Sequence record: MW879341.1
Reading direction: 5' to 3' (one strand)
DNA: 64,000 nt
Shown: positions 1 through 64,000 of the stretch, piece after piece
Position numbering within the stretch: the first letter of the stretch is position 1
Layout: each line of letters starts with the position of its first letter
The notes under the pieces: model-generated
The model's database searches: none
Told to the model about the DNA's origin: nothing
The model's input: the letters and a program-made list of their open reading frames with translations, nothing else
Made by a program: the position numbers and the translations under genes

Positions 1-1688
1 ACTGCATTAACGATAGCATCGTGCTGCGCCTGAGTGATACTTACCGAACCAGTGTAGTCAAGATCGGAACTGACATCTGTTGCGCTGGACAGCCTTCCCG
101 TATAGAGTCTACTCATACCCACACGCAGAACACCTTCAGACGTCCAATACTCGGTATGTCCCAATTGGTACTTATTACCCACGTCGTCACGAGGAGATGG
201 TCTGAAGCCTTTGACGACTCCCAACCTCGCCGTGTTGAACGTAAAGGTAGGACCACCGGACAAGTCAGAAACCGGGACAGTTGTTTTACGAGAGAAAATA
301 TCATTCCCATTCCCATAAGAAACTAACCCTACCTTCGTTGGTGATAACCAGAACGTATTTCGCGCTGAGTCTCCAAGTGGGGAAGGGTACTGACGAATGA
401 GTGTTTTACTCGACGCTTGTTTCACTGTGCGCTTACTGTAATTCCAGAAAGCAGCAGGTAACACTGGGTTCTGTGTGTCAGTGTTACGATACGTCCTTAC
501 CCCACCGGCGTTCTCATTCGAGTACTGGACAACGAGGACGAAGTTATCGTTACTAACCGCAAGTGACTTATGTGGTTGTTGATCAACACCGATCATAATC
601 TGACCCATGTCTGCCACATTAGGACCGACGAACTCATATCCAGGGGCGACCGTTGAGGGACGTAGTGTGGTAGTACCTCTCAGGTTGGTTGGAACTGTTG
701 CGGTTCTTGCCGTAGGGTTAAAGGTGAAATAGATAGCTGCACCGTAGCCGTAGTTATTGAAGTTAAATCCAAAACTGCCAGCACGGATAGCACAGATACC
801 AATCTCACCAGTAGTAGGGTCAACGTCGCCGTAGATCTGGAGAATGCCAGATGGGGTAGCAACGTTGTCTTGTCTAACAAATATAGGGTCGTCAGACTCG
901 TTGGCACTGTACGTAGTACCACCCAACTTGATATAGTCCGCAGTGTACAAATTACGCACACCTTGCGTCTTTATACCAGTAACCTTCTCCCACGTCACAG
1001 CCGCCTTGGTACGTATATCAACCGCCGCAATTCGCCATACATTAATATCTAATGTCGGTGAAGGCGCATGGAACAGATAGACGTATTCGCCAGACGCACA
1101 CACCCAACCACACTGGTCAGTGATTTCACTTGGGACATTACATACCGCACCCTGATGACTTGCCCAGTTAAGTGTGTTGTTTGTTAAACACACCCAGGCG
1201 TTGTAGTCTGGGTTACCTGACAGATAACCCCATGCCGCACCGCGCGCTGCACTCTGCATCACAGCAGAACACCACCAGTCTGCCTGTAGGAAGGCTGGGC
1301 GGTACTCAGTAGCAGCCGGAATGTGGTCTACTATAGCACCATTGTTATCCAACTTGAAACTACTATAGTACACCGACTCACGAACGCCATTGGTCGCATT
1401 GATTAACGCAACTGGCGTACCGTCGTTCTCGAAATGACAAACGGCAAAGTAGTTGATCTCATTACGGGTAGCTCCTTCGAAACTCCCTGAGAAGTTTAAA
1501 GGTAACCAAAGTAATGAACCAAAGCGCGTAAGTGGTATATCTGACGTTGGCATGATAACACCAGATACGAGATTATCAATCTCGGTACTACTGTAAGCAC
1601 CTACTTGTGACGCGGTTACTGCGTGGGGGTTATTTGATCTACCAATAAAGGAAAGTAGGTCCTTTGCTGTTTGAATAAGCGAGATCAT
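1..1688 (-). CDS. Virion tail-fibre/baseplate protein, 3'-truncated by window start (missing from ORF track)
   Basis: Manual translation from ATG at 1688 stays open to position 1: MISLIQTAKDLLSFIGRSNNPHAVTASQVGAYSSTEID... It carries the same NPHxVT motif as the two upstream genes and starts 2 nt after the 1691 stop. Confidence 0.75.
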   Translation of the reverse strand, partial: MISLIQTAKDLLSFIGRSNNPHAVTASQVGAYSSTEIDNLVSGVIMPTSDIPLTRFGSLLWLPLNFSGSFEGATRNEINYFAVCHFENDGTPVALINATNGVRESVYYSSFKLDNNGAIVDHIPAATEYRPAFLQADWWCSAVMQSAARGAAWGYLSGNPDYNAWVCLTNNTLNWASHQGAVCNVPSEITDQCGWVCASGEYVYLFHAPSPTLDINVWRIAAVDIRTKAAVTWEKVTGIKTQGVRNLYTADYIKLGGTTYSANESDDPIFVRQDNVATPSGILQIYGDVDPTTGEIGICAIRAGSFGFNFNNYGYGAAIYFTFNPTARTATVPTNLRGTTTLRPSTVAPGYEFVGPNVADMGQIMIGVDQQPHKSLAVSNDNFVLVVQYSNENAGGVRTYRNTDTQNPVLPAAFWNYSKRTVKQASSKTLIRQYPSPLGDSARNTFWLSPTKVGLVSYGNGNDIFSRKTTVPVSDLSGGPTFTFNTARLGVVKGFRPSPRDDVGNKYQLGHTEYWTSEGVLRVGMSRLYTGRLSSATDVSSDLDYTGSVSITQAQHDAIVNA

Positions 1689-1690
1689 AA

Positions 1691-2281
1691 CTAACTCCAG
1701 TTAAAGGTACCCTTATCCGTAGGCAGTCCGGTTGAAACGGGAATACTACCTCCACGACGAATAGGAGAAAGGCGGAAACCGTCGAGCATTGCCACAGACT
1801 GCATCACCTCTTTCGAAACCAGACTGCTCTGGGTGAGAGTAACACTCCCGACATAGAAACTGTCGTAGGTGTCAGCTCTTGCGGTGGTGGTCATCTCAAT
1901 AACCATACCCACTTCAGCAGAAGGGTTAGTACACGTCATGTACAGATAAACAGTTTGACCCTTAGCAACGGTGAAGTTATACGTTGCGGCAGTGAACAGA
2001 TATTTACGCCCATTGATGACAACGTAGTTACCAGTCGCGGTGGGTTTCACTGTGATAGCGCCAGCGGTGGTAACGTCTACCGTAATTCCAGCACTATTAT
2101 CTTTTGTATTCCAGGCTGTCAGCGGGAGAATACCAACTGGGATATAACCAGACAACTTAGTGTCGATTTCGTCCCTGCTATAGGTATCAACTTGAGCAGC
2201 TGTGACTTTGTGTGGGTTGTCACGTCGTGCAATGAATGCTTGTAACTGCGCCCACGTCTCTGACAATTTTATTACTGCCAT
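1691..2281 (-). CDS. Tail-fibre-associated virion protein (196 aa)
   Basis: N-terminal RRDNPHKVTAAQVDTYSRDEID motif, beta-rich body, GGAGG RBS upstream. Confidence 0.7.
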   Translation of the reverse strand: MAVIKLSETWAQLQAFIARRDNPHKVTAAQVDTYSRDEIDTKLSGYIPVGILPLTAWNTKDNSAGITVDVTTAGAITVKPTATGNYVVINGRKYLFTAATYNFTVAKGQTVYLYMTCTNPSAEVGMVIEMTTTARADTYDSFYVGSVTLTQSSLVSKEVMQSVAMLDGFRLSPIRRGGSIPVSTGLPTDKGTFNWS

Positions 2282-2292
2282 ACACCCTCCAG

Positions 2293-2320
2293 AATAAAAG
2301 GCGGGCCTTTCGACCCACCT
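2293..2320 (-). terminator. Intrinsic terminator
   Basis: Minus strand reads GGTGGGTC-GAAA-GGCCCGCC-TTTTATT. Confidence 0.65.
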
Positions 2321-2328
2321 AGTCTACG

Positions 2329-4947
2329 TTAATTGTTCGCTGTGACATCCTGAGTGGAGTTGACAGATTTATCCGTATTGCCAGTGAATGTAGCAGTAAG
2401 CGGATTGTTCGTAGTACCGTCACCAGACAGTGTAACGCTGAGACTGTTCGCCGTAGCCACTTTCGCAGTTGGGTTAAGGTCTGCAACGAGGAAGATGTCC
2501 GTTTCAGTATCAACGAAGTGTGTCTTCCCTGTCATCGGAGTATGGTACAATTGACCCGGGGTGAGTTTAACACCACCACCGCCATCAGACACACCCCATG
2601 CATTTCCATCAAAGATCAGCAACTGGTTAGTTGTAAGATCGTAGATAGGGGACTTCGCATCGGGACGAGTGATGGTCTTCCAGGTAGAACTGTTCTGAGA
2701 CTGTGCCATATAGCCGATAGCTGATTTGCTAGCGAAACGACGCAGTTCGTCAGAACTCTGAAGGTCAATCACGATAGTCGCCGCTGGCACGTAGGTATCA
2801 GAACCGAGGTCAGTTGTAGTGACAGTGATTTTATCACCCTCACGAATAGCACGGATCTTACAACCGGTAGGCCAGTTACCCCAACCCTTAGAACCCGGGT
2901 TAGTTGTACGGGTATCGTCAACAACACCATCGCCCCACTTCAGACCGTAGTTACCAGAAGCAACCACAGTAGAGAGAGCGGCTGTAGATCTGGCGTTTAT
3001 CGCAACAGAGAACAGCTTAGGCGCACCACTGATAAAGTTAGGCGTTGAACCACCACAGTTACGAGACGCAATGAGCGTGTAGGTTAAACCGTTCTCAACC
3101 ACACAGCCCAGAATGATACCGATGGTGTCATCATCACCGTCAACGGAACTCAGACGTACTTCGAATACGTAATCGCTGTACGATTCTGGGGAGACGAACC
3201 CTACCAGTGAGTCAGAGTTAACTTTACAGACGATGGCGTTCTTAGCCGCATCGTATTCCCAGGCTTGCGTTTCAGCAGGGAGAGCTGGAGAAACCAGAGA
3301 ACCCTTGATACTGATCCTGCGCCAGGTATTGAATACGCGACCAAAGTCTTCGTCAGCTGCTTTCAGAAGCGCCATCTCGGTAGCGTTGGTAGCAAAGCCG
3401 ATCTTACGGGAAACGATACGACCATAGCGGAAACCACCGTACTGTGGATCACCGTTAACCAAAGGTACGTCGCCCAGCTGTGAAGCTTCGACAGTACGAT
3501 CGTTTAACTTAGACCACAGGTTACGCAGCAACACACCTGGAGTCAGGTAAGCCGTGTTGTTGGTATCTGCAAACGTTGCATCGGTAGCAAGACCGTAGTT
3601 CTGCACGTTACCCAACCCAACCTGCGTTTTGTTCACGCCGTGCGGGTTCGTCTTGTCAGCAAGGTGGGCAGACAACTGACCGGCTGGACCTGCGTTATAG
3701 AACGCAGTCATCATGGTCGTTACACCCGCTACAGTGGTGTATTTATCAGTAGCCGTACCGCCTGCCAATTCAGCCGCTGTCGCAATACCGAAGTTACGCA
3801 CATTACTCAGACCTACAGTAGTAGCTGTGATCTTGTGTGGGTTATCGGCATCCAGGTGCTGCTGCATTACCGCTGCAACCGCATTAGCCACATGCTGCGC
3901 AACACGCAGTGGTGACATATACAAGTTCTCAGCAGTACCGGCAATAGCTTGCTCGAAGTTAGCCATCCCGTAGTTCTGAACGTTACCAAGACCGATTGAG
4001 TCTTTAGTGGGAACATCCACGTTACCAGAGAGTGCTGCCTGGATACGGTCAGTAACAATTGCTGCTACTAACTGTGGCGACATATAGCGAGAGGTCAGTG
4101 TACCTTCTAACGCCTCACCCAACGTAGCCATGCGGTAGTTCTCTACCAAGTCCAAACCTACTTGTGCTTTAGTCACACCGTGTGGGTTGTTCTTGTTGTT
4201 CGCATGGGTGTTGATCGCCGGTTGTACTTTACTGGTCAGGAAATACTGCAAACGGCGTGCTGAGATAAAGCGAAGGTTGTCAGTGCCCGCATCGACGTCA
4301 GCTGTTGTAGATTCTGAAAGTCCACCCAGACTATCCAGACCCAACTGAGCCAAAGAAACTTCATGTGGGTTAGCGTGGTCACGTAAGTGTTCCAACAGGG
4401 CAGACAGAGCCTTACCTGCTGAGTCACCAATGGCTACACGAATTGCTTCGATACCTTTGGTTACGTCATCCATCCCTACCAGGTCGTCACTGTGGTGCAG
4501 GTGGTCAACCGGTGGGAAGGTGATCGGTTTATCAATGACGTCTTCCCAACGCACAGTACGTGGGTCGGTTTTAACGTTCTGAAGCAGGGTTAGGATTTCT
4601 TGCGTATCCATAACCCACTCGCCACCCAACGTCTGGTACTCTACCGTAAGCTGTCCAGAGAGAGTCCGGTCAGTAATAACGATGGCACCGTAGATTGGCG
4701 TAGCAGTTTGTTTGGAAGCCGCTTCGAATTTGTAACCCAGATCAAAGTGGATACCTTCGACCAAAGTCTGGCCGCTGGTGATATGCTTTACAACCATCCC
4801 TTTACGAAAGAAAGGTGCAAAGCTCGGAATAATCACATCAAAATCCGACCCGTTGGCCGGAGTAATAGTATGCGATTCGGGAGGCACGCGGTTGGCGGCC
4901 AAACCCCCTGAGGGGTCGAATTCATATAGGTACTTTTTATCAAACAT
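2329..4947 (-). CDS. Large tail-fibre/baseplate virion protein (872 aa; phiKZ gp145/146-like), with NPHxVT repeats and a lectin-like C-terminal domain
   Basis: Four to five HxxDxxNPHxVTxxQVGLxxVxNY repeats; C-terminal YVFEVRLSSVDGDDDTIGIILG resembles thrombospondin-C/L-lectin domains. Confidence 0.75.
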   Translation of the reverse strand: MFDKKYLYEFDPSGGLAANRVPPESHTITPANGSDFDVIIPSFAPFFRKGMVVKHITSGQTLVEGIHFDLGYKFEAASKQTATPIYGAIVITDRTLSGQLTVEYQTLGGEWVMDTQEILTLLQNVKTDPRTVRWEDVIDKPITFPPVDHLHHSDDLVGMDDVTKGIEAIRVAIGDSAGKALSALLEHLRDHANPHEVSLAQLGLDSLGGLSESTTADVDAGTDNLRFISARRLQYFLTSKVQPAINTHANNKNNPHGVTKAQVGLDLVENYRMATLGEALEGTLTSRYMSPQLVAAIVTDRIQAALSGNVDVPTKDSIGLGNVQNYGMANFEQAIAGTAENLYMSPLRVAQHVANAVAAVMQQHLDADNPHKITATTVGLSNVRNFGIATAAELAGGTATDKYTTVAGVTTMMTAFYNAGPAGQLSAHLADKTNPHGVNKTQVGLGNVQNYGLATDATFADTNNTAYLTPGVLLRNLWSKLNDRTVEASQLGDVPLVNGDPQYGGFRYGRIVSRKIGFATNATEMALLKAADEDFGRVFNTWRRISIKGSLVSPALPAETQAWEYDAAKNAIVCKVNSDSLVGFVSPESYSDYVFEVRLSSVDGDDDTIGIILGCVVENGLTYTLIASRNCGGSTPNFISGAPKLFSVAINARSTAALSTVVASGNYGLKWGDGVVDDTRTTNPGSKGWGNWPTGCKIRAIREGDKITVTTTDLGSDTYVPAATIVIDLQSSDELRRFASKSAIGYMAQSQNSSTWKTITRPDAKSPIYDLTTNQLLIFDGNAWGVSDGGGGVKLTPGQLYHTPMTGKTHFVDTETDIFLVADLNPTAKVATANSLSVTLSGDGTTNNPLTATFTGNTDKSVNSTQDVTANN

Positions 4948-5061
4948 ATCTGTTCGCCTCTGCGAGCCTAATGTAAAAAATTATTTCTCTGACCATTACG
5001 TGGGTGTAGGCTATGACATATTATAAGTCGGTCCTGGGGGTGGTGAAAATGAGGTTAAGCT

Positions 5062-6300
5062 ATGTATAAATACATACAGGGGACAGCCGAGGCCATTGGC
5101 ATGCCTGGTGTGTGGGACCCCGCTAATTTAGGCACACTCACGTTTGCACAGATTTTCCAGCGTTACACTGGTGCGGTTGCTATAGTAGAAGTCGTCGAGA
5201 TCAGTACGCGTTACAGTTTAGATTTGTGGGCGTTGCCAACTACGTTAAGACAGTTACCTATCACGTTGAGTAACTGGTTGACGAGTGTCGGTAATGACAT
5301 GATTCCTATCTCGGAAGCCATCCCGTCTAAGTCTCGTCTCTATGCCACGTATCGTGATCTTTGGAATGCGGGTTTCCAGGTTCAGGGGTACAACCGCAAT
5401 ATCTCTGAGAAGCAAGTATTGCTTTCAGACCAGATCATCGATGCGAAAGTCACGAAGTCAGATGTTAACTACGCAACGTTGGATAAATACTCACTGTTCG
5501 TCGTTAATGGGTTGGTGCATTTCTCAACGGCTATCGATACAGGGATTATTGTCGCTGATGCTGGACGCAGTCTGTCTAAAGCAGATGACAACCGTATCGG
5601 AGTAATTAACTTTGAGAAGATTGGTGTGGTATCACGCATCCCAATTACCGATAAGATGATTGTCACTAACCCGTCTGACCTACCGCTTAAAGAAACGGTC
5701 TATTTGTCACTGGGTAATGTGGACTTGACGTCTAAGACTGTTGGCGTTGTCATCGGGGGACATCTACACCTATTAGACGGAGCGTACGATCAGGTAGGCA
5801 CTAACCTGCTGAAAATTCATATGCGTGAGTACCCACTGGTTGATCGCTATTGGGAACTCAAAGGTAAGACCGATGTTAGTAGCATCAAGATTACCCCGTT
5901 CGAAAACCGTGTAGATAAACTCGACTTCACTGAGTTGACCAGTGATGCAAATATCAAAGCGCTGTTGAAGCTGTCTCAGAGTTTCGTTGTTACTATTGAA
6001 GCTCAGAACATCGGCGTCGAGAAACTCCAGGTACATCAAGCTGAACTGGCTGGGCGTTTTGTAGCTTACGAAGAACCGCGTTATCCGATTATGAATGACA
6101 CGGGTGCGTTCAGTAACTACAGTTGGTATAAGGCTAAACACGACTGGGTTATCCGTACTTCAGATTACCAGTATACCAACTACATGCGAACGACTACGGA
6201 GTACAAACTCCAACGCTACGTGACTAACCACCGTTACGTGCATCGTCCAACGCAATACCACGATAGCTTCTGGTGGAAACTCTACAAGGTTGTAGACTAG
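5062..6300 (+). CDS. Conserved phiKZ-like virion structural protein (412 aa)
   Basis: Long ORF, GAGG RBS, located in the baseplate gene neighbourhood; function from synteny only. Confidence 0.6.
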   Translation: MYKYIQGTAEAIGMPGVWDPANLGTLTFAQIFQRYTGAVAIVEVVEISTRYSLDLWALPTTLRQLPITLSNWLTSVGNDMIPISEAIPSKSRLYATYRDLWNAGFQVQGYNRNISEKQVLLSDQIIDAKVTKSDVNYATLDKYSLFVVNGLVHFSTAIDTGIIVADAGRSLSKADDNRIGVINFEKIGVVSRIPITDKMIVTNPSDLPLKETVYLSLGNVDLTSKTVGVVIGGHLHLLDGAYDQVGTNLLKIHMREYPLVDRYWELKGKTDVSSIKITPFENRVDKLDFTELTSDANIKALLKLSQSFVVTIEAQNIGVEKLQVHQAELAGRFVAYEEPRYPIMNDTGAFSNYSWYKAKHDWVIRTSDYQYTNYMRTTTEYKLQRYVTNHRYVHRPTQYHDSFWWKLYKVVD

Positions 6301-6354
6301 CGGCATAAACTCCTACCCTCCACCAAACGGTGAGGGGTAGGGGTAGTTATGCTG
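6301..6354. terminator. Bidirectional terminator (hairpin flanked by CGGCATAA...TTATGCTG)
   Basis: Hairpin cctaccctccacc-aaac-ggtgaggggtagg between convergent genes. Confidence 0.75.
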
Positions 6355-7338
6355 TTAATTGATATTTGGTGCGTTTACGTTCGCAGACGAATTGATACCC
6401 GCGCAAGTAATCAGGCCAGTAACTGTCATTCCGTTCGTTACATTCAATGCACCTTCGATACGCATGTTTCCTTTTGACACCATCCCCTTCGAGTTACCCG
6501 AGTAGCCCGTAGAGATATTACCTACAGTGACGTCACCAGTAAAGGAAGCATTTGGCGTATCCATAAAGAAACGTTTAGATGCTTTACCGGTAAACTCGTC
6601 ACACTCAACATCGATTGTCTGCGCTTTAACTTGGAAGAGTTTTGTTTCCAGTCCGATAAGTTCAGCAGCTTTAGCGATGATGTTGTTTTTGTCTAGTGTC
6701 AGTAGCGTACCAAAGCTATTCTTCAATACCCAGATAGCTTCAGTGGAGTCCAGTGAGATATAGTTGCCAGTGTCATCAGCGAGCACTACGTGAGCCTCAG
6801 CGAGATTGAACTGGAAGACATACCCTACTGGCTCTCCTTGCGTCTTACACGTTCTCAGTGTGATCTGCTTCGTGTGTGTGGAGATCTCGAAGGTGTGCAT
6901 GTTAGATGGATCTACAGTCACACCATCCTTAGTCCCTTTCGTTGCATCTGGGTTATTGTTAAACCCATAAACGATAGTTTCTAAGCGTCGAAGGTCATTG
7001 TCTAACCCGAGGTCATCCCAGTAGTATTTATCCTGGTCAGCGAAACGATAAATCTGAACACGCGTATTACGACGAACATCAGGGGGAGTAATACGGTTAC
7101 TCCCCCAACGTAGCCAGGTTGCTTTCACCGTGGTGTCGGTTGTGGTTGCCGTGGTATACTCTTTCCCCTGGTTATCCTTACCCTTTGCTTCTAACTGTTG
7201 TGCATCCGATACTACAGCACCAGACATCCCCACACTTGACTCAGCGAGAGCAACGAGTAGTACATCACTACCTAACTCTTTGTCCTCAGCAGCTGTGCCG
7301 ATGGATACCCGTTTGAATTCTGAGCTGAGTTCTTGCAT
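6355..7338 (-). CDS. Baseplate central spike / puncturing protein (phiKZ gp164-like)
   Basis: OB-fold-like N-terminal half, then beta-helix-type short repeats (VTVGNI..MRIEGALNVTNGMTVTGLITCAGI). Start moved to ATG 7338 (MQELSSEF); ORF track extends to 7386. Confidence 0.65.
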   Translation of the reverse strand: MQELSSEFKRVSIGTAAEDKELGSDVLLVALAESSVGMSGAVVSDAQQLEAKGKDNQGKEYTTATTTDTTVKATWLRWGSNRITPPDVRRNTRVQIYRFADQDKYYWDDLGLDNDLRRLETIVYGFNNNPDATKGTKDGVTVDPSNMHTFEISTHTKQITLRTCKTQGEPVGYVFQFNLAEAHVVLADDTGNYISLDSTEAIWVLKNSFGTLLTLDKNNIIAKAAELIGLETKLFQVKAQTIDVECDEFTGKASKRFFMDTPNASFTGDVTVGNISTGYSGNSKGMVSKGNMRIEGALNVTNGMTVTGLITCAGINSSANVNAPNIN

Positions 7339-7577
7339 ATCCCACCCATTAAGTAAAAAAGTATTCTGTCTTCCTATTATTTGCAAAGGTTATCGTACCT
7401 ACAACACTTTCTGGATACACCAGAAAGGGAATGGGTTTCTATATATTACTTATAATAGGGGTATATTAAATACCCCTTAATTAATCATCTTATTATCTAT
7501 TTAAATACAAAAATACAGAGAACATTTAAAAGTATTGATCAGGGTTATCCTATAGAGTAAACCTTCGGAGCACCACA

Positions 7578-10049
7578 ATGAGAATTCGCAAGCTGGAACT
7601 GGCTGGCTACATTCGTTTGATCTACGCTGGCATCAAACGGATTGTCTACGAACCAGAGTCAGAGTATCAGTTAGTCATCGGAACAAACGGCTCAGGTAAG
7701 AGTTCACTGATTGCCGAACTGTCACCCTTACCGGCATCTAAGCAAGACTTTCTGGTCGGGGGTTACAAATACGTCGAGTTAGAACACAATGGTCGTAGCT
7801 ACACCGTTAAGTCTGAATTCTCACACGGGAACAGACACACCTTTATCGTAGACGGCGAAGTCTTAAACGATGCAGGCACAGCAGCGACACAGAAAGAACT
7901 CGTACTGGAACACTTTGGGTACGATAAAGACTTACATGATCTTATCACCGGTGAAACGAAGTTCACCGCTATGTCAACTCAACAGAGACGTGATTGGATC
8001 TCTCGTGCTTGCAGTAGTGACGTGACTTACGCGTTAGGTTTGTTCAACCGACTCAAGTCCGCTGCCCGTGACGCCATTGGTGCACGCAAACATGCAGAGA
8101 CCCGTTTAGCTGTTGAGTATAAAGGTCTGTTTTCTGACGATGAGTTAAATGCCCTACAAGTGCGTATAGACGAGCTGACGACGACCATCACTGAACTGAT
8201 GTATTCGGTTGACCAGAACGCGTTACCTCGTGTGGATGCTTCTCAGCGCTTAGAAGAGGCATTGGCAGAACTGCGCTCGATTGCAGAAGACCGTGTACTC
8301 AAAATGGACCTGACTACATTGCAAGGGGAAGTCTCATTAGAGAACCTGGGCGATAAAGTAAGATCGTTGGCTAGTGAGTTGGGGAATATCGAACAGTTCC
8401 TCACTGCACGCCGTCGTGAGTTCGTTGAATTAGAAGACACGCTCCAACAGTTAGCCGGGACAGGTAATAACAGTCTCCAAGACGAATTGGGTCAACTGAA
8501 CGAGAACCTGAAAGCGTTCTACGAACACCGTATCGACTTTGACTTCGGTGAGACAGACTTCATCCACCTTTATCGTGTTGCTGAGAATATCGACAACGCT
8601 TTAACCGATAAGCTATTAGCCTTACCGCCTAACCCTGGTAAGTGCTATAACAAACACAGCTTAGAGGAAGCCCAACGTAAGAACGATGAGTTGGTGGGTG
8701 CTAAGAATGTGAAGTCCACAGAACTGGCTCGTTTGAATGCACGTAAGGAAACTATCCTGGGTGCTGAGAAAACAACCTGCCCTAGCTGCGGTTATATCTG
8801 GGTACCGGGTGTGTCAGAACAAGACCTCCGTGTTATCAATGAGAAGATCGAGTTACTGGCTGCTCAGTTACAACAGGTTAACGAAGCCTTGCAACGTAAT
8901 GGCGTGTGGCTGGAAGAATTACTGGAATGGCGTAGACTGTTTACTGACTTCCGTAACCTCTTACAGTTAAACTCAGTGTTGGCACCTTTGTGGAAAGAGT
9001 TCATCGTTAATGACTTGATCTACGAAGACCCAAATGGTTGCGTGCATTTGTTCTATCGTTGGAAAGATCAACTGAAGGCGTTGGCTGAGCGTACTCGCTT
9101 AGAGCATCGCATTGAAGAAATCAATGTGGTCATCAAACGTGCTAATGAAATCAGTGGTGGTGGTTCTACAGCTGTGTTGACTACCCGTGCTAAACAGTTA
9201 GAGGTCGAACTCACTGAACTGAGTCGTCGTGAAGTGGAGACTCGCAATCAGTACGAGTATTACTCTCGCTGTGTGTCACTTGCTGTCGAGTGGCAGAGTC
9301 TGACTGACAAACTGTACGGTGCTGTAAATAAAGTCAACGAGTGTGCTAAGGTTTCACTGAAGGCACAGGTTAACGATCACTACCGTCAGATCATCGGTAG
9401 ACATCAGTCCGAACTAGCACAGCTGTCTTACCAACTCAACGAGAAAAAGTCCGCTAAAGAAATCGTTGCTTCCTTAGAACGCCAGCGCGATGAGTTACTA
9501 CAGAAAGAGGAAGACTTCAAACTTCTGATTGCTGAACTCTCTCCAACCAGTGGAATGATTGCTGACCAGCTCAGTGGGTGTATCGATGCGTTAGTCGAAC
9601 AGATGAACGACTATATCTCTTGCGTCTGGACATATGACCTGATTGTGATGAGCTGTGGTTTAGACAATGCCGATCTGGACTACAAGTTCCCGATGGAAGT
9701 GAAGTCTCGACCTAAACTGATTCCTGATGTCTCTAAGGGTTCAGGTGCTATGAAGAACATCGTGGACTTTACTTTCGTGTTGGTAGTTATGAGTTTCCTG
9801 GATTTGAAAGGATACCCACTATTCCCAGACGAGTTAGGTTCTACGTTTGACCCAGAACACCGCATGCGTTTAGTAGGCTTCTTTAAACAGTTGGTTGAGT
9901 CTCGTCGTACGTCTCAGATCTTCTATATCTCCCATAACCCAGAAGCACACGACACTTTAATCAGTGCTGACGTGTTGGTGATGGATTCTGCTAACGTGGG
10001 TGAAGTCCCAGGCTCTAACCAGAACGTGACATTTGAATACGCGGCATAA
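7578..10049 (+). CDS. sbcC: SbcC/Rad50-like SMC ATPase (823 aa)
   Basis: Walker A GTNGSGKSS, long coiled coils, CPSC zinc hook, signature SKGSG, Walker B/D-loop LFPDELGSTFD. Confidence 0.92.
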   Translation: MRIRKLELAGYIRLIYAGIKRIVYEPESEYQLVIGTNGSGKSSLIAELSPLPASKQDFLVGGYKYVELEHNGRSYTVKSEFSHGNRHTFIVDGEVLNDAGTAATQKELVLEHFGYDKDLHDLITGETKFTAMSTQQRRDWISRACSSDVTYALGLFNRLKSAARDAIGARKHAETRLAVEYKGLFSDDELNALQVRIDELTTTITELMYSVDQNALPRVDASQRLEEALAELRSIAEDRVLKMDLTTLQGEVSLENLGDKVRSLASELGNIEQFLTARRREFVELEDTLQQLAGTGNNSLQDELGQLNENLKAFYEHRIDFDFGETDFIHLYRVAENIDNALTDKLLALPPNPGKCYNKHSLEEAQRKNDELVGAKNVKSTELARLNARKETILGAEKTTCPSCGYIWVPGVSEQDLRVINEKIELLAAQLQQVNEALQRNGVWLEELLEWRRLFTDFRNLLQLNSVLAPLWKEFIVNDLIYEDPNGCVHLFYRWKDQLKALAERTRLEHRIEEINVVIKRANEISGGGSTAVLTTRAKQLEVELTELSRREVETRNQYEYYSRCVSLAVEWQSLTDKLYGAVNKVNECAKVSLKAQVNDHYRQIIGRHQSELAQLSYQLNEKKSAKEIVASLERQRDELLQKEEDFKLLIAELSPTSGMIADQLSGCIDALVEQMNDYISCVWTYDLIVMSCGLDNADLDYKFPMEVKSRPKLIPDVSKGSGAMKNIVDFTFVLVVMSFLDLKGYPLFPDELGSTFDPEHRMRLVGFFKQLVESRRTSQIFYISHNPEAHDTLISADVLVMDSANVGEVPGSNQNVTFEYAA

Positions 10050-10089
10050 AAGAAATGAGGAGGAGCCCGAAAGCTCCTCCTTTATGCCG
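10042..10089. terminator. Bidirectional terminator
   Basis: CGGCATAAA ... ggaggagc-ccgaaa-gctcctcc ... TTTATGCCG between convergent stops. Confidence 0.78.
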
Positions 10090-10695
10090 TCACTTCGCGT
10101 TTGATACCACGATCTGTTCTAACGTGTTCAATTGCGTCTGTAGATTGGCGATGGTTTGGTTTGCAGCAACTAACTGAGCACGTTCAGTTGTCCGGTTCTT
10201 GATCTTCGCTTGACGCGCTTTCTCAAAAGCCGCAGCTTGTGTAGCACTAACGGAATCTGACAAGGCAACATTGTGAATGGTCACGGTTGCCTCTACGCCG
10301 ATGGTGTCACTTGCCAATGAGGACATTTTCTGAACCAAGTCATCCAGTGGTAAGCTGTCAGGCAGAGCCCCCAAGTTTAAGCTCAGGATTTTCTGACCGA
10401 ATGCAATCGCACTTACGTCGGGATAGGACTTGATATACGTTGTCGGTACGTAGATCGTTGGTGCATCGTCAGAGAACAACGTTACCAACATCGCACCTTC
10501 AGCTAAGTCACTCTGATACTGCTCAGCGGTTAACCCTGCCGGAGAGTAATAACGATCCCACACTGAAACGTGTTGGTTTTCGATGTCTTTGAACTCACGC
10601 ACTGCGATACAGGTATAGATTGCTCCAGCCTGTGTCGTGAAGGGCGTTAACAGTTCAAAGGTACCTCTGGCTTCCGGTGGTGGGATTATATTCAT
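10090..10695 (-). CDS. Conserved phiKZ-like virion protein (201 aa, C-terminal coiled coil)
   Basis: Coupled to the upstream 436-aa gene (1-nt gap). Confidence 0.6.
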   Translation of the reverse strand: MNIIPPPEARGTFELLTPFTTQAGAIYTCIAVREFKDIENQHVSVWDRYYSPAGLTAEQYQSDLAEGAMLVTLFSDDAPTIYVPTTYIKSYPDVSAIAFGQKILSLNLGALPDSLPLDDLVQKMSSLASDTIGVEATVTIHNVALSDSVSATQAAAFEKARQAKIKNRTTERAQLVAANQTIANLQTQLNTLEQIVVSNAK

Positions 10696-10696
10696 C

Positions 10697-12007
10697 TTAC
10701 ACGCTCACGAATTTCTGTTTAGCGGCAACCACGTACTGGACTTTCTGATACACAGCCGTCATGTAGATAACCCCGTTACGAACAACGCGAGTCATGCCGT
10801 CAGGAATCTCGGTGTACATCGTAGCCACTTCAGCAGCGATCAGGAGTTTATTCAACAGCAGAATGAACTCACGCAGTTCTGGGTCCATACGACCGAAGTC
10901 GATACTGGTAGAACTGATCATTGCGTATTTAGGCCAGAGCTTGTCGAAACTCAACGGAGCATGGCGGTTCTTAGGGTGACCTACTGACAGGAACTGCATG
11001 GACCGATACAGACAGCCTGAGATAGTCAGGTTAGCCTGCAAGTGCGCCTGCGTATAGTCAGCACCGAATGCGTACTTCTTACCAGTGGTCAGCTGTTTAG
11101 ACAGCGGAATGGTTGGTGAATAGAAGCCGGCAATCAGTTGGTTGTCTGGTAAAGAATAGCGGTCCCAGAACGGAATGATATAGAACTCCGTCGGTGTAAA
11201 CAGATCCGGGAAGATTTTCTCCCACTCAGCTTGAGTGTGTTTAGAGTTAGCCAGAATAAAAGCAACCAAGCTGTCTTTGATTGCATCTGCGCTAATACCT
11301 GCCAAACCATAAATGAAGACAGACCACGGCGTCGGATAAGTATCGTTCGCATCCAGTGGGCTAACGTAATCATAGTTGGTGGTTTTCAGAGCAGTCTCTG
11401 GAAAGTCTCCACGGTATTTGTTGTTCTGCGTGTTCGTTGTTTCACTGTTGATCGCTTTCAAGCGAGTAATTACAGTGTCAGCCGGCAGGAAGAAGTCGTC
11501 GATAGTGTCGAAGGGTGGTGCTACGACATGTGTAAACAGATCGTACTGCCGACGGAAGTAATCGTCAGCATACCAGACCTTCAGACGGTTATCTTCACCG
11601 TCAGCTTCCAGCGCTTTCATTGTGATTGAGGACGGGAACCAGTAACGGCCGTTCGTCAACATATCACCGATTTCAAGGATATTTGCGCGTGCCTTGAATT
11701 CAGCCTGCACAGCCTGTAGCACAACGGTTGGGTCTTTCGCGAGATCACCCGAGATAGACTTATTAAACAACCATTGTGAAACATTCAACACGAGGGTAAA
11801 GTAGACTACATCCACACTTACCTTTTTACTGTCTCGGTCACTGTCGAACGTCATTAACCGGACATCGGCAGATTCGTCAACCCGATTGAATTTAATCTCG
11901 CGGCTGAAACTGCGTCCTAAGGAGGACAACTCACCAAAGGGAGCGATCACACCCTCGGTGTTGTCCGTAAATGCATTAATGGGTACAAAGCCACGGAGTT
12001 GATACAT
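10697..12007 (-). CDS. Conserved phiKZ-like virion structural protein (436 aa)
   Basis: Long ORF with GGAG RBS; family assignment from recall and synteny. Confidence 0.6.
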   Translation of the reverse strand: MYQLRGFVPINAFTDNTEGVIAPFGELSSLGRSFSREIKFNRVDESADVRLMTFDSDRDSKKVSVDVVYFTLVLNVSQWLFNKSISGDLAKDPTVVLQAVQAEFKARANILEIGDMLTNGRYWFPSSITMKALEADGEDNRLKVWYADDYFRRQYDLFTHVVAPPFDTIDDFFLPADTVITRLKAINSETTNTQNNKYRGDFPETALKTTNYDYVSPLDANDTYPTPWSVFIYGLAGISADAIKDSLVAFILANSKHTQAEWEKIFPDLFTPTEFYIIPFWDRYSLPDNQLIAGFYSPTIPLSKQLTTGKKYAFGADYTQAHLQANLTISGCLYRSMQFLSVGHPKNRHAPLSFDKLWPKYAMISSTSIDFGRMDPELREFILLLNKLLIAAEVATMYTEIPDGMTRVVRNGVIYMTAVYQKVQYVVAAKQKFVSV

Positions 12008-12067
12008 CGTGGGGGACTCCTCAGGTTAAAAGGGAAAAGAATACAACATATAATTTAGGGGTCAATA

Positions 12068-12475
12068 ATGACAGGCTTACTGTTGAAGCTCATTCCAACG
12101 CTCTGGCCATTCCTCAAGGAAGTATTCGGTGGCGGTAATAAACGTCCCCGAGGTGGTCATAAGAGCACCCCCGTTTTTCGATACATAGCAATCTTTACCA
12201 TTATTTATTTAGTCTCTGGCGTTGTCGTGTTTGACGTAATTAAAACGCTTTATACTGCAAACCAAGGCTACCTTGTTACTACAGCTACACTGAAGCAATC
12301 GGAAGTAGAATCAAAGGGTCGTATACAGGCTCTTGAAGCAGAGAACAACACACTCAAGATGATTAACATCGCCCATGAGCGTGATCTCTCTGCTGCAAAT
12401 GCCAAAGCGGCTTTTGCTGAATCCGAGCGCGTGCGTCTCACGGACGAGAATCGGGACCTTCGGGCCCGCAGGTAA
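12068..12475 (+). CDS. Membrane-anchored coiled-coil protein (spanin-like architecture)
   Basis: TM segment YIAIFTIIYLVSGVVVF followed by a heptad-rich C-terminus. Confidence 0.55.
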   Translation: MTGLLLKLIPTLWPFLKEVFGGGNKRPRGGHKSTPVFRYIAIFTIIYLVSGVVVFDVIKTLYTANQGYLVTTATLKQSEVESKGRIQALEAENNTLKMINIAHERDLSAANAKAAFAESERVRLTDENRDLRARR

Positions 12476-12525
12476 TCAACAGCAGAAGTAAAATCTTACA
12501 GAGCTCCTGAATAGTCTGTAGAATT

Positions 12526-14010
12526 ATGACGGAGCAACGTAAACTAATGTCAGATATCAATGCAGTTCTTTATAGCGATGGCGGTGCTGAACCGCCTCGT
12601 GGTCCGGGTGGTAGTGGTCTCTTTGGTTACACTTATAAAGAGACCACAGTCGCTCCGAACGACGATAGTTGGCATCCCACTACTGAAGGGTATTACACTC
12701 TGAAGAATATACCGGCTACCGCACGCTGGGTACAACCCTTAGAAGTATTAGAAGGGATTGTTAGTTACCCAATGCCGGTTACCAACAATATCGCTGAACT
12801 CGGTGCAGCTATACTTGCATTTGAATTGATCGTGAAGCATGGATGGAAATCTGTGTTTATGCGTCCCGATTCTGAGTACGTGCGTGAGAACTTCGAGAAG
12901 TCTTTGGACAAATGGCGACAGAATGGTTGGCAGACTGCTAGCCACGAACCCGTTAAGAACCAAGCACAATGGGAAGCTTTATACCAACTCAAGGTAGAAG
13001 TGGAACGTGCTGGATCTACCGTTCAATGGCGATGGGTGAAAGGTCATAGCGACGATCCTGGTAATCAGCGTGCTGACCAACTGGCCACTCAGGGCAAAGG
13101 ATATGCTAAGCTGGCTAAAGCTATCCGTGAGACTCGTTTTACTGAGGCTCTGCCGGTAGTGCGTGGTGAGATCATCAAAGTCCCTGGCCCAAATAAACTT
13201 CTCGACATGCCTCGTTGGTACTTCACCAATGACTCAGGCGCAACACATAAGAACGCTACTGGACACTCTGTCTACTACGGTGGCAGTCATGGCAAAGACG
13301 ACGAACTGTTCGCTAAACCAATGGCTGACTCAACCTACGTGGTAGCATTGTTGAAAGAGGCCGACCCTGTGTTGGAATCTATACGTGCTAAGCAATACGC
13401 TCTGAATCCTGACAACCTCTGCGAAATGGTTATCGGACACTTAGACAACATTCTTACACCTCGTGTGTATGATCCGTTGTTTGTAAATGGCACTCGGTGG
13501 ATTGATCCTCATCCAGGCACGAACGACTTACTGTCTGGCGGGGAGCAATTACTTACTCGGGAACTCACCAAACCTCGTTTAGCTCTGAATGCAATTACCA
13601 CACTCGTACAGGCTGAGTCGTTACTAAACGACCACCTAGCAGGCACCTTGAAGGATGTCTATACGTGTGACATTACAGACAGTCTTTACGACCTGACTGA
13701 AAAGAAAGGGAAAATCACCTGTAAGCTCAAGAAAGACATTTCAACTGCCGTGAAAACTATTGCTGCTAATTTAGAGTATGGTTCTAAAGGTAAGGTGAAA
13801 GGGAAGCTCAAGACTCGTTTAGTATTGGGTCAAGACTTACCACGTCGTAACACATTGTCGCACCTGGCAGCATTGCAGCCTAAGGTCACAGTGTTGAGCT
13901 GGTCGAAAGATCCAGGTACTGTCTATTTTGCTACAGTGGTGGAAGCCGGAGGAGATGCGAGTATTTGGATGGGTTACCCGGCCAATTACCGTGTTATACC
14001 AAAGGAGTAG
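12526..14010 (+). CDS. rnhA: RNase H with long C-terminal extension (phiKZ gp155-like)
   Basis: YSDGG, TNNIAELGA, DSEYV and WVKGHSDDPGNQRADQLA RNase HI catalytic motifs. Confidence 0.93.
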   Translation: MTEQRKLMSDINAVLYSDGGAEPPRGPGGSGLFGYTYKETTVAPNDDSWHPTTEGYYTLKNIPATARWVQPLEVLEGIVSYPMPVTNNIAELGAAILAFELIVKHGWKSVFMRPDSEYVRENFEKSLDKWRQNGWQTASHEPVKNQAQWEALYQLKVEVERAGSTVQWRWVKGHSDDPGNQRADQLATQGKGYAKLAKAIRETRFTEALPVVRGEIIKVPGPNKLLDMPRWYFTNDSGATHKNATGHSVYYGGSHGKDDELFAKPMADSTYVVALLKEADPVLESIRAKQYALNPDNLCEMVIGHLDNILTPRVYDPLFVNGTRWIDPHPGTNDLLSGGEQLLTRELTKPRLALNAITTLVQAESLLNDHLAGTLKDVYTCDITDSLYDLTEKKGKITCKLKKDISTAVKTIAANLEYGSKGKVKGKLKTRLVLGQDLPRRNTLSHLAALQPKVTVLSWSKDPGTVYFATVVEAGGDASIWMGYPANYRVIPKE

Positions 14011-14014
14011 TTGT

Positions 14015-14407
14015 ATGTCAACATTGTACTGGCCTACTGCGCAGTCGCAAAGCAGAGTAGGGTGCGTCTTTTGCAAGATGCTCCCGAAACGCGTAAAGCG
14101 TATTGTCGTTTTAGCTAGCCTCTACGGGTTTATCGTATCCGACCAATTCGATGAATTCGTAGCCACGAAGAAATTAAACAAAGAGCTTAATCTGTGTGAC
14201 GATCCCCAGTCTCTACGACTGCCGTTACATCTGGGTGGCGTTCTTTGGAATTCGGAGGGGAGTGGTAAAGTACAAGTTCCTAATGAACGCCTGGCACTTT
14301 ATAAGCTGGCCACGTCTATCGTGCAGCGTACCCCTGCAAGCATGCGATACGGTGATCGTGTCGAGATGCGTGCCGATATACTGCGCGTTCTGTACGCGGC
14401 TGTTTAA
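14015..14407 (+). CDS. Hypothetical protein (130 aa)
   Basis: AGGAG RBS then ATG 14015 (MSTLYWPT). Confidence 0.6.
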   Translation: MSTLYWPTAQSQSRVGCVFCKMLPKRVKRIVVLASLYGFIVSDQFDEFVATKKLNKELNLCDDPQSLRLPLHLGGVLWNSEGSGKVQVPNERLALYKLATSIVQRTPASMRYGDRVEMRADILRVLYAAV

Positions 14408-14417
14408 AGACCAACGC

Positions 14418-14468
14418 GACATAGACCCCTCCGATTCCCACTGCTGGGGTCGGAGGGAGTTTATGCTG
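14418..14468. terminator. Bidirectional terminator
   Basis: GACATAG...ccctccgattcccactgctggggtcggaggg...TTTATGCTG between convergent genes. Confidence 0.7.
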
Positions 14469-15278
14469 TTATTGCAGATGCTTAGTCAGGAACGTAACGT
14501 CATCACGAACACATTCAACAATACGTTCGAACAGATACTGGTACTCTGCGTAGAACTCAATCTCTGCTGCCATGGTGTAGGTCAGAGAAACGAGTTTGTC
14601 TACGAAGTTACCAGACGGACGGTATTCGAAGCGCGGTTCGTTCAACTTACCGATCAGAACTTGCAGAAGGTCATCGATCTCTTTAACTTTCTTACGGACG
14701 TCATCAATGGTGACATTCGCATTGGTTGCAGCGATCTGGTTGATTGTGTCGATTACAGGAGCCCAGTCTTTGTTACGACGGATAGCGCGGGAGTAACGAC
14801 ATTCAGGTTGACCACCCTTAGCAATCTTAGACAATTGCTCACGAGCACGCTTAGAACGATTAACATCGAAATTAACGTGCTGGTTGATGCTCTCCATAGC
14901 GGTAGGGTCATTCAGTACCACCGCCAGCCATTTAGCAAATGGGTCCAGCAGATCACGATACAGTGACTCTGGTACTACACCGACATCTTTCATTGTGGTC
15001 ATCGCCGTAGCGTAGTCCACACTCAGTTCTTTAGGGAACTTGAGTTTCAGTTGGGTCAATGACGTGTAGTCAGCTTTCTCAACCAGGGGTAAGAAATTGC
15101 GACCGTCGATAGCCAAAGAAACATTACTGTTTAAAATGTTCCCCAATAATTTGCTGATAGCGTCAGACGCATCACCAAAGAATCCGGCCAGACGACCCAG
15201 TGTCTTCTCGCTTGGTCGGAACAAGGCGAGTGACTCAACTGTAATTACGTTCTTTTGAATCTCAATATTTTTTAACAT
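14469..15278 (-). CDS. Virion (head) structural protein, phiKZ gp153-like
   Basis: 269 aa; lies between RNase H and UvsX as in phiKZ; N-terminal TVE-S candidate processing site. Confidence 0.6.
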   Translation of the reverse strand: MLKNIEIQKNVITVESLALFRPSEKTLGRLAGFFGDASDAISKLLGNILNSNVSLAIDGRNFLPLVEKADYTSLTQLKLKFPKELSVDYATAMTTMKDVGVVPESLYRDLLDPFAKWLAVVLNDPTAMESINQHVNFDVNRSKRAREQLSKIAKGGQPECRYSRAIRRNKDWAPVIDTINQIAATNANVTIDDVRKKVKEIDDLLQVLIGKLNEPRFEYRPSGNFVDKLVSLTYTMAAEIEFYAEYQYLFERIVECVRDDVTFLTKHLQ

Positions 15279-15344
15279 TCCATTACCTTACTATGAAGAA
15301 TACGTAGCGTCTCATAGGAATTATTAACAACGAGGAGTTGTTTG

Positions 15345-16784
15345 ATGTCTAACGCCGATAACCCATTGCTAGCACTATTCGAAAAGGCACCTGATGTTCG
15401 ACCATATCTGAACATTGGCTGCATGATGGATGTGCCCACTGGCGTGTACTACCGTGGTAAGAAGGGTAACAGTCTGCTGAATGGTGGACTACCGAAAATT
15501 GTTGGTATCGGTGGTCGTGGTAATATGTATAAGTCCACGATCTCTCACCACTTTGCGTTATCTGCACTGGCGAACTATATCCGCAGTATTTTGATTGCTC
15601 ACGATACTGAAGGTTCTGGTAGCCCAATGCGTTACTGCACGCTGGCACAAGGTCTCCACGAGATCGCTGGTCTGGACCTGGTGTCTGAAGGTCGTCTGAG
15701 TTTCAGTGACCTGACTGTAATGTATGGCAGCAAGTGGTTTGCTCAGTTGCAAGCTCTGGTTGCTATGAAGATCAAAGACAACAAAGCGTACATGCGCACA
15801 CTGCCGTTCTTGGGTGCTGATGGTAAGAACATCAAAGGTATCCTACCGACGATTGGTGAACTTGATGGTATCTCACAGATGACCATCGAAGAAGTCTCCA
15901 AGCTTTACAATAAAGCAGAGGTAGGTGACTCGGACCTGAACGCCGAAGCAATGCGTAGTAGCATGGCGAAAAACCAAATGCTGTTGCAGTTGCCATACCT
16001 GACTGGTTCAGGTGGCCTGTTCATGTTGATCACAGCACACGTCGGTGACGAGATCGTCATGGACAAATACGCTGGCGATAAGAAGAAGTTGAGTTTCTTA
16101 AAAGGGAACATCAAATTCAAAGCAACGCCTGAGAAATTCACATTCTTAACTGACGTGTTGTTGATCGCGCGTAGCATCGAAGTCCTGCTGAACGCAACGA
16201 CCAAAGCGCCAGAGTATCCTCGTGACTCCAACGATAACATCAAAGGCGATACTGACCTCCAGGCTATCACTGTTCAGTTCCTGCGTAACAAGCAAGGTAA
16301 GACTGGCGGTACGTTCGATATCGTCGTGTCTCAGTCTGAAGGTGTGAAGGTCGGCCTGACTGAAATGCGTTACCTGCGTCAGAACAAGAAGAACAGTTCT
16401 GATGTTGGCTACGGCATCGGTGGTCATGATAAGTCCTACTACATGGACTTGTACCCTGACGTTAAAATGCAGCGTACTACTGTGCGTGGTATTGTTGATA
16501 ACGATCGTCGTCTGCAACGTGCTCTGGAGATTACCGCTGAGATTCACCAGATCCTGCATGACTCACATCACCGTCTGGAATCCAAGTACTACACCACTCC
16601 AGTTGAACTCTACGAGCAACTGAAAGCGCTGGGTTACGACTGGAACGTTCTGCTGGATACTCGTAAGCACTGGGTGTACGAAGAGGATGCTTCGGAAGCA
16701 CTGCCTGAACTGAGTACTCTGGACTTGCTGCGCATGCGACTGCCAGCTGAAGACCCAGACCACTATAAACCTTACTGGATGTAA
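15345..16784 (+). CDS. uvsX: UvsX/RecA-like recombinase (phiKZ gp152-like)
   Basis: P-loop GGRGNMYKST, AHDTEGS, ELDGIS Walker B, LITAHV. Confidence 0.88.
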   Translation: MSNADNPLLALFEKAPDVRPYLNIGCMMDVPTGVYYRGKKGNSLLNGGLPKIVGIGGRGNMYKSTISHHFALSALANYIRSILIAHDTEGSGSPMRYCTLAQGLHEIAGLDLVSEGRLSFSDLTVMYGSKWFAQLQALVAMKIKDNKAYMRTLPFLGADGKNIKGILPTIGELDGISQMTIEEVSKLYNKAEVGDSDLNAEAMRSSMAKNQMLLQLPYLTGSGGLFMLITAHVGDEIVMDKYAGDKKKLSFLKGNIKFKATPEKFTFLTDVLLIARSIEVLLNATTKAPEYPRDSNDNIKGDTDLQAITVQFLRNKQGKTGGTFDIVVSQSEGVKVGLTEMRYLRQNKKNSSDVGYGIGGHDKSYYMDLYPDVKMQRTTVRGIVDNDRRLQRALEITAEIHQILHDSHHRLESKYYTTPVELYEQLKALGYDWNVLLDTRKHWVYEEDASEALPELSTLDLLRMRLPAEDPDHYKPYWM

Positions 16785-16786
16785 TC

Positions 16787-17257
16787 GTGTTAAATCTCAG
16801 ACTGTTTGTAAACAACCAATTGGCCTCTAATCTGCTTCGGTCGGCCATGAGTACACAAGACCCAAGCATTGCTGCGAATGTTATCGATTTCTGTGCGCGT
16901 ATTTACCCGTACAAGAAACACAGACAATCGCCGAAGCAATCGATCGTGACGACACACACCAAGTCGACTCGTCATCTCGCAGAACGTACACGTACGCTTT
17001 ATCAGCAGCCTGAGTATGTAGCCAGTGTTAACTATCAGCCGGAGCGTCCTCGCTCCGTGTACGACTGGTTGATTCTAACTGGTCGTGACGATGAGTCTTT
17101 AGATACGACGTGGTTGAAACACGTCTTGACTGTGGAGTCTCCTGACAAACGCATCAAGTCTAAAGAACGCTACGAAAACTGGCTGAACGAGAGACAGCGT
17201 CTGGTTAACGACACGTTGCAGTTCTGTGACATCGTCCTGAACGAGATGTGTTTCTAG
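16787..17257 (+). CDS. Hypothetical protein (156 aa)
   Basis: ORF tiles directly after uvsX. Confidence 0.6.
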   Translation: MLNLRLFVNNQLASNLLRSAMSTQDPSIAANVIDFCARIYPYKKHRQSPKQSIVTTHTKSTRHLAERTRTLYQQPEYVASVNYQPERPRSVYDWLILTGRDDESLDTTWLKHVLTVESPDKRIKSKERYENWLNERQRLVNDTLQFCDIVLNEMCF

Positions 17258-17268
17258 TAGGAGGTAAT

Positions 17269-17646
17269 GTGCTGTGTCGAATGGTTATGTCGATTCGGTA
17301 CTTCCTTTTAGTGGTAGCTCTGCACAATTACGATAACATCGAACAGCTACTGGCGAAAGTCAGTAGCTTTTTATCCGCATCCTCTAAGACTCGGGTATTG
17401 CTTAATAGCAACGCTGTCGCTAATTGGGTACGGTACCATTGCAACGAGGTATCGCACGAATGCAACAATCGTGGAAAAGTTGTCAGCAACGTACGTTTGT
17501 TATATTACGAATGGGAACGAGCTAAAACTGTCCCCGATAAACAACGCACTCTGTCTGCGTTAGTTCAATATATCCAATACGTTAATTATTCCGGCAGGCG
17601 AGACTTTCTATACGAGTACGTGGCCTATACTCGCTTTGTCATATAG
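17269..17646 (+). CDS. Hypothetical protein
   Basis: AGGAGG RBS then GTG 17269. Confidence 0.55.
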   Translation: MLCRMVMSIRYFLLVVALHNYDNIEQLLAKVSSFLSASSKTRVLLNSNAVANWVRYHCNEVSHECNNRGKVVSNVRLLYYEWERAKTVPDKQRTLSALVQYIQYVNYSGRRDFLYEYVAYTRFVI

Positions 17647-17654
17647 GAGGAACG

Positions 17655-18122
17655 ATGTTCCAGAAACTTCGCGTTAAGTGGGCAATCAAACGCGCTATCA
17701 ACAACACTTACGCAGCAGTCGATTTACTGCCTGGTTTAGTGTCGGTAGTTACGGTATACAGTAAGCTCACCCCAGAACAGAAACTCCGTGTGTGGAAGTC
17801 TGATTTCCCAGTGCACTACGCTTTCACTCCAAACCTTTCCATGTTGTCAGGCGATGCCTACACCATGTGGTTAATGAACAATGGCGTGCCACAGTTAGAC
17901 CACACCATCCCAGTGTCTCCAATGGAATGGTTGAGTGGGTCGACTCGTGTCGAGATGATCGAGTATCTGATCGACCCCAACCTTAAAGAGTTGGGTAAAC
18001 TACGTGACACCGTTTGGCAAGGTCTGGTGCGTGGCGATTTCTCTGCGGTAGGTTTAGACGAGATCAACAACGCCCAGGAGATCATGCGTAAAATCCTGCG
18101 GGGTATTCGTGAATGTCTTTAA
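17655..18122 (+). CDS. Hypothetical protein (155 aa)
   Basis: AGGAGG RBS. Confidence 0.65.
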   Translation: MFQKLRVKWAIKRAINNTYAAVDLLPGLVSVVTVYSKLTPEQKLRVWKSDFPVHYAFTPNLSMLSGDAYTMWLMNNGVPQLDHTIPVSPMEWLSGSTRVEMIEYLIDPNLKELGKLRDTVWQGLVRGDFSAVGLDEINNAQEIMRKILRGIRECL

Positions 18123-18601
18123 CGCGACCATGGCAGCTGGTTGGTAAGCACGTCGTACTGTTTACAGGTTCACGTTCTTTGCGGAACTACTGGCAGTTTG
18201 CTCGGGACGTCCGTAAGGCATTGGAACACCGTAGTCCTAAAGACACCGTTCTTTTACAAGGCGAGTCATACTTCGGCATTGATCGTTTAGCAAGAATCTT
18301 TGCTAAGCGTAATGGGTGGACATGCGTTGGTTGGAAAGCAGATTGGGATAATTTAGGCAAGCGGGCTGGGATGGTTCGTAATAGCCAGATGGTCCAACAC
18401 TCGGATGAAACCATTGCCGGTTGGGATGGCGAGTCTCGTGGTACCAAACACGCTATCGACCAATCTAAGACGAAGGGTCTACCCATTCAGATTCTGGAGT
18501 ATGAAAACGTGGAGGAGTGGGAAGATCGTAACATCCGTGACCTGGCTAGACGCCAGAGACTGGGTGACCGTGCTCGCTCTAAGTTGACCATCAAGGGGTA
18601 G
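18113..18601 (+). CDS. SLOG-superfamily protein (DUF2493/YspA-like)
   Basis: VLFTGSR, GIDRLA, ADWDNLGKRAGMVRNSQMV and WDGESRGTKHAI motifs. Confidence 0.85.
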   Translation: MSLTRPWQLVGKHVVLFTGSRSLRNYWQFARDVRKALEHRSPKDTVLLQGESYFGIDRLARIFAKRNGWTCVGWKADWDNLGKRAGMVRNSQMVQHSDETIAGWDGESRGTKHAIDQSKTKGLPIQILEYENVEEWEDRNIRDLARRQRLGDRARSKLTIKG

Positions 18602-18603
18602 GT

Positions 18604-18699
18604 ATGTTCTATCGTTTTATGAACGCGTTGGTTAACGTTGCTCTGGTTGTATCGGTGGGTACTCTGGCATATACCTGGTATAAATTCCATGGACTTTAA
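18604..18699 (+). CDS. 31-aa single-TM micropeptide (not in ORF track)
   Basis: MFYRFMNALVNVALVVSVGTLAYTWYKFHGL; AGGT RBS-like sequence overlapping the SLOG stop. Confidence 0.5.
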   Translation: MFYRFMNALVNVALVVSVGTLAYTWYKFHGL

Positions 18700-18781
18700 A
18701 ACCCGTATTCGTATGGCGTTGTTTGTCTTGGTTGTCGGTATCCTACTCCCCATCCTTATTAAACTTGGCTGGTTGTTCTAG
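18689..18781 (+). CDS. 30-aa single-TM micropeptide (not in ORF track)
   Basis: MDFKTRIRMALFVLVVGILLPILIKLGWLF; overlaps the previous ORF by 11 nt. Confidence 0.5.
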   Translation: MDFKTRIRMALFVLVVGILLPILIKLGWLF

Positions 18782-18828
18782 CGTGGAAACACTCATCGTA
18801 TGAGTGTAACCTAAATAGGACTTGTGCA

Positions 18829-19500
18829 ATGGCCTTGGGCAATCGCGCGGCGGCTGAGGCCGTCGTATTGAAATGGGTCGATGAGATCGTACCCGGTGGC
18901 GGTAACGTCAACATGTATAAAGAACTGTTCGCCAAAATGGATGACCAACAGTTCGATGAATGGATTCAGAAGCTGGAGAAAAAGGAAGCGTATGTTCGTG
19001 TGATTGTGCCACCGATGTCTGAAGAACAGATGTCGACTGAGCGTAACCTCGCGATAGGTAAGAAGCTCGGAGTGAACTTCTATCAGCGTTGTTGGTTGAC
19101 TGACCCAGTAACGGGTGAGACCACACTGACGCCGAAGAAATACCTCTGTATGCACTTACCTTTACGTAGACAGCAGCAGCTGCTCGTGAAGAAGATCAGT
19201 GTGCCTGATGATAACCGCCATCTGAATGAGTTAACGGGTCAGGTGACGGGTGTGTCTAAAGGGTCGAGTATGTCGTATCCTGAGTGGCAGATTTTCTATG
19301 CTAAAGGGTTACACTACTCCGGATTGGAGCTGGCCAAACTGCGTGGTGGTGACTTGAAAGCGTTTGCTGAGATGAACCGTCAGATTTCACGCACAGGTAC
19401 AACCAACATGACTGAGATTCTGAGTGCTAACACACGACCAGAATCCACACTGACACTGAGTAGCATTCTGAAAGCCATGCTCCTCGATAACAACCTTTAA
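18829..19500 (+). CDS. rpoB: Virion RNA polymerase beta subunit, C-terminal part (phiKZ gp149-like)
   Basis: HLPLRRQQQLLVKKISVP and LTGQVTGVSKGSSMSYPE align to the beta C-terminal H/I regions. Confidence 0.8.
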   Translation: MALGNRAAAEAVVLKWVDEIVPGGGNVNMYKELFAKMDDQQFDEWIQKLEKKEAYVRVIVPPMSEEQMSTERNLAIGKKLGVNFYQRCWLTDPVTGETTLTPKKYLCMHLPLRRQQQLLVKKISVPDDNRHLNELTGQVTGVSKGSSMSYPEWQIFYAKGLHYSGLELAKLRGGDLKAFAEMNRQISRTGTTNMTEILSANTRPESTLTLSSILKAMLLDNNL

Positions 19501-19509
19501 GGGTGAGAG

Positions 19510-20061
19510 ATGTCACAACAAACTACGCCGTATCCCCTGAATCCCAACCTGAGTTGTGTAGAGCGTGTAAGACGGTTGTTTGTTGAGATTAACAAGCGAC
19601 GTCTGATCGACACTGCACGCGTGCGTCCAGCAGATGCGCGAGTTATCATGGATTGGATTCACGACATCCGTAATAACTTCCTCCCGTGCTTTGCTCTGAC
19701 GGACGATTCCCTGAAAGAGTCCTGGGCGGTCATCAAGAAATCTCAAGGACTACAGGACTTTGTTCTGGGTCTGTGTTATGAGATGCGTATCCGCTGCTTC
19801 GAAGACCCTACCGACTTTGATGCTTTCATTGAAGTCATTGCAATTGCTATCACGCAGTTCAATGATGAATTAAGTGTCATCGACGCAACGCTCTTTGAAG
19901 ACCTTAGCGATACCAAAGGCATCAATGAGAAGCTCGCGGGTAATATCTGGGTTCTCCCATTGATTCTCTACGAACAGTTAAGCGTTGACGAACTCGCACT
20001 GCCTATCGTAGATGCAGAGATCGAAACCGCTATCGGTCGGAGTCAAGGTGATGGCGCGTAA
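19510..20061 (+). CDS. Conserved phiKZ-like hypothetical protein (183 aa)
   Basis: Directly follows the beta-C gene; GGTGAG RBS. Confidence 0.6.
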   Translation: MSQQTTPYPLNPNLSCVERVRRLFVEINKRRLIDTARVRPADARVIMDWIHDIRNNFLPCFALTDDSLKESWAVIKKSQGLQDFVLGLCYEMRIRCFEDPTDFDAFIEVIAIAITQFNDELSVIDATLFEDLSDTKGINEKLAGNIWVLPLILYEQLSVDELALPIVDAEIETAIGRSQGDGA

Positions 20062-20755
20062 AGACAAAGCGTTACTGGTCGAGTTGGATGCTTTGGCTGA
20101 TACACGTATGGGTACTCTCGCCATTGTCGCTCCAGAGGCGATGGCTAAGATTCCACCCAGTAACTACCTCACTCGCATGCGTGACTCTTTCTCGGAGTAC
20201 GGGGTAGATCAGGAACTCTTTGAAGCTGCTTACGCAAACCGTGACGTGCAGACTTTGAAGAACTCCATCGTGACAGCCTTGGTGGGTGTTATCCAGCAGG
20301 TTATTGTGGAGTACGTGACAACCGTCAATGCTAACCGCAATGGACCACCTGAAGTTGATCTGAATGTGTATCCGTATCACCTCTCGTCTGAGCAGAGTGA
20401 AATGTACGCTGCACTACTAGAATACAAACTCAAAGCTGTGGTAAGGGTGAACATCATTCGTGTTCCACCTGAAGCGTTGACTCTGGCAGCACTGCACCAC
20501 GAATACCACACTGCAATCATCTACAACTGGGTGCAGTGGGCGTGTGCAATTGAAGAGAGCTTTAAAACGGATGCATGTCCACAGTTGTCGGTAATCGCAC
20601 CCAATCTGCTACACGGTGTTACTGATGGGTTAGAAGACCCTATGACCGTAGCAGCATTTAAAGCCGCACACCCGACAGCGTATATGGAGTTTGCGCTGAT
20701 GGATAAAGTGGGTATTACATTTGCACCCATTTCTCAATTCTCAATTACGCACTGA
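20051..20755 (+). CDS. Conserved phiKZ-like hypothetical protein (possible degenerate HAD fold)
   Basis: ATG 20051; N-terminal LLVELDALADTR. Confidence 0.55.
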   Translation: MARKDKALLVELDALADTRMGTLAIVAPEAMAKIPPSNYLTRMRDSFSEYGVDQELFEAAYANRDVQTLKNSIVTALVGVIQQVIVEYVTTVNANRNGPPEVDLNVYPYHLSSEQSEMYAALLEYKLKAVVRVNIIRVPPEALTLAALHHEYHTAIIYNWVQWACAIEESFKTDACPQLSVIAPNLLHGVTDGLEDPMTVAAFKAAHPTAYMEFALMDKVGITFAPISQFSITH

Positions 20756-20802
20756 CAGCATAGAACCTACCCCTCACCGTTTGGTGGAGGGTAGGTGTCT
20801 AT
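20756..20802. terminator. Bidirectional terminator
   Basis: CAGCATAG + CCTACCCCTCACCGTTTGGTGGAGGGTAGG; this core is the exact reverse complement of the 6.3-kb copy. Confidence 0.75.
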
Positions 20803-21252
20803 TTATTCGTTTTCGAGTCTTTCCAGGAACTTATCGTAGCTATCGTCTTCGATGCCGATGAAGTCCTCACCTGGTCTCAGATTGTGTTCTGGTAACAGGG
20901 CGACTTGTGCTTCTGGGTCCATCGTAGCCACATCAACGATAACACCCTCTTCAGTGCTACGCATGAATGGGTTACCGGTCTTACCAGTATGTTGGTTCAG
21001 CTGTGCAATCAGTACCGCAGCAGAACGATCGTCGTCGCCACGTTTCTTATCTTGCTGGAGACGTTTCAAGACTAAGGCTTGTCTGTCCATACTGTCTAAC
21101 GTTTGGTTGATGGCACCGACAACCTTAGGGTCGTCTGGAGTTGGATCACCTTTGTCATCACCCACTTGTGAACCCATGAGCTTAGTAACGACGCGCATGC
21201 GTGTCTTCTGGGTGAACGCTAGGATACCATCATTATCTAATACTTCGCTCAT
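20803..21252 (-). CDS. Hypothetical protein (149 aa)
   Basis: GAGG RBS; divergent from the promoter at 21275. Confidence 0.65.
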   Translation of the reverse strand: MSEVLDNDGILAFTQKTRMRVVTKLMGSQVGDDKGDPTPDDPKVVGAINQTLDSMDRQALVLKRLQQDKKRGDDDRSAAVLIAQLNQHTGKTGNPFMRSTEEGVIVDVATMDPEAQVALLPEHNLRPGEDFIGIEDDSYDKFLERLENE

Positions 21253-21274
21253 GGTTACCTCATATTCGATTCAA

Positions 21275-21298
21275 TTTCAGATATATATTATCTCTGTG
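21275..21298 (+). promoter_or_regulatory. Phage early-type promoter
   Basis: TTTCAGATATATATTATCTCTGTG; resembles the phiKZ early consensus TATATTAC; seven similar copies in the window. Confidence 0.7.
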
Positions 21299-21330
21299 CA
21301 TATGCCATATAAATTGGAGGTCTCTGGACC

Positions 21331-21837
21331 ATGTTTGATAAGTTAAGGTTTAAGAAATATTACACTCGCTTTAAAAGAGAACACCATAAGCTTGACACGG
21401 GTTGGGCAGTATCGTTACGTGATACGGCTCAGATGGCTAAACGACTTCCGGTTAAAGTCATTGCCAAATTCGGTCAGGATGAAATCCGCTATACTCACCA
21501 ATTCACCACCCAGGTATATCACGCCAATGTTATGGTGTTGCTGGAGAATTGTCGCGCAGCAACGCTTGCTATGACCAACGATGACTATATCGAATCTGAT
21601 CCAGAAGAATCAACTGCGGTACGTTTGGATGAGTGGTTACAGCCGACTAACCTCGCGTGTAATTTCCAGTTGCTACTACAAGACCTGGACAATACCTTCG
21701 GTGAGTTCGTACATGCGTATGACAATGTCCAGGAGTCTAAGGCCGGCTATTATAGCCGTAAGACTTTCCACATTACCCACGACATGTTCTCGTTAATTGA
21801 GTTACTGTCTGAGTTGGTGCTATGGGACAGGAGCTAG
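21331..21837 (+). CDS. Hypothetical protein (168 aa)
   Basis: GGAGG RBS, downstream of an early-type promoter. Confidence 0.65.
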   Translation: MFDKLRFKKYYTRFKREHHKLDTGWAVSLRDTAQMAKRLPVKVIAKFGQDEIRYTHQFTTQVYHANVMVLLENCRAATLAMTNDDYIESDPEESTAVRLDEWLQPTNLACNFQLLLQDLDNTFGEFVHAYDNVQESKAGYYSRKTFHITHDMFSLIELLSELVLWDRS

Positions 21838-21838
21838 T

Positions 21839-22306
21839 ATGGCTAAGCGAAGTCACCCTATATTCGATAAGGCTGACTATGGTCTAAAGGACGCTAGAAA
21901 CGCATTAGCTAAGTTCTATCGCTCCTTCTTGATCGAGTTCGGCGTTACACCGAATATGTGGTCAGATCTCCTGACACGGTATGTTATCAATCCATTGAAC
22001 GGCATAAGCAAAGCACGACGCTCTATCGTACGTGGTAATCTCCCTAAACAGTTGGAACGTGACAAAGTTACCTTTGATAGCTTTCTGACTGGGATGCGCG
22101 TATTGGAAGGCGATCGTGTCGATATGTATATTGTCGTCCATCGTGGTAAAAGACGTACCATGAAGAAGATCTCTGTGGACTTAGGTCCTGAAATTGAAAA
22201 CGGTATTACGCCAAATAATCCCGTCGTGAATAACGTCTCGCCAAAAGCTGACATCGATGCGTATATGCAGAAGGTGGTAGAAACCGGCAAGGACGATATC
22301 GCATAA
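21839..22306 (+). CDS. Basic hypothetical protein, possibly nucleic-acid binding
   Basis: AGGAG RBS then ATG 21839; K/R-rich (RRSIVRGNLPKQL, HRGKRRTMKK). Confidence 0.6.
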   Translation: MAKRSHPIFDKADYGLKDARNALAKFYRSFLIEFGVTPNMWSDLLTRYVINPLNGISKARRSIVRGNLPKQLERDKVTFDSFLTGMRVLEGDRVDMYIVVHRGKRRTMKKISVDLGPEIENGITPNNPVVNNVSPKADIDAYMQKVVETGKDDIA

Positions 22307-22311
22307 CCTAC

Positions 22312-22357
22312 AGGGTGACTCTTCGGAGTCACCCTTCTAATCCACTTCTTTTTTTTT
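22312..22357 (+). terminator. cUUCGg hairpin terminator with delayed U-tract
   Basis: agggtgactc-ttcg-gagtcaccct ... ACTTCTTTTTTTTT. Confidence 0.75.
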
Positions 22358-22367
22358 GGAGTTTGCT

Positions 22368-23492
22368 ATGACTAGCTATGCAGACACAGTGGTCCAAGCA
22401 TTGGCCGTCGGGTCGGCTGCGGGAGCAAAGGCTGCTGGTAATATCACCACCGATGTTTCAAAGAGCATTCCTAAGGTTGCGTCTAGTATCTTTGAATCTG
22501 GACCTAAGGATGCATTGGTCGCTGTAGACAGTTATGGTAAACGTGCTGTCAGTTTCATCAACCAAGAAGCTGCGGGTGTCAAAGGGAAGTTCGATGGATT
22601 CTTCTCTAACATCCGAATCCTCTCAACTGCTAAGGACACACTCAAGTCAGCAGCACAAACTGCAACCAGTGCACTCAAAGCTGTAAATGATGCCAAGAGT
22701 CAATTGGAGAACTATACCGGGTTAAACCTGAGTTCATTAGGAGCGGCGAAAGCTAGCCTTAATAATGCAGCAATCACTACTCTGGCCAATGTCTCAGGAT
22801 ACGACGTCAATCGCGTTATGCGGGACGGTGAGGCAATCCAACGTATTGCATCGAATGCAGACCTGGGAAGCGTCAACGGGCTTTATACTGCGGCTAATAG
22901 GCTGTTAGGTGTAGGTTCTGTTGGTAACCTGGTAGATATGCGTTCAGATGGGTCAGTATTGGGTGCATTGATGTCTCAAGCTGGTCAATTGGGGATGACT
23001 GATCTCTTTGACAAGCTCTGGGATAAAGTCTCAGCGGATGACAACCTGTATGGTGGTTCTACTGCACGCTACAGTGCTAACCAAACCGTAGCGTCTGTTT
23101 TACAGAATGGCGATTTGGTGATGCTGAACAAACTCATTGATAAACTCGGTGGGTCTGCGATCTTACAACAGTATCCTGATGCGTTCTCACGGTTCTTGAA
23201 CAACTACCGTATAGATTACGACTCCACGCCAGCTGACTACGATACAATCCGTAACAGTATCACTACCACCTTTAACCGCATTGATCCTAACTGGATGACG
23301 CTTGCGGCTAATGGGGTGACTGAGTATCAACTAGCACCGTTTGCTAATGCGACAAACATCGTGATGGCAATCTTTGGTTTCCGTAAAGGTGCTGACGTAC
23401 GTGCTGCAACTAGCGCACTGATTGCCAGTAGCTATCCTAAGCAGTCAGCTAGTTCATTGTTCCGTGCTTACTACCCAAACATGCCATTGTGA
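22368..23492 (+). CDS. Virion structural protein (about 374 aa)
   Basis: GGAG RBS then ATG 22368; Ala/Ser-rich N-terminus; adjacent to tail-tip genes. Confidence 0.55.
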   Translation: MTSYADTVVQALAVGSAAGAKAAGNITTDVSKSIPKVASSIFESGPKDALVAVDSYGKRAVSFINQEAAGVKGKFDGFFSNIRILSTAKDTLKSAAQTATSALKAVNDAKSQLENYTGLNLSSLGAAKASLNNAAITTLANVSGYDVNRVMRDGEAIQRIASNADLGSVNGLYTAANRLLGVGSVGNLVDMRSDGSVLGALMSQAGQLGMTDLFDKLWDKVSADDNLYGGSTARYSANQTVASVLQNGDLVMLNKLIDKLGGSAILQQYPDAFSRFLNNYRIDYDSTPADYDTIRNSITTTFNRIDPNWMTLAANGVTEYQLAPFANATNIVMAIFGFRKGADVRAATSALIASSYPKQSASSLFRAYYPNMPL

Positions 23493-23544
23493 CATAAAAC
23501 CCTACCCCTCCACCTTTTGGGTGGGAGGGTAGGAGATTATGCTG
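23491..23544. terminator. Bidirectional terminator
   Basis: GACATAAAA-ccctacccctccacc-tttt-ggtgggagggtagg-agaTTATGCTG. Confidence 0.75.
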
Positions 23545-25527
23545 TTAGCCAACTGCACGAACGTTAGACAGAGCAGAGATAACACGACCTGGTAATGAAC
23601 CACCAAACCAACTCGCCGCATGTGATACGGAGAAATAGCTATCGAACTCAAGTTTTACACGACGCCAGTTACGAGCCATCTGACGAGTCTTATAGATCTG
23701 ATCTGCTAGACCCAGGCTACCCAATACAGCAAGGTAGTCAGTGAATGCAGTATCGTCACCAAAGAACGCACGGTTCAAACCGCCTGGAGTGATCATATCA
23801 AACGGCGTTGACGTAGTGCCCAGTGGAACGTGCATGATACTTGACAGGTCCGCCACTGTGAACTGCACGTCGATACCTAAAGGTTCGTCGTCCTGTGTCC
23901 AACCAACGTTACCCACACCACGCGTTACGGAGATACTTTCAATCATACCCAGACGAGTCTGAGCACGACCTTTATCGTAAAGCTCTACGAGGAAAGGTGT
24001 ACCGTAAGACTGAGCACCGGCTGAACGAGGTAAACCACCCACTAAGATCATTGAGAGTGGTAACAGTAGTCTCTGGAAACGTGACAGTTTATTCCCATAG
24101 AGACTGCGCAGCTGTATGGTGTAGTCCATGCGTGGTAATGAAGCAGTTGACGTATCCCACACTTTAGGAATGTCCGTCAAGGCGTTACCTGCCAGTGCCA
24201 TCAGTCCTGACATCTGAACACCATCGACCGCACCTTTAACAATCTGCGTAGCGGCGTCTACCGCAGCATCGATAACGCCGATACCGGTTTTACCATCAGC
24301 CATGTTCACACGAGCCTGACGAACACCACTACTGATGCTGTTGAATTTCTCACCCAAATCCGGTGTACGGGTTGAGTTAGAGAAACTCTCGTTAGCAGTA
24401 CCGGCTTCGTGAATGTAGAACGTTACAAATTGAGCACCGTCACGAGCTTCAGCCAGGGCGAAGGTTTTAAACTTATCCACCACGCCAGCATCTTTGAACA
24501 GTTCCTCACGGTTGGAGTCCTTACCATCCGGGTCAGTAGCGTTCTCACCAGCAGGAGAATTGAACCAACGCTGTAGAGCAACCTTCAGCGGTGTACCTGT
24601 TAACGCATTGATCATCTCGCGGTGAGTAGAACCTGGGAACTGAGTCAGTCGATTACGCCATGCCTCATCATCAACCAACGCTGTAGAAGCAGCGACGTCA
24701 GCCAGAGCCTCGTTCCAGATATCCGCTAAACGCTGAGCACGAGTAGACAGCGAGTAGATATCAATCGCGCCGTTCTTACTCCACAGAGAAGGAATCATCT
24801 TAGCATACTGATCGAACTGTCCAGCAGCGGTATCGAAGTTAACATTCTCGTAGATAATCTGGTTTGTAGTTGGGTCGCGTACAGGCATGCCCTGAGCGTC
24901 CCTACGAGCCACAGCAAGCTCAGTATTCTGCTGAGGAATACCAAAGCCTAGGTTAGCCGCTAAGCGGTTAGCAAAGCTCTGTACGGCGTTCCAATAGATC
25001 GGCATGTTAGGACGCAGATAATAGAAACGAGTCGACGGAGTACCAGCCAATGTCTTCAGCGTCTTACCAATTAGAATAAATGGCATAAACGGAAGAATGG
25101 CTACGTAACCTGCAAGTTTACCAGCGTCGTAGAAAAGGGAACCTGATTTACCAGTACGCACCAACATACCAGCATCAGAGTTATAGAAGCTACTGAAGAA
25201 ACTTACCAGTCCAGTATACTCGGGTGTACCGAAACGCATACTGATCGTACGGGCGTTATCGTCAATGGCCTCAGAGTAGTAGTCACCCATCCCGCGAGAC
25301 ACCCATTCAAACAGGCGTTCTCCCTTAGGGTCACAGTAACGAGTATATTGAGCTGGCGGGTTCATTGCGCGATTGCCGCCAAGCGTTGTATCCTCGTACT
25401 TATAGAAGTTAGAGGTTGCAGTTCGACGAGAGATAACAAATTCGTCGAAGCTACCCGGTTCCGTCAAGAACATCTGACGTATCCACCGGTTATCCTCTTT
25501 TAAAAAACGCGTTTCAGCTGCCATCAC
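23545..25527 (-). CDS. Tail-tip/baseplate hub protein (phiKZ gp182-like, 660 aa)
   Basis: Directly downstream of the tape-measure gene; C-terminal LGMIESISVTRG hub-like motif. Confidence 0.65.
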   Translation of the reverse strand: MMAAETRFLKEDNRWIRQMFLTEPGSFDEFVISRRTATSNFYKYEDTTLGGNRAMNPPAQYTRYCDPKGERLFEWVSRGMGDYYSEAIDDNARTISMRFGTPEYTGLVSFFSSFYNSDAGMLVRTGKSGSLFYDAGKLAGYVAILPFMPFILIGKTLKTLAGTPSTRFYYLRPNMPIYWNAVQSFANRLAANLGFGIPQQNTELAVARRDAQGMPVRDPTTNQIIYENVNFDTAAGQFDQYAKMIPSLWSKNGAIDIYSLSTRAQRLADIWNEALADVAASTALVDDEAWRNRLTQFPGSTHREMINALTGTPLKVALQRWFNSPAGENATDPDGKDSNREELFKDAGVVDKFKTFALAEARDGAQFVTFYIHEAGTANESFSNSTRTPDLGEKFNSISSGVRQARVNMADGKTGIGVIDAAVDAATQIVKGAVDGVQMSGLMALAGNALTDIPKVWDTSTASLPRMDYTIQLRSLYGNKLSRFQRLLLPLSMILVGGLPRSAGAQSYGTPFLVELYDKGRAQTRLGMIESISVTRGVGNVGWTQDDEPLGIDVQFTVADLSSIMHVPLGTTSTPFDMITPGGLNRAFFGDDTAFTDYLAVLGSLGLADQIYKTRQMARNWRRVKLEFDSYFSVSHAASWFGGSLPGRVISALSNVRAVG

Positions 25528-25578
25528 TCAATCCTTCATTAGAAAGAAAGGGGTCCTGTCTAAGCGACCCCTCTTACT

Positions 25579-28500
25579 TTACGTTCCTGTGTGTTTTAAG
25601 GACACAGGTCCACGGGTAGATCCCCCGTTACTCTGGCGATTCACTGCGGCAGACTTATCGTTAGGAGCTGCGTTGGCTGAACTGTCGTTCGAGCCTTGGC
25701 GGTTCTGTGCGATTTCAAGCAGTTGCTGTACCAAGTCACGCGTCTCGATTTGGGTCGTGAGTTGTTTCTGTAGTACGTCGCAGATGTCTTTGTTAGTAAC
25801 AACATCTACCTGCTTAGCACGAGCAGCAACCTGTTGGTCTCTGCGTGCATCTGCCTCCTGAGTACCCAGTGCTTGTTGAGCAGCAGGGCCTAAGTCGGGT
25901 GGAGCGCTTGGTGGTGGAACCAGTGGGTTGGCATTTGGTGTAACAGGTGGGGTAGCCATTGCTGCACTACCATCGCCCATGTAACCACCTTTACCGCTGG
26001 TATCTGGTACAGGTGAGCCACCGTTACCTTGTTGTTGATTGGCTACAGCAGCCATATCACCATTAGCAGCAGCTACGACATTATCGTCATTTGCAGCGGA
26101 TTGTGAGACAGGGTCGACTTGCGCCTTACCGTCCGTTATCCCACCGCTTAACGCATATGCCGCACCGGCAAACGCACGACCTTTGGTGTTTACACGACGC
26201 ATCAGTTCTTCCATGACTTCATCGCGTGTACGAGGGCGACCACCTTGTGCATAGAAAATGCTTTGGTTAGCTTTCGCTGCCGCTGGCATAGTCTGTGCTG
26301 CAATGGCGTTACCTTGCATACCAAAGAACTTACGAGCACCACCGAGTCCCATGAAGTGCGCAGCGTAGAGATCGACATCCGTTGGTTCACGACCTAAGAA
26401 CTTCGACAACCCGTCACGGTTTTCACGTAGGAACTCTGCACCCATCAAGGCGTTGGCTTTTGGATCAGTAGGTGGTGTGTTCAGTGGAATACCATACTTC
26501 GCACCGTACTTCTTGAGCATGGTGTCCCAAGTAGATTTGATGAACTGGTATAACCCTGACGCACTGGACGTACCCGCACCGACTTTAGGTCGGAAGTCAG
26601 ATTCGATCGCACCAAAGGTCGCCATCGTGCCTGCATCCACACCCGCCATCTTAGAAGCAGCAACAATAAGATCTTTGTTGTTCTCCCAACCGTCCCCTTT
26701 CGAGTCTGGCAATTGCTGGAACTGTCCGCCTGTGCCATCGGTGAACTCAGACGGATTGCCGTAGCTACCACCGCCTCCACCGCCACCTGAACCTCCTCCA
26801 CCTGAACCACCTATGGAGTCTGGGTCAGAACCACCTGGAGGTTGTGCACCACCACCCAGAGCTACATTACTCGGCACATTGCCTTTGTTGTAGTTAGGAT
26901 CGTTTGCAGCCTTGCGTTGTTGTTCGGATTGGATACCGTTGCCTGGACCTGGTTCTTTCAGGGATTTACGCTGCTCATCCAACTTACGTTGTTTGATCGC
27001 CGCCATCAGTGATTCGAGGGCAGGTTTCGTAGAAGCAGAGTCAGTGTTGAGTTCGTAGTGATCCCACGGGGACTCTTTAATAGTCCACACACTCACCTTA
27101 CTAAACCACGACATAGTGGTAGCAGCTACAATACTCTGGCCCACTTTCAACTGGTCTTCTGGTTTTAACAGTTTCCAAGCTTCGGTAGGACTTACAGCTT
27201 TATCGCAGCGACGTACCGCAGTCGCAAAGGCCAACAAGGTTGGCATGAAACGTTTGTCTAACCACGTCTTCCAATCAGAACGACGGTCACGATCTGTAAT
27301 GCTCACCTGGAAGCGAGGAGCGTAAAGCTCAAACAAATCGTTAGCGCTGTAGTTCAGGTAGGCAGTGCCATCACCTTGGTAGGTTAACTGTTTGACCAGA
27401 TCACCTTCCATTAACAGCAGGGCATCTACACGACCTTTATCCAACTCCGTGAGACCGTAGGTACGCAGACGAATGCCTGCAAGTTCATCGATCTTACGGG
27501 AACTACCAGCATCCCACAACGCAGTACCCACATCACCATGTTTTGCAATGGTATCGGCTTTAACTTTCTCCAGACCGGACTCGGTGTTGTACCGTTTGTC
27601 TGCGGTGTTCTGGTCGATCTTCTTAGCCAGTGGGTTGTTCGCACCTTCAGCCTGAGCAGCATTCTCAGCACGACGTTGTTTGACAGTATCCCTTGCGTTT
27701 TTCTCACGTTCTGCTTTCGCATACTTCTGACAAACGTTCTGGATAGCCGCATCAATCTCCTCTGTACCCGTTACAGCTTTAGCCGGTGGATTAGGACCAT
27801 CTGCTTTGTTGTAAGGATAGTTTGGATCAGTGTCAGCGAAACGAGTCTCGCGAACCAGACGTGGTTTATCACCATCGGCAATCTTGTCATCCAACTCATG
27901 TACTTTAACGCCACCCTGTAGCTCGTGCCCTTTAGCAGCAAACTTCAGGTAGACCGGTCTGAAACGATAGAGCAGCCAGTTGTGGAACATCACGATGTTA
28001 TCATTGCTTGAAGTATCAACCTCAAACAGCTGATAGATATCTTTCATCGGGAGTTCTTTAGTGAACACAGCTGTTGTACCGCTTACACGGGTGTAGTCAG
28101 CCATTGACTCTTCAAGCTTCAACACTTTAGCTTTCAAATCACGGTTGTTAGATGGGATACCGTATTCAGCCAAACGCACAGCCTGAATTGGATCTGGGGA
28201 AGCAGCGAACTTCTTCCACAACCACCACGCTAAGAAGCCAGCGCCTACAACCGCACCCACCGTCAATGTGACCGGTGAAGTTAACACGGCTAGAGCAGCA
28301 CTTCCCGCAGCAGCTAATCCAGCACCCACCGCACCTGCTGCTGTGGCTAACCCACTACCTACAGCAGTCAATGCAGCACCGCCACCAGAGAGTAGAGCTG
28401 AACCTACACCAGTAGCAGCTACGCGCGCACCCACACTAACAGCACCGCGCCCTAAGGCACGAGCACCTGCACCCAACAGACGACCACCCTTACGGAGGAT

Positions 28501-31500
28501 TCCTTTCTTACCACCGCCAAGCATATCGCCTAACATTCCGCCAGCGCGTGTCGCCATTAGAATGTCTTTCAGATAACGGAGAGGATTCAGTTTCTTCAGG
28601 ACGGCGTCTACCCCACCCTTCAGAATGCCACCGATCATCATCAGCGCACCGAACCAACCTTTACCCTCTTTCTTCTTTTTCTTTTCCTTCTTCTCTTCGT
28701 GCTTGTTCTTCGCATCTTCTTCACGACGGAAACGACGTTCTTCCCAACTCCCTTTACGGAAACCAGTCAGTTTGTCAAATGCCCAACCAGCGGCATCAGC
28801 ACCCTTCGTTAATCCAAAGCTAGCAGCACGACCCATACCTCTCATGGACTTAGTCCACAGGCGTGACATCATTCGAGTAGGTGCACCCGCGATATCAATG
28901 GCCTTGTTGAGAGCACGAGGAAGTAAGGCTTTCAACGGCTCACCAAACTTGTTACACAGCCCACGGTTGACGTCATCCATGGTCAGCGCAATGTTGCCGT
29001 CTGGACCTAACACGTCTGAGTCGATCTGCCCTAAGCGATAGATACGCTTACCCGTTTTACTGGATAAGTACATCCCGCGACGTAACAGTCGAGCCAACAG
29101 TTTTGGATTCTCCAGATCATCTACGGTATAGACGTCAGGAACACCCAATGCTAAACGTGTAGCAGTGCCAGCCAGTTTCTTAGCACCACGACCGAGTTTC
29201 TTCAGACCTTTCCATAGGTTCCGATAGTAACCGCCGAAGTACCAGTTGGTGAATTTACCCAGTTTGTACAACAGACCAGAGCGGCGAATCAACGTACCGT
29301 CTTTCAGGTACATCCCTTTGTCGTAGTCTTCATCAGTAAGAACAATGTCCCCATTGATGTCAACCACAGCACCTTTGATGTCGTCGATGTTGTTGATTGG
29401 TTTCTTCGAGTATTTATCGAAGTATTGACCTTGACGCATTTTAGCACCGGTCAGGACTGGCTCTGGCATACCGAGAACGTATACGTCATCGATCTTACCA
29501 CGCAATCCAAAGAGACCCTGTGCAAATTTGTCAACCACGTTTGATACTCGACCACCAATCAGACGAGTAGCGAAGTCAGCACGGTTTACCCACTTCTCAG
29601 CACGCTTAGAGATCTGGGCTAAACGTACACCCGTTCCTGTAGCAATGCCTGCCAATACGTCAGCAGTGGATAACACAACGTTACCGGCAGTATCTATAAC
29701 AGGGCCTTTAATGTCATCGAGTGTTTTGATGACCTTATTAGTCGTCTCACAGATATACTTACCAGCACGGATACCCGCACGAGAAAGACGCGGTTCACGC
29801 TCACCTGGGACGTAGACGTCCTCAACCATCTCGTCCAGGTCAACGTGTTGATCATTACTGCTACTCCCACGGAAAGCATTGGCTGCTCGTTCCGCCGCAC
29901 CTGAAGCCTGATCTTGAATCGACCGAGACAAACCATTCAGTCTGTCCAACACGTCATTCAGTTGGTCTTCGGTGGCCCCCCTTGCTCCTTGGTTTTGCGA
30001 GCCAGCAGCGTTGTCGGTAGGTGGTACACCGCCATCGCGATCATCCACACCCCTACGGCGACGTGTACGAGTCCGTCTGCGACCAGTATCGCTCCCGCCT
30101 TTGCTCCCCTCCCCACTTTCTTTACTTTCGTCATGTTGAGACCCTGTGCCTAGTACGGCATTGACGATGAATTTCGGGTCAAGGAACTCTCGACGGCCAT
30201 CCATTTTCAATGCGCCAATAGAACGCAGGTTTTCGCGGTTACCAGCATCGAGCATATTGTTAATTGAGTCGTCAAAGTTCGGAATCAATCGACGTGCTTC
30301 TTGGTACTGACTGCTGTACCGATTTAGTCTGCGTTGTGTACGGACGTCAGTTTTAACGTTACCGTTTTCGTCCGTTGGGAATCGGGCTGCAAAGTGTGAG
30401 GTTAGTTCACGCAGTACAGAAGGATCAGTGACCTGGTCTAAGTTACGACCGTTTGCATACTGACTCGCGTTGAATCTACGACCGATTACCATGTTGTGAA
30501 TCAATTGACGACGCAGTCCGTCTTTTGCTTCATCAGACAACTTACTACCACGGGTCAGCGTCTGCATCAATGCATCGACACGTTTACCCAGGTATTCAGT
30601 TTGGTCTTTAGGCAATAACTGGTTACGGATACCAGCTTTAAAATCACCTGAGGATTTGAAACCACCGGTGGCATGATCGTAATGCATTGACTCTACGTTA
30701 CGACCAGTACGAATCCCTTCGCTACTTTGAAGGAGCTTGGTCAACAGTCCAGGGATAATCTCTACGATGCTCTTACGAGTAAGTGTATCGAAGGCGACTG
30801 GGTCTTTGTTAGCACCGTATCCTTTCGCTGTGAACTCAGGCGTTCCCTCGTAAAACTTAGGAATCATGGTCTTCAGGCTATTTATTGCATTAGCACCGAT
30901 ACCCTGAGAGAAGTCAAACGGGTTACGCTTACGCCAGAAGTCCCAACGCAGGCCATTAGAGCGTTTCTTAGCCCAGTCAGATAAAAGCTCTGGAGCATTG
31001 TCGTTGAAATAGTTCAAGCGTTCATTAAGCGCACCAACGCCGGGGATCTTACGGACATGGCGGGCGAGGCGACCACCTAATGCTTCCGCTAATCCACCAG
31101 TAAGTTCACCGCCTGCAAACTCACCTGCTGATTCCTGCCAACTTGGACCACCCATCCCAGCACCCATACTGGCACCCTGGAGACCCGCGTTACCCATCAT
31201 CAGACCCATACGCAAACGAGAACCAAATCGTTTAGCGTTGGATTGCAGTCTGTCAGTAAGCTTACCACGGAAGTTACGAATGAAGTCGTCAGCACGCTCT
31301 TTAATACCGAGCGGTTTATCCTGACGAGCATTGTAAGACTTGAGTTTAGCCAGGTCAGGTAAACTGGAGTTTTCAACGATAGCTTTCAATTGCCCCAACA
31401 CGTCAACGTTTGCACGCTTCGTTTCAATCAGTAAATCACGTTGACTGAAATACTGACGATATTGGAGTTCTAACAATTTCTGATCACGACGGGTCGAGAC

Positions 31501-32124
31501 CTGATCTTGGTAGGTTGCCATCTGTTGCAAGCTATTACGAATAGCGCTTAATGTGCGGGCAGAGAAGTCAGCGCGCTTTTCATTAGCCTTATCCTTAATA
31601 GCCTGTTTTGTTTCGTCTTCGGCACGATGGTAATCCCTTTCCATCCGCTCTGCTTCAAAGACGTCACGCATTGCACCTTTTATACTCTCCTCATCTGGAT
31701 CGTAGTTATACGACGTAGATGATTCTCCACGGTCAGCTACGAGGTTGTCGATAGCTTTGGCCAATGGGTTGGGGAGCTTGTCACGCACACGAGGCATAAG
31801 CCTACGAACATTGCGTTTCAAGTTGTTCAATTCCGGTAAGACTTGTTGACTCACCGAATTGTATAGTTCAGAGCCTGTGCCGATAACGTCCTCGACCGCA
31901 TCCATCGTGTTGGAGATGCCAGATGGTACGGCCGCCTTTACCAGACGCGACAACGTGTCCTTAGTAAGGGCAGTTTCTTTTACGCCGGTCTTGAGTCCCT
32001 TGAGGGCTTTCTGCACAGGGGTTCTGTTGCGGTCTTCTATGTCAGGTGAGAACGGGTCATACGGATCAAATCCGAAGTCGTCGATCTCAACATCACCACG
32101 ACCGCTCTTGTTTTTACCGGCCAT
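25579..32124 (-). CDS. Tape-measure / tail lytic transglycosylase (phiKZ gp181-like, about 2,181 aa)
   Basis: SLT motif MATFGAIESDF...SASGLYQFIKSTW; hydrophobic Gly/Ala segment near aa 1250-1310; N-terminal coiled coils. Confidence 0.9.
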   Translation of the reverse strand: MAGKNKSGRGDVEIDDFGFDPYDPFSPDIEDRNRTPVQKALKGLKTGVKETALTKDTLSRLVKAAVPSGISNTMDAVEDVIGTGSELYNSVSQQVLPELNNLKRNVRRLMPRVRDKLPNPLAKAIDNLVADRGESSTSYNYDPDEESIKGAMRDVFEAERMERDYHRAEDETKQAIKDKANEKRADFSARTLSAIRNSLQQMATYQDQVSTRRDQKLLELQYRQYFSQRDLLIETKRANVDVLGQLKAIVENSSLPDLAKLKSYNARQDKPLGIKERADDFIRNFRGKLTDRLQSNAKRFGSRLRMGLMMGNAGLQGASMGAGMGGPSWQESAGEFAGGELTGGLAEALGGRLARHVRKIPGVGALNERLNYFNDNAPELLSDWAKKRSNGLRWDFWRKRNPFDFSQGIGANAINSLKTMIPKFYEGTPEFTAKGYGANKDPVAFDTLTRKSIVEIIPGLLTKLLQSSEGIRTGRNVESMHYDHATGGFKSSGDFKAGIRNQLLPKDQTEYLGKRVDALMQTLTRGSKLSDEAKDGLRRQLIHNMVIGRRFNASQYANGRNLDQVTDPSVLRELTSHFAARFPTDENGNVKTDVRTQRRLNRYSSQYQEARRLIPNFDDSINNMLDAGNRENLRSIGALKMDGRREFLDPKFIVNAVLGTGSQHDESKESGEGSKGGSDTGRRRTRTRRRRGVDDRDGGVPPTDNAAGSQNQGARGATEDQLNDVLDRLNGLSRSIQDQASGAAERAANAFRGSSSNDQHVDLDEMVEDVYVPGEREPRLSRAGIRAGKYICETTNKVIKTLDDIKGPVIDTAGNVVLSTADVLAGIATGTGVRLAQISKRAEKWVNRADFATRLIGGRVSNVVDKFAQGLFGLRGKIDDVYVLGMPEPVLTGAKMRQGQYFDKYSKKPINNIDDIKGAVVDINGDIVLTDEDYDKGMYLKDGTLIRRSGLLYKLGKFTNWYFGGYYRNLWKGLKKLGRGAKKLAGTATRLALGVPDVYTVDDLENPKLLARLLRRGMYLSSKTGKRIYRLGQIDSDVLGPDGNIALTMDDVNRGLCNKFGEPLKALLPRALNKAIDIAGAPTRMMSRLWTKSMRGMGRAASFGLTKGADAAGWAFDKLTGFRKGSWEERRFRREEDAKNKHEEKKEKKKKKEGKGWFGALMMIGGILKGGVDAVLKKLNPLRYLKDILMATRAGGMLGDMLGGGKKGILRKGGRLLGAGARALGRGAVSVGARVAATGVGSALLSGGGAALTAVGSGLATAAGAVGAGLAAAGSAALAVLTSPVTLTVGAVVGAGFLAWWLWKKFAASPDPIQAVRLAEYGIPSNNRDLKAKVLKLEESMADYTRVSGTTAVFTKELPMKDIYQLFEVDTSSNDNIVMFHNWLLYRFRPVYLKFAAKGHELQGGVKVHELDDKIADGDKPRLVRETRFADTDPNYPYNKADGPNPPAKAVTGTEEIDAAIQNVCQKYAKAEREKNARDTVKQRRAENAAQAEGANNPLAKKIDQNTADKRYNTESGLEKVKADTIAKHGDVGTALWDAGSSRKIDELAGIRLRTYGLTELDKGRVDALLLMEGDLVKQLTYQGDGTAYLNYSANDLFELYAPRFQVSITDRDRRSDWKTWLDKRFMPTLLAFATAVRRCDKAVSPTEAWKLLKPEDQLKVGQSIVAATTMSWFSKVSVWTIKESPWDHYELNTDSASTKPALESLMAAIKQRKLDEQRKSLKEPGPGNGIQSEQQRKAANDPNYNKGNVPSNVALGGGAQPPGGSDPDSIGGSGGGGSGGGGGGGSYGNPSEFTDGTGGQFQQLPDSKGDGWENNKDLIVAASKMAGVDAGTMATFGAIESDFRPKVGAGTSSASGLYQFIKSTWDTMLKKYGAKYGIPLNTPPTDPKANALMGAEFLRENRDGLSKFLGREPTDVDLYAAHFMGLGGARKFFGMQGNAIAAQTMPAAAKANQSIFYAQGGRPRTRDEVMEELMRRVNTKGRAFAGAAYALSGGITDGKAQVDPVSQSAANDDNVVAAANGDMAAVANQQQGNGGSPVPDTSGKGGYMGDGSAAMATPPVTPNANPLVPPPSAPPDLGPAAQQALGTQEADARRDQQVAARAKQVDVVTNKDICDVLQKQLTTQIETRDLVQQLLEIAQNRQGSNDSSANAAPNDKSAAVNRQSNGGSTRGPVSLKHTGT

Positions 32125-32204
32125 AATCACTTCCTTCTGTTATACAGAAATATGCTATTGGTAACATATGATCGGTCTCCACCCATCGAGGTTAGGGTAC
32201 GTTT

Positions 32205-33881
32205 ATGAATAACGAAAACGCAGCAAAGACGTTTCTACCAGAGTTTCCACTCTCGGTGGGTAACTCGCCGTTCAACGTAAAACTGTTGAATATGGCTGAG
32301 AAAAATCTGGCTTTTATGAGGCCAGTGACCAGTCAGGATATTTACGATGGTGCCACTACCAACTTCCATCCTGATGGTTTGTTCTCGACGGAGATCTTCG
32401 GGCGTGTGGGTTCTGAGGAACGTACTCGTCAATTTAGTTATATCAACCTGAACACGACGATTCTCCACCCGTTCATTTGGATGACCATCGGTCGGCTGCG
32501 TAGTTCTCTCATTGAGATTGCTACAGGTCGTCGCTATGCCAAGTGGGATGCTGAGGCTAAGATGTTTGCCAACGCAACCGAACTCGACGGGGAAACTGGT
32601 TATCACTTCTTTATGTCCCACGTACATGAACTGGAGTTCCATCGGACCAAGTCACACAGTCGCGACATTCTGATTGAGAACCTGATCAAGTTCCGTGGTA
32701 AAGGTGACATGGTTAAACAGCTGCCAGTATGGCCTGCGGGTTTACGTGATTTGACCGTAGACCGTAACAACCGTGTAACTAAAGATGAAGTTAACGATTT
32801 CTATAGTAAGGCACTCTCTATTGCCAACACTATCGTCGTTGACGCTAAGGCATCTACCCCAGCCATTTATGACTCTGCACGCGTCAGTATGCAGAACACC
32901 GTAAATACGCTGTACTCTTACTTTGAAGAAATGTGTCAAGGTAAGACGGGTATGTTCCAGAAGGCGTGGGGTAGTCGCACGATCTTTAACGGTACTCGTA
33001 ACGTTATGACGGCGATGAACACCTCAACCATCGACCTGGACTCACCACGTACTCCTTCTCCTTTATATACGCAACTGGGCTTGTTCCAGACGATTAAAGG
33101 ATGCTTACCTGTAGCGAAGTATTACCTGCGCTCAGGGTGGCTCTCACACGTCTTCGTGGAAGGATTGGGTGGTGCTTACTTAGTCAACCCTAAAACGCTC
33201 AAGCGTGAATTGGTTGATGTCAGTATGGAAGACGTAGACCGTTGGACGACTGATGAAGGCTTAGATAAAGTCATCATGAAGTTCTCCAAAGATGAAATCC
33301 GTCAGCAACCTATTACTGTTGCCGGACACTACATCGGGTTGATCTATGTCGACGACACGTCCTTTAAGATCTTTGGTGACATCGACGAACTGCCGAAGAA
33401 CCTGGACCGCAAGAAAGTGTACCCACTGACGTACTGTCAGTTACTGTATCTCTCTGGCTACCAACACTGGAATAAACTGGTGGTGATGGTCACGCGTTAT
33501 CCGGTATCAGGGTTAGGCTCCACAATCACTACTTACGTCTATGCTCGTACCACAATTGAAGCCCGCCAGAAATGGGAGCGTGGTTTTGATTGGGAAGAGG
33601 ATCGTGAGGGTGATGGCGCATTAGAGTTCCCTGACCTTGCGGCTGACGCACCGTTCTTAAACTCACTCGTTGTACACAGTTCGTACCTGTCAGGTCTGGA
33701 CGGTGACTTCGATGGCGATACCGCGTCTGCCAACATTCTCTATGGTGATCTTTCTATCAAAGAGAATGACAACTATTTCCACACAACCAGCGCGTTCTTA
33801 GACCCGAACGGTGAGTTCTCTATTACACCGGATATCCATACGGTCAACCTGGTTCTGCACAACATGACAGGATTCCAATAA
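32205..33881 (+). CDS. rpoC: Virion RNA polymerase beta' subunit part (phiKZ gp180-like)
   Basis: DGLFSTEIFG, PVWPAGLRDL, KTGMFQKAWGSR, TRYP and catalytic DGDFDGD. Confidence 0.92.
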   Translation: MNNENAAKTFLPEFPLSVGNSPFNVKLLNMAEKNLAFMRPVTSQDIYDGATTNFHPDGLFSTEIFGRVGSEERTRQFSYINLNTTILHPFIWMTIGRLRSSLIEIATGRRYAKWDAEAKMFANATELDGETGYHFFMSHVHELEFHRTKSHSRDILIENLIKFRGKGDMVKQLPVWPAGLRDLTVDRNNRVTKDEVNDFYSKALSIANTIVVDAKASTPAIYDSARVSMQNTVNTLYSYFEEMCQGKTGMFQKAWGSRTIFNGTRNVMTAMNTSTIDLDSPRTPSPLYTQLGLFQTIKGCLPVAKYYLRSGWLSHVFVEGLGGAYLVNPKTLKRELVDVSMEDVDRWTTDEGLDKVIMKFSKDEIRQQPITVAGHYIGLIYVDDTSFKIFGDIDELPKNLDRKKVYPLTYCQLLYLSGYQHWNKLVVMVTRYPVSGLGSTITTYVYARTTIEARQKWERGFDWEEDREGDGALEFPDLAADAPFLNSLVVHSSYLSGLDGDFDGDTASANILYGDLSIKENDNYFHTTSAFLDPNGEFSITPDIHTVNLVLHNMTGFQ

Positions 33882-36800
33882 TGTTAACATACGACCAATG
33901 GTTCTACCGGTCTGGGGTACGCAAGTTTGAATTCCTGGCTAACCCACCGGTTACGCCGCTTGTCGATTTCTCACTACCGTACTTCAGTCTCGTACATTAC
34001 TTGCCAAAGAGCACTGTAGAGATTGGTCCGTCTATTCAAGACATCACGTTCCAAAGCGTCGGTGGTTTGAAATACGTCGATCATGTCCTTGAACAAGCTA
34101 CTCAGGAAGGTTCGCCTATCTGGGCTAAGCAGACGCCAAGTACGTTTGTTAACACCTTCCGTAAACGTAACCCTGACTTCCGCCGCATGGGTAAACTCGA
34201 ATTGATCAAAGAGACGCGTAACGCGTTGGTCATCGAGAACTATGCAATCCTACAACACCTGTGGCGTTATCGTGACATCTACCTGACACCGTACAACCGT
34301 TGGGTGAATGCGCGTAATACCGTTTGGGCTAACGTCAACCGCATTTATAACACCGCACCTAACCTGAACCAGTTCGTGTTCATGGAAGTGCCGCAAACAA
34401 TCCCGTCACTACAAGAGTTCGATAAAGTCAGTGCTCGCCGTAACCGTGATACGATGGCGGTGTTCAGCACCGATGAACTCCTGGATGCACAGGACCTGTT
34501 TGCCTGGGCTGGTCCTAACCGTATGGCTACTGCCATGGGTAAGATCAATGAAGACGCTCTGCCTATGGTGAACATTGTTTACCAAGTCAGTGGTTACTGG
34601 TGTGTCTTAAACCTGGGACAGTTGAACCAGTGGATTAAAGGCGAAGGTATTGGTACAGAACGTGAGATCGAGAAAGGGAAAGACCCACGCTATATGCAGA
34701 AGTCAATCCTTGCGGTCTTAAACCGACTGTTGACAGTACGTTCCACAGCGCCTAGCGATATTACTATCGTTGAGCATACTGCGGATATGCCTGGTGACAC
34801 GGCAGACACGACAATTCAGGTGGACACACCTAAAGACATCGTGTTGCGTAGTGAATTGGATGCGGCGTTTGGTATTGACTTACCAGACCGCCCTGACTTC
34901 GATTCATTTGGTTTTGATTTCGATAACGATGACGAGCATGGTAACCCTCGCATGGTGCCGGATGATAAACCAGCCACTAAGGTAGTGTTGAGTGCCCGTG
35001 ACCTTGATGATGGTAGTCTCATTGTTAAGACGTTCTGGGATCTCGACAAGCCCGCCATGAACCTGGATGAGATTATCCAACCTATCGTATCTGAAGCAAC
35101 CAAGGACCACACGGACACCTTAGGTCAGTACGAGATGGGCATCCTGGGTATGGCTGCGGAATACCACAGTAAAGGAATGCTCACCAATGCCGAGTTCGCT
35201 CGCTTTGAAGAACTCAGTGGTAAGTATCGCACACTGACGTTTGATGAGTCAGGTCGTACTGTGGCAGACATGTGTGTTATCGAACCAACGATGTTGCATG
35301 ACGTTAAAGCTAAAGCCATCCCTAACATCACTACGGTGTTGGATAAGCGCATGCTGTCGTCTTCATTGATGGCTATCGACCGTAACTATATCGAGAAAGT
35401 ATTACCTCGTGACGTTGCTAACGCATTCATGGCTCCGCAGCGTGCTGGCTTTGCATTAACCGCGTTCTCTAAGACCCGCGTTGAAACTGTAGCAGATAAA
35501 CTGGATGTCTATCGCGTTACATACACGCCGGTTGATGGTGAGCGTACCAGTCTGACTATCCCTGTTCCTGTAATGGAAGCAGATGGTAGCTACCTGATGA
35601 ACGGTACACGCAGCTATCTGAAGAAGCAGCGTATTGACGTGCCTATTCGTAAGGTTAAACCGGATACCGTGGCACTGACAAGTTACTATGGTCGTATCAT
35701 GATCTTCCGTTCAGATAAAGTGGACAACTCCTACGAGCTGTGGCTTCTGCGTAAGATCACCGCCGGTGTGGAATCGAAAGAGAGTAAATACGAGCGGGTT
35801 CGTTTGGGTGTATCTGCGCCTCAGACATTAAAAGCGCCTCGTGTCTACACTATCGTAAGTTCACGTTATCGTGGCTTTGTCCGTGGTAAGTACGAGTTTG
35901 ACTTCGACTACGGTCACCGCGAACTATTCGATAAAGAATGTTTCGCCAAGGAAGAAGAGAACTACCCAATCGGTTGGGAGATCGAAGGGGAAACACGCAC
36001 GCCGATTCTTGTCGACCGTGCTGGACTCGTACATCGCTTAGACGGTACCTTAATTGGTGCGTTTGAAGATCTGCTGGATATTCCAACTGATGTCCGTCCT
36101 ACTGACGTGGCTGAAATGGGGATCTGTCAGAAGCGTGTACCACTGGGCTTTATCCTGAGTTACATTTACGGTATCGACGAACTGTTCGGTCGCTGTGGTG
36201 TCGAACCTAAGCGTTACGAACCTACTGAGAAACCGGTGGTTACTGGCGACGAATTTGTCATTCGCTTCAAAGACCAGACGTTGGTAATCTCCCGCACTAA
36301 CCAGTTAGCATCATTACTGTTCGCTGGTTTCCGTAGTTATCGTAATGGGGTGATGAACTACAATTACGAAGACTTCAACGGGAAAGACGTGTACCTGAAC
36401 GTCTTGGAAGCCATGGGCGTTCCTGCCCGTGTGGGTCGTGAGCTTGAGAATCAGCAACTGCTGTTTATTGACCACATCACTCGCGGTATTCTGGAAGACA
36501 TGGGTGAGCCTACCGAATACGGTCCTCTGTTAGTGCGTTCCGCCCAACTGTTGCTGACGGACTACTGTCCTGATGAAACGGATATGGAGTTCATGCGTCT
36601 GGCGGGTTACGAGCGTATTGCTGGTGACATCCTGCGTGAGTTCTATAAAGGTATCCGTGCTCAACGCTCTAAGCAAATGGGTCGTCGTAAGGTATTGGAC
36701 ATTTCTCCAACTGCCGTATGGCGTGGCATTCAGTCTGATGGTAGTAGCCAAATCATTGAAGACTCAACGCCTATCCACAAGATGAAAGAGCAGGAGGCTG

Positions 36801-38191
36801 TGACCTACGGTGGTACTGGTGGTCGTGGTACTCGAACTATGGTTCGCTCTACTCGTGCGTATCACAAGAACGATATCGGTACAATCTCTGAGTCAACGGT
36901 GGCATCTGGTGCAGTAGCAATCAACACCAGTACGTCATCTAACCCACTCATCACCTCACTGCGTGGTAACACTCGTCGCTATAAGAAAGAAGACGGTCCA
37001 ACTTCACTGTTGTCGACTTCTGCTCTGATGGCTCCAGGGTCAGACCACGATGCTCCAAACCGTCTGAACTTTATCAGTACTCAGAACAGTTCTGGTATCG
37101 CTACAGAGGGTTATGAGGTAATGCCTGTGGGTACGGGTATGGAATCAATAATCGCCCACCGTGCGGCCTCTGAGGGTTCTAAATTCTCAGGCGTGTCTCG
37201 TGGTAAAGGTAAGATTACTGAAATCACTCCAGAGTCATTGACTATTGTCTATGATGACCCAGAACTCGGCACAGATCACATCGCCATTGGTTTAACTCAC
37301 GGTGTGATTGCGGGGATGACAGTTCCACACAACCTGGTAACAGATTACAAGGTTGGAGATATTGTGGAGGAAGCGACTGTTGTTGCTCGTAACGATGCGT
37401 TCTTTGAACCAGACCCAATGCAACCAGGTCAGACATTGTACAAACCGGCTATGCTGGTCTTTACTATGCTTGGCGATGGTACCGATACCCTGGAGGATAG
37501 TTCTGCTATCTCGAAGGAAATCGGCGAGCGTATGCGTTGTCGTGTCAGCTACCCTAAAACGGTATTTGTTGACCCAGGTCAGGTTATCCACAACGTGGTA
37601 GAGGTCGGCACACGCGTAGACTTAGAGTCTATTTTATGTAGCGTAGAAGACGCCATCACGGCAAACGCTGGACTCTTCGATGATGACAGTTACGATACGT
37701 TGAAAGATTACTCACGCGGTAACCCTAAAGCGGGTGTTGCGGGTGTGGTCGATAAGGTCGTGGTTTACTATAACGGTGACCCAGAAACCTTCAACGATTC
37801 TCTGGCTGAACTGATTCGTTTCTCTGACCGTCAACTGAGTCGCCGTCAAAAGCGTCTGGGTGGTACGGGTGAGATGTCTGGTCGTGTGGGTGATAATGTC
37901 ACCATTGACGGCAAACGTCTGCAACCGGGACAGGCGGCTATTCAAGTGTTCATCACTGGTAGCTATCCAGCGGGTGTGGGTGACAAAGGCGTATTCGTAC
38001 ATCAGCTGAAAACCACCTTTGGTCGAATCATGACCGGCGTTAACAAAACTGAAGACGATCAGACTATCGATGCCATCTTTGGTTACGCCAGTGTATCTGA
38101 CCGTATCGTTGAATCGCCAGAGGCCATGGGTACCACGAACACACTGTGTTTGAAGGTGAGTGACCTCACAGTCGAAGCCTATCGTAAATAA
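33881..38191 (+). CDS. rpoB: Virion RNA polymerase beta subunit, N-terminal part (phiKZ gp178-like, 1,436 aa)
   Basis: DHDAPNRLNFISTQ (compare HDDANR), EDSSAIS, GVGDKGVF; TAATG overlap with the beta' gene. Confidence 0.9.
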   Translation: MLTYDQWFYRSGVRKFEFLANPPVTPLVDFSLPYFSLVHYLPKSTVEIGPSIQDITFQSVGGLKYVDHVLEQATQEGSPIWAKQTPSTFVNTFRKRNPDFRRMGKLELIKETRNALVIENYAILQHLWRYRDIYLTPYNRWVNARNTVWANVNRIYNTAPNLNQFVFMEVPQTIPSLQEFDKVSARRNRDTMAVFSTDELLDAQDLFAWAGPNRMATAMGKINEDALPMVNIVYQVSGYWCVLNLGQLNQWIKGEGIGTEREIEKGKDPRYMQKSILAVLNRLLTVRSTAPSDITIVEHTADMPGDTADTTIQVDTPKDIVLRSELDAAFGIDLPDRPDFDSFGFDFDNDDEHGNPRMVPDDKPATKVVLSARDLDDGSLIVKTFWDLDKPAMNLDEIIQPIVSEATKDHTDTLGQYEMGILGMAAEYHSKGMLTNAEFARFEELSGKYRTLTFDESGRTVADMCVIEPTMLHDVKAKAIPNITTVLDKRMLSSSLMAIDRNYIEKVLPRDVANAFMAPQRAGFALTAFSKTRVETVADKLDVYRVTYTPVDGERTSLTIPVPVMEADGSYLMNGTRSYLKKQRIDVPIRKVKPDTVALTSYYGRIMIFRSDKVDNSYELWLLRKITAGVESKESKYERVRLGVSAPQTLKAPRVYTIVSSRYRGFVRGKYEFDFDYGHRELFDKECFAKEEENYPIGWEIEGETRTPILVDRAGLVHRLDGTLIGAFEDLLDIPTDVRPTDVAEMGICQKRVPLGFILSYIYGIDELFGRCGVEPKRYEPTEKPVVTGDEFVIRFKDQTLVISRTNQLASLLFAGFRSYRNGVMNYNYEDFNGKDVYLNVLEAMGVPARVGRELENQQLLFIDHITRGILEDMGEPTEYGPLLVRSAQLLLTDYCPDETDMEFMRLAGYERIAGDILREFYKGIRAQRSKQMGRRKVLDISPTAVWRGIQSDGSSQIIEDSTPIHKMKEQEAVTYGGTGGRGTRTMVRSTRAYHKNDIGTISESTVASGAVAINTSTSSNPLITSLRGNTRRYKKEDGPTSLLSTSALMAPGSDHDAPNRLNFISTQNSSGIATEGYEVMPVGTGMESIIAHRAASEGSKFSGVSRGKGKITEITPESLTIVYDDPELGTDHIAIGLTHGVIAGMTVPHNLVTDYKVGDIVEEATVVARNDAFFEPDPMQPGQTLYKPAMLVFTMLGDGTDTLEDSSAISKEIGERMRCRVSYPKTVFVDPGQVIHNVVEVGTRVDLESILCSVEDAITANAGLFDDDSYDTLKDYSRGNPKAGVAGVVDKVVVYYNGDPETFNDSLAELIRFSDRQLSRRQKRLGGTGEMSGRVGDNVTIDGKRLQPGQAAIQVFITGSYPAGVGDKGVFVHQLKTTFGRIMTGVNKTEDDQTIDAIFGYASVSDRIVESPEAMGTTNTLCLKVSDLTVEAYRK

Positions 38192-38193
38192 CT

Positions 38194-38216
38194 GAGTCGG
38201 GGGTTCGCCCCCGCTC
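38194..38216 (+). terminator. UUCG hairpin after the beta gene (terminator or processing stem)
   Basis: gagtcggggg-ttcg-cccccgctc; no U-tract. Confidence 0.4.
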
Positions 38217-38230
38217 GTCAGGAGTAATGT

Positions 38231-38452
38231 ATGGAAATCAATAAGCAGATTGCTACTGCGACTGCGATCGCTAACGCGGTAGAAGTTGCCAGTGGTATTT
38301 TACGCCGTCTGGATGGTAACGATATTTCGTCTTCTCAGGACGGTCCTCGCGATATCGAACAGGACGTTGCTGTCGTGCTGAACAAACGTTATAACACTTC
38401 CGTAAGTGCGATGGGCGCTACGGTTGCTGAGGAGATCAACAATGCTTCGTAA
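38231..38452 (+). CDS. Small virion-associated protein (73 aa)
   Basis: AGGAG RBS; position matches the small gene I recall between vRNAP beta and the head protein in SPN3US. Confidence 0.6.
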   Translation: MEINKQIATATAIANAVEVASGILRRLDGNDISSSQDGPRDIEQDVAVVLNKRYNTSVSAMGATVAEEINNAS

Positions 38453-39917
38453 GAACTCACTTCAGGCTGCACGCCCCGTTATCAATGCACTGGTTCGTCG
38501 TGGTATCGGTCTGGAGAGTATCGACGACACGCCTATGGACGATCTGGTTGTCGCCTCTACTCCTATGGTAGATCCGACACTCGTTCAGGAGATCAGCGAG
38601 TCTGAAACTCCGGTCGACGTTATCCTGGAAGTCGTAGAAGACGCTGGTGAAAACTCAGTCAGTCACTCTGCCATGATCGATACTCTGGTTGACCAAGGTT
38701 CTGCCGGCGTTGCTAAAGTCATCGAGAAAGCACGTACCGTGGTTATCCCAGCAATCGCAAAAACTGTCGATGCTGTGGTGAAGAAAGTTGATCGTAAACT
38801 TTACCCACTGAACGACGTTGCTATCTTCAATATCGACGCGCTGGCTGGCTCTACCGTTATCAACGGTTTGCTGCAACCATTCAAAGGCGCTGACGTAGAG
38901 CTGATCACCGTATCAGACCTGCCTGCTCTGGATGATGACACTCTGGGTACATTGTTAGAAACGGGTTCTACCGAAGCTAACGAACAAATCCTGAGCTTCC
39001 TGGCCGATAAGCCTAAGTCCTATCTGGGCGATCTGGTTAACGACCTGCTGCGCGGTAGCCTGACTTATGTCCCTGACGTAAGTAGCGGCGAGTACAACCC
39101 GTTCCTGCTTTATGCAACCAATGGTGCACCGTTTATCCGTCGTAGCGTTGCAGCATTACCACACCTGATCATCGCCTGTGTGATTCTGCGTAACCTGAAC
39201 GACAACCCACCTGAAGGTACTCGTGTTACCATCAGTCAGTGGAACGAAGCTATCACCAACGCACTGTCTGCGCTGGCTGCTAACTACCACGTTATTCTGG
39301 GTGACGTTGCCAACCACATCGCTTCTGGTCAGCTGTATATGCCTACGACTTTACGTCAAGGCGAATACAACCTGGCTGTAGAGCGTGGTACTGCGTTCCC
39401 AATTCTGGACCGTGTGTACGACAGCTTCCTGGCTGCTGATGGCTACCCAGAGCTGCTGTTTGCTCTGACTCTACCAGACGTGGGTATGCGTCAGTCTCAG
39501 GCTGACGTATTGGCTAACGCTGAACAGCTGAACGCTAAGTGGGCTGCGTATGTGGATAACTACCGCAACAATGCACTGACCACTCTGGGCGTGTCTGCAC
39601 AGGACGTTGTGTTGACTGAGATCGGTAAGATCATCGGTGAACTGGACCTGTCTGAGCTGGCGGTTACTCCAGACGAAATCTGGGAAGCTGTGAAGAACGC
39701 TGTGGCTGATGAAGTTATCACCACTGAAAACCTCTACACGGTAGTTCGCTTCCTGCTGGCCGGTGTTATCTACGCACGTTATCAGACCCTGGTGCTGATT
39801 ACTGCTATGGATGACTACATGGCTACTAACCCAGATGCCGATCCACGTACCGCTGCATACCACGGTGTAAAAGCCTACGTGTGTGAGTGGACTGCTAGTC
39901 AGTTGCTGAAAGTCTAA
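38442..39917 (+). CDS. Head/virion protein (phiKZ gp177-like)
   Basis: GAGGAG RBS then ATG 38442; strongly optimised codons; synteny. Confidence 0.65.
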   Translation: MLRKNSLQAARPVINALVRRGIGLESIDDTPMDDLVVASTPMVDPTLVQEISESETPVDVILEVVEDAGENSVSHSAMIDTLVDQGSAGVAKVIEKARTVVIPAIAKTVDAVVKKVDRKLYPLNDVAIFNIDALAGSTVINGLLQPFKGADVELITVSDLPALDDDTLGTLLETGSTEANEQILSFLADKPKSYLGDLVNDLLRGSLTYVPDVSSGEYNPFLLYATNGAPFIRRSVAALPHLIIACVILRNLNDNPPEGTRVTISQWNEAITNALSALAANYHVILGDVANHIASGQLYMPTTLRQGEYNLAVERGTAFPILDRVYDSFLAADGYPELLFALTLPDVGMRQSQADVLANAEQLNAKWAAYVDNYRNNALTTLGVSAQDVVLTEIGKIIGELDLSELAVTPDEIWEAVKNAVADEVITTENLYTVVRFLLAGVIYARYQTLVLITAMDDYMATNPDADPRTAAYHGVKAYVCEWTASQLLKV

Positions 39918-39930
39918 GAGGTAAAACGTC

Positions 39931-40656
39931 GTGAACTATTCAACACTGGTCCGCGACGCCTCTAAGGTACACGAGAACTGGATAAAGACCGAGAACGGAC
40001 AGTACATCGCTCGTGAAGCCTGTACAGTGATTATTCCTCAGCGTTATGTTGAGAAGTCACTGGCTAGCTTCACGGGTTCGGTCTTTACGCTGGCAATCTT
40101 TGCTGTGGTGGTTGGTGGTAAATACTTTGGCGTCTCCGTTGGGAACGCCATGGTACGTTTATCCCCAAGCTCTGTCACGATGCGTACTTTCGAGGGGTCG
40201 AAATATATTGAGTTCCATTTCGAAGCAGGGGATGTCGTAATCCCTAACGTCGCAATGGTGCGTAACAACAAAATCCCTTACCAGGTTTATAACGAATTCG
40301 TGGCGAAGGGTAACGTCCCTTGGTTTATGTCTTATCTGGATATGTCTCGTCTGTTTAATACAGCAGACAGCCACGCTGGGTTAGACCTGAAAACCAACCA
40401 TGCCATCTTCGAGATGCTGGCAGCGGTAATGGCTCGTGACGCCAATAAGCGCACACTCTATTTACGCCAGACTATCGAGAACGCCGGGGAGATCACTGCC
40501 CGCATTCCGGTATACGTGGCATTCCGTAATATCCAGGAACAGGCTACCAACACCACTACCAAATTAATGGGTAGTTATTTCCGTGACGCGCTGGCCTCTG
40601 CACTGGTAAACCCTTCTACTCGTTTGGAAGGCTTTGAGAAACTACTGAGGCTTTAA
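39931..40656 (+). CDS. Putative accessory virion-RNAP subunit (phiKZ gp176 / SPN3US gp244-like)
   Basis: 241 aa, immediately upstream of the prohead protease; assignment by recalled synteny. Confidence 0.55.
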   Translation: MNYSTLVRDASKVHENWIKTENGQYIAREACTVIIPQRYVEKSLASFTGSVFTLAIFAVVVGGKYFGVSVGNAMVRLSPSSVTMRTFEGSKYIEFHFEAGDVVIPNVAMVRNNKIPYQVYNEFVAKGNVPWFMSYLDMSRLFNTADSHAGLDLKTNHAIFEMLAAVMARDANKRTLYLRQTIENAGEITARIPVYVAFRNIQEQATNTTTKLMGSYFRDALASALVNPSTRLEGFEKLLRL

Positions 40657-40658
40657 AG

Positions 40659-41435
40659 ATGGAACTCTTTCGCTATGGCTGTACTGCCATGTCTGGTATT
40701 ACCTCTGCTGGCGTAATCAAACCCGACGCAGACGGTTTCTACCCGATGGTTATGGGTGGCTTTAACGTACACAACTCTGGTGATGCCTGGTATCCGTGGA
40801 CACCAAGCGTGCAACAGTTGTATGCTAAGTCCAGTGCGTTCCAACGTCGTGTCTTAGACGGTGCTCTGCGTGGTGAGTTAGGTCACCCTCGCCGTCAACC
40901 TGGTCAGACTGATCGTGAGTTCATGGCGCGTATCATGGACATCTACGAACCTAACGTATGTCAGCATATCGCAGAACTGTGGGCTGATGACGGATTGTTC
41001 AAAGGTCGCGACGGTCAGCCGATCATTGCTATCCTCGGTCGTGTTAAACCCTTCGGCGATAAGAAAGGCGCATTGATTGATGCCCTGGAAACACCGCGTG
41101 CCAATGCCTGCCAAAGTATCCGCAGTCTGACTGATGACAACATCCGTCGTGGGCGTGTGGAGAAAGAAGTTCGTGCGTGTATCACTTATGACCACGTTAA
41201 CGAACCAGGTATCGCCATTGCACGTAAGTGGAACTCGCCGGGTCTGGAGAGTATGGGTGAGTCTGTCGTTATCTCTCGTGACATGTTGGACGAGTTGGTT
41301 GAGCGTCGTAACAACGCCATGGTAGGTAATGAGTCTGCAAACAACGTTGCTAAGTCCATCATCCTGGATATTGGTGCACGTAAGCCTCGCGGTAAAGAAC
41401 TCGTGTTCCCAGTAGGTGGTTCTAGCCGCTGGTAA
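40659..41435 (+). CDS. Prohead serine protease (phiKZ gp175 / T4 gp21-like)
   Basis: LRGELGHP (catalytic His), QSIRS (catalytic Ser), DHVNEPG. Confidence 0.9.
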   Translation: MELFRYGCTAMSGITSAGVIKPDADGFYPMVMGGFNVHNSGDAWYPWTPSVQQLYAKSSAFQRRVLDGALRGELGHPRRQPGQTDREFMARIMDIYEPNVCQHIAELWADDGLFKGRDGQPIIAILGRVKPFGDKKGALIDALETPRANACQSIRSLTDDNIRRGRVEKEVRACITYDHVNEPGIAIARKWNSPGLESMGESVVISRDMLDELVERRNNAMVGNESANNVAKSIILDIGARKPRGKELVFPVGGSSRW

Positions 41436-41445
41436 TTCCATACGG

Positions 41446-41470
41446 TTTTGAGATATATATTATCTATAGG
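41446..41470 (+). promoter_or_regulatory. Phage early-type promoter
   Basis: TTTTGAGATATATATTATCTATAGG. Confidence 0.6.
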
Positions 41471-41477
41471 TAAAGTG

Positions 41478-42236
41478 ATGCAAATATATCGCAAAGGCAC
41501 CGACAGCTTTGGTGCTGTCCAATTAGTACCACAGGTCTTCTATCAGTTCTGGGACGGCGATATCGACGCAACTGACGTAGGTCGTTACCCGAAACCGTTG
41601 GACCCACTCCCAGAGATCAACTGGGAGATCTTAGTCTCCGCATCGGAATGGCGCGAACGCATCGTAAGTGCCGATACTGACAACTCTATCAGTATGTCCA
41701 AACTGCGCGAGATTCCTGACAACTATATCGAAGCCGCAATGCTGAATTTGATTTATGGGTATCCAATGACCTATAACACAATGAACGCTAACTACTTACC
41801 CCTGCGTGTCGATACAGACTTTAACGTCAACCCAATCGGCTACCCGGCTTACGCTATGGTTCTGCTAGCTATCAAGACACTGATTCAGGACTTGGTTGCT
41901 AAAGGTACCGTAGAGGCACAGAGCCGCGCTGAGACGCTGCGTCAGCTATTACGCCACCTTACCTACGTTGCTATTCAGATCGTGTTAAACAACACGCCTG
42001 TGAAGCCTAACGGTGTGGTGTTCGTGGGAGCATTGACCAGTACTGAAAACTCTGGGTGCGATTTAGTCTATTACGATAACGAAGCGTACACTAAGTGGAT
42101 TGCTGCTGGCGGTAACGAAGGTTTAGCCTGCGCTGAGTGGGTACTGAACCAACGTAGTCCAGACGACCAGACGATCACCGGTCAGATTGCTATCCTCAAC
42201 CGTTGGAAGCCTCTGACAGATATCACCCAATCATAA
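41478..42236 (+). CDS. Hypothetical protein (about 252 aa)
   Basis: AGGT RBS then ATG 41478. Confidence 0.65.
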   Translation: MQIYRKGTDSFGAVQLVPQVFYQFWDGDIDATDVGRYPKPLDPLPEINWEILVSASEWRERIVSADTDNSISMSKLREIPDNYIEAAMLNLIYGYPMTYNTMNANYLPLRVDTDFNVNPIGYPAYAMVLLAIKTLIQDLVAKGTVEAQSRAETLRQLLRHLTYVAIQIVLNNTPVKPNGVVFVGALTSTENSGCDLVYYDNEAYTKWIAAGGNEGLACAEWVLNQRSPDDQTITGQIAILNRWKPLTDITQS

Positions 42237-42239
42237 CCC

Positions 42240-42269
42240 AGGTAGGACTTCGGTCCTACCTTTATGCCG
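42240..42269 (+). terminator. cUUCGg hairpin + TTTATGCCG terminator
   Basis: AGGTAGGAC-TTCG-GTCCTACCT-TTATGCCG; core identical to the copy at 52239. Confidence 0.78.
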
Positions 42270-42287
42270 CTCATTAAGGAGTCTTAA

Positions 42288-42968
42288 ATGCAAATCACCA
42301 TCGAGTCACAACACCTCACCCGCGTTCAGTCAGATCGTGCACTTTTGGAATACGTGGGCAATATCCCTAAAGTTCACGCCAGCTTCAGTGACTTTGACGG
42401 ACTGTTCCCAACGGTCAGTGGTCGTGCCCTGCGTAGCTTACTGCTTAACGCACCTACTCTGGTGCCTGAACTTAATACTCCCACCTTTGAAGAAGTCGCA
42501 CACCACTATACACCCATGCGTTTACACCCGGTGTATCACGGTCTGATTCTCAATCAGGAAAGTTCAATTGACGAACTTATCCAATCGGTTCAACCTATCT
42601 TTGGTTTCTACCGTAACCGCCGTATCGGTCTCCCTGCTCTGATTGCTCTCCTTTACGTACTGGTTAGTATGCGTGAAACCTGGAAGCTGACAGATCGTCA
42701 ACGGGAAGCTATCGACTACTACCTGTGGCGTGTAGCGTATACCATTCAAGCCAGTGCCAACTCACTAACTCATCTGGAGTCTTCTCTGGAACCAGTGCGT
42801 GCTCTGTATATCCGCCGTATGCGTGATCAGTCTAAACCTGACGAGATCATCGTTGTAGTGGACGCTGCTGTCTATGCTGCTTATCTCAAAGCGGGCTATA
42901 CAGAAGAACAACTCATCAAGCAGGTTGCAACACGCGACACTGAATCGCTCTACGTGTCCGCAGTGTAG
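42288..42968 (+). CDS. Hypothetical protein (226 aa)
   Basis: TAAGGAG RBS. Confidence 0.7.
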   Translation: MQITIESQHLTRVQSDRALLEYVGNIPKVHASFSDFDGLFPTVSGRALRSLLLNAPTLVPELNTPTFEEVAHHYTPMRLHPVYHGLILNQESSIDELIQSVQPIFGFYRNRRIGLPALIALLYVLVSMRETWKLTDRQREAIDYYLWRVAYTIQASANSLTHLESSLEPVRALYIRRMRDQSKPDEIIVVVDAAVYAAYLKAGYTEEQLIKQVATRDTESLYVSAV

Positions 42969-42985
42969 TCATTAATCCCAAACAG

Positions 42986-43010
42986 TTTTGAAGTATATAT
43001 TACCTCTGTG
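42986..43010 (+). promoter_or_regulatory. Phage early-type promoter
   Basis: TTTTGAAGTATATATTACCTCTGTG contains the exact TATATTAC. Confidence 0.72.
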
Positions 43011-43031
43011 ATTAACCAATAAGGATTGCCC

Positions 43032-43418
43032 ATGAACGTAACTAACATTAAACACATCAGCACCAAATTCGACGCAGATATCGGCATGGTCGTAGTGCAG
43101 GTAGACGTTACTCTGGATAACGACACCGTACTGAAAGAGCGCTATGCCGTCTGCCCAGTCAAACGTATCGATATTGTAGATGGTCGTATCTACGGTATCG
43201 TTGAAATGGTGAGCGGTGCGAGTCTGGGTAAGAAAGGGGTATTCTCACTCCACGCCTGTGATACCACACGCTTCGCCTCCCGTGCAAAGAACGCGCATCA
43301 ACTGTGGACTGGTGTAGTGCCAGAGATTAACCGCTGGTTAGATGCACAAGCGCTGGCAGGTATCCGTCTGCGCTCTGTAGTAAATACCATCCGTGACGTA
43401 GAGTTACAGGTATCGTAG
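43032..43418 (+). CDS. Hypothetical early protein
   Basis: TAAGGA RBS then ATG 43032. Confidence 0.65.
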   Translation: MNVTNIKHISTKFDADIGMVVVQVDVTLDNDTVLKERYAVCPVKRIDIVDGRIYGIVEMVSGASLGKKGVFSLHACDTTRFASRAKNAHQLWTGVVPEINRWLDAQALAGIRLRSVVNTIRDVELQVS

Positions 43419-43513
43419 TAAAATAATACATGCTTGACGTATAAATTTGAAAGAGCGTGTATGACACCCTTGACACACAAATCCCCAATTGATCAATTGA
43501 ATGGAGTAGTACA

Positions 43514-43945
43514 ATGAGCACTATCAAACCTGAAGTTCGTAAAATCGCTGACAACCTGAAATCTGACGCTTCTTTCAACGAAGACGGATCTCCGGCATTC
43601 GCACTGGATGCGTATGAGCGTAACCTGGGCGAAGGTCTGACCCTCGAAGCGCGTAAAGCGTTTGAGAAGAACGACAACAACTTCATGTGTGCTGCGGCGC
43701 TGGCCTTCGGTGAACTGTCTACCGACAAAATGAAAGACAACAAAGATCTGGAAAAGACCGCTACCCGCGTTACTCTGGGCGGCGACAAACTGGATCTGAG
43801 CTTCACCCGTAAAAGTGAAGTGTCTGACGGCAAAGGCGGTCGTATGGAAGTCCTGGGTTCGGTTGGCGTTAAGTACCGTGCTACTGCGCACCTGACTGCC
43901 GTTAAGAAACACCTGCGCGAAACTGCAACCTCTGCACTGAGCTAA
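43514..43945 (+). CDS. Abundant small protein (143 aa), possibly HU/IHF-like fold
   Basis: GGAG RBS; strongly optimised codons. The CDS is well supported; the fold is an inference. Confidence 0.7.
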   Translation: MSTIKPEVRKIADNLKSDASFNEDGSPAFALDAYERNLGEGLTLEARKAFEKNDNNFMCAAALAFGELSTDKMKDNKDLEKTATRVTLGGDKLDLSFTRKSEVSDGKGGRMEVLGSVGVKYRATAHLTAVKKHLRETATSALS

Positions 43946-43954
43946 GGTTCGGCG

Positions 43955-44140
43955 TTGGTTGCGAAGAGTGTAGTAACTGAATCCCTGGATCGGTTACTGG
44001 AACGTTTCGACCCTGAAGAGTTCTCGTTCGACGAGAGACACGATGTCGCAGTGCTCGCTGAATACATCACAGACCACCTGGAAGAAGTCGGGTGGTTGAA
44101 TGTTACAGATGCAGCACCAGTCATCGACTCAGAAGGGTAA
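43955..44140 (+). CDS. Small acidic protein, paralogue 1 (61 aa)
   Basis: TTG start after TAAGG; 16 D/E versus 4 K/R. Confidence 0.65.
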   Translation: MVAKSVVTESLDRLLERFDPEEFSFDERHDVAVLAEYITDHLEEVGWLNVTDAAPVIDSEG

Positions 44141-44209
44141 CAAAACCATTGCCTCCATGTGGGGCAATGTAATCGGTCACAAGACCATCACGATTTAAGG
44201 AATTTATCA

Positions 44210-44413
44210 GTGACTACTAAAGTACAGGCTACCGAATCACTCGCAGACCATCTGAGTTCTTACGAAGGTCGTGAAGTATTTTCTTTCGCTTCAGCCGAAG
44301 ATCGTGCTGGACTGGCAGAGTTCGTGATTGATCACCTCGACGAGCTCGAAGTGCTGACGCTTACTGATGTTGCTGACGTCATCGACGCTGGCGAACCGGC
44401 TGCCGCCGAGTAA
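44210..44413 (+). CDS. Small acidic protein, paralogue 2 (67 aa)
   Basis: TAAGGA RBS then GTG 44210; 16 D/E versus 3 K/R; aligns end to end with paralogue 1. Confidence 0.7.
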   Translation: MTTKVQATESLADHLSSYEGREVFSFASAEDRAGLAEFVIDHLDELEVLTLTDVADVIDAGEPAAAE

Positions 44414-44738
44414 GCGCAATGGATTGCGATGTGGTGGAATAGACGGTTATGGTTCGGTGCTCTGTCACCATTAAACGCTCTAGTAGGGTTGCATCGCCAC
44501 TAAACCGCCACATCGCTCCCGGTTGGATCTCACCATAACGAGGTCACGCTGGATGCTGAATGAGTTAATGACATTCCGGAAAAATGTAACTAACCTTTCA
44601 ACCATCATCACAGTGCTTGGTCTACAAAGACTTTCAGTGTTCAGTGTGTATGTGGAGAGACTTTAGACACCTCTCCACATTCCACTGCATACTACCATGC
44701 AGTAACCCCAGTGGTCGCCAATAGACTGCTAACATAAG
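44414..44738 (+). ncRNA. Candidate structured non-coding RNA
   Basis: ORF-free 325 nt with at least five stems, including 12-bp 44426-44437/44505-44516 and 10-bp 44650-44659/44671-44680. Confidence 0.5.
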
Positions 44739-45680
44739 GTGTTACTAATGAAAAGAACTATCGACTTAACCTGCCAATACAAAAACGACTACTACCTGCC
44801 ATTATGTGGTAAGGTGGTTGACGATTACGTTGAACTGGATATCCGTCTGGCTCAAACTCCAGAACAGTTTACCGGTAAAGCTGAATTATCCATTGACGGC
44901 GAGTACGCTACGTACATCGTTCAGATTAAGGATAAGCGTGTAGAGGCTGCGTTACGTAAAGGCGATCCTACGATCTCCCGCAATAACCCTAGCTTGACGT
45001 TCCAACCGAAGCGTATCAATCTCACCGACATCTCGTATGTGGGTGAAGGTTATCACCGCATTCACGTTACCAGCATCGAGGGTAATACAGAAGAGAACGC
45101 TCTGCGTAACTTGGTATCTATCATTATGGATAACCTGGTAGCAGGCAATCAACTCTCCTTTGCTATGGCTATGTCCTTCACTGGTCTGGTCAACCTCGCC
45201 AACGGTAACTATCAGGTTGAAGCCTCCGTCATCAAAGACGGTGCCGTACTGCCAAACGTTACCCGCCGGATTACAGCGCAGCATCTTCGTGGTGCTATCC
45301 GCATCCAGCGTGTAGTCGACATCAAGCAGATCGATTCTGTTACGCGTGAGTCTACGATCATTAACGATTGGAGCAAGTTGTGGGATAGTTATCCGAATAC
45401 TCCACTGCAACGCTTTATCGCTTCAGTAACGACGTTGGGTGGTTATGGTCCAGTTACCTACACCACCGAATACAAAGAGGATATCTCCGACTCTACAGTG
45501 TTACCTCCTACACATCTGGATGCTTGGCATGATCTGGGTTGGAGTGGGACCATCGAAGACCTGGTGAAAGCGACCTCAGAATTCTTACCTGAGAAAACTG
45601 TGAGCTTCTTATCTATCGGACCTTACGATGCCATCCACTGTAAGAACGCAGTGATCATCTTCCCAGACGCTAGCGTCTAA
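44739..45680 (+). CDS. Hypothetical protein (313 aa)
   Basis: TAAGG RBS, GTG start. Confidence 0.7.
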   Translation: MLLMKRTIDLTCQYKNDYYLPLCGKVVDDYVELDIRLAQTPEQFTGKAELSIDGEYATYIVQIKDKRVEAALRKGDPTISRNNPSLTFQPKRINLTDISYVGEGYHRIHVTSIEGNTEENALRNLVSIIMDNLVAGNQLSFAMAMSFTGLVNLANGNYQVEASVIKDGAVLPNVTRRITAQHLRGAIRIQRVVDIKQIDSVTRESTIINDWSKLWDSYPNTPLQRFIASVTTLGGYGPVTYTTEYKEDISDSTVLPPTHLDAWHDLGWSGTIEDLVKATSEFLPEKTVSFLSIGPYDAIHCKNAVIIFPDASV

Positions 45681-45691
45681 CTGTTACCGAC

Positions 45692-45732
45692 AGGAGGACT
45701 TCGGTCCTCCTTTTTAATCTACTTCTTTTTTT
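45692..45732 (+). terminator. cUUCGg hairpin terminator with delayed U-tract
   Basis: aggaggac-ttcg-gtcctcct-tttt ... ACTTCTTTTTTT. Confidence 0.78.
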
Positions 45733-45745
45733 GCACAGCAGAGCA

Positions 45746-46450
45746 ATGAACATGGAATTTTCGAGAGACCTCGCTAGAGTTACGCACACGTTTGAGTTTA
45801 TCACCGCTGTGGCGTATTTGCATGACCACTATCCTCACCACAAGACAGACACACTAAAAGATCTGTTGAACGGTGACTACTATAGCGATAAACGCTGTGG
45901 TCAGCTTATTACCCATATGGACGTCGCGCTGGCACTGTGTATCGTAAATGATACCGTACCATGCTGGGACGAGGGTAGACTCTTTTATACTGCGTTCAAA
46001 GGGATACCACATCCACGCTCTGACTATACCAGTCTGAATAGTCCTAACTTTAAGACTATCCGTTGGTTGGGTGAGCAGTTAGCCAAAGAAGTAAATCGTT
46101 ATCAGAATGCTGCTGTGTCAGTGAACTCTGTCCTGCGCAAGATCGATACCGATGTAGCATTGTACGGTAGTAACCGCACAGTCGCGTATTGGAATGATCG
46201 TCGTGATCAGAACTGCACGTTCATCATTAACACACTACGCAATATCCTGGTACAAGGTCGCCATCTTAAACGTTACTGGGAATCTCTGTTCTGGTTTTTA
46301 CCGAAGGACAACGAGAACTATACACTCCCTCTTACGTTTAAGCGGGTTACTGTGCCAGGTGTGCCCAATGCTGTGAAAGTATACGTGCGTAGCAAGAGAC
46401 ACAAACTCTGTCTCTGCACGCGTAACAGTTATCTCATTCTAGGTGCATAG
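45746..46450 (+). CDS. Hypothetical protein
   Basis: Long ORF; start uncertain (45746 or 45752). Confidence 0.6.
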   Translation: MNMEFSRDLARVTHTFEFITAVAYLHDHYPHHKTDTLKDLLNGDYYSDKRCGQLITHMDVALALCIVNDTVPCWDEGRLFYTAFKGIPHPRSDYTSLNSPNFKTIRWLGEQLAKEVNRYQNAAVSVNSVLRKIDTDVALYGSNRTVAYWNDRRDQNCTFIINTLRNILVQGRHLKRYWESLFWFLPKDNENYTLPLTFKRVTVPGVPNAVKVYVRSKRHKLCLCTRNSYLILGA

Positions 46451-46453
46451 TAA

Positions 46454-47074
46454 ATGATTAAACCACAAGCTTCATGGGTCAACGCCTTACTGCGACTGAT
46501 TCCACTTGCAGCGATCGAGCGTACCGGCTCTCGCAGCGTAGGAAACTCTACAACGACACTGATCACCGATATCCAACCAAGTGGGTACCTCAGTGATCTA
46601 CTCGTGCGTATGAACGTACCAGACGGTATTACCGCCAATGAAGCGAGTGATTTGATCGAATGGATTAATACGTTCACCAATCTCGAAGCCACACTGGTGA
46701 CCTTCGACTACATGACAGCCGACGACACGCCTTATCGACTCTACGGTCTTACCGTGAACCATGTAACTCTCTGGTTCCTCGGTAACGTGCCGGAGGCTAA
46801 CGCCATTTACCAACTTACTGAAGCGGGTGCTGTTGAAGTACCCGCTAAACAATCAGGTACCATCGTCGACGACGGTGTAGCTGTAGAGGTATTGTCCGTA
46901 CCATCAAACCCTAATCCTGAAGTAGCCATACCTGACAGTGGGCGGGAAACGTGGTTTGATAAAGTAGGTGCTATACCTGACGACCAACGCGAGTGGTTAC
47001 TCACTCAACTCGAAACAGCATTTGAGCGTATTGACAGGAAGGACCTGTTCGACGAACTCTCTGCTGAACTTTAA
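46454..47074 (+). CDS. Hypothetical acidic protein (206 aa)
   Basis: Tiled ORF. Confidence 0.65.
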   Translation: MIKPQASWVNALLRLIPLAAIERTGSRSVGNSTTTLITDIQPSGYLSDLLVRMNVPDGITANEASDLIEWINTFTNLEATLVTFDYMTADDTPYRLYGLTVNHVTLWFLGNVPEANAIYQLTEAGAVEVPAKQSGTIVDDGVAVEVLSVPSNPNPEVAIPDSGRETWFDKVGAIPDDQREWLLTQLETAFERIDRKDLFDELSAEL

Positions 47075-47092
47075 TAAATAAGGAATCAAACC

Positions 47093-47560
47093 ATGAAAAC
47101 CAAATCAATCTTAGCTGTTGCACTGACCGTCGCTCTGTGTGGTTTTGCCACTACCGCTGACGCCAAAGGTTGGGAGAGTGGATACTCTCAGGGTGAGAAC
47201 ACCTACCAGACCAAAACCACTAATGGTAAGAACGACGTTACGTTGTATTGTAGCGGTGATGCTGAAGCTCAGACTTTCTTCCTGTCTGGTAAAGCACCTG
47301 CTCCAATCGCATCAGGGGCTGCCGAGGACAACATGAAAATGACCATGCAGATTGATGGTCACGATTATGCCGTTCCGTTTGCGGCTAAATCCTATAAGAG
47401 CCAGGCAGATTACAAAGCGTTTTGGGAGTCTCTCCGTAACGCTAAGAGTGTAACCATTCTGACCGGCGGTAAAGAATACAAGGTCCCCACCGAAGGTCTG
47501 AAAGCTGCACTGCCTGCCTACGGTAGTCCGGAATTTGAATGTGGGTTAACAACTAACTAA
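47093..47560 (+). CDS. Secreted protein (Sec signal peptide), paralogue A
   Basis: MKTKSILAVALTVALCGFATTADA-K; TAAGGA RBS. Confidence 0.78.
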   Translation: MKTKSILAVALTVALCGFATTADAKGWESGYSQGENTYQTKTTNGKNDVTLYCSGDAEAQTFFLSGKAPAPIASGAAEDNMKMTMQIDGHDYAVPFAAKSYKSQADYKAFWESLRNAKSVTILTGGKEYKVPTEGLKAALPAYGSPEFECGLTTN

Positions 47561-47589
47561 GAGGGACATGCCGTCCCATTGAGGGATAC

Positions 47590-48036
47590 ATGCGAAAGTC
47601 TTTTGTATTACTTCTAGCTTTGCTAGGTACATCAGCACACGCGTCTGGGTGGCAAGCTATTGAGGACAAGCGTGAAGTGCACTATCGGGTTATGGCATCT
47701 GATAGTGCAATGCTAGATATTGGTTGCAGCGCCAACTTTAATGTCATACTCGGTACAACGTTTATCACAAGCTGGAACGGTTCAATTGCCGTGAGACAGT
47801 TCGAGATTGACGATAAGGTATACCCGAACTATTTCAACCCGGGTACACCTGCACCGACACTCAGCACGTATAACACATTTTGGAATGCGTTCAGGAGTGC
47901 TAAAGAGATCGTCGCCTTAACCGGTGAAGGTAACTTTAACATACCTGTGCAAGGTATCCGAGACGCAATCCCTTCTACCGACAGCAATAAGTTCATTTGT
48001 CGTCCGGTAGATACGAAAGGTGTTCTGGTACTATAA
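47590..48036 (+). CDS. Secreted protein (Sec signal peptide), paralogue B
   Basis: MRKSFVLLLALLGTSAHA-S; shares GW, CS, FWxxxRxAK, LTG and FxC with paralogue A. Confidence 0.75.
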   Translation: MRKSFVLLLALLGTSAHASGWQAIEDKREVHYRVMASDSAMLDIGCSANFNVILGTTFITSWNGSIAVRQFEIDDKVYPNYFNPGTPAPTLSTYNTFWNAFRSAKEIVALTGEGNFNIPVQGIRDAIPSTDSNKFICRPVDTKGVLVL

Positions 48037-48037
48037 C

Positions 48038-48077
48038 AGGGAGGCTTCGGCCTCCCTCATCACTAACTTCTTTTTTT
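48038..48077 (+). terminator. cUUCGg hairpin terminator with delayed U-tract
   Basis: agggaggc-ttcg-gcctccct ... ACTTCTTTTTTT. Confidence 0.78.
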
Positions 48078-48087
48078 GGTATTTAAA

Positions 48088-48507
48088 ATGATCAGTGACG
48101 CACAGTTCGACGCAATCGAACGCAATGCACCTCAGGTTGCGATTAAAGGGTATATTGACGAAGACCAGAAAACGCGTACTGGTTATGCTTTCTTAGCGCT
48201 CGACTTGCTGTCGCGCTTGCCGTACCACTTTACGTGGGGTGTGAGCTATCCGACAGTTGAAGAGTTGGCTGTAGCGCAGGATGGTCTGATTGTGCCAGAT
48301 GCTGGTCCAGAAGATACCATCTACAAAATCTATGACCTGCTTGGTAAGGCGATGTTCTTACCGAGTGGTGCAGCAGACTGGCGTATCCTGAATATGCTTT
48401 CTGCTGCTGGTTATCTCGTAGCGCGTAACTTCAGTCAGCATGAGGACGATGCTTACTGGGTGCGTACAATCCGTGGTCATTTCGTAGTCTACCCACCGGT
48501 GGTGTAA
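48088..48507 (+). CDS. Hypothetical protein
   Basis: ATG 48088. Confidence 0.6.
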   Translation: MISDAQFDAIERNAPQVAIKGYIDEDQKTRTGYAFLALDLLSRLPYHFTWGVSYPTVEELAVAQDGLIVPDAGPEDTIYKIYDLLGKAMFLPSGAADWRILNMLSAAGYLVARNFSQHEDDAYWVRTIRGHFVVYPPVV

Positions 48508-48508
48508 A

Positions 48509-49177
48509 ATGGATGAATTTTCATTAGAGGCATGGACACTAAAAAGAACATTCCGCTATACGCTGATTTGTCAATGCATTATCGACGGCTTACAGCAAGT
48601 GGAAGGGACTTCAAAGGACGAAACCGTAGCTAAGTACCTGTCTCGCATTTCTAAGCGTGACTACACAGACGTTGACGTTCGTCTGATTATGGGTGCTGCC
48701 TCTAACGTGCAAGAGCGCGAGGCGTTAGAGAAAATGTCAACCTATCTTGGCGCTATTAACCGTACTGACATTAACGGTTCAATTGAGGCTGGGGTAGCTA
48801 AAGGACTCAACCCACTCTGGCTGGGCCTGGTTGCTGAATACTACCGTGATATGAATAAGTATTACGCTGAGTGTGAAGCTCTGCTCGTCAGTTATAAGCA
48901 GATGTTAGACTCCCTGCCGGATTTACCGGAAGGTTCTGATCTAACTGAAGTTGTTGGATGGTTCAGTAACCCAGAGCAGCCGGAAGCTGTGACGAAGTTT
49001 ATTGATGATATCCAACGTCACTTTGAAATGGTACCCGGTGCATTTATCGTACCCAGTGCGTCAATCTGGCCACTGAGTAAATACATTGTAGTCCGTACCC
49101 TCGATACACCAGACGGCACTGTTGTTACAATTGTTACCCATAAGGGACTGTTGTCACTCAATGCTGTCCCTAACTAA
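48509..49177 (+). CDS. Hypothetical protein (222 aa)
   Basis: Coupled to the upstream gene; N-terminal SLE-A. Confidence 0.65.
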   Translation: MDEFSLEAWTLKRTFRYTLICQCIIDGLQQVEGTSKDETVAKYLSRISKRDYTDVDVRLIMGAASNVQEREALEKMSTYLGAINRTDINGSIEAGVAKGLNPLWLGLVAEYYRDMNKYYAECEALLVSYKQMLDSLPDLPEGSDLTEVVGWFSNPEQPEAVTKFIDDIQRHFEMVPGAFIVPSASIWPLSKYIVVRTLDTPDGTVVTIVTHKGLLSLNAVPN

Positions 49178-49185
49178 CAGGAGGA

Positions 49186-49830
49186 ATGATGAGAAAGTTA
49201 GTATTTATGCTAGCATCTCTCCTACTACTTTACGGTTGTACAGTTCCCGTCTCGGCAGATGTAAGTAAGGTAGCCGATTACTACGGTACACCAATCACTG
49301 AGTTGTATGAGTCTATGCCAGCAAATAAACGCATACAGCTTACTGGTGAGTACGATAAAGATAAGCCGATCTTTATGTTGGTCTACCCGACGTATTTAGC
49401 TGACGCAGCCGCAGCAGAGCGTGAAGGGTCCACGGTGCGCAATATCTTCATTGATAACTACGCTCGCCGTGCTACACGTTTGCTTACTGATGAAAACCTC
49501 CCCGTCTTTAAAGACATGTTGAAACGAAATACATTGCTCGCCCACACCGAACAAACGGAGCATCACCTGCAAGTAGGTTATTGTAAGGATAGTGGGATAC
49601 TTTCGTCAGGGGACTATTTCTATTGCTTTGAATACGAAGGCAACATCTATAGGGTAATCGATAAGGTGGACTTCTTAGATAAGGAGACACACCAGATCAG
49701 ACGCGCCTGGGTGTACATGTTTTTCAAAGAGGGTAAGTTTGACGATTTCTTTAGGCCGGGTCCGTATGGGGTTATTCCAAAACCTCGCATCAGCGGTTAC
49801 GGGTTCGAACCTAGGATCTTTATCAACTGA
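49186..49830 (+). CDS. Lipoprotein
   Basis: MMRKLVFMLASLLLLYG-C lipobox; AGGAGG RBS. Confidence 0.72.
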   Translation: MMRKLVFMLASLLLLYGCTVPVSADVSKVADYYGTPITELYESMPANKRIQLTGEYDKDKPIFMLVYPTYLADAAAAEREGSTVRNIFIDNYARRATRLLTDENLPVFKDMLKRNTLLAHTEQTEHHLQVGYCKDSGILSSGDYFYCFEYEGNIYRVIDKVDFLDKETHQIRRAWVYMFFKEGKFDDFFRPGPYGVIPKPRISGYGFEPRIFIN

Positions 49831-49833
49831 TCA

Positions 49834-49870
49834 CAGTAGCTGCCTTCACGGGCAGCTACTGCTTTATGCC
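49834..49870 (+). terminator. Hairpin + TTTATGCC terminator
   Basis: cagtagctgcc-ttcacg-ggcagctactg-cTTTATGCC. Confidence 0.75.
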
Positions 49871-49882
49871 CTCAATCTAAAG

Positions 49883-49904
49883 TCAGATATATATTACCTC
49901 TATG
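49883..49904 (+). promoter_or_regulatory. Phage early-type promoter
   Basis: TCAGATATATATTACCTCTATG contains the exact TATATTAC. Confidence 0.72.
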
Positions 49905-49936
49905 CAACTAACCTTGCATAACTAAGGAATACAAAT

Positions 49937-50812
49937 ATGTCTAGACAAAGAAATCCAGCTGATGATTACCTAAAGATTCATAAACTCAATGGTCGTAGTG
50001 ACTTCATAGGGAGACTGCATGCAAAACTAAGTTGGGGATGGCCGATTTACACAAAAGAGGGAATGGACGTTGTAACGCTCTCTAACGCACAGGAACGGTC
50101 TTTTGACCTGAGGGTGGGTGATTGGGTAGTTGTGTGGAATAATCGTCTCTGGTTTCCATACACGTCCTATAAAGAGGTCGGTGTGTCCACTACCTTCGCT
50201 AAGTTTAAAGTTGGCGAACATATTCACTCAATGTTGTCAGTTGATGATCCTAAATCCAAAGATCACCTCTTTACTACAGTGAGTGCGGTATGGGCACATT
50301 CGTTGGTTGAGTCTAACATTCGACCAGTGAGTTCCGATAAACAAAGAAAGGCATTCGCCCGTTGGATTGGTGACAGTCCAATTAGAGCAAGAATGCCGTT
50401 GACTGCACTGACTGCATGTAAGACAGATGTCATCGATAGCTTCATTAACCACTTTAACGAGCATGAGAATGAGCGTTATTTGGTTACGGGCTACAGCAGT
50501 CTCGGTGATTTCGAGATTCAGATACGTTTGGCCTTCGCACACCTCCGTACAAACACGGTACTGCGTTATTTATGGAATAAGCATAGATACTGCGGTCTAC
50601 AGTACAAAACGCTCTACAGGTCGATTGGAGCACTGTATAGCGATTCACTCTGTGTCGTGTCAGTACCGAGAGTCTCAAGGGAAGCTACCCAAGCAGAGGA
50701 TTTCTTCGCTAGCGTATTCCCTGAAGATGTCCTGGGTATTAAAATCACTAAGCCGTTACATGTGTGTATTCGCACAGGTTGCATTAGTGAGTTGAGTGGG
50801 ACTGTGATTTGA
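49937..50812 (+). CDS. Hypothetical basic protein (291 aa)
   Basis: TAAGGAATAC leader. Confidence 0.65.
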   Translation: MSRQRNPADDYLKIHKLNGRSDFIGRLHAKLSWGWPIYTKEGMDVVTLSNAQERSFDLRVGDWVVVWNNRLWFPYTSYKEVGVSTTFAKFKVGEHIHSMLSVDDPKSKDHLFTTVSAVWAHSLVESNIRPVSSDKQRKAFARWIGDSPIRARMPLTALTACKTDVIDSFINHFNEHENERYLVTGYSSLGDFEIQIRLAFAHLRTNTVLRYLWNKHRYCGLQYKTLYRSIGALYSDSLCVVSVPRVSREATQAEDFFASVFPEDVLGIKITKPLHVCIRTGCISELSGTVI

Positions 50813-50909
50813 TAGTGTAGTGGGTGATGCTTGTGTGTCGCCCACAGCTGCGGTAATTAAAAACAGACCTGTGTAATGTAGTGTCAATGTTAACTGTTGG
50901 AGCATTACC

Positions 50910-51830
50910 ATGCGCTATGGTGAGGAACTACGACTTCGTTTATCTATGTTGGAAGAACAGATAAACACCTTTATGAATCTTTCGGGTGCATTCTCTCAGA
51001 TGTTCCCAACCATGAACAACCCGATGTACTCTAGCATGGACGGTATGCGTGCTCGTGTGAGTGGTATGCGTGCCGAGCTGTTGGAGCATGAGTTCAATTT
51101 CGGTAGTGCTATACACGAGAACTACCTTGACGATTACAGTATGATCCGTAAGTTAAAGGAGATTACTAAAGATGACTCTATCGAGTTATCTGAAATCGTC
51201 TGGATGGGAGAAGTGGAACCGAAACAGCGGATTAGTGATGGAACTCTGACGGCACTAGCTCACCGCACGTTGTGGGTGCTTGATGGTGCTATCGAGTTCT
51301 CTCTCCCTGCTGTGGAGTTCAAATACCACCCGCTGTACGGAATTGAACAAGAAAGCGTTATGTCTATTCCGTCGATGTCGGTTGAGCATCGCCACCGTGC
51401 GGCCCGTGGCGTTATCCCACGTATCGGCATCAACGACTTCATCGATGTACTCAACAAACACACCGGTCTCACCTTAACCTATGAGGAATGGGTGGCAGAT
51501 GAGGAACAGAGTGTTCGTGACGATTGGATGCGTTGTGCTCCGAAATCGTTATCTGCTATTCGCCATGCGGTGTTCGATCGGTACAAGGATTTCGAGTACA
51601 GTAGCGATACGGAAAAGCGTGACTTCTTCCGTAAGTGCGACTACGTCAATAATGACATGTGTCGCACACTGAGCGGTTGGCCTACCTCGAAACATGTGGA
51701 CGCCTACAATAGAGCGCGTGAGTCTTATCGTCGCTACTATTTCAAACTAAAAGAAATTGGCTTGGAGGAACTCTGGGCAGATGTTGAAATCACCGAGCCA
51801 CCTACACAGGAAACTAATGATGCGTCTTGA
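50910..51830 (+). CDS. Hypothetical protein (306 aa)
   Basis: GGAG RBS. Confidence 0.7.
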   Translation: MRYGEELRLRLSMLEEQINTFMNLSGAFSQMFPTMNNPMYSSMDGMRARVSGMRAELLEHEFNFGSAIHENYLDDYSMIRKLKEITKDDSIELSEIVWMGEVEPKQRISDGTLTALAHRTLWVLDGAIEFSLPAVEFKYHPLYGIEQESVMSIPSMSVEHRHRAARGVIPRIGINDFIDVLNKHTGLTLTYEEWVADEEQSVRDDWMRCAPKSLSAIRHAVFDRYKDFEYSSDTEKRDFFRKCDYVNNDMCRTLSGWPTSKHVDAYNRARESYRRYYFKLKEIGLEELWADVEITEPPTQETNDAS

Positions 51831-52230
51831 AACCTTTGAAAACATCCTGCACCGTAAGCGTGTAGATCGTGTGACTGAGGCGGTTGAGTTTATGGATGAG
51901 TTTGTACGTAAAGGTACAGACCCTGAGAAGCTCAAAGAGATCAGCTATGCGTTCACTACCCGCTATCGTAACAACATCGTCGTCAATGGTGCTCTGGTGC
52001 CGGCTGTGGCGAAGTCGTTTAAAGCGCAGGGCTATGAGTTGTCCACGGTTAAGGTTAGCGGAACTATCTGCTATGCCACCGTGAACATCCACGGCGATGA
52101 CGTTGTGGTGTATCGCGACGAACGCGCTGCCCGCATGTTGGCTAAGCGTTATCTCGATAACAAACTCAGTGGCTACCATCCGTGGGTTCAGAAAGTACTG
52201 ACTCCCCTGATTAGTAAGTTACTTGGGTAA
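51817..52230 (+). CDS. Hypothetical protein
   Basis: AGGA RBS then ATG 51817/51820. Confidence 0.65.
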   Translation: MMRLETFENILHRKRVDRVTEAVEFMDEFVRKGTDPEKLKEISYAFTTRYRNNIVVNGALVPAVAKSFKAQGYELSTVKVSGTICYATVNIHGDDVVVYRDERAARMLAKRYLDNKLSGYHPWVQKVLTPLISKLLG

Positions 52231-52238
52231 TTTACACT

Positions 52239-52268
52239 GGTAGGACTTCGGTCCTACCTTTTATGCCG
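52239..52268 (+). terminator. cUUCGg hairpin + TTTTATGCCG terminator
   Basis: GGTAGGAC-TTCG-GTCCTACC-TTTTATGCCG. Confidence 0.78.
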
Positions 52269-52309
52269 TTTCATCATTTTTTCAGATATATATCACATTC
52301 ATGAATAAA
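52266..52309 (+). promoter_or_regulatory. Extended early-type promoter, copy 1
   Basis: CCGTTTCATCATTTTTTCAGATATATATCACATTCATGAATAAA. Confidence 0.7.
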
Positions 52310-52331
52310 CAAACAAAATGGAGTAACCACC

Positions 52332-52550
52332 ATGCTTAAATCTAGCTCAGAGTTCTTCGGGTTCTTTGTTGCTCTGTATGCAGCCTACTGTGCTCAGGAT
52401 GCTGCGAACGACTCAATGGAAGTAGGTGAATCTGAAGTTAGTACCCAGGCTCGTGTGTTAGTGCGTCTGGTTGTTGCATCCGTCACATTTGCTGGTTGTG
52501 CGGCTGTAGTAAAAGGTTTCAACGATTACCTGTTCGGTAACGATCAGTAA
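52332..52550 (+). CDS. Small two-helix membrane protein (72 aa)
   Basis: Two hydrophobic segments; GGAG RBS. Confidence 0.7.
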   Translation: MLKSSSEFFGFFVALYAAYCAQDAANDSMEVGESEVSTQARVLVRLVVASVTFAGCAAVVKGFNDYLFGNDQ

Positions 52551-52583
52551 TATACTCTCACTCATTTATTAAGGAATACCATT

Positions 52584-53063
52584 ATGTCAATCTCTAAAGA
52601 AACTATCTTCACCGCAGTTGGCGTTGTTGCTCTGTTAGGTCTGGGTGCTTGGATCGGTTGTAAAGTTGCTGAGAAAGTAAACGAAGTGATCAAAGAACCA
52701 GAAGCAAAGGACGAAACACCTGAAGCAGCGCCAGTTGTCAACTATGCTGACATCTTCGCCGTAGTGTGGGGCACAGTGTCATTCGAAGAAGCGCTGTGTG
52801 CTGATACTGAGGACGGCATGAGTCCTGACCTGTATGGTGCATTACTGGATGTTGTCTTAGATTACATCCACAATGCAGATCTGTCTGATCGCCATAACCG
52901 TAAACACTTCCCGTTCTTAGATTCCGTTGAGAATGTCGAAGTGCGTACTCGCCTGAAAGAAATTGCAGGCAAAGCGATCAACGTTATCTACAGGGATAAC
53001 AGTGACGTCGATAGTCTGAAGGCGGTAACGCTGGACGATATCAAAAACGCATTAGCGTCATAA
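52584..53063 (+). CDS. N-terminally membrane-anchored acidic protein (159 aa)
   Basis: IFTAVGVVALLGLGAWIG TM; TAAGGAATACC leader. Confidence 0.72.
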   Translation: MSISKETIFTAVGVVALLGLGAWIGCKVAEKVNEVIKEPEAKDETPEAAPVVNYADIFAVVWGTVSFEEALCADTEDGMSPDLYGALLDVVLDYIHNADLSDRHNRKHFPFLDSVENVEVRTRLKEIAGKAINVIYRDNSDVDSLKAVTLDDIKNALAS

Positions 53064-53106
53064 CAGCATAAAAGCCACTCTACCCAAAAGGTAGAGTGGC
53101 TATGCT
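53064..53106. terminator. Bidirectional terminator
   Basis: CAGCATAAA-agccactctacc-caaaa-ggtagagtggct-ATGCT between convergent genes. Confidence 0.78.
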
Positions 53107-53115
53107 TACGCCTTT

Positions 53116-53439
53116 TTATTTTTGTTCTGGTACATTGAACTGAATAATCAGGAGTCCTTCCAGAGCAGTACAACTACCGCTCAGTTGGATTTGAATCAGG
53201 TTGGTGTAGTTAGAGTTAGACAGCATCGTCGAATGGTTAGCACCACTGTAGACTACCGTCGCACCCAGTAAACTATATTCACCTTCCACGCCCAAACGCC
53301 AGTCGTCACCAGTAGTCTTACGAATGATCTCAAAGAGTTCGCGAGGTACTGCTGCTTCTGGGTCGGCTTTCACCTTCAACAGTTCAGCGTAATCAGCTGA
53401 GAAGTCGAAGGGGTATGCGTACACATATGCTGGATACAT
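53116..53439 (-). CDS. Stand-alone C-terminal domain of the paralogous virion-protein family (107 aa)
   Basis: YAYPFDF, LLGATVVYSG and ALEGLLIIQFN match only the C-terminal half of the array members. Confidence 0.68.
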   Translation of the reverse strand: MYPAYVYAYPFDFSADYAELLKVKADPEAAVPRELFEIIRKTTGDDWRLGVEGEYSLLGATVVYSGANHSTMLSNSNYTNLIQIQLSGSCTALEGLLIIQFNVPEQK

Positions 53440-53445
53440 TATCTA

Positions 53446-54354
53446 TTACCCCGGGATGACTTCGTCGTCTTTTGGCGGAATCGTCAAATCGAACGGTTCG
53501 TTGAAGTGCAGCATTAACAGACCGCGCATTTTCACACTGTCTTTAGACAGCTGAATCGCAACCACGTACTTGTAAGTAGGGTTACCGGCAATGGCAGATG
53601 AGTTCAGTGCTGCGTAAGTGATCTTCGCACCTGAGAGGCTGTAGTCGCCAGCAGCCATAGAGAATGCAGGGTTAACATATTTCTTCAGGATGTCGCAGAT
53701 TGACTGGTCTACCTCGGATTTAACCGTCAGCTTAGACAGGGTAGCAAATTCCGGCGTGAAGCTAATCGGATAAGTCGCTACGTAAGCCTGTTGAGCTGTA
53801 AGATCTGCCGATGGGTAGACGAAGCCCGACAGATCAACTTTCTTTACTGTGTCGGTAGCAACATAGCCAGTCAGTGAACATTTGAAATCAAAGCCCACAT
53901 TAAACTGGTAGTTGTCTGCGATTGGGTCGACACGGATGGTAAAGGTGCTGCCGTCATCTGGGGTAGTTACGTCACCCTCGATGATTTCGTTAGGCGACAA
54001 GCCCATACCATAGTAAATGTTGATGAACGGGACCAGCTGTGACTTTTTGGTGATCTTAGGGATAGCCATCACCGAGTCTTTACCACCCTTACGGACAGAG
54101 ACATACGTTTCAAACTTCTCGCGATTATACAGCAAGTAGTTAGAACCGCCGTAGGCCACACCGTCGATACCAGTTACACGGATAGCAGTATCTTTGGTAG
54201 TGGCAGAACCACGCCAAGTGCCAGTCAGTGAAGCTGGGCGTGATACTGTTACATTGGTATCGGGAACCATGGTTGGAGAAATACCATTCAGTGAAGAATA
54301 GTTAACCAACAGTCGACGGATGAAGGACTCGCCCCAATAGTTACGTCTTAACAT
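53446..54354 (-). CDS. Paralogous virion/tail-associated protein, array member (302 aa)
   Basis: YGGSNYLLYNR; LSGFVYP; GLLMLHFN. Confidence 0.72.
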   Translation of the reverse strand: MLRRNYWGESFIRRLLVNYSSLNGISPTMVPDTNVTVSRPASLTGTWRGSATTKDTAIRVTGIDGVAYGGSNYLLYNREKFETYVSVRKGGKDSVMAIPKITKKSQLVPFINIYYGMGLSPNEIIEGDVTTPDDGSTFTIRVDPIADNYQFNVGFDFKCSLTGYVATDTVKKVDLSGFVYPSADLTAQQAYVATYPISFTPEFATLSKLTVKSEVDQSICDILKKYVNPAFSMAAGDYSLSGAKITYAALNSSAIAGNPTYKYVVAIQLSKDSVKMRGLLMLHFNEPFDLTIPPKDDEVIPG

Positions 54355-54366
54355 TTAAGGCTCTCC

Positions 54367-55263
54367 TTATGCGTTATACGGCAGGAACAACTGAATACCA
54401 CCACGGCCCGCTGAAGCGGCGTTAGCGCAATAAGTAGCATTCAGGTTGATAACTGCCATTGCGTTCGTGTCGTTGTAGTAGACATCTGCGGGGTCTGCGC
54501 CTGCCGGTGTGTTATTAAGAGACAGGTTAGCGTTGTAGATGTTGAACGAACGATTAGACGTGTTGTTATATTCCCACGGATCTCCCGTGAAATCACGCAA
54601 CGCGGCTGCAAGTGCCGACCACGAAGCTGAGCTGTTCTGACTGTATACGGTCATCAGAGAAGGCTTGATAATCGTGAAGTCTAAGCCGCGATAGTAGGTG
54701 GTAAAGTCGTGTCGCGGGTCAACGGGTGGTACCAAGTTTGCCAGGGTAGATTCCTGACGAGATACCATCGTTTCAAGACTCGGCGTACCACGGAACCACT
54801 GCACCGACGGAATCTTACCAATGAACGCCAAACTGGCTGTGTTGGATGGAATACCCAACACGCTGGTTTGCGTCCAGCCCGTATAGTTGGCGTTGTTGTT
54901 AAAGTTACCGTTCGTCCACTCCGATGCGTCAATCGACATACCGTACAGCGAGTTAAACAGTGAGCGGAGAGCTTCGTACGTGGTAGCGGTATAATGAGTA
55001 AGGACAACTTTAGTATCCTTAAACAGATTCGCCAGGTCGATACGGTTGTAGCGGAAAGTAATCAGTCCGCGATAACCGGCACCCTGCACACCACGCATCA
55101 CTACGGAGGTGTTGAACGGCGCTGCCTCGGTTGGAGTCAGTACCGTTGGACCTGCGTGAACCACAAAGGTGTCTTTCGACACCTTGTAGGGCAGATCAGG
55201 GTTGTCCTTATTAATCAGATCATACAGCAGATCTAAGGACGGTTTCTGATATAAGCCAGACAT
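54367..55263 (-). CDS. Paralogous virion/tail-associated protein, array member (298 aa)
   Basis: GYRGLITFRYNRIDL; YYRGLDF. Confidence 0.72.
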   Translation of the reverse strand: MSGLYQKPSLDLLYDLINKDNPDLPYKVSKDTFVVHAGPTVLTPTEAAPFNTSVVMRGVQGAGYRGLITFRYNRIDLANLFKDTKVVLTHYTATTYEALRSLFNSLYGMSIDASEWTNGNFNNNANYTGWTQTSVLGIPSNTASLAFIGKIPSVQWFRGTPSLETMVSRQESTLANLVPPVDPRHDFTTYYRGLDFTIIKPSLMTVYSQNSSASWSALAAALRDFTGDPWEYNNTSNRSFNIYNANLSLNNTPAGADPADVYYNDTNAMAVINLNATYCANAASAGRGGIQLFLPYNA

Positions 55264-55277
55264 TAAGTCTACCTCTC

Positions 55278-56120
55278 TTAACGGTTGTTGTAGTGGTAGT
55301 AAGCCACACCGACGATGTTGTCAGCGACGATACCGGTCTGGACAAACACACGGTCGTAATCGCGGTTTGCACCGGCTACGCTGGCCGTGGTTGCATCAGA
55401 GATATAGTTACTGTTCGCAGCACGCGGGTAGTCTGGTACACCACGGTCGGTCAGAATCTGACGGAGCGAATCCCAGTTGTTACTGTAGTTCGCCCAGCTA
55501 CCGAAGTAGTTCTTGTAGTCACTGAAGTCGATACCCCAGGTCAACAGGCCGGCAGAGTTCAGGTCATCCACTTTCTTATCGGCGTGATTCAACACGGTCA
55601 ATGCGGTGGCGGTGATCTGAATACCCAGGTCTGGTTTACCACGATATACGCGCAGATTGACTGCTCCGATATATGCCGGTGAGGTCGGAACTGCGGTGAT
55701 ATTTGAGTTCTCGATTCGGTCTGCCTGACTAGGGTAGCTGAAGCCATTGTTCTGAATATCCCAGGTATTCAGATTCAGACCAACTTGCAGACAGATCTGT
55801 GGTAGCATCTGGTGGATGTTACGTCCGGCATAGTTCTGCAACTGAACGTAGTTGTTCAGACCGTTCAGAGTATCGCTTGGCAGGATAACCTTGGACAGAT
55901 CGATACGGTTGTAGAACACCACAAACGAACCCATGTATCCGTCACCCTGCTGACCACGAATACGCGCTGAGGTATTATGCATACCGTTCGCAGCGTTAGG
56001 CGTCACCGCAGTGATCGCCTCAATCGTACAGTTGTCGTTAGACAGGGGTGGTTGGATCTGGGGGTTAGCTGCCGCAATCAGGTCATAGACCAGAGCACGG
56101 GAGTCCTTACTGTATAACAT
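55278..56120 (-). CDS. Paralogous virion/tail-associated protein, array member (280 aa)
   Basis: GYMGSFVVFYNRIDL; GVAYYHYN. Confidence 0.72.
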   Translation of the reverse strand: MLYSKDSRALVYDLIAAANPQIQPPLSNDNCTIEAITAVTPNAANGMHNTSARIRGQQGDGYMGSFVVFYNRIDLSKVILPSDTLNGLNNYVQLQNYAGRNIHQMLPQICLQVGLNLNTWDIQNNGFSYPSQADRIENSNITAVPTSPAYIGAVNLRVYRGKPDLGIQITATALTVLNHADKKVDDLNSAGLLTWGIDFSDYKNYFGSWANYSNNWDSLRQILTDRGVPDYPRAANSNYISDATTASVAGANRDYDRVFVQTGIVADNIVGVAYYHYNNR

Positions 56121-56130
56121 AACTTACCCC

Positions 56131-57012
56131 TTAACCGATTTCAGACGGGTCGAGTGGTTTGCTGTAGTGCAACAGCATCTCACCACGAACGTTGGTGGTT
56201 TTGGTCGTATCGAGTGTCAGCGCGATAACGTACTGATAACGCTCGTTGTTGGCGTACTGGCGATCCTTAGCAGGACCGTTGTAAGCTACAGTAGCGTTAG
56301 TCAGGTTAGCCGGACCGGCCGCCAGACTGTCACCGATAACCCACGGGTTAGCAACTGACGCGTACGGCTGTTTACCATTGATGATGGCCAGGAGTGAGTC
56401 ATCCAGCTTCGCACCCACTGCAATACCTTTAAGGGTATCGTAGGAATCGCTGAAGTCAGCACCATAGACCAGCGCCTGTCCGAGACGAACAGTGGTGTCT
56501 TCAGATACTGGGTAGACGATACCATCCAGTGAGGTTTTCTGAACGATGTCGTCCAGTACATCATCACCTTTGGTCAGGAAGAAGGTCCACTCACCAATCC
56601 AACCCAGCGAATCCGGTGCAGCTTTCAGAGTAACCTGAGCTACCTCGTTTTCATAGGTAATCGGTTGGTCAACGATGTCACCCGGTACGAAGTTCAAACC
56701 GTATACGGTATTGAACGCCGATGCCAACTTGGCAGTGGTGTCGGGTTGAGGACCTTTGATACGATCGCCGATCATGGTAACCAGGTCGTTGAGGTCCAGA
56801 CGGTTATAAAGGAATACGTTGGTACCAGTCCAGGTAGCACCGGCATTAGCAGTGATACGGATAGCAGTATTCTGACTGATATCCTTACCGTTCCACTTGC
56901 CATTCGTCGGCTGAGGCTTACTGAACGTCATTTGGGACATGACAACGTTCGATCCATTTAAGGAGTTAACGTTATCAATGATAGTTTGTTTAACGTCACT
57001 ATAGAGTGCCAT
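56131..57012 (-). CDS. Paralogous virion/tail-associated protein, array member (293 aa)
   Basis: WTGTNVFLYNRLDL; LDGIVYP; GEMLLHYS. Confidence 0.72.
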   Translation of the reverse strand: MALYSDVKQTIIDNVNSLNGSNVVMSQMTFSKPQPTNGKWNGKDISQNTAIRITANAGATWTGTNVFLYNRLDLNDLVTMIGDRIKGPQPDTTAKLASAFNTVYGLNFVPGDIVDQPITYENEVAQVTLKAAPDSLGWIGEWTFFLTKGDDVLDDIVQKTSLDGIVYPVSEDTTVRLGQALVYGADFSDSYDTLKGIAVGAKLDDSLLAIINGKQPYASVANPWVIGDSLAAGPANLTNATVAYNGPAKDRQYANNERYQYVIALTLDTTKTTNVRGEMLLHYSKPLDPSEIG

Positions 57013-57021
57013 TAGTCAACC

Positions 57022-57819
57022 TCATAAGTAATAATGCAGATAGATCGTGCCGACATAATTCGGATCATCGACCCCGGTGATAGTCGAAACGCGCGCGTAT
57101 TTCTTATTAGCGGTGGTCACTTGCGAGGTATTCGTAAAGTGAGTTAACTGCGCACCACTAAGTTTGATATCTCCTAAACCACGCTCTTTCAGTATCTGAC
57201 GTAACGCAGCATTATTAGCATTGTTAGTCAACACGCCCGCCGGAGTTGTGCGGATAGCGTATTGGTCAGAACTGCAATCCCAACCGTAGGTCAGGAGATC
57301 AAGGCACTTACGTCCGTCTGGGTCTTGAGGGTGTTTAAGCACCGTCAATTGACGCGCACGCAGGAGAGCCAGGTTACGAACCATTGGGATAATCTTAACC
57401 AATACACGCCCTGTGTACTGAATGGACTTCGACCCAGGCGTTAACCAGAAATTCGTACCACCCGTATACACGTCGGTGCGGAAATCGTTGGGGTCTAAGT
57501 TCAAACCGTAGTTGGCATTGATCAGTTGAGACGCCTCACGCATTGTCATACTTCGGTTAACCGATAAGACAGGCGGTTGGTTCTTAAAGAGCGTTTGTAA
57601 ATCCAGTCGGCGCACGTTGACGTTGATATCACCAACCAAACCATGCGATTGTCTACCAGTCAAGGTTACAGTCGTATTCGGTTTAGTGGCACTACGTTCA
57701 TTGAGTGCTGTGACTTTACGGACGCGTACGTTGTTCGGGGTCAGTGGAATCTTTGGATTGTACGCAGTGTTGATACTATCGCAAAGGTTCTCCAGCGGCG
57801 TTTTAGAATAAATAGGCAT
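57022..57819 (-). CDS. Paralogous virion/tail-associated protein, array member (265 aa)
   Basis: GLVGDINVNVRRLDL; GTIYLHYY. Confidence 0.72.
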   Translation of the reverse strand: MPIYSKTPLENLCDSINTAYNPKIPLTPNNVRVRKVTALNERSATKPNTTVTLTGRQSHGLVGDINVNVRRLDLQTLFKNQPPVLSVNRSMTMREASQLINANYGLNLDPNDFRTDVYTGGTNFWLTPGSKSIQYTGRVLVKIIPMVRNLALLRARQLTVLKHPQDPDGRKCLDLLTYGWDCSSDQYAIRTTPAGVLTNNANNAALRQILKERGLGDIKLSGAQLTHFTNTSQVTTANKKYARVSTITGVDDPNYVGTIYLHYYL

Positions 57820-57833
57820 TCGTTACCCCTTTA

Positions 57834-57855
57834 GTGGGGAGCTTTCACTCCCCAC
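57834..57855 (-). terminator. Hairpin inside the array (partial terminator or processing stem)
   Basis: gtggggag-ctttca-ctccccac between 57862 and 57819. Confidence 0.45.
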
Positions 57856-57861
57856 CGCTGA

Positions 57862-58794
57862 TTACGCGTTGTAGTGCAGGTAGAGATCGCCCGCGAAGTT
57901 GGTGCACTTGGTGTCATCCAGAGTGAACACAACTACGGTGTTGAAGTTGGTGTTAGCGTTTGCCTGCACTTCCAGTTCAACCGGGTCAGTAGACGGGGTT
58001 GACGGGTCGGCACGAGTAGAACCTGCGAACTTGATGGTCGCGCCACGAACGTTGTAGTCCGCTGCGTCATCACCGGCGTGCCACAGTTCAGGCACAACTT
58101 TGTTCAGCTCTTTGGCCAGTGCGGTATCTTCGATAGCGCCGCCAGTTGCCAGGGTAGACAGGAAGGTACGGATGCTGTTGCAGTCTACGCCGTAGGAGTA
58201 GATGTAAGCCTGACCTTTCATGGTACCGTCAACTGGGTAGTGCAGACCATCCAGACGAGTTTTGGTTACAACCAGGTTCAGACGCTCACCAACGTCAGCA
58301 TCTTCGCCGACAGTAACATCCAGCACACCGAAGTAAGCCAGAGAGTCATCAGCGATAGTGATGGTAGCGTGAGCAACCGGTGCAGCTTCGGTCAGTTCAG
58401 CAACAGTTGCACTTACCACTTCTTTCTTGTCGATGGCCAGGCCGTAACGGGCATTCAGGCGGTCTATCAGATCCAGGGTGGTTTTAGCGCCTTTAACATC
58501 GAGGTTAACGGCAATGTTCTTGAACAGTTTGCTGATGTCCAGACGATCGTACGCCAGGGTTACGGAACCCACGTATGGAGAACTACGAGTCGCGGTACAC
58601 AGCAGTTCGGTGTTCCAGTCTTTCTTGACTTCACCTTCCGCTGGCTCACCTTCAGTTGGTACAACCACAGCCGGCTTACCGAACACAACCTGAGTGGTGT
58701 TGATATCGATCGAGAGTTTAGTATCAGGATCGGTGTTGGTTTCGTTAACCAGATCCAGGACCAGAAGGTTGGATGCTTTGTTATACTTACCCAT
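57862..58794 (-). CDS. Paralogous virion/tail-associated protein, array member (310 aa, strongly optimised codons)
   Basis: PYVGSVTLAYDRLDI; LDGLHYP; GDLYLHYN. Confidence 0.75.
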   Translation of the reverse strand: MGKYNKASNLLVLDLVNETNTDPDTKLSIDINTTQVVFGKPAVVVPTEGEPAEGEVKKDWNTELLCTATRSSPYVGSVTLAYDRLDISKLFKNIAVNLDVKGAKTTLDLIDRLNARYGLAIDKKEVVSATVAELTEAAPVAHATITIADDSLAYFGVLDVTVGEDADVGERLNLVVTKTRLDGLHYPVDGTMKGQAYIYSYGVDCNSIRTFLSTLATGGAIEDTALAKELNKVVPELWHAGDDAADYNVRGATIKFAGSTRADPSTPSTDPVELEVQANANTNFNTVVVFTLDDTKCTNFAGDLYLHYNA

Positions 58795-58806
58795 TGTTCA
58801 TTTCCT

Positions 58807-59652
58807 TTAGATGTTTAAGGGACTGTTGTATTGAATGTAGACGCGCCCTGCCAAGTTAGTGCAATACAATGCTAACTCAACAATGCAGACCGTATCGAAG
58901 TACGGGTCGGTAGGGAGATCTGACGTATTTGGCCCATGGTAAACCACAGTGGACTCAAACAAGTTCCAGTTGGCCGGTGAACGGAAGATCGTCCATTTGT
59001 CACCCGTTACCGAGAGGATGTTCATCAACTCAGCAGTGGTGATGTTGGTACCACGTTTAGCATACGGTCGCATCGCTTCGGTGAAGTCAGTGCGATATGC
59101 GTAAATCGGTGCCTGTCCGTTATTCGTATTGAAGTACGGATAGTCGAAGAGGCTAGCAGTGGATTGCGGCTCGATTACATCTGACAGAATCGCGTCGCCT
59201 GCCACAGTACGCATGGTTAGCGTACCAACCCAAAGCAATGAGTTATCAAGTAACTCAAACGTCACACGGTTGTTTACTTTATCGACTGGTGCTAAACGCA
59301 CTTCATCTTTAGTAAGCTCGATACCGGTGAATTGCTTCAGAGCGCCCAAACAGTCGTGGTTATTTTCCACAGTGATTGGAGAGAGTGGCAGTTGGAAATC
59401 GTTCTCACTGTTTACACCGACGATCAGCGAGATATCGTAACGGTTGTAGAACAGGTCGACAAATCCGTAAACCTTTGCGTCGTTACCAGCACGCAACTGG
59501 ATGGCAGTGTCCTTATCTGGGAACTGCGCCAGTTCTTCAGGTTCCAGTGCACGAGGACCTAAGAACGTCATCTCATCAACGGTAAGGCTGACTTTATAGA
59601 GAGCGTTCAGGTAATCGAGGATATACTGTTTTCCATTAGGATACAGGAACAC
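58807..59652 (-). CDS. Paralogous virion/tail-associated protein, array member (about 281 aa)
   Basis: GGAGG RBS then GTG 59652 (MFLYPNGKQYILDYLN); YGFVDLFYNRYDI; GRVYIQYN. Confidence 0.72.
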   Translation of the reverse strand: MFLYPNGKQYILDYLNALYKVSLTVDEMTFLGPRALEPEELAQFPDKDTAIQLRAGNDAKVYGFVDLFYNRYDISLIVGVNSENDFQLPLSPITVENNHDCLGALKQFTGIELTKDEVRLAPVDKVNNRVTFELLDNSLLWVGTLTMRTVAGDAILSDVIEPQSTASLFDYPYFNTNNGQAPIYAYRTDFTEAMRPYAKRGTNITTAELMNILSVTGDKWTIFRSPANWNLFESTVVYHGPNTSDLPTDPYFDTVCIVELALYCTNLAGRVYIQYNSPLNI

Positions 59653-59653
59653 G

Positions 59654-60469
59654 TTAAACCTCCGGAATCCAAGGAATAAGTAAAGACCCAACCCAGTCAG
59701 CAGTTTCTAATTTGTCAATACGTAATACCATCGTATCGCCAGACTTCTCCTGCGTACAGGTACCGCCTTTGATGTTGACTTCACCAATCGCTACAGCACC
59801 GGCGTCTTTGTATACAATGTTGAGGTTAACCACACCATTGATCGCATCAGCCAGATCGGCGTTAGTAGCACGCCCGCCATAGAAGTTGGTAAATGCGCTT
59901 TGGATCTCAACGAAGTTATACCCCCACGCGACATATTCCAGTCGACGCTTACCCGTTTTAGAGAATGGTTCTTTAACAATGTCCAGACCTTGTGCAGTCA
60001 CTAAGGTGGCAATGTTCGGACGAGACTTCACCACACGCACGTCAACAGAACCCGACCACATCAAGCAGCTTGGTTTTGTTTCCAGCGTGACGATATAGTC
60101 ATCACCGAGGTCTTTTACCGAGACATCCACAATGTCGTCTTTGGTTAAGAAGACACCGTAGGTTTTATAGAATGCCGGAAGGATATCAGACAACCACGAT
60201 GCGCCTGTGAACTGAACCAGTAGGGTCTGATTCTCAAACGCGTGGTCTAACGAAAGACGTTGATATTCTACATCTACCGTACCCTGATACCCCTGCCGCA
60301 TAAGAGCATAAACACGAACTCGGGCATTTTGCAATGCACCGGGGGTGGTTATCTCCTGTGGAATCCCAAAGCCTACATTATTCAGACTTAGGGGATTGAC
60401 GACGATGGTGTTCTCCGTATTAATGGTATCCAACATCGTGTCGGTGGAGCTTTTCTTGTACATACTCAT
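59654..60469 (-). CDS. Paralogous virion/tail-associated protein, first array member (271 aa)
   Basis: GYQGTVDVEYQRLSL; AWGYNF. Confidence 0.7.
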   Translation of the reverse strand: MSMYKKSSTDTMLDTINTENTIVVNPLSLNNVGFGIPQEITTPGALQNARVRVYALMRQGYQGTVDVEYQRLSLDHAFENQTLLVQFTGASWLSDILPAFYKTYGVFLTKDDIVDVSVKDLGDDYIVTLETKPSCLMWSGSVDVRVVKSRPNIATLVTAQGLDIVKEPFSKTGKRRLEYVAWGYNFVEIQSAFTNFYGGRATNADLADAINGVVNLNIVYKDAGAVAIGEVNIKGGTCTQEKSGDTMVLRIDKLETADWVGSLLIPWIPEV

Positions 60470-60529
60470 AGTGAACCCTTCAATGTGAATAGTAGTAGGG
60501 CAGTGTTCTTCAACATATTATCGGGGATA

Positions 60530-60573
60530 CCGTTTCATCATTTTTTCAAATATATACCACCTCTATGTATAAA
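60530..60573 (+). promoter_or_regulatory. Extended early-type promoter, copy 2
   Basis: CCGTTTCATCATTTTTTCAAATATATACCACCTCTATGTATAAA. Confidence 0.68.
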
Positions 60574-60593
60574 CAAAGAAGGAATATACAGAA

Positions 60594-60818
60594 ATGAGCT
60601 ATGCACGCAGTTTTGTACGGTACCTAGCCATGGCTGGAGCAGCGGCTGCGGCCGGCGCTGCGGCTAGTTCAGCTAAGGACTACGCTAAAAGGCAAACCGA
60701 CCACGAGTGGGTCCACGATGGTGTAAGGCTAGTAACTTACGCAGCAGTAATCGTAGCAGCAGGCATCGGCGTAGATCGCGCCATTAACGAATTATTCTCA
60801 GACAGCACAAGGAAATAA
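60594..60818 (+). CDS. Small Ala-rich two-helix membrane protein (74 aa)
   Basis: LAMAGAAAAAGAAA and LVTYAAVIVAAGIGV. Confidence 0.7.
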   Translation: MSYARSFVRYLAMAGAAAAAGAAASSAKDYAKRQTDHEWVHDGVRLVTYAAVIVAAGIGVDRAINELFSDSTRK

Positions 60819-60821
60819 ACT

Positions 60822-61010
60822 ATGTCATTCATGACCTCAGTAGTAAGTATGATCGGCGGAGCAATTGTCGGTAGTACCGTAACAGCGCCACTGGTTAAAG
60901 AAGACAACACTCAGAAGCAACAACTCATCGCACAGGCTGCAAACTGCATCGTGTCTACCGTTGTTGCTATCTGCCTCGATGACTACCTCCAGAAACATTT
61001 CGATAAATAA
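60822..61010 (+). CDS. Small two-helix membrane protein (62 aa)
   Basis: AAGGA RBS; two hydrophobic segments. Confidence 0.68.
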   Translation: MSFMTSVVSMIGGAIVGSTVTAPLVKEDNTQKQQLIAQAANCIVSTVVAICLDDYLQKHFDK

Positions 61011-61020
61011 GGAAAATATC

Positions 61021-61203
61021 ATGCACAAGATTGTTAAATGCGTATTAGCAGCAGCCACCGTTACCGCAACTTTCACAGCAGTAGCTGCCCGTGAAGATGG
61101 TGATGAGCCTACCGGTAAAGATATGACCATCGGCGCAGCAGCGGCCGCAGTGGTTGGCTTAGGTCTGGCCTGGTTAATCGCTGCCACTGAAAGCGATAAG
61201 TAA
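61021..61203 (+). CDS. Small two-helix membrane protein (60 aa)
   Basis: TAAGGA RBS then ATG 61021; IGAAAAAVVGLGLAWLIAA. Confidence 0.68.
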   Translation: MHKIVKCVLAAATVTATFTAVAAREDGDEPTGKDMTIGAAAAAVVGLGLAWLIAATESDK

Positions 61204-61246
61204 AACCCAAACTCAAACACAACTCTGTTAAATAAGGAATACCATT

Positions 61247-61444
61247 ATGTCAATGAACGCTCACACTCAGTATATGTTAGACCAGATCTCAGCAGCCATC
61301 GGTTCAGCAGCAGGATTAGTAGCAATGCGCGCTACCATGGAAAAGCGTGGTGAAGTGGATTGGGTCTGTGGCACTGTCGGTATTGTAACCGGTGTCACCG
61401 TAGGTGGTGCGTTGATGTTACTGCAACGCAAACTGTTCGACTAA
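61247..61444 (+). CDS. Small two-helix membrane protein (65 aa)
   Basis: TAAGGAATACC leader; GTVGIVTGVTVGG glycine-zipper pattern. Confidence 0.7.
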   Translation: MSMNAHTQYMLDQISAAIGSAAGLVAMRATMEKRGEVDWVCGTVGIVTGVTVGGALMLLQRKLFD

Positions 61445-61455
61445 TCTCTCCCAGT

Positions 61456-61484
61456 AGGAGGCCCTCTGTGGGCCTTCTTTTTTT
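61456..61484 (+). terminator. Intrinsic terminator
   Basis: aggaggccc-tctgt-gggccttct-TTTTTT. Confidence 0.72.
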
Positions 61485-61501
61485 ATACTAAGGATAACAG
61501 A

Positions 61502-62149
61502 ATGAAACATTACGACTTAGGGTTTGGCACTACAGACGACCACGTAGAAGAACTGAACTACCATCGTGAGCGTGGCGACCTTATCTCACTGGCGAGTTAT
61601 TGGGTGTATCTACTGAACGACACCGCTGACCGTAAACTCACTAACGAGTTAGTTCGTACTTATCCTCAGATCTTACTTACCCGCGATTACGTAGCTACGC
61701 CGGAGTGGATCGATATCACACTACCGGACTGCACTATCCGTCTGTGGAACCTGTATAAGATTCCAATGCTCGATTACGGCGACATCTACGGATATCCTAA
61801 GTGCTGTCAGGAATGGTTTGATCGTCGTACCGATAGCATTATGTCTGGCCACAGTGCAGACGCGGGACTCGGTTTCCAGGCATTAGACGGTACTGGTTAT
61901 TTAGCGTGTCCTAAATGTCGGACTAAAACGGCAGAAGAACAAATTGCCGCCATTATGGAAAATCGCATTATACCACTACCGTTCCCACAGGACGAGTGTG
62001 AACCCTTTGTACTCACTGAGCATGTCTTACGCTTAGGTCGTGAACTCGGTGAGAACCTGAAAGAACATAAAGCCAAATACCCAGACTTCAATAAGTCTAT
62101 TCTTTTACCATATGGAGAAAATCATGGGATTCGAATCATCTTCAAATAG
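61502..62149 (+). CDS. Cys-rich putative zinc-binding protein (215 aa)
   Basis: YGYPKCCQEWF...GTGYLACPKC...NR..PFP. Confidence 0.65.
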   Translation: MKHYDLGFGTTDDHVEELNYHRERGDLISLASYWVYLLNDTADRKLTNELVRTYPQILLTRDYVATPEWIDITLPDCTIRLWNLYKIPMLDYGDIYGYPKCCQEWFDRRTDSIMSGHSADAGLGFQALDGTGYLACPKCRTKTAEEQIAAIMENRIIPLPFPQDECEPFVLTEHVLRLGRELGENLKEHKAKYPDFNKSILLPYGENHGIRIIFK

Positions 62150-62798
62150 TGGCAGTATCGTATTTAAAGGTAAGCCACTTACGCTTGACCAATTTGCCAA
62201 AGTGATTGAGTTGAGTGAGTGTGACGGTAACGCTACAATTGAATCACCTTACGATACCGGCATCGTGCTGCGTGACTTGGTTGAAGCGCTTGACAATCCA
62301 GAAGGGTTGGAAATCGTTATTCAGGAACCAACACCAACTGACTGGGGAACGGCTACTTTCATACGCGATGGGGTCGAACTCTATTCAGGCGGCCTGGACG
62401 GGGAGATCGGTCTGGTTGATGCTGCACGTATACTGGATGGCGTTGGTGACCTGGAAGTAATGATGGCGGTTCAGGAACAGAGTTGGTCTGGTAGTGAAGT
62501 GGGTGGTTGTTCTACATTCCTCTCCCCGCACTACGAACAACACACCGACACTGTAACGGCTCTGGCTGAGGCCAAGGCTATCAGTGATGCAATCGCCGCA
62601 GGTGACGATGAAAAGGCCGGAGCGTTGATTGTAGAGCCTCTGTTGCGTAGTCTGAATAACATTCAGGATGAGGATGCTCGTAGCGCAGTTGCGGCGTACG
62701 TTTACAGTAACGTGCCGATGGCAATGATGGATAGCTTTATGACGCCAGAAGACATCGAACGTACGATGAACGACGACTGTGGTTTCTCTCAAGACTAA
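62124..62798 (+). CDS. Acidic hypothetical protein
   Basis: GGAG RBS then ATG 62124. Confidence 0.65.
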   Translation: MGFESSSNSGSIVFKGKPLTLDQFAKVIELSECDGNATIESPYDTGIVLRDLVEALDNPEGLEIVIQEPTPTDWGTATFIRDGVELYSGGLDGEIGLVDAARILDGVGDLEVMMAVQEQSWSGSEVGGCSTFLSPHYEQHTDTVTALAEAKAISDAIAAGDDEKAGALIVEPLLRSLNNIQDEDARSAVAAYVYSNVPMAMMDSFMTPEDIERTMNDDCGFSQD

Positions 62799-62807
62799 GA
62801 GGTGGCT

Positions 62808-63065
62808 ATGTTAAAGAAAACGATTAAGGTCAACAAGATCCGACAGATTGTTACAACCTTAGACGGCGATGGTAAGACACCACTGTTCCCTAAGGGTTCT
62901 GTGATTGCTGCGGTGTTGATGTATGAGTCTGTCGATTTAACGGACTTCTATAAAGCTGAGTCAGATGGTCCATTGCAGATTGAAACTGAGATCACGCATT
63001 CTGGTCGATTGGTTCAAGCACTCATCTACGGTAAACATACGCAGTTGTTACTTCAACCTAAATAA
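62808..63065 (+). CDS. Hypothetical protein (85 aa)
   Basis: GAGG RBS then ATG 62808. Confidence 0.6.
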   Translation: MLKKTIKVNKIRQIVTTLDGDGKTPLFPKGSVIAAVLMYESVDLTDFYKAESDGPLQIETEITHSGRLVQALIYGKHTQLLLQPK

Positions 63066-63070
63066 AGCAA

Positions 63071-63116
63071 ACCCTCACCGTTAATTCGGTGGGGTCTGTT
63101 ATGCCTATTCTTTTTT
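63071..63116 (+). terminator. Hairpin + TTATGCC + U-tract terminator
   Basis: accctcaccg-ttaatt-cggtggggt-ctgTTATGCC-tattcTTTTTT. Confidence 0.72.
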
Positions 63117-63124
63117 ACACTTTA

Positions 63125-63169
63125 CCGGTTTCATTAAATTTTCAGATATATATGACCTTTGTGAATAAA
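63125..63169 (+). promoter_or_regulatory. Extended early-type promoter, copy 3
   Basis: CCGGTTTCATTAAATTTTCAGATATATATGACCTTTGTGAATAAA. Confidence 0.68.
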
Positions 63170-63200
63170 GCGAAATAAACCATACGCCCTAGGAGAAATT

Positions 63201-63326
63201 ATGAACAACATGTCCTCTGGAACTATCGTTATTCTGGCCTCACTGGCTAGCTTCACAATTGTCGCTTGTGTCGGTATCGTAGCGCAAGCAATCGAACGTA
63301 CTTCTAAGCAACAAGCAACTAAATAA
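63201..63326 (+). CDS. 41-aa single-TM peptide (not in ORF track)
   Basis: AGGAG RBS; MNNMSSGTIVILASLASFTIVACVGIVAQAIERTSKQQATK. Confidence 0.65.
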   Translation: MNNMSSGTIVILASLASFTIVACVGIVAQAIERTSKQQATK

Positions 63327-63359
63327 TAACCACTCCACTTTAAAATAAGGAATACCTAT

Positions 63360-64000
63360 ATGTCATCTAACAACATCAACTGGTTCGGCGTAGCAGTAGC
63401 AGCAGCAGTAACTAGCCTGGGTATCTACGCAATCGTACGTTCATTCGCTGACGACGAGATCGAAGTAAAACCAACCGCGAGTGAAACTAAAACAGACTCA
63501 GTGAAGTCTGAGGTGTATGCTAAACGTGCGGTCAACGATCTCTATCGTGACCTACTGGATTCAGCAAAAGCAATGTACGGTGACCTCCAGAGCGATACCA
63601 CCCTTACTAAAGAAAGTAAGAAAGAGAAGTTCGAAGCACTGATGGTTTCACTGGTAGAAGCACATCTGAACATTAACGACTGCAAGCTGGACGAGAACCG
63701 CACCTACGTTAAGTGGTTGCGTGACATGCGTATCGAGAACCCTGAGTTCTGGGAACGTGTTATCCGTAAATCAGCAGACACTGGTGCAGAAGGCGCTAAG
63801 TCTATCTACGCAATCGTCGTGGCAATTAACTTCAGCAACATGAATGCTCCGGTAGAAGCGGTTGCTTTAACTGTGGCTGACTTAAATACTTGCCTGACTG
63901 TGGAAGATGCTAAAGCGGTTGGTCTGGAGTTACCAGAAGGTGAGTACACCGTTACCGTTGAGAGCATTGTTGATATCCCTGCTAAGGTAGTATTCCTGAG
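63360..64000 (+). CDS. N-terminally membrane-anchored protein, truncated by window end (not in ORF track)
   Basis: TAAGGAATACC leader; MSSNNINWFGVAVAAAVTSLGIYAIVRSF...; open to 64000. Confidence 0.72.
   Translation, partial: MSSNNINWFGVAVAAAVTSLGIYAIVRSFADDEIEVKPTASETKTDSVKSEVYAKRAVNDLYRDLLDSAKAMYGDLQSDTTLTKESKKEKFEALMVSLVEAHLNINDCKLDENRTYVKWLRDMRIENPEFWERVIRKSADTGAEGAKSIYAIVVAINFSNMNAPVEAVALTVADLNTCLTVEDAKAVGLELPEGEYTVTVESIVDIPAKVVFL

Follow-up and report, generated by a model that had tools for sequence, protein, structure and literature searches.

Transcription terminators that combine a GC-rich hairpin with a conserved tail have been described in the phages phiKZ and 201phi2-1. In phiKZ, 61 termination sites mapped by ONT-cappable-seq share the motif 5'-BCCYCCCCHWWDGGGRRGGBYTTATKYYGT-3' (Putzeys et al. 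2024, microLife, PMC10914365). Copies of this motif are classed as intrinsic terminators by ARNold, many of them being accepted (PMC10914365). Terminator motif A of 201phi2-1 (n = 59) resembles that of phiKZ, and eight terminators of this phage, seven with the exact tail and one with TATACC, were found to work in uninfected P. chlororaphis with the host RNA polymerase (RNAP) (PMC11512511). The core of the phiKZ late promoter is TATG (Yakunina 2015, PMC4666361; structure, PMC12809450). Novelty cannot be claimed for the elements discussed here, as both the motif and its function in termination were already on record for these two phages.

The window, that is, the whole stretch of 64,000 nucleotides under study, comprises bases 62001-126000 of MW879341.1, the genome of Erwinia phage pEa_SNUABM_54. 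It belongs to the phiKZ-like jumbo phages and has multisubunit RNAPs of its own, both the virion and the non-virion (nvRNAP) enzyme. Beta-like subunits of the phiKZ type (phrog_2986 and phrog_3148) are encoded at 32205-38191 of the window. Its homologue of GP123, a subunit of the nvRNAP, maps to 31773-33380 of the genome (31% identity). Overall, the RNAP is about 31% identical to that of the phiKZ group (tblastn, 300 phage records). In the annotation, 319 of the 320 genes are 'hypothetical'. For genome-wide counts the record was put together from six annotated stretches, and genes were called by a codon-usage-scored caller and checked against the annotation of the record. This caller yields 22 convergent junctions, of which four are probably miscalls, and the 18 annotation-based ones were used for junction folds. 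Public sequencing runs containing DNA of this phage number 18, none of them RNA.

All ten hairpins of the original prediction are present where it placed them, six of them at convergent junctions. CATA precedes the hairpin at all six; the stricter prefix (C/G)(G/A)CATA that had been claimed for them holds at four, the sites at 20756 and 53064 reading AGCATA. The count of five junctions with a downstream TATGC is correct, because the hairpin at 20765-20796 (downstream flank TCTATTTATTCG) has the upstream CATA only. Five of these elements are putative bidirectional terminators. The one at 6302..6356, between genes 5062-6300 (+) and 6355-7338 (-), has a hairpin at 6309-6344 (dG -25.2 / -20.7) and the tails TTATGCTGT on the + strand, from 6347 and with TATGC at 6348-6352, and TTTATGCCGC on the - strand (CATA at 6304-6307). 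At 10041..10090, between 7578-10049 (+) and 10090-10695 (-), the hairpin (10057-10082) is bordered by the perfect 9-nt inverted flanks that had been noted, CGGCATAAA and TTTATGCCG, the left one overlapping the stop codon of the + strand gene. Three others have CATA upstream and TATGC downstream: 14418..14470, between 14015-14407 (+) and 14469-15278 (-), with a hairpin at 14424-14461 and tails TTTATGCTGT (+) and CTATGTCGCG (-); 23491..23546, between 22368-23492 (+) and 23545-25524 (-), with a hairpin at 23500-23534 and tails ATTATGCTGT (+) and TTTTATGTCAC (-); and 53065..53112, between 52584-53063 (+) and 53116-53439 (-), with a hairpin at 53073-53101 and tails CTATGCTTAC (+) and TTTTATGCTGT (-). 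The sixth, a putative terminator at 20757..20810 between 20051-20755 (+) and 20803-21252 (-), carries the full motif on the - strand (CTATGCTGTC) and only TTAT without the G on the + strand.

The four remaining hairpins are on the + strand behind co-directional genes, and each is followed by T(1-4)ATGCC. They occur at 42240..42271 after gene 41478-42236 (hairpin 42240-42261 with a UUCG loop, tail TTTATGCCGC), at 49834..49873 after gene 49186-49830 (hairpin 49834-49861, tail CTTTATGCCC), at 52239..52270 after gene 51817-52230 (hairpin 52239-52258, tail TTTTATGCCGT) and at 63067..63108 after gene 62802-63065 (hairpin 63067-63099, tail TATGCCTAT). Early-promoter-like boxes are seen downstream of the last three, at 49883, 52282 and 63142, respectively. 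A hairpin that was absent from the original list, at 2299..2320 on the - strand after gene 2329-4947 (-), seems to be of the same terminator class and has the TTAT-without-G variant of the tail, TTTATTCTGG.

As a plain word, TTATGC is not enriched in the window (26 occurrences against 26.4 expected). Its frequency being ordinary, the signal resides in its position after hairpins. Genome-wide, TATG is preceded by a hairpin of dG <= -18 in 54 of 1464 cases, whereas eleven control tetramers give 135 of 25639 (Fisher p ~1e-24). Among the 93 gene-3' hairpins at dG <= -15, 52 have TATG at the stem end, and at dG <= -20 it is 39 of 55; chance would give about 4%. In this classification of RNALfold hairpins the motif was allowed to overlap the stem end, since RNALfold stems often absorb the CATA and TATG flanks. 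The tail consensus is T(1-4)ATG-Y-Y-G-T; in a matrix of 58 sites, TATG is followed by a Y that was selected for, and then by Y (54/58), G (31/58) and T (36/58). On the transcribed strand, the GC-rich stem-loop is directly followed by TTAT-K-Y-Y-G-T. Orientation follows the genes: at +/+ junctions 30 sites have the motif in sense only, two on both strands and one in antisense only, while it occurs at 17 convergent junctions, in nine of them on both strands. CATA lies ahead of the hairpin at 16 of the 18 annotated convergent junctions. Stem sequences vary, and the changes are compensatory in 8/8 pairs. Approximately 25 of the 93 gene-end hairpins have neither TATG nor a T-rich tail, so the motif is not the sole way of ending transcripts.

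We regard it as very probable that the flagged elements are transcription terminators. That part of the original prediction which saw in them a termination signal, in a phage with its own RNAPs, stands, given their sense placement at gene ends and the 3' ends that fall inside the motif in 201phi2-1. For 201phi2-1, eight published termination coordinates (PMC11512511) were compared with the sequence, and every one of them lies 7-8 nt beyond the stem, either at TATG(N)Y or at its variant TATACC. What does not stand is the suggestion that the signal is phage-RNAP-specific. Eight 201phi2-1 elements stop transcription in uninfected Pseudomonas with the host RNAP, and the signal is therefore not strictly specific to the phage polymerase. 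Likewise, the motif had been described as taking the place of a U-tract, but T(1-4)AT does amount to a U-tract, if a short and interrupted one, and the phiKZ copies are called intrinsic terminators by ARNold.

In the proposed mechanism, the signal is a GC-rich RNA hairpin, often with CCYCC...GGRGG arms, that is followed by this interrupted U-tract and the tail T(1-4)ATG-Y-Y-G-T. By analogy with 201phi2-1, the RNA is expected to end at the Y that follows TATG(C), 7-8 nt from the stem, a spacing that corresponds to the geometry of a hairpin-driven, factor-independent terminator. For convergent pairs, the presence of the tail on both strands creates a CATA-hairpin-TATG palindrome on the + strand, in which the flanks lengthen the stem and a single hairpin could stop both transcripts. 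RNAs of pEa_SNUABM_54 probably end at these elements, a reading carried over from relatives with only about 31-34% RNAP identity, and termination there presumably needs no protein factor. If so, the motif would be a reliable marker of transcription-unit ends in pEa_SNUABM_54 and in other phiKZ-like phages.

Further copies of the motif are seen in phiKZ, RAY, KpHz_2 and Goslar. A covariance model, R1, was built on a subset of 37 sites of pEa_SNUABM_54 alone, the MAFFT alignment of all 53 sites being poor. It finds at least 32 sites in phiKZ, at least 36 in 201phi2-1 and at least 45 in Goslar, counts that are lower bounds and biased to the stem sequences of pEa_SNUABM_54. The model under-detects, with six sites in RAY and two in KpHz_2, though direct inspection shows the motif in both. 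A search of E. coli K-12, T4 and PA5oct with R1 yields no sites. In a like-for-like count of hairpins, TATG adjoins 35-53% of them in four of the five phiKZ-like phages sampled; Goslar has it at one of six (17%), a figure based on only six hairpins. Elsewhere, the same count gives 3% in E. coli (2/74, chance level) and 14% in PA5oct.

It could be imagined that the phage polymerase itself takes part in reading the tail, which would add to the terminator reading and not replace it. The beta-like subunit of the nvRNAP, the GP123 homologue, might recognize non-template TATG sequence-specifically during elongation through its late-promoter pocket, an idea that we put forward only tentatively. It is just as doubtful that this would induce a pause once the RNA 3' end has reached or barely passed the G, after which the hairpin would release the transcript even though the U-tract is short. 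The phiKZ GP123 has a pocket beneath the beta-lobe in which it binds non-template TATG (-3 to +1), and initiation by the nvRNAP needs TATG, with the G as +1. Ten of the 16 listed pocket residues are identical in the GP123 homologue of pEa_SNUABM_54, and one more is conservative. Furthermore, conservation of the tail extends from the mapped 3' end onwards (G, Y, Y, G, T), which a plain U-tract would not need. The motif is common to phages of Pseudomonas, Erwinia, Serratia/Klebsiella and Escherichia; E. coli, T4 and PA5oct, a jumbo phage that depends on the host RNAP, lack it. However, 201phi2-1 terminators with this tail work with the host enzyme, the transcribing complex is described as having an incomplete TATG pocket, and the same motif closes units that start from early-promoter-like boxes and are presumably the work of the virion RNAP. 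Should this proposal be true, one four-base word would mark both the starts of phage transcription and, when preceded by a hairpin, its stops. Such a polymerase-encoded signal for pausing and termination would be sequence-specific and shared throughout Chimalliviridae. Across host genera the tail is conserved base by base, and it includes the late-promoter core word, which would justify testing the idea directly.

It is highly unlikely that the hairpin-adjacent TATGs are themselves late promoters starting at the G, either outward-firing antisense ones or fused units of termination and re-initiation. TATG is the core of the phiKZ late promoter and is over-represented between genes, with 16% of its occurrences in the 5.7% of the pEa_SNUABM_54 genome that is intergenic. 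There are 74 hairpin-free TATGs that face a downstream gene of the same orientation, in many cases 20-60 nt before its start, and at co-directional sites such as 42263 a start at the G would leave a 22-nt leader with a ribosome-binding site. Nevertheless, none of the 21 divergent junctions of the genome, where promoters must lie, has a hairpin-linked TATG, which disfavours the outward-firing start sites of the original prediction. The motif is instead carried by convergent junctions, where it is directed towards the end of the opposing gene, not at a gene that it could drive, and a promoter would yield only antisense RNA. Moreover, a separate TATG or early-promoter box occurs a few tens of nt downstream of several terminators, the published 201phi2-1 ends at these sites are 3' and not 5' ends, and TATG alone is insufficient for initiation by the nvRNAP.

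Less probable still is a signal for RNA processing or stability, whereby an endonuclease would cut in the UAUG tail or a 3' exonuclease would stall at the hairpin. Long-read cDNA 3' ends cannot by themselves separate termination from processing, and RNase-like proteins are encoded at 12547-14010 of the window; yet the eight 201phi2-1 elements lowered the expression of a downstream reporter in a terminator trap, and ends 7-8 nt past the stem are at the usual distance for termination. Trimming by an exonuclease is expected to stop nearer to the stem than this. The 3' ends obtained by ONT-cappable-seq may also come from processing. Finally, a role of the palindromes as DNA, either as cruciforms or as sites bound by proteins in replication, recombination or packaging, has a negligible probability: the inverted repeats at convergent junctions are long and perfect and an SbcC-like gene lies within the window, but in 30 of the 33 co-directional cases just the sense strand has the tail, so that the element is asymmetric as DNA, the variable stems preserve their pairing by compensatory changes, and placement tracks gene ends.

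As terminators, the elements can be compared with known systems. Like the canonical Rho-independent terminator, in which a GC-rich hairpin is followed by a U-rich stretch and the RNA ends about 7-9 nt past the stem, they have a GC-rich hairpin and a U-containing tail, with a similar predicted end. The canonical tract is longer, whereas that of pEa_SNUABM_54 has only one to four U, followed by an invariant A-U-G and further conserved bases. An uninterrupted U-rich tract of about 7-8 nt right after the stem is not found in these T(1-4)ATGYY tails; only 8 of 83 strong hairpins of the phage have at least six T among the 8 nt behind the stem, and a terminator scan requiring at least five T in 8 nt catches only one or two sites. 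The E. coli elemental pause has the consensus G-10, Y-1, G+1, which the tail fits only partially, whatever the register. The phiKZ late promoter has the same four bases, and pEa_SNUABM_54 also has hairpin-free TATGs upstream of genes, but its hairpin-linked TATG, unlike that promoter, fits transcript ends and not starts.

The resemblance is closest to the terminators of phiKZ and 201phi2-1. The CCYCC/GGRGG arms and the TTAT-K-Y-Y-G-T tail of the phiKZ motif match those of pEa_SNUABM_54 position by position, and both phages have two multisubunit RNAPs and place the motif at gene ends, bidirectionally at convergent genes. They differ in host genus, with only some 31% identity between their RNAPs, and in the tail itself, where pEa_SNUABM_54 has G at almost every K, with C as the usual base behind it (TATGC), in contrast to mostly TATGT in phiKZ. 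The 3' ends of phiKZ are mapped on RNA, whereas the terminators of pEa_SNUABM_54 are predicted from sequence. Validation in vivo, with the host RNAP, exists for 201phi2-1, as against a reading of the DNA in pEa_SNUABM_54. Motifs A and A/B of 201phi2-1 consist, as in pEa_SNUABM_54, of a hairpin followed by CTTTATG(Y)YGT, once CTTTATACC (PMC11512511), and the upstream CATA that lengthens the stem in pEa_SNUABM_54 corresponds to the A/B combination of 201phi2-1.

The arrangement of CATA, hairpin and TATGC noted at convergent gene junctions is present, as claimed, at five of six (6301, 10042, 14418, 23491 and 53064), while the sixth, 20756, has the upstream CATA only. The perfect 9-mer inverted flanks at 10042, CGGCATAAA and TTTATGCCG, are found as well, and T(1-4)ATGCC stands behind all four co-directional + strand hairpins (42240, 49834, 52239 and 63067). 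Taken strictly, the prefix (C/G)(G/A)CATA applies to four of the six convergent junctions; the remaining two have AGCATA. By plain count, the word TTATGC is not enriched; its non-random aspect is its placement after hairpins.

The whole record was assembled, with genes called by codon-usage score and checked against the annotation. Among gene-end hairpins, TATG stands at the stem end in 52 of 93 at dG <= -15 and in 39 of 55 at dG <= -20 (chance about 4%), and 11 and 6 more, respectively, have TTAT without the G. A hairpin of dG <= -18 precedes 54 of 1464 TATG sites; for the eleven tetramers used as controls, the figure is 135 of 25639 (Fisher p about 1e-24). CATA lies ahead of the hairpin at 16 of 18 annotated convergent junctions, most of which also have TATG behind it. 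The observation holds, and it applies genome-wide. In a matrix of 58 intergenic sites anchored on TATG, 1-4 T precede the core, which is followed by a pyrimidine (selected for), a second pyrimidine (54/58), G (31/58) and T (36/58); few strong hairpins (8 of 83) have a canonical T-run. Stem sequences vary among sites, with compensatory changes at 8/8 consensus pairs, and it is thus the shape of the RNA hairpin that is kept.

The 10 kb queried is 100% identical to Erwinia phage pEa_SNUABM_54 (MW879341.1; 272,635 bp; host Erwinia amylovora; window at 62001-126000), and megablast finds no close relative in the phage collection, matching this phage alone. All but one of the 320 record genes are annotated as hypothetical, including those for an SbcC-like nuclease subunit (7578-10049), an RNase H-like ribonuclease (12547-14010) and a UvsX-like recombinase (15345-16784). 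The assumption of phage-encoded multisubunit RNA polymerases is borne out by two adjacent beta-like genes, 32205-33881 (phrog_2986) and 33881-38191 (phrog_3148). The larger has relatives in 300 phage records, among them phiKZ-group phages, 201phi2-1, RAY and Goslar, at an identity never above about 34%, the best RNAP relative being Serratia phage KpHz_2 (about 34%). These genes and their distant relatives mark pEa_SNUABM_54 as a deep-branching phiKZ-like jumbo phage that encodes multisubunit RNA polymerases of its own, and it represents a deep, unclassified lineage in this group.

A covariance model built from pEa_SNUABM_54 sites alone, and leaning on its stem sequences, gives 50 matches in its own genome, 32 in phiKZ, 36 in 201phi2-1, 45 in Goslar, 6 in RAY and 2 in KpHz_2, and none in E. 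coli K-12 (4.6 Mb), T4 or the host-RNAP-dependent jumbo phage PA5oct. By eye, in 60 kb, the CATA-hairpin-TATG(C/T)YG arrangement is also seen in RAY and KpHz_2. Compared like for like, TATG adjoins 40% of strong hairpins in pEa_SNUABM_54, 53% in phiKZ, 35% in RAY, 39% in KpHz_2 and 17% in Goslar (1 of only 6 hairpins), as against 3% in E. coli (chance 5%) and 14% in PA5oct (chance 10%). The presence of the motif thus tracks with phage-encoded multisubunit polymerases, regardless of which genus the host belongs to.

All eight 201phi2-1 termination coordinates given in the text of PMC11512511 fall on hairpin-CTTTATG(N)[Y] or a variant differing by one base (in one case CTTTATACC), and each mapped end is 7-8 nt beyond the stem; four coincide with covariance-model matches, each four bases before the match end. 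In the nearest studied relatives, RNA 3' ends thus do not lie off the motif: those of 201phi2-1 fall within it. Placed between a pair of reporter genes in uninfected P. chlororaphis, these eight all terminated, four better than lambda T0 (PMC11512511); host RNA polymerase therefore responds to them, and the original prediction of a phage-RNAP-specific signal was overstated. "Instead of a U-tract" also goes too far, since T(1-4)AT itself amounts to a short U-tract, and ARNold recognises many of the phiKZ copies (PMC10914365).

It is conceivable, if rather improbable, that a further, polymerase-specific layer exists, in which a pocket of the GP123 type (the beta-like subunit of the phiKZ non-virion polymerase) would pause the polymerase at hairpin-proximal TATG. 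The late promoter of phiKZ has TATG as its core, the G being +1 (PMC4666361), and a 2026 structure shows the four non-template TATG bases bound by GP123 in a pocket beneath the beta-lobe (PMC12809450). The pEa_SNUABM_54 homologue (genome 31773-33380, outside the window) is 31% identical to GP123 and shares 10 of 16 listed residues contacting these bases, and the regions upstream of pEa_SNUABM_54 genes are enriched in TATG without a hairpin. Furthermore, conservation of the A, the G and later bases reaches to the mapped 3' end and past it, more than a weak RNA:DNA hybrid by itself accounts for. However, the pocket is reported to be incomplete in the transcribing complex (PMC12809450), and the same motif also closes units that begin at early-promoter-like boxes.

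The order of hairpin and tail follows the direction of transcription. At +/+ junctions, the tail is on the sense strand only in 30 cases, on both strands in 2 and on the antisense strand only in 1; 17 convergent junctions have it, 9 of them on both strands; and hairpin-linked TATG occurs at 0 of 21 divergent junctions. Such an arrangement agrees with a signal that marks where transcripts end and not with a promoter, as divergent junctions are where promoters have to be. Re-initiation at the G is conceivable in principle at some co-directional sites, but several of them are followed, within a few tens of bases, by a separate TATG or early-promoter-like box, and the orientation statistics oppose a general promoter role. 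A symmetric DNA element does not fit the orientation pattern either.

Hairpin-free TATG, often ATAATATG(T), occurs on both strands 20-60 nt upstream of gene starts at divergent junctions (for example 4948-5061, 12008-12067, 15279-15341, 32131-32204 and 60470-60593). Intergenic DNA is 5.7% of the genome but holds 16% of all TATG, and these upstream copies are likely to form the core of the late promoter, as they do in phiKZ. A conserved AT-rich box, with a consensus near TCAGATATATATTAC then CTnTGTG, is found at 21277, 41449, 42989, 49883, 52282, 60546 and 63142 (+ strand), often 15-40 nt after a terminator, with about 22 intergenic copies genome-wide, on the + strand only. It is similar to the TTGAGATTTATATTAC-type boxes found next to 201phi2-1 terminators and probably serves pEa_SNUABM_54 as its early (virion RNAP) promoter. 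Two + strand UUCG-loop hairpins without a TATG tail (22312-22360 and 45690-45740) share a CTAATC(C/T)ACTTCT box and, some 12 nt beyond the stem, a long T-run; these two may represent another kind of terminator or promoter arrangement. A third hairpin, at 48038, carries a similar CTAACTTCT. On the - strand, 53116-60469 holds a tandem array of nine paralogues that have diverged (107-310 aa; pairwise BLASTP identity 20-35%), forming one tight operon without internal terminators.

Together with the transcript-end orientation, the reading as a termination signal is supported by published motifs. ONT-cappable-seq mapped 133 termination regions in phiKZ, 61 of which have a conserved stem-loop followed by TTAT, BCCYCCCCHWWDGGGRRGGBYTTATKYYGT, and six bidirectional terminators lie between convergent genes (Putzeys et al. 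2024, PMC10914365). In 201phi2-1, motif A (n=59) resembles the phiKZ motif and motif B lengthens the stem (PMC11512511). By this likeness, the element is very probably the phiKZ-type hairpin-TTATG terminator, already known, in a phage where it was previously undescribed: the phiKZ tail TTATKYYGT equals the pEa_SNUABM_54 tail matrix position by position, and the upstream CATA lengthens the stem, like 201phi2-1 motif B.

Follow-up and report, generated by a model that had tools for sequence, protein, structure and literature searches.

Phage translational operators include those of T4 RegA and gene 32 and the MS2 coat-protein hairpin, and in the mom mRNA of phage Mu the ribosome-binding site is hidden by a structure that opens when the Com protein binds a hairpin. 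To our knowledge, RNA-level regulation is almost unexplored in the nucleus-forming jumbo phages, for which short 5'UTR RNAs have been listed without a mechanism. Transcriptomes of phiKZ and 201phi2-1 contain short 5'UTR-derived RNAs, one of which is conserved upstream of the gp182 tail gene (PMC10914365, PMC11512511). The middle promoters of phiKZ carry the motif AAanTTACc, centred near -24 (PMC4666361), and ChmC is an RNA-binding protein associated with the phage nucleus that has no defined motif (PMC11077065).

A candidate regulatory RNA was analyzed in Erwinia phage pEa_SNUABM_54 (MW879341.1; 272,635 bp; host Erwinia amylovora). The window is the whole stretch of 64,000 nucleotides that was analyzed, bases 62001-126000 of the record, and all positions refer to it. 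Like the 5'UTR sRNA candidates of phiKZ, 201phi2-1, EL and PhiPA3 (PMC10914365, PMC11512511), the element is predicted to be a structured, conserved non-coding RNA right upstream of a structural-region gene, and the same gene junction is kept across genera. In pEa_SNUABM_37 and in the contig L060 a terminator comes after a short module of the element (M1), which would correspond to the same biogenesis. The element differs from these sRNAs in lying at a gp173-like to gp174-like junction, in having no premature terminator, in being much longer (227 nt) and in overlapping a ribosome-binding site. A phiKZ-type 5'UTR-derived sRNA made by premature termination was rejected because there is no terminator-like site in 44414-44747. 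Membership in the gp182 family of sRNAs was rejected because the gp181/gp182-like junction lies elsewhere in the window, at 25525-25578 on the minus strand, and the phiKZ gp181/gp182 spacer has no motif in common with the element.

Every gene in the window is annotated as hypothetical. Gene 91 (143 aa), the upstream neighbor, has homologues that are 28-36% identical in the RAY-like Agricanvirus phages and pEa_SNUABM_37/48, and equally in Xanthomonas LucasX, RTH11 and the Klebsiella/Serratia Eowyn-like phages; the divergence in this alignment was too high for further use. Peptidase_S80, the phiKZ-type head protease, was assigned from a close relative to the 258-aa gene three genes upstream of gene 91. 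Gene 88 was rejected as the head protease (17% identity), Peptidase_S80 being the gene that precedes it. The Peptidase_S80 gene and the gene 91 homologues together identify pEa_SNUABM_54 as a distant relative of the phiKZ-like nucleus-forming jumbo phages and place the element in a structural-gene region. Gene content around the element is fluid between relatives. The protein encoded by gene 94, the presumed controlled gene, has no Pfam or PHROG match, and these searches reveal no metabolic context that points to a ligand. A PDB profile search with this protein returned nothing relevant, its AlphaFold model (pLDDT 34) is unusable, and only six relatives were found among 1.8 billion representatives. 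It is weakly similar to RAY gp174 (E 8e-6) and SA002_1680, has no similarity to the gene after the gap in pEa_SNUABM_37, and returned nothing in a search for related loci.

The first-pass annotation described the space between genes 93 and 94 as a 325-nt ORF-free gap at 44414-44738. This gap exceeds all others between annotated genes of the window (next 239, next co-directional 135), but its end was misplaced and its true extent is 44414-44747, or 334 nt. The GTG at 44739 that had been taken as the downstream start gives way to an ATG at 44748 preceded by the SD AAGGTG at 44736-41, which extends the non-coding stretch to 44747. All of the stems in that annotation were found at their positions, among them a 12-bp stem (44426-44437/44505-44516) with 11 Watson-Crick pairs and one G-U, ACATT/AATGT, ATGTGGAGAG/CTCTCCACAT (44650-80) and ACTGCAT/ATGCAGT (44684-703). 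The comparison with dinucleotide shuffles that it had proposed gave a + strand MFE of -106.3 kcal/mol for the gap versus -85.1 ± 4.7 kcal/mol for the shuffles (z -4.5), with 0/100 shuffles as good; the - strand fold has a z of -2.1. Perfect 8-nt inverted-repeat windows in the gap number six versus 0.7 expected. The alternative pairing proposed between GTTATGGT (44446-53) and ACCATAAC (44532-39) is indeed a perfect complement, but it is neither significant nor conserved. One 8-nt complement in 334 nt is expected about once by chance, so this pairing alone is not significant, and the GTTATGGT side is missing from every relative.

Table 1. Features between genes 93 and 94 and their surroundings (window positions; RNA helices are predicted)
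Feature	Position	Strand	Description
Gene 93	44210..44413	+	67 aa; annotation; stop codon immediately before the non-coding region; homologues P0005, P0006
5' domain	44414..44520	+	12-bp stem (44426-37/44505-16, one G-U) closing a junction with two hairpins
Core RNA (putative)	44521..44747	+	227 nt, ends at the gene 94 start codon; identity, ORF breaks, pairing, fold z -3.8
Hairpin Ha	44526..44545	+	6 bp, 8-nt loop ACCAUAAC; two double changes; one U-G becomes U-A
Helix P2	44546-66 with 44629-47	+	Long-range, 19 pairs; encloses M1 hairpin and hp4
Module M1	44569..44595	+	GACAUUCCGGAAAAAUGUAACUAACC; local hairpin 44571-75/44583-87; invariant in clade
Hairpin hp4	44601..44621	+	Presents AUCACAGUG; one C-G to U-G change
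Hairpin H1	44650..44680	+	10 bp, loop ACUUUAGACAC; base-pair probability 0.8-1.0 in all homologues
Hairpin H2	44684..44703	+	7 bp; stem invariant, loop variable
Anti-SD helix	44701..44746	+	AGUAACCCC (44701-09) with GGUGUUACU (44738-46); inverted repeat I10; 95.8% of cells paired
Hairpin H3	44710..44730	+	7 bp, loop GCCAAUA; nested in anti-SD:SD helix; probability 0.99-1.0
Gene 94	44748..45680	+	310 aa; annotation; presumed controlled gene
Terminator-like hairpin	45692-45711	+	After gene 94; sole + strand site in the 42200-45800 scan

Relatives were found by searching a large protein collection with the gene 94 and gene 93 proteins, and the contigs were taken from public assemblies; GenBank phages contain no other DNA-level match to the region. 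Contigs L020-L027 have a gene 93 identical to that of the window and a gap of 334 nt. A second group has a gap of 233-234 nt that aligns end to end with 44521-44747. This group consists of the 89-kb contig L015, whose gene 93 has 85% amino-acid identity, and of L016, L011 (the same sequence as L018 and L019) and L012, with gene 93 at about 70%. Across five related contigs the alignment cuts the gap cleanly into 44414-44520 (5' domain) and 44521-44747 (core), and the gene 93 stop in these relatives lies 6-8 nt before the core start.

The 5' domain contains the CGCAA/TTGCG hairpin, the 12-bp stem with its branched interior, and GTTATGGT. It is missing in L011, L012, L015, L016, L018 and L019, which have only 6-8 unrelated bases in its place, and is present only in pEa_SNUABM_54-type sequences (L020-L027), where it is near-identical to the window. 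The main features of the first-pass annotation (the 12-bp stem, the branched domain, the alternative pairing and the competing CGCAA/TTGCG hairpin) all fall within these 107 nt that no relative has. The domain folds independently (-38.7 kcal/mol, z -2.9). No second copy was found in the phage record collection, and an origin by duplication of the core was rejected because the similarity is not significant (p 0.39). Exact-pattern scans of IMG/VR gave no match, a single metagenome scan by pattern gave two chance matches in unrelated genes, and a scan of a bacterial genome collection for the 12-bp stem pair gave two chance matches within GC-rich coding sequence. A retron, with the 12-bp inverted repeat as a1/a2 beside the 310-aa gene, was rejected because gene 94 has no RT or any other Pfam/PHROG domain. 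From the alignment, the 5' domain appears to be an accessory, lineage-specific piece that was gained here or lost in the others, there being no alignable outgroup. Its absence from the relatives marks it as dispensable in either case.

Core nucleotide identity to the window is 95% in L015, 90% in L016 and 90% in L012, compared to 59-93% for the surrounding genes. The short promoter- and terminator-bearing intergenic spacers of the clade are 88-100% identical, so the conservation of the core is not special on its own. Substitutions counted by codon position show no periodicity in the core (4/2/6, 11/5/7 and 10/5/7), and 1-nt indels break every ORF, none of which is conserved. The same count gives 6/6/27 for gene 93 and 8/3/29 for gene 92, identifying both as real coding genes, and genes 91-94 all have the third-position excess expected for coding sequence.

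RNAalifold analysis of the six distinct sequences returned the helices already predicted from the window alone, namely Ha, P2 with its two hairpins, H1, H2 and H3. Standard pairs occupy all 366/366 cells (100%) of the 61 pairs in seven helices without a broken pair, and sliding the partner columns by 1-3 as a control left 32-44% paired. Two pairs, both in Ha, carry compensatory double changes, which are transversions (G-C to U-A and A-U to C-G). The ten paired columns that vary on one side all change by transitions that keep pairing through G-U, and the unpaired variable columns have 11 transversions versus 5 transitions (Fisher p 0.0007 versus paired). Five of the variable positions lie in the P2 5' strand, all pair-keeping transitions (A-U/G-U, C-G/U-G) with none broken. 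H1 has two one-sided changes to G-U, and H3 has one G-U/G-C change and a variable loop. The wobble pairs would be A-C mismatches on the opposite strand, which identifies the selected molecule as + strand RNA in the sense of the genes. The pattern is the one generally expected of a structured RNA under purifying selection, seen here in six closely related sequences with only two fully compensatory pairs, a sample of limited power. The conservation check suggested by the first-pass annotation thus had a positive outcome, the core being kept in relatives and its helices preserved through compensatory and wobble changes.

These comparisons point to 44521-44747 as a conserved, structured, non-coding + strand RNA. 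The earlier proposal of an ncRNA or cis-regulatory switch survives in so far as a functional + strand multi-stem RNA is indicated; the stems on which it had placed most weight do not. The proposed search for a known family produced none. Rfam 15 had no match in the whole window at gathering thresholds, only chance-level matches (E above 1) in 44100-45000, and, for the homologous gaps of Desertfox, SA002, pEa_SNUABM_37 and L011, none with an E of 1 or less. ARAGORN found no tRNA or tmRNA in the window. A group I intron splitting one gene was rejected because a stop codon ends gene 93 and gene 94 starts from an SD and an ATG of its own that relatives conserve, and because there is no RF00028 match and no fused homologue among the protein matches. 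Within the window M1 is unique, a covariance model of H1 found no second copy, and TAGAC/AGACA, considered as a motif of the whole genome, showed no enrichment in intergenic DNA. The comparative evidence, modest but consistent, would make the core an RNA family that is unclassified but of a known general kind.

The MFE structure of the window core folded alone differs from the RNAalifold consensus. In this alternative fold the P2 5' strand pairs locally with columns 78-95 (97.6% paired). The P2 3' strand, a tandem UUCAGUG proposed to do the switching, binds the 5' half of H2, lengthening H1 to about 21 pairs. The 3' end of H2 joins the anti-SD helix, in which AGUAACCCC pairs with GGUGUUACU across H3, masking half of the SD AAGGUG (44736-41) together with the spacer that precedes the AUG at 44748. 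The alignment preserves the alternative fold too: 96.6% of its cells are paired, and one double change (G-C/A-U) falls at columns 35/86. The energies of the two folds are separated by a few kcal/mol, a difference within model error, and the homologues are split about evenly as to which of the two is the MFE; the anti-SD helix is in the MFE of 4/6. Nearly all homologues have stable Ha, H1 and H3 in their ensembles. The probabilities of P2 and H2 move together and are strictly reciprocal to those of the extended H1 and the anti-SD helix (0.1-0.9 for the anti-SD helix). The probabilities of P2, H2 and the anti-SD helix are 0.23, 0.27 and 0.66 in the window and 0.84, 0.73 and 0.32 in L015. Alternative pairings are shared by the homologues, but they are not the ones that the first-pass annotation named; the competing partners are P2 with H2 and the extended H1 with the anti-SD helix. 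Exclusive pairings that link a sensor helix to the SD, the generic mark of a riboswitch, are thus present in the energy models, and both folds agree with all of the substitutions. The modeled layout suggests a riboregulator architecture that would couple a distal sensor helix to the ribosome-binding site. The switching strands (columns 109-173, 181-189/218-226) never vary, so there is no covariation that separates the two states, and the helix-3 alternative could be a mere consequence of the repeated CAGUG motif.

A scan of 42200-45800 detected no + strand terminator-like site between 42200 and 45692. An early-type box, AAGTATATATTACCTCTGTG, lies upstream of gene 90. The promoter classes of the window (the early-type AGATATATATTAYCTCT box, and TTTATGCC or T-rich boxes after terminators) recur in other intergenic regions, and none was found in 44414-44747. 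The lack of a terminator before 45692 and of a window-type promoter in the gap argues for co-transcription. With the core starting 6-8 nt after the gene 93 stop in this operon context, the simplest prediction is an intercistronic leader.

A switch-like leader of the downstream gene, which the first-pass annotation had listed, would be the best-fitting model, and we favor it tentatively. The core may be the intercistronic leader (5' UTR) of gene 94 and act in cis as a two-state riboregulator unclassified in Rfam. We infer its transcription, regulatory output and trigger as follows. The element would be transcribed together with genes 90-93 as the gene 94 leader. State A would have P2 closing a junction that bears the invariant M1 hairpin and hp4, with H2 formed and the gene 94 SD free. 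State B would have the P2 5' strand paired locally and the P2 3' strand and the H2 5' half extending H1, which would free AGUAACCCC to pair with GGUGUUACU across H3 and cover the ribosome-binding site. A trans factor would probably set the balance by binding the invariant loops, namely M1, the AUCACAGUG loop and the UAGACAC loop of H1. A phage or host RNA-binding protein is the likeliest candidate for this factor, and a small ligand is less likely. ChmC has no defined motif, so no candidate partner can be named.

The proposed leader resembles the protein-controlled operators of phages in placing a hairpin with an invariant loop beside an SD-sequestering helix, and its output would likewise be translation of the next gene in a polycistronic mRNA. 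It differs from them in being several times larger, in its long-range helix and three-helix relay, and in having no sequence similarity and a partner protein that is only proposed. The features in common with translational riboswitches are a junction closed by a long helix, invariant unpaired nucleotides and two exclusive folds tied to SD accessibility. Unlike riboswitches, the element has no Rfam class match, no ligand candidate and no metabolic annotation of the downstream gene, and its modules are ordered differently in distant relatives, an unusual trait for an aptamer.

These distant relatives are RAY, AH06, Desertfox, pEa_SNUABM_37/48 and Salmonella phage SA002, with a gap of 250-260 nt after the gene 91 homologue. 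These gaps fold far better than shuffles (z -6.9, -4.5 and -5.8). Comparison of the core with the RAY, pEa_SNUABM_37 and SA002 loci by BLAST and nhmmer gave no significant match, so distant homology is based on short modules only. In the RAY, AH06, Desertfox, pEa_SNUABM_37 and SA002 loci, the syntenic gap contains the single copy of the M1 motif GACAUUC(0-2 nt)GAAAAAU; the LucasX, Eowyn, KpGz_1, RTH11 and phiKZ loci have none. An H1-like hairpin of 9-10 bp with a loop ending in UAGACAC or UAAGACAC is also found once per locus, in the gap, in the same five (RAY, AH06, Desertfox, pEa_SNUABM_37 and SA002). The stems of these hairpins are entirely different, and one pair is changed on both sides between pEa_SNUABM_37 and SA002. 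A covariance model of H1 trained on the pEa_SNUABM_54 clade alone has as its best foreign matches AH06, RAY and Desertfox (E 0.01, 0.17 and 0.6 in 168 kb, with rough calibration). MAFFT aligned the H1 stems out of register across lineages, and this alignment was left out of the model. The hairpin after M1 in pEa_SNUABM_37 and SA002 presents the same 9-mer AUCACAGUG in its loop and has two compensatory double changes in its stem. By our reading of the MFE folds, the layout of anti-SD, small hairpin and SD before the start codon is also present in RAY, pEa_SNUABM_37 and SA002. Module order varies between lineages. M1 and a hairpin are followed by an intrinsic terminator in pEa_SNUABM_37 and in L060, an IMG/VR jumbo contig that is not syntenic, suggesting that a short RNA is made separately in both. 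The varying order and the terminator after M1 indicate that the family may be modular, with a discrete short RNA in some phages.

A stable ncRNA acting in trans would account for part of these observations. It could be processed from the operon transcript or arise from an internal start, and bind or titrate a protein or RNA, as a defense decoy would, its position before gene 94 being incidental. We regard this as unlikely. The loops and linkers do not vary, M1 and the UAGACAC loop persist in very distant phages as partner-binding sites might, M1 with a hairpin and intrinsic terminator in pEa_SNUABM_37 and L060 is the arrangement of a discrete small RNA, and short 5'UTR-derived RNAs are documented in phiKZ and 201phi2-1 (PMC10914365, PMC11512511). 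In pEa_SNUABM_54, however, there is no terminator before gene 94 and no recognizable promoter in the gap, and the structure reaches into the ribosome-binding site at its 3' end. Nothing was found in favor of the decoy role raised by the first-pass annotation, with no defense-related gene, no known decoy feature and no Rfam match. The same helices could instead form a passive mRNA processing or stability element that does not switch, in which the P2 or extended-H1 duplex and the A-rich M1 are RNase III/RNase E sites and hairpins protect mRNA ends. The predicted 19-21 bp duplexes (P2 or extended H1), the A/U-rich M1 followed by a hairpin in every lineage and the intercistronic position inside a predicted operon all suit this explanation. 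We consider it rather unlikely because simple hairpins need neither about 230 nt with invariant loops and linkers nor motifs shared by phages with only about 25-35% identity between their flanking proteins, and because it leaves the reciprocal coupling to the anti-SD helix unexplained.

Selection could also act on DNA, with M1 and the downstream 9-mer as a middle-class-like phage promoter or another protein-binding site and the hairpins incidental. The 3' end of M1, AAnnUAAYC, resembles the phiKZ middle-promoter motif AAanTTACc (PMC4666361), and a conserved ATCACAGTG would lie just upstream of the predicted start point in pEa_SNUABM_54 and pEa_SNUABM_37. The primary sequence of M1 is kept and its local hairpin is not in pEa_SNUABM_37 or RAY, and L060 has M1 in a different gene context. 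This explanation is very unlikely because the substitutions fit single-strand RNA pairing, with G-U tolerated and transversions compensated, and because M1 is unique in 64 kb, unlike the recurring promoter motifs of the window. P2 spans M1, so the selected RNA starts upstream of M1, and the hairpin around ATCACAGTG covaries between pEa_SNUABM_37 and SA002 and is therefore transcribed whole; both argue against an M1 promoter. Chance hairpins in a decaying gene remnant or inserted element would fit the dispensable 5' domain and the fluid gene content of the neighborhood. Absence of function is strongly disfavored for the core and hardly credible overall, since the core exceeds the neighboring genes in conservation and shuffles in folding stability, has indel lengths not divisible by three and has 0/366 cells with a broken pair. 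A broader interpretation, which we find rather doubtful, unites the core with the RAY-type and pEa_SNUABM_37/SA002-type elements in a new modular regulatory RNA family of Enterobacterales nucleus-forming jumbo phages. The invariant loops (UAGACAC, AUCACAGUG and GACAUUC..GAAAAAU) would dock a dedicated phage factor, and the RNA would be a protein- or ligand-sensing riboswitch-like device or a trans-acting RNA.

If this broader interpretation were true, the RNA might serve mRNA handling between the phage nucleus and the cytoplasm, or counter host defense. Three short invariant motifs are shared by Erwinia and Salmonella phages that have diverged to about 25-35% identity at the protein level. The 227-nt RNA, with its supported helices and competing folds that end at the ribosome-binding site, lends itself to mutational tests. 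The stem that stands out most in the region is the dispensable one, which matters for the design of probes or deletions. These phages are studied as biocontrol agents for fire blight, and knowing which of their non-coding stretches are functional aids the annotation and engineering of biocontrol phages.

Gene 94, which lies directly downstream of the conserved structured core RNA, is 89% identical to its homologue in L016 and 72% identical to that in L015, both contigs of relatives that carry the RNA. Most genes neighboring gene 94 show the opposite pattern and are nearer to L015 than to L016. These mosaic relationships around 44748-45680 suggest that recombination has occurred close to the RNA element. 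In L012 (789-2436), another contig with the core RNA, the gene 94 homologue is just 207 aa and is followed on its 3' side by about 720 nt of additional DNA containing a 294-aa ORF. This ORF may be the counterpart of P0007, a 294-aa protein whose match covers the C-terminal two thirds of gene 94. A 309-aa ORF sits between the homologues of genes 91 and 93 in a further relative, L017 (519-1448; Logan ERR7757500). It has faint matches to HTH_28/DUF7769 and may be a mobile-element gene.

The structured gap at the syntenic junction of the distant phages RAY, AH06, and Desertfox contains an annotated 57-aa ORF in AH06, AH06_183 (L007 4499-4672). The ORF is probably spurious, because its indels relative to RAY are not multiples of three. 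RAY and AH06 keep a start that lies about 200 nt upstream of the one annotated for Desertfox gp175 (L068 755).

Several other features recur in the window (table). The AT-rich box AGATATATATTAYCTCT is repeated 5' of genes and resembles the class of early promoters that the virion RNA polymerase uses in phiKZ-like phages. TTTATGCC follows GC-rich terminator hairpins, and between convergent genes such hairpins are symmetrically bracketed by CAGCATAA ... TTATGCTG. The TATG near these hairpins could be the late-promoter start motif described for phiKZ. The box CTTCTTTTTTT, positioned a few bases 3' of terminator hairpins, may represent a third class of regulatory motif. One run of similar-sized genes may be a paralogous array.

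Recurrent and notable features of the window
Feature	Coordinates	Strand
AT-rich box AGATATATATTAYCTCT	41436-41477, 42969-43031, 21253-21330, 49831-49936, 52231-52331, 60470-60593, 63066-63200	
Terminator hairpins with TTTATGCC	6301-6354, 14408-14468, 20756-20802, 23493-23544, 53064-53115; also 42237-42287, 49831-49936, 52231-52331	
Box CTTCTTTTTTT	22307-22367, 45681-45745, 48037-48087, 61445-61501	
9-bp hairpin, loop GCUUAGACAG, T-rich tail	about 25544-25572 in gap 25525-25578	minus
Eight consecutive genes, each about 270-310 aa	53446-60469	minus

The GCUUAGACAG hairpin is flanked by a 2181-aa gene and a 659-aa gene, and size and order match this junction to the one between gp181 and gp182 of phiKZ, a site with a reported conserved 5'UTR sRNA (PMC10914365, PMC11512511). 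Its loop is similar to that of H1, the core RNA hairpin at 44650-44680; the covariance model of H1 built from the pEa_SNUABM_54 clade did not detect it. The motif of M1, the core RNA module at 44569-44595, occurs as CCGAAGACATTCGAAAAATAGACA at 300-600 on the minus strand of the locus in L060, a non-syntenic 215-kb IMG/VR jumbo contig. The gene context there differs from that in the window, and M1 is followed by a hairpin and then by a strong intrinsic terminator, the arrangement that a small RNA gene would show.

Follow-up and report, generated by a model that had tools for sequence, protein, structure and literature searches.

Probable extended early-promoter blocks ahead of genes for small predicted membrane proteins in the Erwinia jumbo phage pEa_SNUABM_54

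Do closely similar promoter-like blocks that stand ahead of tiny predicted membrane proteins mark a separate group among the early genes of a jumbo phage? In nucleus-forming jumbo phages, all early promoters are usually put into one class, and few of the early genes have an assigned function. We analysed 64,000 nucleotides (the window) of the fire-blight phage pEa_SNUABM_54, an Erwinia jumbo phage, corresponding to positions 62001-126000 of record MW879341.1. Coordinates are window positions unless the record is named.

pEa_SNUABM_54 is a deep-branching chimallivirus. It encodes a chimallin (PF25677, 133 bits, cutoff 27; phrog_4795, 9.5e-85), which makes nucleus formation a reasonable premise. 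A virion RNAP beta homologue is also encoded (phrog_3148, E = 0), with 31-35% identity by tblastn to vRNAP beta subunits annotated in RAY and other phages, together with a TubZ/PhuZ-type gene; a TubZ_C_2 gene was called at the syntenic position in relatives. Near-identical strains (98.7%) are present as DNA contigs from food and gut metagenomes.

The probable early-promoter family and its extended members

A PWM scan of the whole genome found exactly 21 intergenic family sites, all on the + strand. The scores were bimodal, with the 21 sites at 29.5 bits or more and the next best at 12.5. The common layout is TTTCA, then the core R-ATATATATTAY, N6 and a conserved G, the predicted transcription start, which lies at identical spacing 6 nt past the core in 21/21 sites. 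The distance from core to annotated start was ≤62 nt at 17 of the 21 sites, 82-98 nt at two and ~240-255 nt at two. Many sites lie 3' of a predicted terminator, and one copy lies 61 nt upstream of the chimallin gene. The ordinary-class copies in the window are:

49880-49904, + strand: putative ordinary-class early promoter, core ATATATATTAC, preceding a 291-aa soluble protein
~21274-21298, 41446-41470 and 42986-43010, + strand: other ordinary-class copies (PWM)

The family core nearly equals the early consensus of the AR9 virion RNAP, AAATATATATTAT-(6N)-G+1, a chloramphenicol-independent consensus established through dRNA-seq and primer-extension mapping (PMC5312081). An AT-rich -10 motif precedes early operons in every RNAP-encoding jumbo phage, according to a review (PMC7598289). 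The likeness to phiKZ/AR9-type early promoters extends to an AT-rich element of ~11-13 nt centred near -10, to tens of copies that point the same way as the early operons and to an encoded split multisubunit RNAP; the conserved G, the predicted start, has the spacing of the start-site purine of that type. pEa_SNUABM_54 has two features of a phiKZ/AR9-type virion-RNAP promoter system, the virion multisubunit RNAP gene and a highly conserved AT-rich element of ~10-13 nt near -10, present at 21 sites. The genome of Erwinia phage RAY contains almost no copies of the family core.

The original prediction had described three near-identical blocks of ~44 nt. The exact pattern TTTCAT-N4-TTTTCA-N-ATATATA was indeed present at 52269, 60533 and 63129, all on the + strand, where shuffles gave a chance expectation of 0.01 matches in the window; a 2-mismatch version found one site, at 41436. 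Over the 46 nt from -37 to +8 around the predicted start, the three blocks shared 40, 36 and 34 of 46 positions. The trio exists but is not unique, as there are five such blocks genome-wide, forming a subclass of the 21-member family. The two outside the window (P4 and P5; record 144206 and 182652; predicted starts at record 144240 and 182686) came from a search with the DNA pattern only, and each of them also proved to precede genes for small predicted TM proteins.

The subclass is marked by a perfect TTTCAT at about -34, a core that is not TT at -9/-8 and an A-rich start, G-AATAAA; the second TTTCAT lies one helical turn upstream. Identity over -37 to -25 was 0.80 within the subclass versus 0.38 among ordinary sites, and -9/-8 was non-TT in 5/5 subclass sites and TT in 15/16 ordinary sites. 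The first gene encodes a small predicted TM protein (41-74 aa) at 5/5 subclass versus 0/16 ordinary sites (P = 4.9e-5, Fisher test). Site 194603 is intermediate, with a TC core and a soluble first gene; counted as a subclass member, it gives 5/6 versus 0/15 (P = 2.9e-4). The -34 element is graded, with a weaker TCA at the same position in about half of the ordinary sites.

These traits (the extra -34 TTTCAT, the altered -9/-8, the A-rich start and the single kind of product) set the subclass apart from the phiKZ/AR9 type. A promoter subclass tied to one kind of gene product is not described in PMC7598289, PMC10914365 or PMC5312081. Overlap of the blocks with a sigma-70 arrangement (TTCA.A-N17-.ATAAA) was considered; a scanner for sigma-70-like promoters (-35/-10 hexamers, 16-18 nt spacing) made no + strand call at the three window blocks. 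A leaderless mini-ORF at the conserved ATG/GTG was ruled out, because AR9 spacing puts only the G in the transcript. Judged from the 21-site family and its AR9-like consensus, it is very probable that the injected virion RNA polymerase uses the blocks as promoters, as had been proposed, so the genes downstream would be early.

Genes behind the putative extended promoters

TM segments were called from hydropathy alone, in Kyte-Doolittle 19-residue windows (KD19 max 1.7-2.65). Module 1 consists of the following features:

52239-52267, + strand: predicted terminator of the upstream operon, made up of a GC-rich hairpin of 8 bp and then TTTTATGCC; its CCG tail adjoins P1
52266-52310, + strand: putative extended early promoter P1, with CCG, TTTCAT (-34 to -29), TTTTCA (-24 to -19) and G-ATATATA-TC-AC
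52332-52550, + strand: g105, a predicted two-helix small membrane protein of 72 aa (KD19 max 2.27)
52584-53063, + strand: g106, 159 aa, with a predicted N-terminal TM helix (6-30), an acidic linker and an all-helical soluble domain (47-159)
53073-53101, both strands: predicted bidirectional terminator hairpin, shared by module 1 and the DUF7941 array that converges on it from the minus strand

The predicted start of P1 is the G at 52303, followed by AATAAA. g105 is 74-76% identical in close relatives and 39-41% in distant ones (dN/dS 0.12-0.19), and its conserved residues include R45 and a C-terminal D-x-LFG. Remote relatives of g106 show the same architecture. The AF2 model of g106 had a pLDDT of ~90 for residues 50-159; a fold search with it found no match at E ≤ 0.001 in Foldseek PDB or BFVD, and the best Z in VIA wide was 6.3, under the noise level quoted for helical proteins.

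Module 2 is a four-gene unit:

60530-60574, + strand: putative extended early promoter P2, core A-ATATATA-CC-AC
60594-60818, + strand: g116, 74 aa, an Ala/Gly-rich helix plus a TM helix (hydropathy)
60822-61010, + strand: g117, 62 aa, two hydrophobic segments; 66% identity in L068, dN/dS 0.13
61021-61203, + strand: g118, 60 aa, two hydrophobic segments; 60% identity in L068
61247-61444, + strand: g119, 65 aa, one clear TM segment; 34% identity in L068
61456-61488, + strand: terminator-like 9-bp hairpin with T-run/TTAT (hairpin and T-run 61456-61478), closing the unit

The predicted start of P2 is the G at 60567, followed by TATAAA. g116 is 85% identical in L068 (dN/dS 0.08), and g119 evolves fastest of the four. 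g116 and g105 may be distantly related paralogues, judged from an hhalign comparison of g116 with the g105 family (Prob 45%, E 2e-4). Beyond the module 2 terminator, three soluble proteins are encoded at 61502-63065. Module 3 follows:

63073-63106, + strand: predicted terminator (hairpin and TTATGCC) at the end of the g120-g122 block, ahead of P3
63125-63170, + strand: putative extended early promoter P3, with CCGG, TTTCAT, TTTTCA and G-ATATATA-TG-AC
63201-63326, + strand: g123, 41 aa, a predicted single-TM protein (KD19 max 2.65)
63360-64000, + strand: g124, 225 aa, a predicted N-terminal TM plus a soluble domain, extending 37 nt beyond the window end

The predicted start of P3 is the G at 63163, followed by AATAAA. 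In the relative L067, a homologue of g124 (P0002, 67% identical; dN/dS 0.13) lies directly behind the orthologous promoter, and g123 is not present. The statement that only membrane proteins follow the blocks held up to the first terminator in modules 1 and 2 and failed in module 3, which also encodes a soluble 102-aa protein just past the window end. A proposed similarity between modules 1 and 3 (AVTLDDIKNAL and ALTVADLNTCL) was not borne out. BLASTP found nothing there, profile-profile comparison gave Prob 4% on another segment, and tblastn of either protein hit no second place in the genome.

Genome-wide, the subclass promoters head short units, most of which have a predicted hairpin+TTAT(GCC) terminator at their end. 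Most of their non-first products are also predicted to be membrane-anchored; g125, g146 and g147 are soluble. Terminators of phiKZ consist of a hairpin and a TTAT motif, and some reside in 5'UTRs, for example P112/T102 (PMC10914365). The units of pEa_SNUABM_54 are similar, with predicted ends in a GC-rich hairpin plus TTAT(GCC), and, as in P112/T102, the 5'UTR behind P4 is predicted to contain such a terminator.

The membrane-protein modules yielded no recognisable fold or informative homologue. Pfam and PHROGs gave no match at E ≤ 0.01 for ten module proteins (a set that leaves out g145 and g202), and PHROGs gave none for g125, g146 and g203. Only chance-level rows were returned by the ESM Atlas. 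With the modules as query, searches of a phage collection (megablast, blastn, tblastn) found pEa_SNUABM_54 itself only, and viral contigs searched for loci related to g120 gave no distinct locus. The exact block had 36 single, scattered, chance-like matches in IMG/VR, and no contig there carried several copies.

Conservation and competing explanations

For 4/5 sites (P1, P2, P3 and P4), the subclass features recur at the orthologous positions of metagenomic relatives in which synonymous sites are saturated. Orthologous blocks were found for P1 in L070, L068, L071, L073 and L072, for P2 in L068 and L069, and for P3 in L067. Distant relatives with 21-26% g106 identity retain the -34 TTTCA, the non-TT core and the G-AAT start, and orthologues of the ordinary promoter at 49880 in L071 and L073 retain the TT core. 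Purifying selection acts on the small genes (dN/dS 0.08-0.19). Since the association with genes for predicted membrane proteins is non-random and conserved in relatives, a co-regulated early membrane-protein set is a fair and well-supported description. These data suggest that a small set of membrane-targeted proteins is switched on as one group very early in infection.

Constraint does not account for all of the near-identity of the blocks; part of it stems from copying or gene conversion, because spacer bases identical among copies inside pEa_SNUABM_54 (CATT in P1, P2 and P4; TAAA in P3 and P5) differ between orthologues. Carried through, this would make the five sites ordinary early promoters that owe their extra similarity to duplication or gene conversion of a cassette of terminator tail and promoter, with no separate regulation and a historical link to membrane genes. 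The pairs P2/P4 and P3/P5 are almost identical, the CCG(T) 5' edge of the block matches the tail of the terminator motif, and g105 and g116 may be distant paralogues, all of which fits such a history. However, apart from that possible link the downstream genes have no detectable mutual homology, so whole modules were not recently duplicated. The subclass traits persist at orthologous sites down to the protein identities given above, where the ordinary promoter keeps its TT, and the 5/5 versus 0/16 association would require five independent coincidences. We consider copying unlikely as the full explanation.

The subclass could also have a different reader, either the non-virion RNAP or the virion RNAP with an accessory protein on phased TTTCA repeats. 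In that case the membrane genes would be expressed in the middle phase or continuously, and would not be immediate-early. The TTTCA repeats are ~10 bp apart, with a third copy 20 bp further upstream in P4, and the core deviates at two positions; for the AR9 virion RNAP, even one change at a particular position is reportedly not tolerated (PMC5312081). The T-G(+1) is compatible with the phiKZ late TATG motif as well (PMC7598289). Against this, subclass and ordinary sites have an identical remaining core (R-ATATATA, the A at -7/-8 and the spacing to G), and no separate second-polymerase motif could be defined in pEa_SNUABM_54. We hold a different reader to be quite improbable. A role of the small proteins in lysis timing (holin, antiholin or spanin-like) in place of early envelope modification would agree with their size, one or two TM helices and holin-like charged tails. 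We regard it as very unlikely: Pfam and PHROGs gave no holin match for the ten module proteins scanned, the neighbours are DUF7941 array genes and ORFans with no endolysin or spanin seen, the genes stand behind the same promoter family as chimallin, and they occupy five dispersed loci as opposed to one lysis cassette.

The reading that we favour, and hold to be probable, is that the blocks are virion-RNAP early promoters of a distinct conserved subclass heading short membrane-protein units.

Possible roles in the host envelope and early vesicle

In other phages, early promoters drive small proteins with one or two TM segments that target the host envelope, such as T4 Imm and Sp, which exclude a second phage, and the SPO1 host-takeover protein gp56, which blocks cell division; early genes of T4 and SPO1 are transcribed by the host RNAP. 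The module proteins may be functional analogues of these, being likewise small, with one or two TM segments and early promoters. Unlike them, they would depend on the virion RNAP, and the ten module proteins had no Pfam or PHROG match to superinfection-exclusion families of the T4 Imm/Sp type.

Under the favoured reading, the subclass units would be transcribed from the injected genome within the first minutes. Through their altered core, upstream element and leader, they would share an expression level or timing unlike that of other early genes. Their products would insert into the host inner membrane. The likeliest role would be envelope take-over, for example superinfection exclusion or blocking of a membrane-acting host response.

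A role of the small membrane proteins at the early vesicle is speculation. The subclass might be a dedicated membrane regulon of a chimallivirus clade, whose products, made within minutes of infection, would form the lipid vesicle around the injected genome, keep it intact or open it, or would pass the genome on to the chimallin shell, with promoter and leader setting a separate timing or dose; we think this improbable. The reviews searched make no mention of a phage-encoded membrane component of the early vesicle.

Candidates for envelope or vesicle functions are g105/g106, g116-g119, g123/g124, g145 and g202. Promoter recognition by the unusual virion RNA polymerase, which works without sigma, could be dissected with the variants that occur naturally at -34, -9/-8 and +2 to +7. 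With small membrane proteins marked by a conserved promoter subclass, sequence by itself would provide a handle on a functional group of early genes.

Promoter blocks and the probable early promoter family

Three blocks resembling extended promoters had been noted in the window, and we could confirm that they are present. On the + strand, the pattern TTTCAT-N4-TTTTCA-N-ATATATA has exact matches at window 52269, 60533 and 63129 (chance expectation 0.01), and the three copies have 34-40 of 46 nt in common. No sigma-70-type promoter was called at these blocks. A genome-wide pattern search recovered two further exact copies (record 144206 and 182652; the window is identical to positions 62001-126000 of the 272,635-bp record MW879341.1, so that window position is record position minus 62000) and four weaker ones; every one is on the + strand. 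When the whole genome was scored on either strand with a weight matrix made from the shared core, 21 sites reached at least 29.5 bits, on the + strand only; the best remaining score on either strand was 12.5. All 21 sites are intergenic and share the orientation of the next gene, with the core at most 62 nt from the annotated start in 17/21, 82-98 nt in two and ~240-255 nt in two. The family consensus comprises TTTCA, R-ATATATATTAY, CT..GT and G. Many sites have a GC-rich hairpin and TTATGCC immediately 5', and one lies 61 nt upstream of the chimallin gene.

The family core almost equals the consensus of AR9 early promoters, AAATATATATTAT-(6N)-G+1, which dRNA-seq and primer extension defined and which works independently of new protein synthesis (PMC5312081). 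Transcription in phiKZ and phiR1-37 likewise starts 6 nt past an AT-rich element (PMC5312081), and such a motif precedes early operons in every RNAP-encoding jumbo phage according to a review (PMC7598289). Together with the chimallin copy and the lack of a sigma-70 call at the three blocks, these likenesses suggest that the 21 sites are early promoters of the virion RNAP; the starts predicted for the three blocks are window 52303, 60567 and 63163. For the three blocks themselves, we consider this assignment very probable.

The record is that of Erwinia phage pEa_SNUABM_54 (pEa54). One of its gene products is the beta subunit of a virion-type multisubunit RNAP (phrog_3148, E=0), another is also RNAP beta-like (phrog_3295), and gene 00270 codes for chimallin (PF25677, 133 bits, cutoff 27; phrog_4795 'nuclear shell protein', 9.5e-85). 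Every gene in the window is annotated 'hypothetical protein'. The virion RNAP beta subunit shares only 31-35% identity with the closest sequenced relatives, a distance that indicates a deep-branching chimallivirus. The syntenic partner of a relative's TubZ_C_2 (PhuZ-type tubulin) match lies at record 146970-147968, outside the window and three genes 3' of module 4.

The extended subclass and its predicted transcription units

Five of the 21 sites form an extended subclass (P1-P5) that differs from the other 16 (ordinary sites) in three features.

Extended promoters (record coordinates) and the predicted units behind them
P1, 114285, + strand: g105, g106 (N-terminal TM), then a bidirectional hairpin
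P2, 122549, + strand: four hydrophobic proteins of 60-74 aa, then a hairpin and T-run at window 61456-61478; the next three, soluble proteins lie outside the unit
P3, 125145, + strand: g123, g124 (N-terminal TM), soluble g125, terminator
P4, 144222, + strand: 5'UTR with a conserved hairpin+TTTTATGCCG, then g145
P5, 182668, + strand: g202, then hairpin+TTATGCC

The subclass has a perfect (C)CG-TTTCAT at -37..-29, and identity at -37..-25 is 0.80 within it vs 0.38 among ordinary sites. Positions -9/-8 are TC, CC, TG, CC or CT, whereas 15/16 ordinary sites have TT. Predicted transcripts begin with G-AATAAA or a sequence close to it. There is no sharp divide in the upstream element: many ordinary sites have a weaker TCA at the equivalent place. 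Record 194603 (outside the window) blurs the line between the two classes: this intermediate site has a TC core, AATCAG-TAAA-ATTTCA upstream and a soluble 232-aa first gene (phrog_3921). The chance that regulation of the subclass differs from that of ordinary early promoters is about even. At P1 (window 52270-52305), TTCAT upstream of the core and ATGAA downstream of it make up a 5-bp inverted repeat, 31 bp centre to centre; it is weaker in the other copies.

The predicted units behind the subclass are short. At 5/5 sites the first gene (g105, g116, g123, g145 or g202) encodes a protein of 41-74 aa that contains a strong hydrophobic segment (KD19 maxima 1.7-2.65), compared to 0/16 ordinary sites (Fisher p=4.9e-5; p=2.9e-4 with 194603 moved into the subclass). 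The two blocks outside the window were picked by DNA only and serve as an out-of-sample test; both precede small hydrophobic genes. Hydrophobic windows of 1.6 or more occur in 16 of the ~37 annotated proteins of at most 102 aa, and 8 of the 16 belong to subclass units. The unit products are in all likelihood membrane proteins. The soluble g120 (215 aa, window 61502-62149) may hold a zinc site, to judge by its conserved Cys pairs (CCQ.W and CP.C); one relative has a 76% identical copy, and g120 had no family match.

Genome-wide, (T)TTATGCC follows ~27 GC-rich hairpins, counting both strands (in the window, for example, 52239-52267, 63073-63106 and 42217-42268), and the hairpins are frequently arranged as bidirectional GGCATAA-hairpin-TTATGCC pairs. 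There are 15 copies of TTTATGCC on one strand and 10 on the other vs about 4 expected per strand. Hairpin+TTAT terminators and 5'UTR terminators have been described for phiKZ (PMC10914365). The pEa54 hairpins match this phiKZ motif; the signal is therefore conserved across very distant chimalliviruses. The P4 5'UTR (record 144240-144290, outside the window) can form two mutually exclusive hairpins, the second being a terminator-type stem with TTTTATGCCG. Three relatives conserve this leader over its whole length, and it resembles an attenuator or short-RNA generator of the phiKZ P112/T102 kind.

Conservation in relatives

We compared relatives at several distances from Logan assemblies. Near-identical phage genomes (98.7% to window 58001-64000; one 246-kb contig) were present in food and animal-gut metagenome DNA runs from two studies, and more diverged ones in other food and fermentation DNA runs. 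The small ORFs read as protein-coding genes under purifying selection: identity to the Logan relatives was 74-76% (g105), 85% (g116), 66% (g117), 60% (g118) and 34% (g119), synonymous sites were saturated (pS 0.56-0.85), and dN/dS was 0.08-0.19 for g105, g116, g117, g106 and g124. Some positions of the g105 family are invariant even in the more distant relatives, among them an Arg in helix 2 and D-x-LFG at the C-terminus. Module gene content turns over between relatives; one lacks both g123 (41 aa) and g125 (soluble), and in another g145 is reduced to its 41-aa TM part.

Orthologous P1-P4 blocks in relatives retain the -34 TTTCA, TTTTCA, a core other than TT and G-AAT at the start. No other 100 nt in an 11-kb comparison is as well conserved as the P2 intergenic stretch (95% vs typical 55-90%). 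In three distant relatives, with 21-26% identity in the g106 family (HMMER 1e-9 to 7e-5), the syntenic promoter reads TTTCA(G/T)-N4-TTTTCA-GATATATA-AG-A(Y)...GTG-AAT and precedes a gene of 73 aa in two and 71 aa in the third. The ordinary-promoter orthologue two genes upstream retains ...ATACA-TT-A(Y) in two of these three relatives (loci L071 and L073). These data indicate that the subclass/ordinary distinction predates the near-identity among copies within pEa54. Spacer bases are the same among pEa54 paralogous copies (CATT in P1, P2 and P4; TAAA in P3 and P5) yet vary between orthologues, which points to concerted evolution as the source of part of the within-pEa54 block identity.

Nine tandem paralogues with Pfam DUF7941 (precomputed matches on relatives' copies) occupy the minus strand at window 53116-60469, with gene lengths unchanged in relatives. 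Extended-promoter membrane modules stand on both sides of this array, distant relatives included. Within window 60439-60539, the ~70 nt between the array start (60469, minus strand) and P2 are 95-100% identical in relatives, the flanking genes only 70-85%; this stretch probably serves the array itself as promoter or leader.

Possible roles of the predicted membrane proteins

Pfam and PHROG scans of ten module proteins, and a PHROG scan of g125, g146 and g203, gave no family, the phage collection held no homologue, and an ESM Atlas search returned nothing usable. The soluble domain of g106 (residues 47-159) was modelled by AF2 as a helical bundle (pLDDT about 90), and structure searches with the model gave no match above noise. 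The original prediction's similarity between g106 and g124 did not hold up (Prob 4%, in a segment other than that quoted; nothing by BLASTP). A full-length hhalign match (Prob 45%) makes g105 and g116 possible distant paralogues.

Since no family, homologue or fold was matched, the one argument on function is by analogy with small membrane proteins that other phages make early, and we hold it loosely. That the proteins act on the host envelope, through exclusion, take-over or defence, is the likelier reading, at less than even odds, and action at the early vesicle would be improbable. Neither of the two reviews of nucleus-forming phages searched here mentions phage-encoded membrane proteins of that vesicle. 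Both the promoter family and the terminator motif belong to known kinds. What appears to be new is a conserved virion-RNAP promoter subclass coupled to membrane-protein units.

Follow-up and report, generated by a model that had tools for sequence, protein, structure and literature searches.

Introduction

The closest described relatives of the genes reported here belong to the phages Goslar, phiKZ and SPN3US. A 2026 preprint (10.64898/2026.04.21.720040) describes DUF7941 as a protein family specific to chimalliviruses, the nucleus-forming jumbo phages, and proposes that its members chain head-to-tail into long host-finding filaments, a 'fibre cloud', with a linker peptide as the docking element. 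According to this account, head-to-tail dimers are predicted by AlphaFold, negative-stain EM shows filaments of purified Goslar gp22, and each virion contains about 580 copies of gp22 and about 2140 of gp23; other members carry fusions to large domains predicted to bind or cut carbohydrates, and DUF7941 density was not seen in the Goslar baseplate maps. In phiKZ, gp127 is a protein of the outer peripheral baseplate and lies where the gp139 band of each star lobe ends (PMC13250141), and the preprint reports that a gp126-gp127 dimer fits the outer-baseplate density (10.64898/2026.04.21.720040). In SPN3US, gp139 to gp144 were found in virions by mass spectrometry, with gp141 among the most abundant virion proteins at >300 copies per virion; the authors placed the 'paralog family B' in the head because its members are still detected in tailless particles, and a table comment, 'head ejection?', accompanies the abundant gp141, gp143 and gp160 (PMC5105663, PMC5694885).

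Here we describe nine tandem DUF7941 genes in a 64,000-nucleotide stretch of sequence record MW879341.1 (hereafter the window), which derives from the 272-kb jumbo phage pEa_SNUABM_54 of Erwinia, and in which every gene carries the annotation "hypothetical". The array is an unannotated example of the known DUF7941 system, and g9 is its only unexplained member.

Organization of the array

A first-pass annotation of the window had proposed an array of nine genes, eight coding for two-domain proteins and one for a C-domain alone, and nine tandem minus-strand ORFs with matching Pfam assignments are indeed present between positions 53116 and 60469 (Table 1). Successive genes, designated g1 to g9, are separated by 1, 12, 42, 9, 10, 14, 12 and 6 nt, and each is preceded by a Shine-Dalgarno-like sequence. 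The g2 start is most likely the GTG at 59652 rather than the TTG at 59691, because the GenBank CDS and the orthologue in the metagenomic relative L002 are both of the resulting length.

Table 1. Features of the DUF7941 array and its borders (window coordinates).
Feature	Coordinates	Strand	Description
g1	59654..60469	-	271-aa DUF7941; Pfam PF25613 E 1.1e-43, profile 1-260 of 276
g2	58807..59652	-	281-aa DUF7941, GTG start; Pfam E 3.2e-37
g3	57862..58794	-	310-aa DUF7941, probable major subunit; Pfam E 4.2e-61
g4	57022..57819	-	265-aa DUF7941; Pfam E 3.8e-49
g5	56131..57012	-	293-aa DUF7941; Pfam E 1e-58
g6	55278..56120	-	280-aa DUF7941; Pfam E 4e-55
g7	54367..55263	-	298-aa DUF7941; Pfam E 7.3e-40
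g8	53446..54354	-	302-aa DUF7941; Pfam E 1.4e-32, profile 25-275
g9	53116..53439	-	107-aa stand-alone DUF7941 C-domain; Pfam E 1.8e-13, profile 182-275 only
Hairpin, 13-bp stem	53073..53101		directly after g9; 13 pairs, 7 of them GC
Divergent intergenic region upstream of g1	60470..60593		conserved in three relatives

The hairpin, which sits between the array and a converging plus-strand gene, is probably a terminator closing the array transcript. At the opposite end, a conserved block upstream of g1 (60510-60524, minus strand, with TATG inside) is a candidate late promoter; a motif of this type also precedes a 2183-aa virion gene, with weak statistics. Clusters of small plus-strand genes flank the array, and a shared AT-rich motif precedes each of them; the AT-rich block at 60542-60560 (plus strand) is repeated at 52278-52296 (two copies against 0.01 expected). 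The tail sheath and tube genes are about 4 kb upstream on the strand of the array, and a late-strand array within an early-gene region is plausible as judged from this layout.

The genome encodes chimallin (record 224676-226784; phrog_4795, E 9.5e-85), and split RNA polymerase beta subunits are encoded in the window. The tblastn matches listed for DUF7941 all come from records as large as jumbo-phage genomes (about 197-307 kb), and there were no matches in 14 control bacterial genomes. A second DUF7941 cluster elsewhere in the genome adjoins a homologue of the phiKZ baseplate wedge protein gp128, and codes for N-domain fusions of 889-1013 aa together with N-only proteins ending in a linker-type peptide. 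The major capsid gene stops at a TGA, and the next 19 codons in frame form a tail that is similar to the C-terminal end of the N-only DUF7941 proteins.

Domain architecture and structural relatives

All nine products match Pfam PF25613 (DUF7941) with E-values from 1.8e-13 to 4.2e-61 and scores of 51-207 bits, well above the curated gathering score of 27 bits. All nine also match phrog_1037, annotated as 'virion structural protein' and filed by PHROGs in 'head and packaging'. The N- and C-domain motifs recognized in the first-pass annotation recur in the alignment consensus, and its description of the members as highly diverged holds as well, with significant BLASTP pairs being about 19-35% identical (E down to 1e-30).

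Structure predictions were made for g3 and g9. In the AF2 model of g3 (pLDDT 91 overall), an N-domain (residues 1-165), referred to as the 'socket', is followed by a flexible linker (about 166-192) and a small alpha/beta C-domain (193-310), and each full-length array protein is assigned this three-part plan. Residues 1-160 and 193-310 have pLDDT values above 90, the segment between them (161-190) has values of 65-76, and the pTM of 0.56 indicates that the two domains have no fixed arrangement. The linker, referred to as the 'plug', carries a short conserved peptide of the type L-x-G-L-x-Y-P. There are a few departures from this plan: the g4 linker motif is of the LTVLxHP type, the g1 C-domain is atypical in having no terminal LHYN-type motif, and g8 has a divergent N-terminus and, in the alignment, a conserved C-terminal extension of 17 residues.

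The modelled N-domain of g3 aligns with phiKZ gp127 (PDB 9xqd) with a VIA-align Z of 10.4 and an rmsd of 2.9 A over 135 of 150 residues, the next-best match outside the family having a Z of 5.0; gp127 is also the sole significant Foldseek match of g3 (E 9.6e-5). A profile built from the nine array proteins finds gp127 at E 8e-26 in a match that spans both domains. Of the array members, g3 matches Goslar gp22 best (27% identity, E 2e-12), and their linkers align. Homology to gp127 and gp22 supports the earlier suggestion of virion proteins with a common docking domain, here the N-terminal one. The accompanying suggestion of a variable beta-sandwich head did not survive: both domains are mixed alpha/beta in the g3 and g9 models, the C-domain is compact with motifs conserved across the paralogues, and PDB searches with the full g3 model and the isolated C-domain (best Z 3.1) returned no trimeric beta-helix, beta-sandwich or similar known receptor-binding fold as in classical phage tail fibres or tailspikes.

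Orthology and selection

The 'paralog family B' of SPN3US (gp83, gp138-154, gp161 and gp237; PMC5105663, PMC5694885) is the same family as the array. For six array members, one-to-one orthologues are present in both SPN3US and ChrisDB and follow the same gene order, and by this sequence comparison the array is old. In a maximum-likelihood tree, g1 is the orthologue of SPN3US gp139 and ChrisDB gp156 (support 100/99), g2 of gp140 and gp157 (99/97), g3 of SPN3US gp141, and g6 of gp144 and gp161 (100/99), while g5 clusters with SPN3US gp143 and ChrisDB gp160, with g8 as its sister (92/88 and 95/92); support is at least 92/88 for all pairings and groupings of array and SPN3US proteins. The SPN3US gp numbers were assigned via published masses (32.6 kDa for gp141, with 31.9 kDa also used). 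The tree identifies g8 as a lineage-specific duplicate of the g5 type and resolves no orthologue of g7 in SPN3US or ChrisDB. The complete nine-gene array recurs in two metagenomic relatives, L002 and L003, and purifying selection acts on each of its genes (dN/dS 0.05-0.26). The fastest-evolving members are g7 and g8, with g7 sharing 62% identity with its L002 orthologue at a dN/dS of 0.24.

These patterns bear on the idea of a receptor-binding repertoire, raised in the first-pass annotation; such a repertoire would be fast-diversifying, with each variable C-domain recognizing a different host surface structure. The low identity among the paralogues and the faster evolution of g7 and g8 are as such a repertoire would have it, and the Goslar proposal does tie the family to host recognition. 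However, the C-domain is one small alpha/beta fold throughout, with conserved motifs and no likeness to known receptor-binding folds in the PDB search; the paralogues are ancient, with one-to-one orthologues in the same order in Salmonella and Erwinia phages and dN/dS values that are low across the array; and the probable binding domains are on separate N-domain fusion proteins. We therefore regard a repertoire of this kind as very unlikely. The DUF7941 paralogues of SPN3US-type phages are instead old, syntenic and individually conserved, and not a recent expansion.

Codon usage and abundance

Codon bias within the array is strongest in g3, in which CTG accounts for 87% of leucine codons, all arginine codons are CGY and all glycine codons GGY, as the first-pass annotation had recognized in describing this gene as codon-optimised. 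It ranks 2nd of 60 window ORFs in the C-ending share of two-fold codons. In a composite of four codon measures for 216 ORFs over 195 kb, a 181-aa N-only paralogue ranks 3rd and g3 ranks 4th. The unequal stoichiometry suggested earlier gains support from the orthology of g3 with the abundant SPN3US gp141, and g3 is probably the major, or bulk, subunit. A design for very high expression of one full-length and one N-only member is seen in the pEa_SNUABM_54 lineage too.

The stand-alone C-domain protein

The ninth product was correctly predicted to consist solely of the C-domain: it starts at the first C-domain segment, and has neither the N-domain nor the docking peptide of the linker. It matches phrog_11456 (E 4e-8) and, among the paralogues, is closest to the g8 C-domain (33% identity); AF2 predicts a complete domain that folds autonomously (pLDDT 93.9, pTM 0.87). 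Stand-alone C-domains occur elsewhere, with gp300 (FDH98_gp218) of the Erwinia phage RAY and Ea35-70 W6ATN8 (phrog_11456) resembling g9 in being C-domain-only proteins of about 110-115 aa (TM 0.73-0.78, about 26% identity), and a 106-aa phage protein being another example. The RAY gene, an independent C-only gene, belongs to another lineage and has a tail fibre gene and an N-only paralogue as its neighbours; it is not at an array end.

Is g9 a functionless remnant of a truncated paralogue? Its reduction to a C-domain, its place as the last (3') gene of the array, its reading frame, which is that of g8 with two stop codons in between, and the lack of any similar C-only gene in the SPN3US family would all fit such an origin. 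But in three diverged relatives (49-79% identity) g9 is an intact ORF with a ribosome-binding site of its own, the L002 and L003 orthologues having 107 and 112 aa, and its dN/dS values are 0.12 (dS unsaturated) and 0.17 (one saturated pair); moreover, its predicted fold is complete, and independent stand-alone C-domains, the one in RAY/Ea35-70 being 115 aa in length, exist with a PHROG of their own. A remnant is therefore quite unlikely. Having neither socket nor plug, g9 is outside the published plug-socket scheme, and we speculate that it supplies a C-domain in trans to plugs that lack one, or regulates chain growth. If it were the cap or decoy that the first-pass annotation suggested, it would act as such without the linker peptide to which the published model assigns docking. 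Stand-alone C-domains are a recurrent DUF7941 variant, of which we found no discussion in the available portions of the family literature, including the Goslar preprint (10.64898/2026.04.21.720040).

Proposed filament assembly and probable virion location

We consider it likely that the array encodes eight full-length and one C-only chimallivirus DUF7941 proteins that form head-to-tail filaments outside the virion. By homology to the described relatives, the linker and C-domain of one protomer would dock onto the N-domain of the next, and the proteins would therefore chain into flexible filaments on the virion exterior, with a role in host finding; the earlier suggestion of fibres or a chain-like polymer agrees, through homology, with the current published model of the family. 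The filaments may begin at the peripheral baseplate, and possibly at the capsid too, and would bear the N-domain fusions of the second cluster, whose large C-terminal parts are probably host-binding. Because the other full-length paralogues are old and individually conserved, they probably have distinct, non-interchangeable positions or form distinct filament types. We note that the detection of family members in tailless SPN3US particles conflicts with anchoring at the baseplate only.

The same detection, made in particles of two different mutants, raises an alternative in which the proteins are head components, either internal and ejected with the DNA or decorating the capsid, rather than baseplate-anchored filaments. 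Its other attractions are the 'head ejection?' comments, the PHROGs category, and the in-frame tail behind the capsid TGA, which would permit capsid attachment. Self-assembling filaments could, however, co-purify with tailless heads, as we infer from the gp22 filaments, and the fusions to predicted carbohydrate-binding or -cutting domains reported for Goslar fit an external location. Attachment to the outside of the capsid is compatible with external filaments, such that the true rival is the internal, ejected version only, and we think the head-component alternative unlikely.

A more elaborate version of the filament reading, which we hold to be improbable, assigns every ancient paralogue a set position within an ordered hetero-filament; any protein ending in the short L-x-G-F/L peptide could prime a socket, and g9 would complete or lock the junctions made by plugs that have no C-domain. 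Candidate primers would be the N-only subunits, which are abundant, the baseplate wedge protein through its tail, and the major capsid protein in a read-through form; with primers on both capsid and wedge, filaments would grow from the head and the baseplate. If true, growth from two origins would reconcile the SPN3US and phiKZ data, and g9 would be a new kind of accessory subunit.

Irrespective of these details, the name DUF7941 virion filament protein can now be given to the products of nineteen genes annotated as 'hypothetical' in this fire-blight phage, including the nine of the array, and they provide constructs for testing the assembly, priming and termination of the proposed filament cloud. 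They are also useful for choosing Erwinia amylovora phages, since the first contact with the host is believed to depend on this system.

Comparison with known systems

Goslar and pEa_SNUABM_54 are both chimalliviruses, and their proteins share the Pfam family and the plan of N-domain, linker and C-domain. The two phages also have in common one full-length and one N-only member that are highly expressed (here as indicated by codon bias), and additional members that extend into large fused C-terminal parts. The Goslar members are scattered, whereas those of pEa_SNUABM_54 include eight full-length and one C-only gene in an operon-like array; and gp22, the only family member for which filaments are shown, is just about 27% identical to g3.

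The N-domain fold of phiKZ gp127 is common to g3, although identity is only 14-16% in the structural alignments, and the N-domain alone is modelled in the deposited structure. Only about three family members are predicted in phiKZ (10.64898/2026.04.21.720040), compared to nine in this array alone. SPN3US is similar in that abundance is skewed to the g3 counterpart, gp141, but its array runs on into N-domain fusion proteins, where the pEa_SNUABM_54 lineage has g7, g8 and g9 instead.

Genome context of the array

The 7.35-kb stretch occupied by the array is 100% identical to Erwinia phage pEa_SNUABM_54 (MW879341.1, 272,635 bp), and adding 62,000 to a window coordinate gives the record coordinate. 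This phage is a phiKZ-like, nucleus-forming jumbo phage, because the window carries two genes for split RNA polymerase beta subunits as well as one for a 2183-aa virion protein that includes a transglycosylase region, and a gene for the nuclear-shell protein chimallin is present in the genome. The window also contains a tail-fibre-like virion protein of 872 aa, followed by a 196-aa ORF that is similar to the C-terminal regions of tail fibres and has an LDGF motif 30 residues short of its C-terminus. A separate 503-aa ORF of unknown function uses CTG for 73% of its leucines and GGY for all glycines, and its product is, from codon usage, probably highly expressed.

Coordinates of features in pEa_SNUABM_54 (L006 and L009 are loci of MW879341.1 outside the window)
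Feature	Coordinates	Remarks
Tail-fibre-like virion protein and following ORF	window 1691-4947 (-)	phrog_2163, phrog_13857
503-aa ORF	window 38406-39917 (+)	phrog_3841
19-nt AT-rich motif, two copies	window 52278-52296, 60542-60560 (+)	TTTTTCAnATATATAnCAC
Nine-gene array, g9 to g1	window 53116-60469 (-)	DUF7941
g8-g9 junction	window 53440-53448	TAA TAG and one sense codon
g3	window 57862-58794 (-)	310 aa
g2, preferred start	window 59652	GTG, 281 aa
Major capsid gene	record 28092-30371 (L009)	phrog_3231, E 1.8e-159
Major capsid gene with in-frame extension	record 28092-30431	TGA, then 19 codons up to TAG
Wedge homologue	record 38532-40742 (L006:533-2743)	phiKZ wedge gp128, PDB 9xqs_C, E 2.5e-118
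Second DUF7941 cluster	record 40754-55057 (L006)	outside window

An array of nine diverged DUF7941 genes

The array is filled by nine minus-strand ORFs (g1 to g9, from the right end leftwards) with gaps of 1-42 nt and a Shine-Dalgarno-like sequence before each, and all are labelled 'hypothetical protein' in GenBank. The first-pass annotation described a tandem array of highly diverged paralogues, and this holds: all nine match Pfam DUF7941 (PF25613; E 1.8e-13 to 4.2e-61) as well as phrog_1037 ('virion structural protein'), and those pairs with a significant match are about 19-35% identical. The N- and C-domain motifs proposed at that stage are present in the alignment consensus, and the ninth ORF (107 aa) indeed corresponds to the C-domain only, with profile coverage restricted to positions 182-275. 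The start of g2 is better placed at a GTG codon (see table). Strong codon optimisation of g3 was likewise confirmed, with CTG accounting for 87% of leucine codons and all arginine and glycine codons being CGY and GGY, respectively. It ranks second among 60 window ORFs when two-fold codons are scored by their C-ending share. With four codon measures combined it comes fourth among 216 ORFs in 195 kb of the genome, in the company of chimallin and the gene for the tail sheath.

On either side of the array lies a plus-strand cluster of small genes, some of them of membrane type, and upstream of both clusters is a near-identical 19-nt AT-rich motif (two copies versus 0.01 expected by chance), which probably serves as a phage promoter belonging to a different temporal class. 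Late promoters of the TATG type are reported in phiKZ, and a conserved TATG-containing block is located 41-55 nt upstream of g1, with a similar block upstream of the 2183-aa virion gene; the four matches to this candidate late-promoter block are not a significant number, as 8 of 100 shuffles reach four. A sigma-70 promoter scan of the array gave five sites versus 9.6 expected from shuffled sequence, which would fit transcription by the phage's own polymerases and is uninformative. A hairpin with a 13-bp stem lies 3' of the last array gene. A late operon between early clusters is a plausible picture.

Orthology, age and selection

In a maximum-likelihood tree, g1, g2, g3 and g6 pair with gp139, gp140, gp141 and gp144 of phage SPN3US and their ChrisDB counterparts, and g5 and g8 group with SPN3US gp143, all with a shared gene order; g8 is sister to g5 and specific to this lineage, and the tree does not settle the placement of g7. 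The SPN3US gene numbers were set by published masses (32.6 kDa for the fourth array gene and 31.9 kDa for the sixth). Because of the tree pairing and this numbering, the codon-optimised g3 is the orthologue of the abundant SPN3US gp141. Virion mass spectrometry of SPN3US defined a 'paralog family B' comprising gp83, gp138-154, gp161 and gp237, with abundances from low to more than 300 copies, the latter for gp141 and gp160 (PMC5105663, PMC5694885, PMC10052503).

The same nine genes occur in the same order in two metagenomic relatives (L002 and L003), the last gene being 107 or 112 aa, and in L003 the distance between the array and the genes for tail sheath and tube is 2 kb. Ratios of dN/dS are 0.05-0.26 across all nine genes. 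Recent tandem duplication is ruled out by the cross-genus orthologues in the tree. A receptor-binding repertoire had been suggested, and the retention of all nine genes in both relatives and the low dN/dS values speak against it; the paralogues are old, individually maintained parts and not a diversifying repertoire.

Domain folds

An AlphaFold2 model of g3, built with 44 homologues as input (mean pLDDT 91), contains an alpha/beta N-domain (residues 1-165), a low-confidence linker (about 166-192, pLDDT 65-76), in which residues 181-187 form the conserved peptide LDGLHYP, and an alpha/beta C-domain (193-310). The pTM is 0.56, and the two domains therefore have no fixed mutual position. Only one PDB structure matches significantly: the N-domain of the outer peripheral baseplate protein phiKZ gp127 (9xqd), which aligns with the g3 N-domain at Foldseek E 9.6e-5 and, by VIA-align, over 135 residues at Z 10.4 and 2.9 A rmsd; the next-best match reaches Z 5.0. 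A sequence profile of the nine paralogues also picks the gp127 chain, covering both domains (E 8e-26).

The C-domain folded alone, as in g9, gives pLDDT 93.9 and pTM 0.87. No known fold was recovered for it by Foldseek against the PDB with the full model, nor by VIA-align over 48,161 chains, whether the query was the full model or the domain by itself (best Z 3.1). Its matches in a viral model library are many DUF7941 C-domains together with a 115-aa and a 106-aa stand-alone protein. The 'beta-sandwich head' originally envisaged is absent, because the C-domain is alpha/beta in the g3 and g9 models and the structure searches yield no PDB match for it above Z 3.1.

The stand-alone C-domain gene

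The start of g9 coincides with the first C-domain segment, leaving it without an N-domain or linker peptide, and it cannot be a standard filament link. The gene is conserved and subject to purifying selection, and its product is predicted to fold autonomously. An independent C-only gene of 115 aa is present in phage RAY, adjoining a tail fibre gene and a paralogue with an N-domain and no C-domain (N-only); there is none in SPN3US or ChrisDB. Because g8 and g9 share a reading frame and the junctions in L002 and L003 differ, with a single stop each, the arrangement suggests an origin of g9 next to g8, through truncation or splitting. A single read-through gene is ruled out by the consecutive TAA TAG stops and by the differing junctions, and further by the ribosome-binding site of g9 itself.

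A second DUF7941 cluster

Genome-wide there are 20 DUF7941 matches within 19 annotated genes. A second cluster lies directly downstream of a homologue of the phiKZ wedge protein, whose extra C-terminal tail, about 100 residues long, contains the motif LDGL twice, resembling the linker peptide of DUF7941 proteins. The cluster encodes one full-length member, truncated ones, N-domain fusions of 889, 936 and 1013 aa (the remainder without a Pfam match) and a protein in which the N-domain is matched twice in tandem. It further encodes three N-only proteins, 181-187 aa in length, at record 51865-52410, 53468-54019 and 54494-55057. The gene for the 181-aa protein ranks third among 216 ORFs in codon bias; it is paralleled by SPN3US gp160 and by Goslar gp23.

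Proposed filament model and possible anchoring

A preprint on phage Goslar (10.64898/2026.04.21.720040) names the DUF7941 family and terms it chimallivirus-specific, estimates that a virion has about 580 gp22 and about 2140 gp23 copies, and reports that purified gp22 forms filaments. In the AlphaFold prediction described there, the linker and C-domain of one protomer dock on the N-domain of the next, head-to-tail, and the proposal made there is of a 'fibre cloud' that has its anchor at the peripheral baseplate and bears carbohydrate-binding or carbohydrate-cutting fusion members. This head-to-tail model is probably the best explanation of the array. The fibre or chain reading of the first-pass annotation was largely right, apart from its head fold and repertoire. 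In this phage, g3 would be the bulk filament subunit, and the remaining full-length members would occupy defined positions or form distinct filaments. The N-domain fusions would take terminal positions in the chains, because they could accept a linker peptide (plug) while offering none. Most likely, and speculatively, g9 might supply a C-domain in trans at junctions of plugs that lack one, or limit chain growth.

The main uncertainty in our analysis is the site at which chains would be anchored. Data from SPN3US favour the head, family B having been called head proteins because they are still found in tailless particles (PMC5105663, PMC5694885, PMC10052503), whereas those from phiKZ favour the baseplate, where the gp139 band of each outer-baseplate star lobe ends in one gp127 (PMC13250141). 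The major capsid gene ends in TGA followed by 19 in-frame codons, and the encoded tail, ending TTLIGFTPEQVR, resembles N-only DUF7941 C-termini (e.g. TTDLNGFSEDDVKA); it could be a candidate read-through docking tag. In 30,232 residues the pattern L-[DNS]-G-[LFIM] is matched 20 times, and 13 of these occurrences are in these proteins. These peptides are short, and the likeness of the capsid-tail and wedge peptides to those of DUF7941 proteins is suggestive only.

Relationship to known systems

The best tblastn match of g3 in Goslar is gp33 and not gp22, and the best match of gp22 inside the array is g3. The DUF7941 filament system is already described, and the array is an unannotated new member of it; two aspects are modestly new, a stand-alone C-domain that is conserved and a set of paralogues that is ancient and syntenic.
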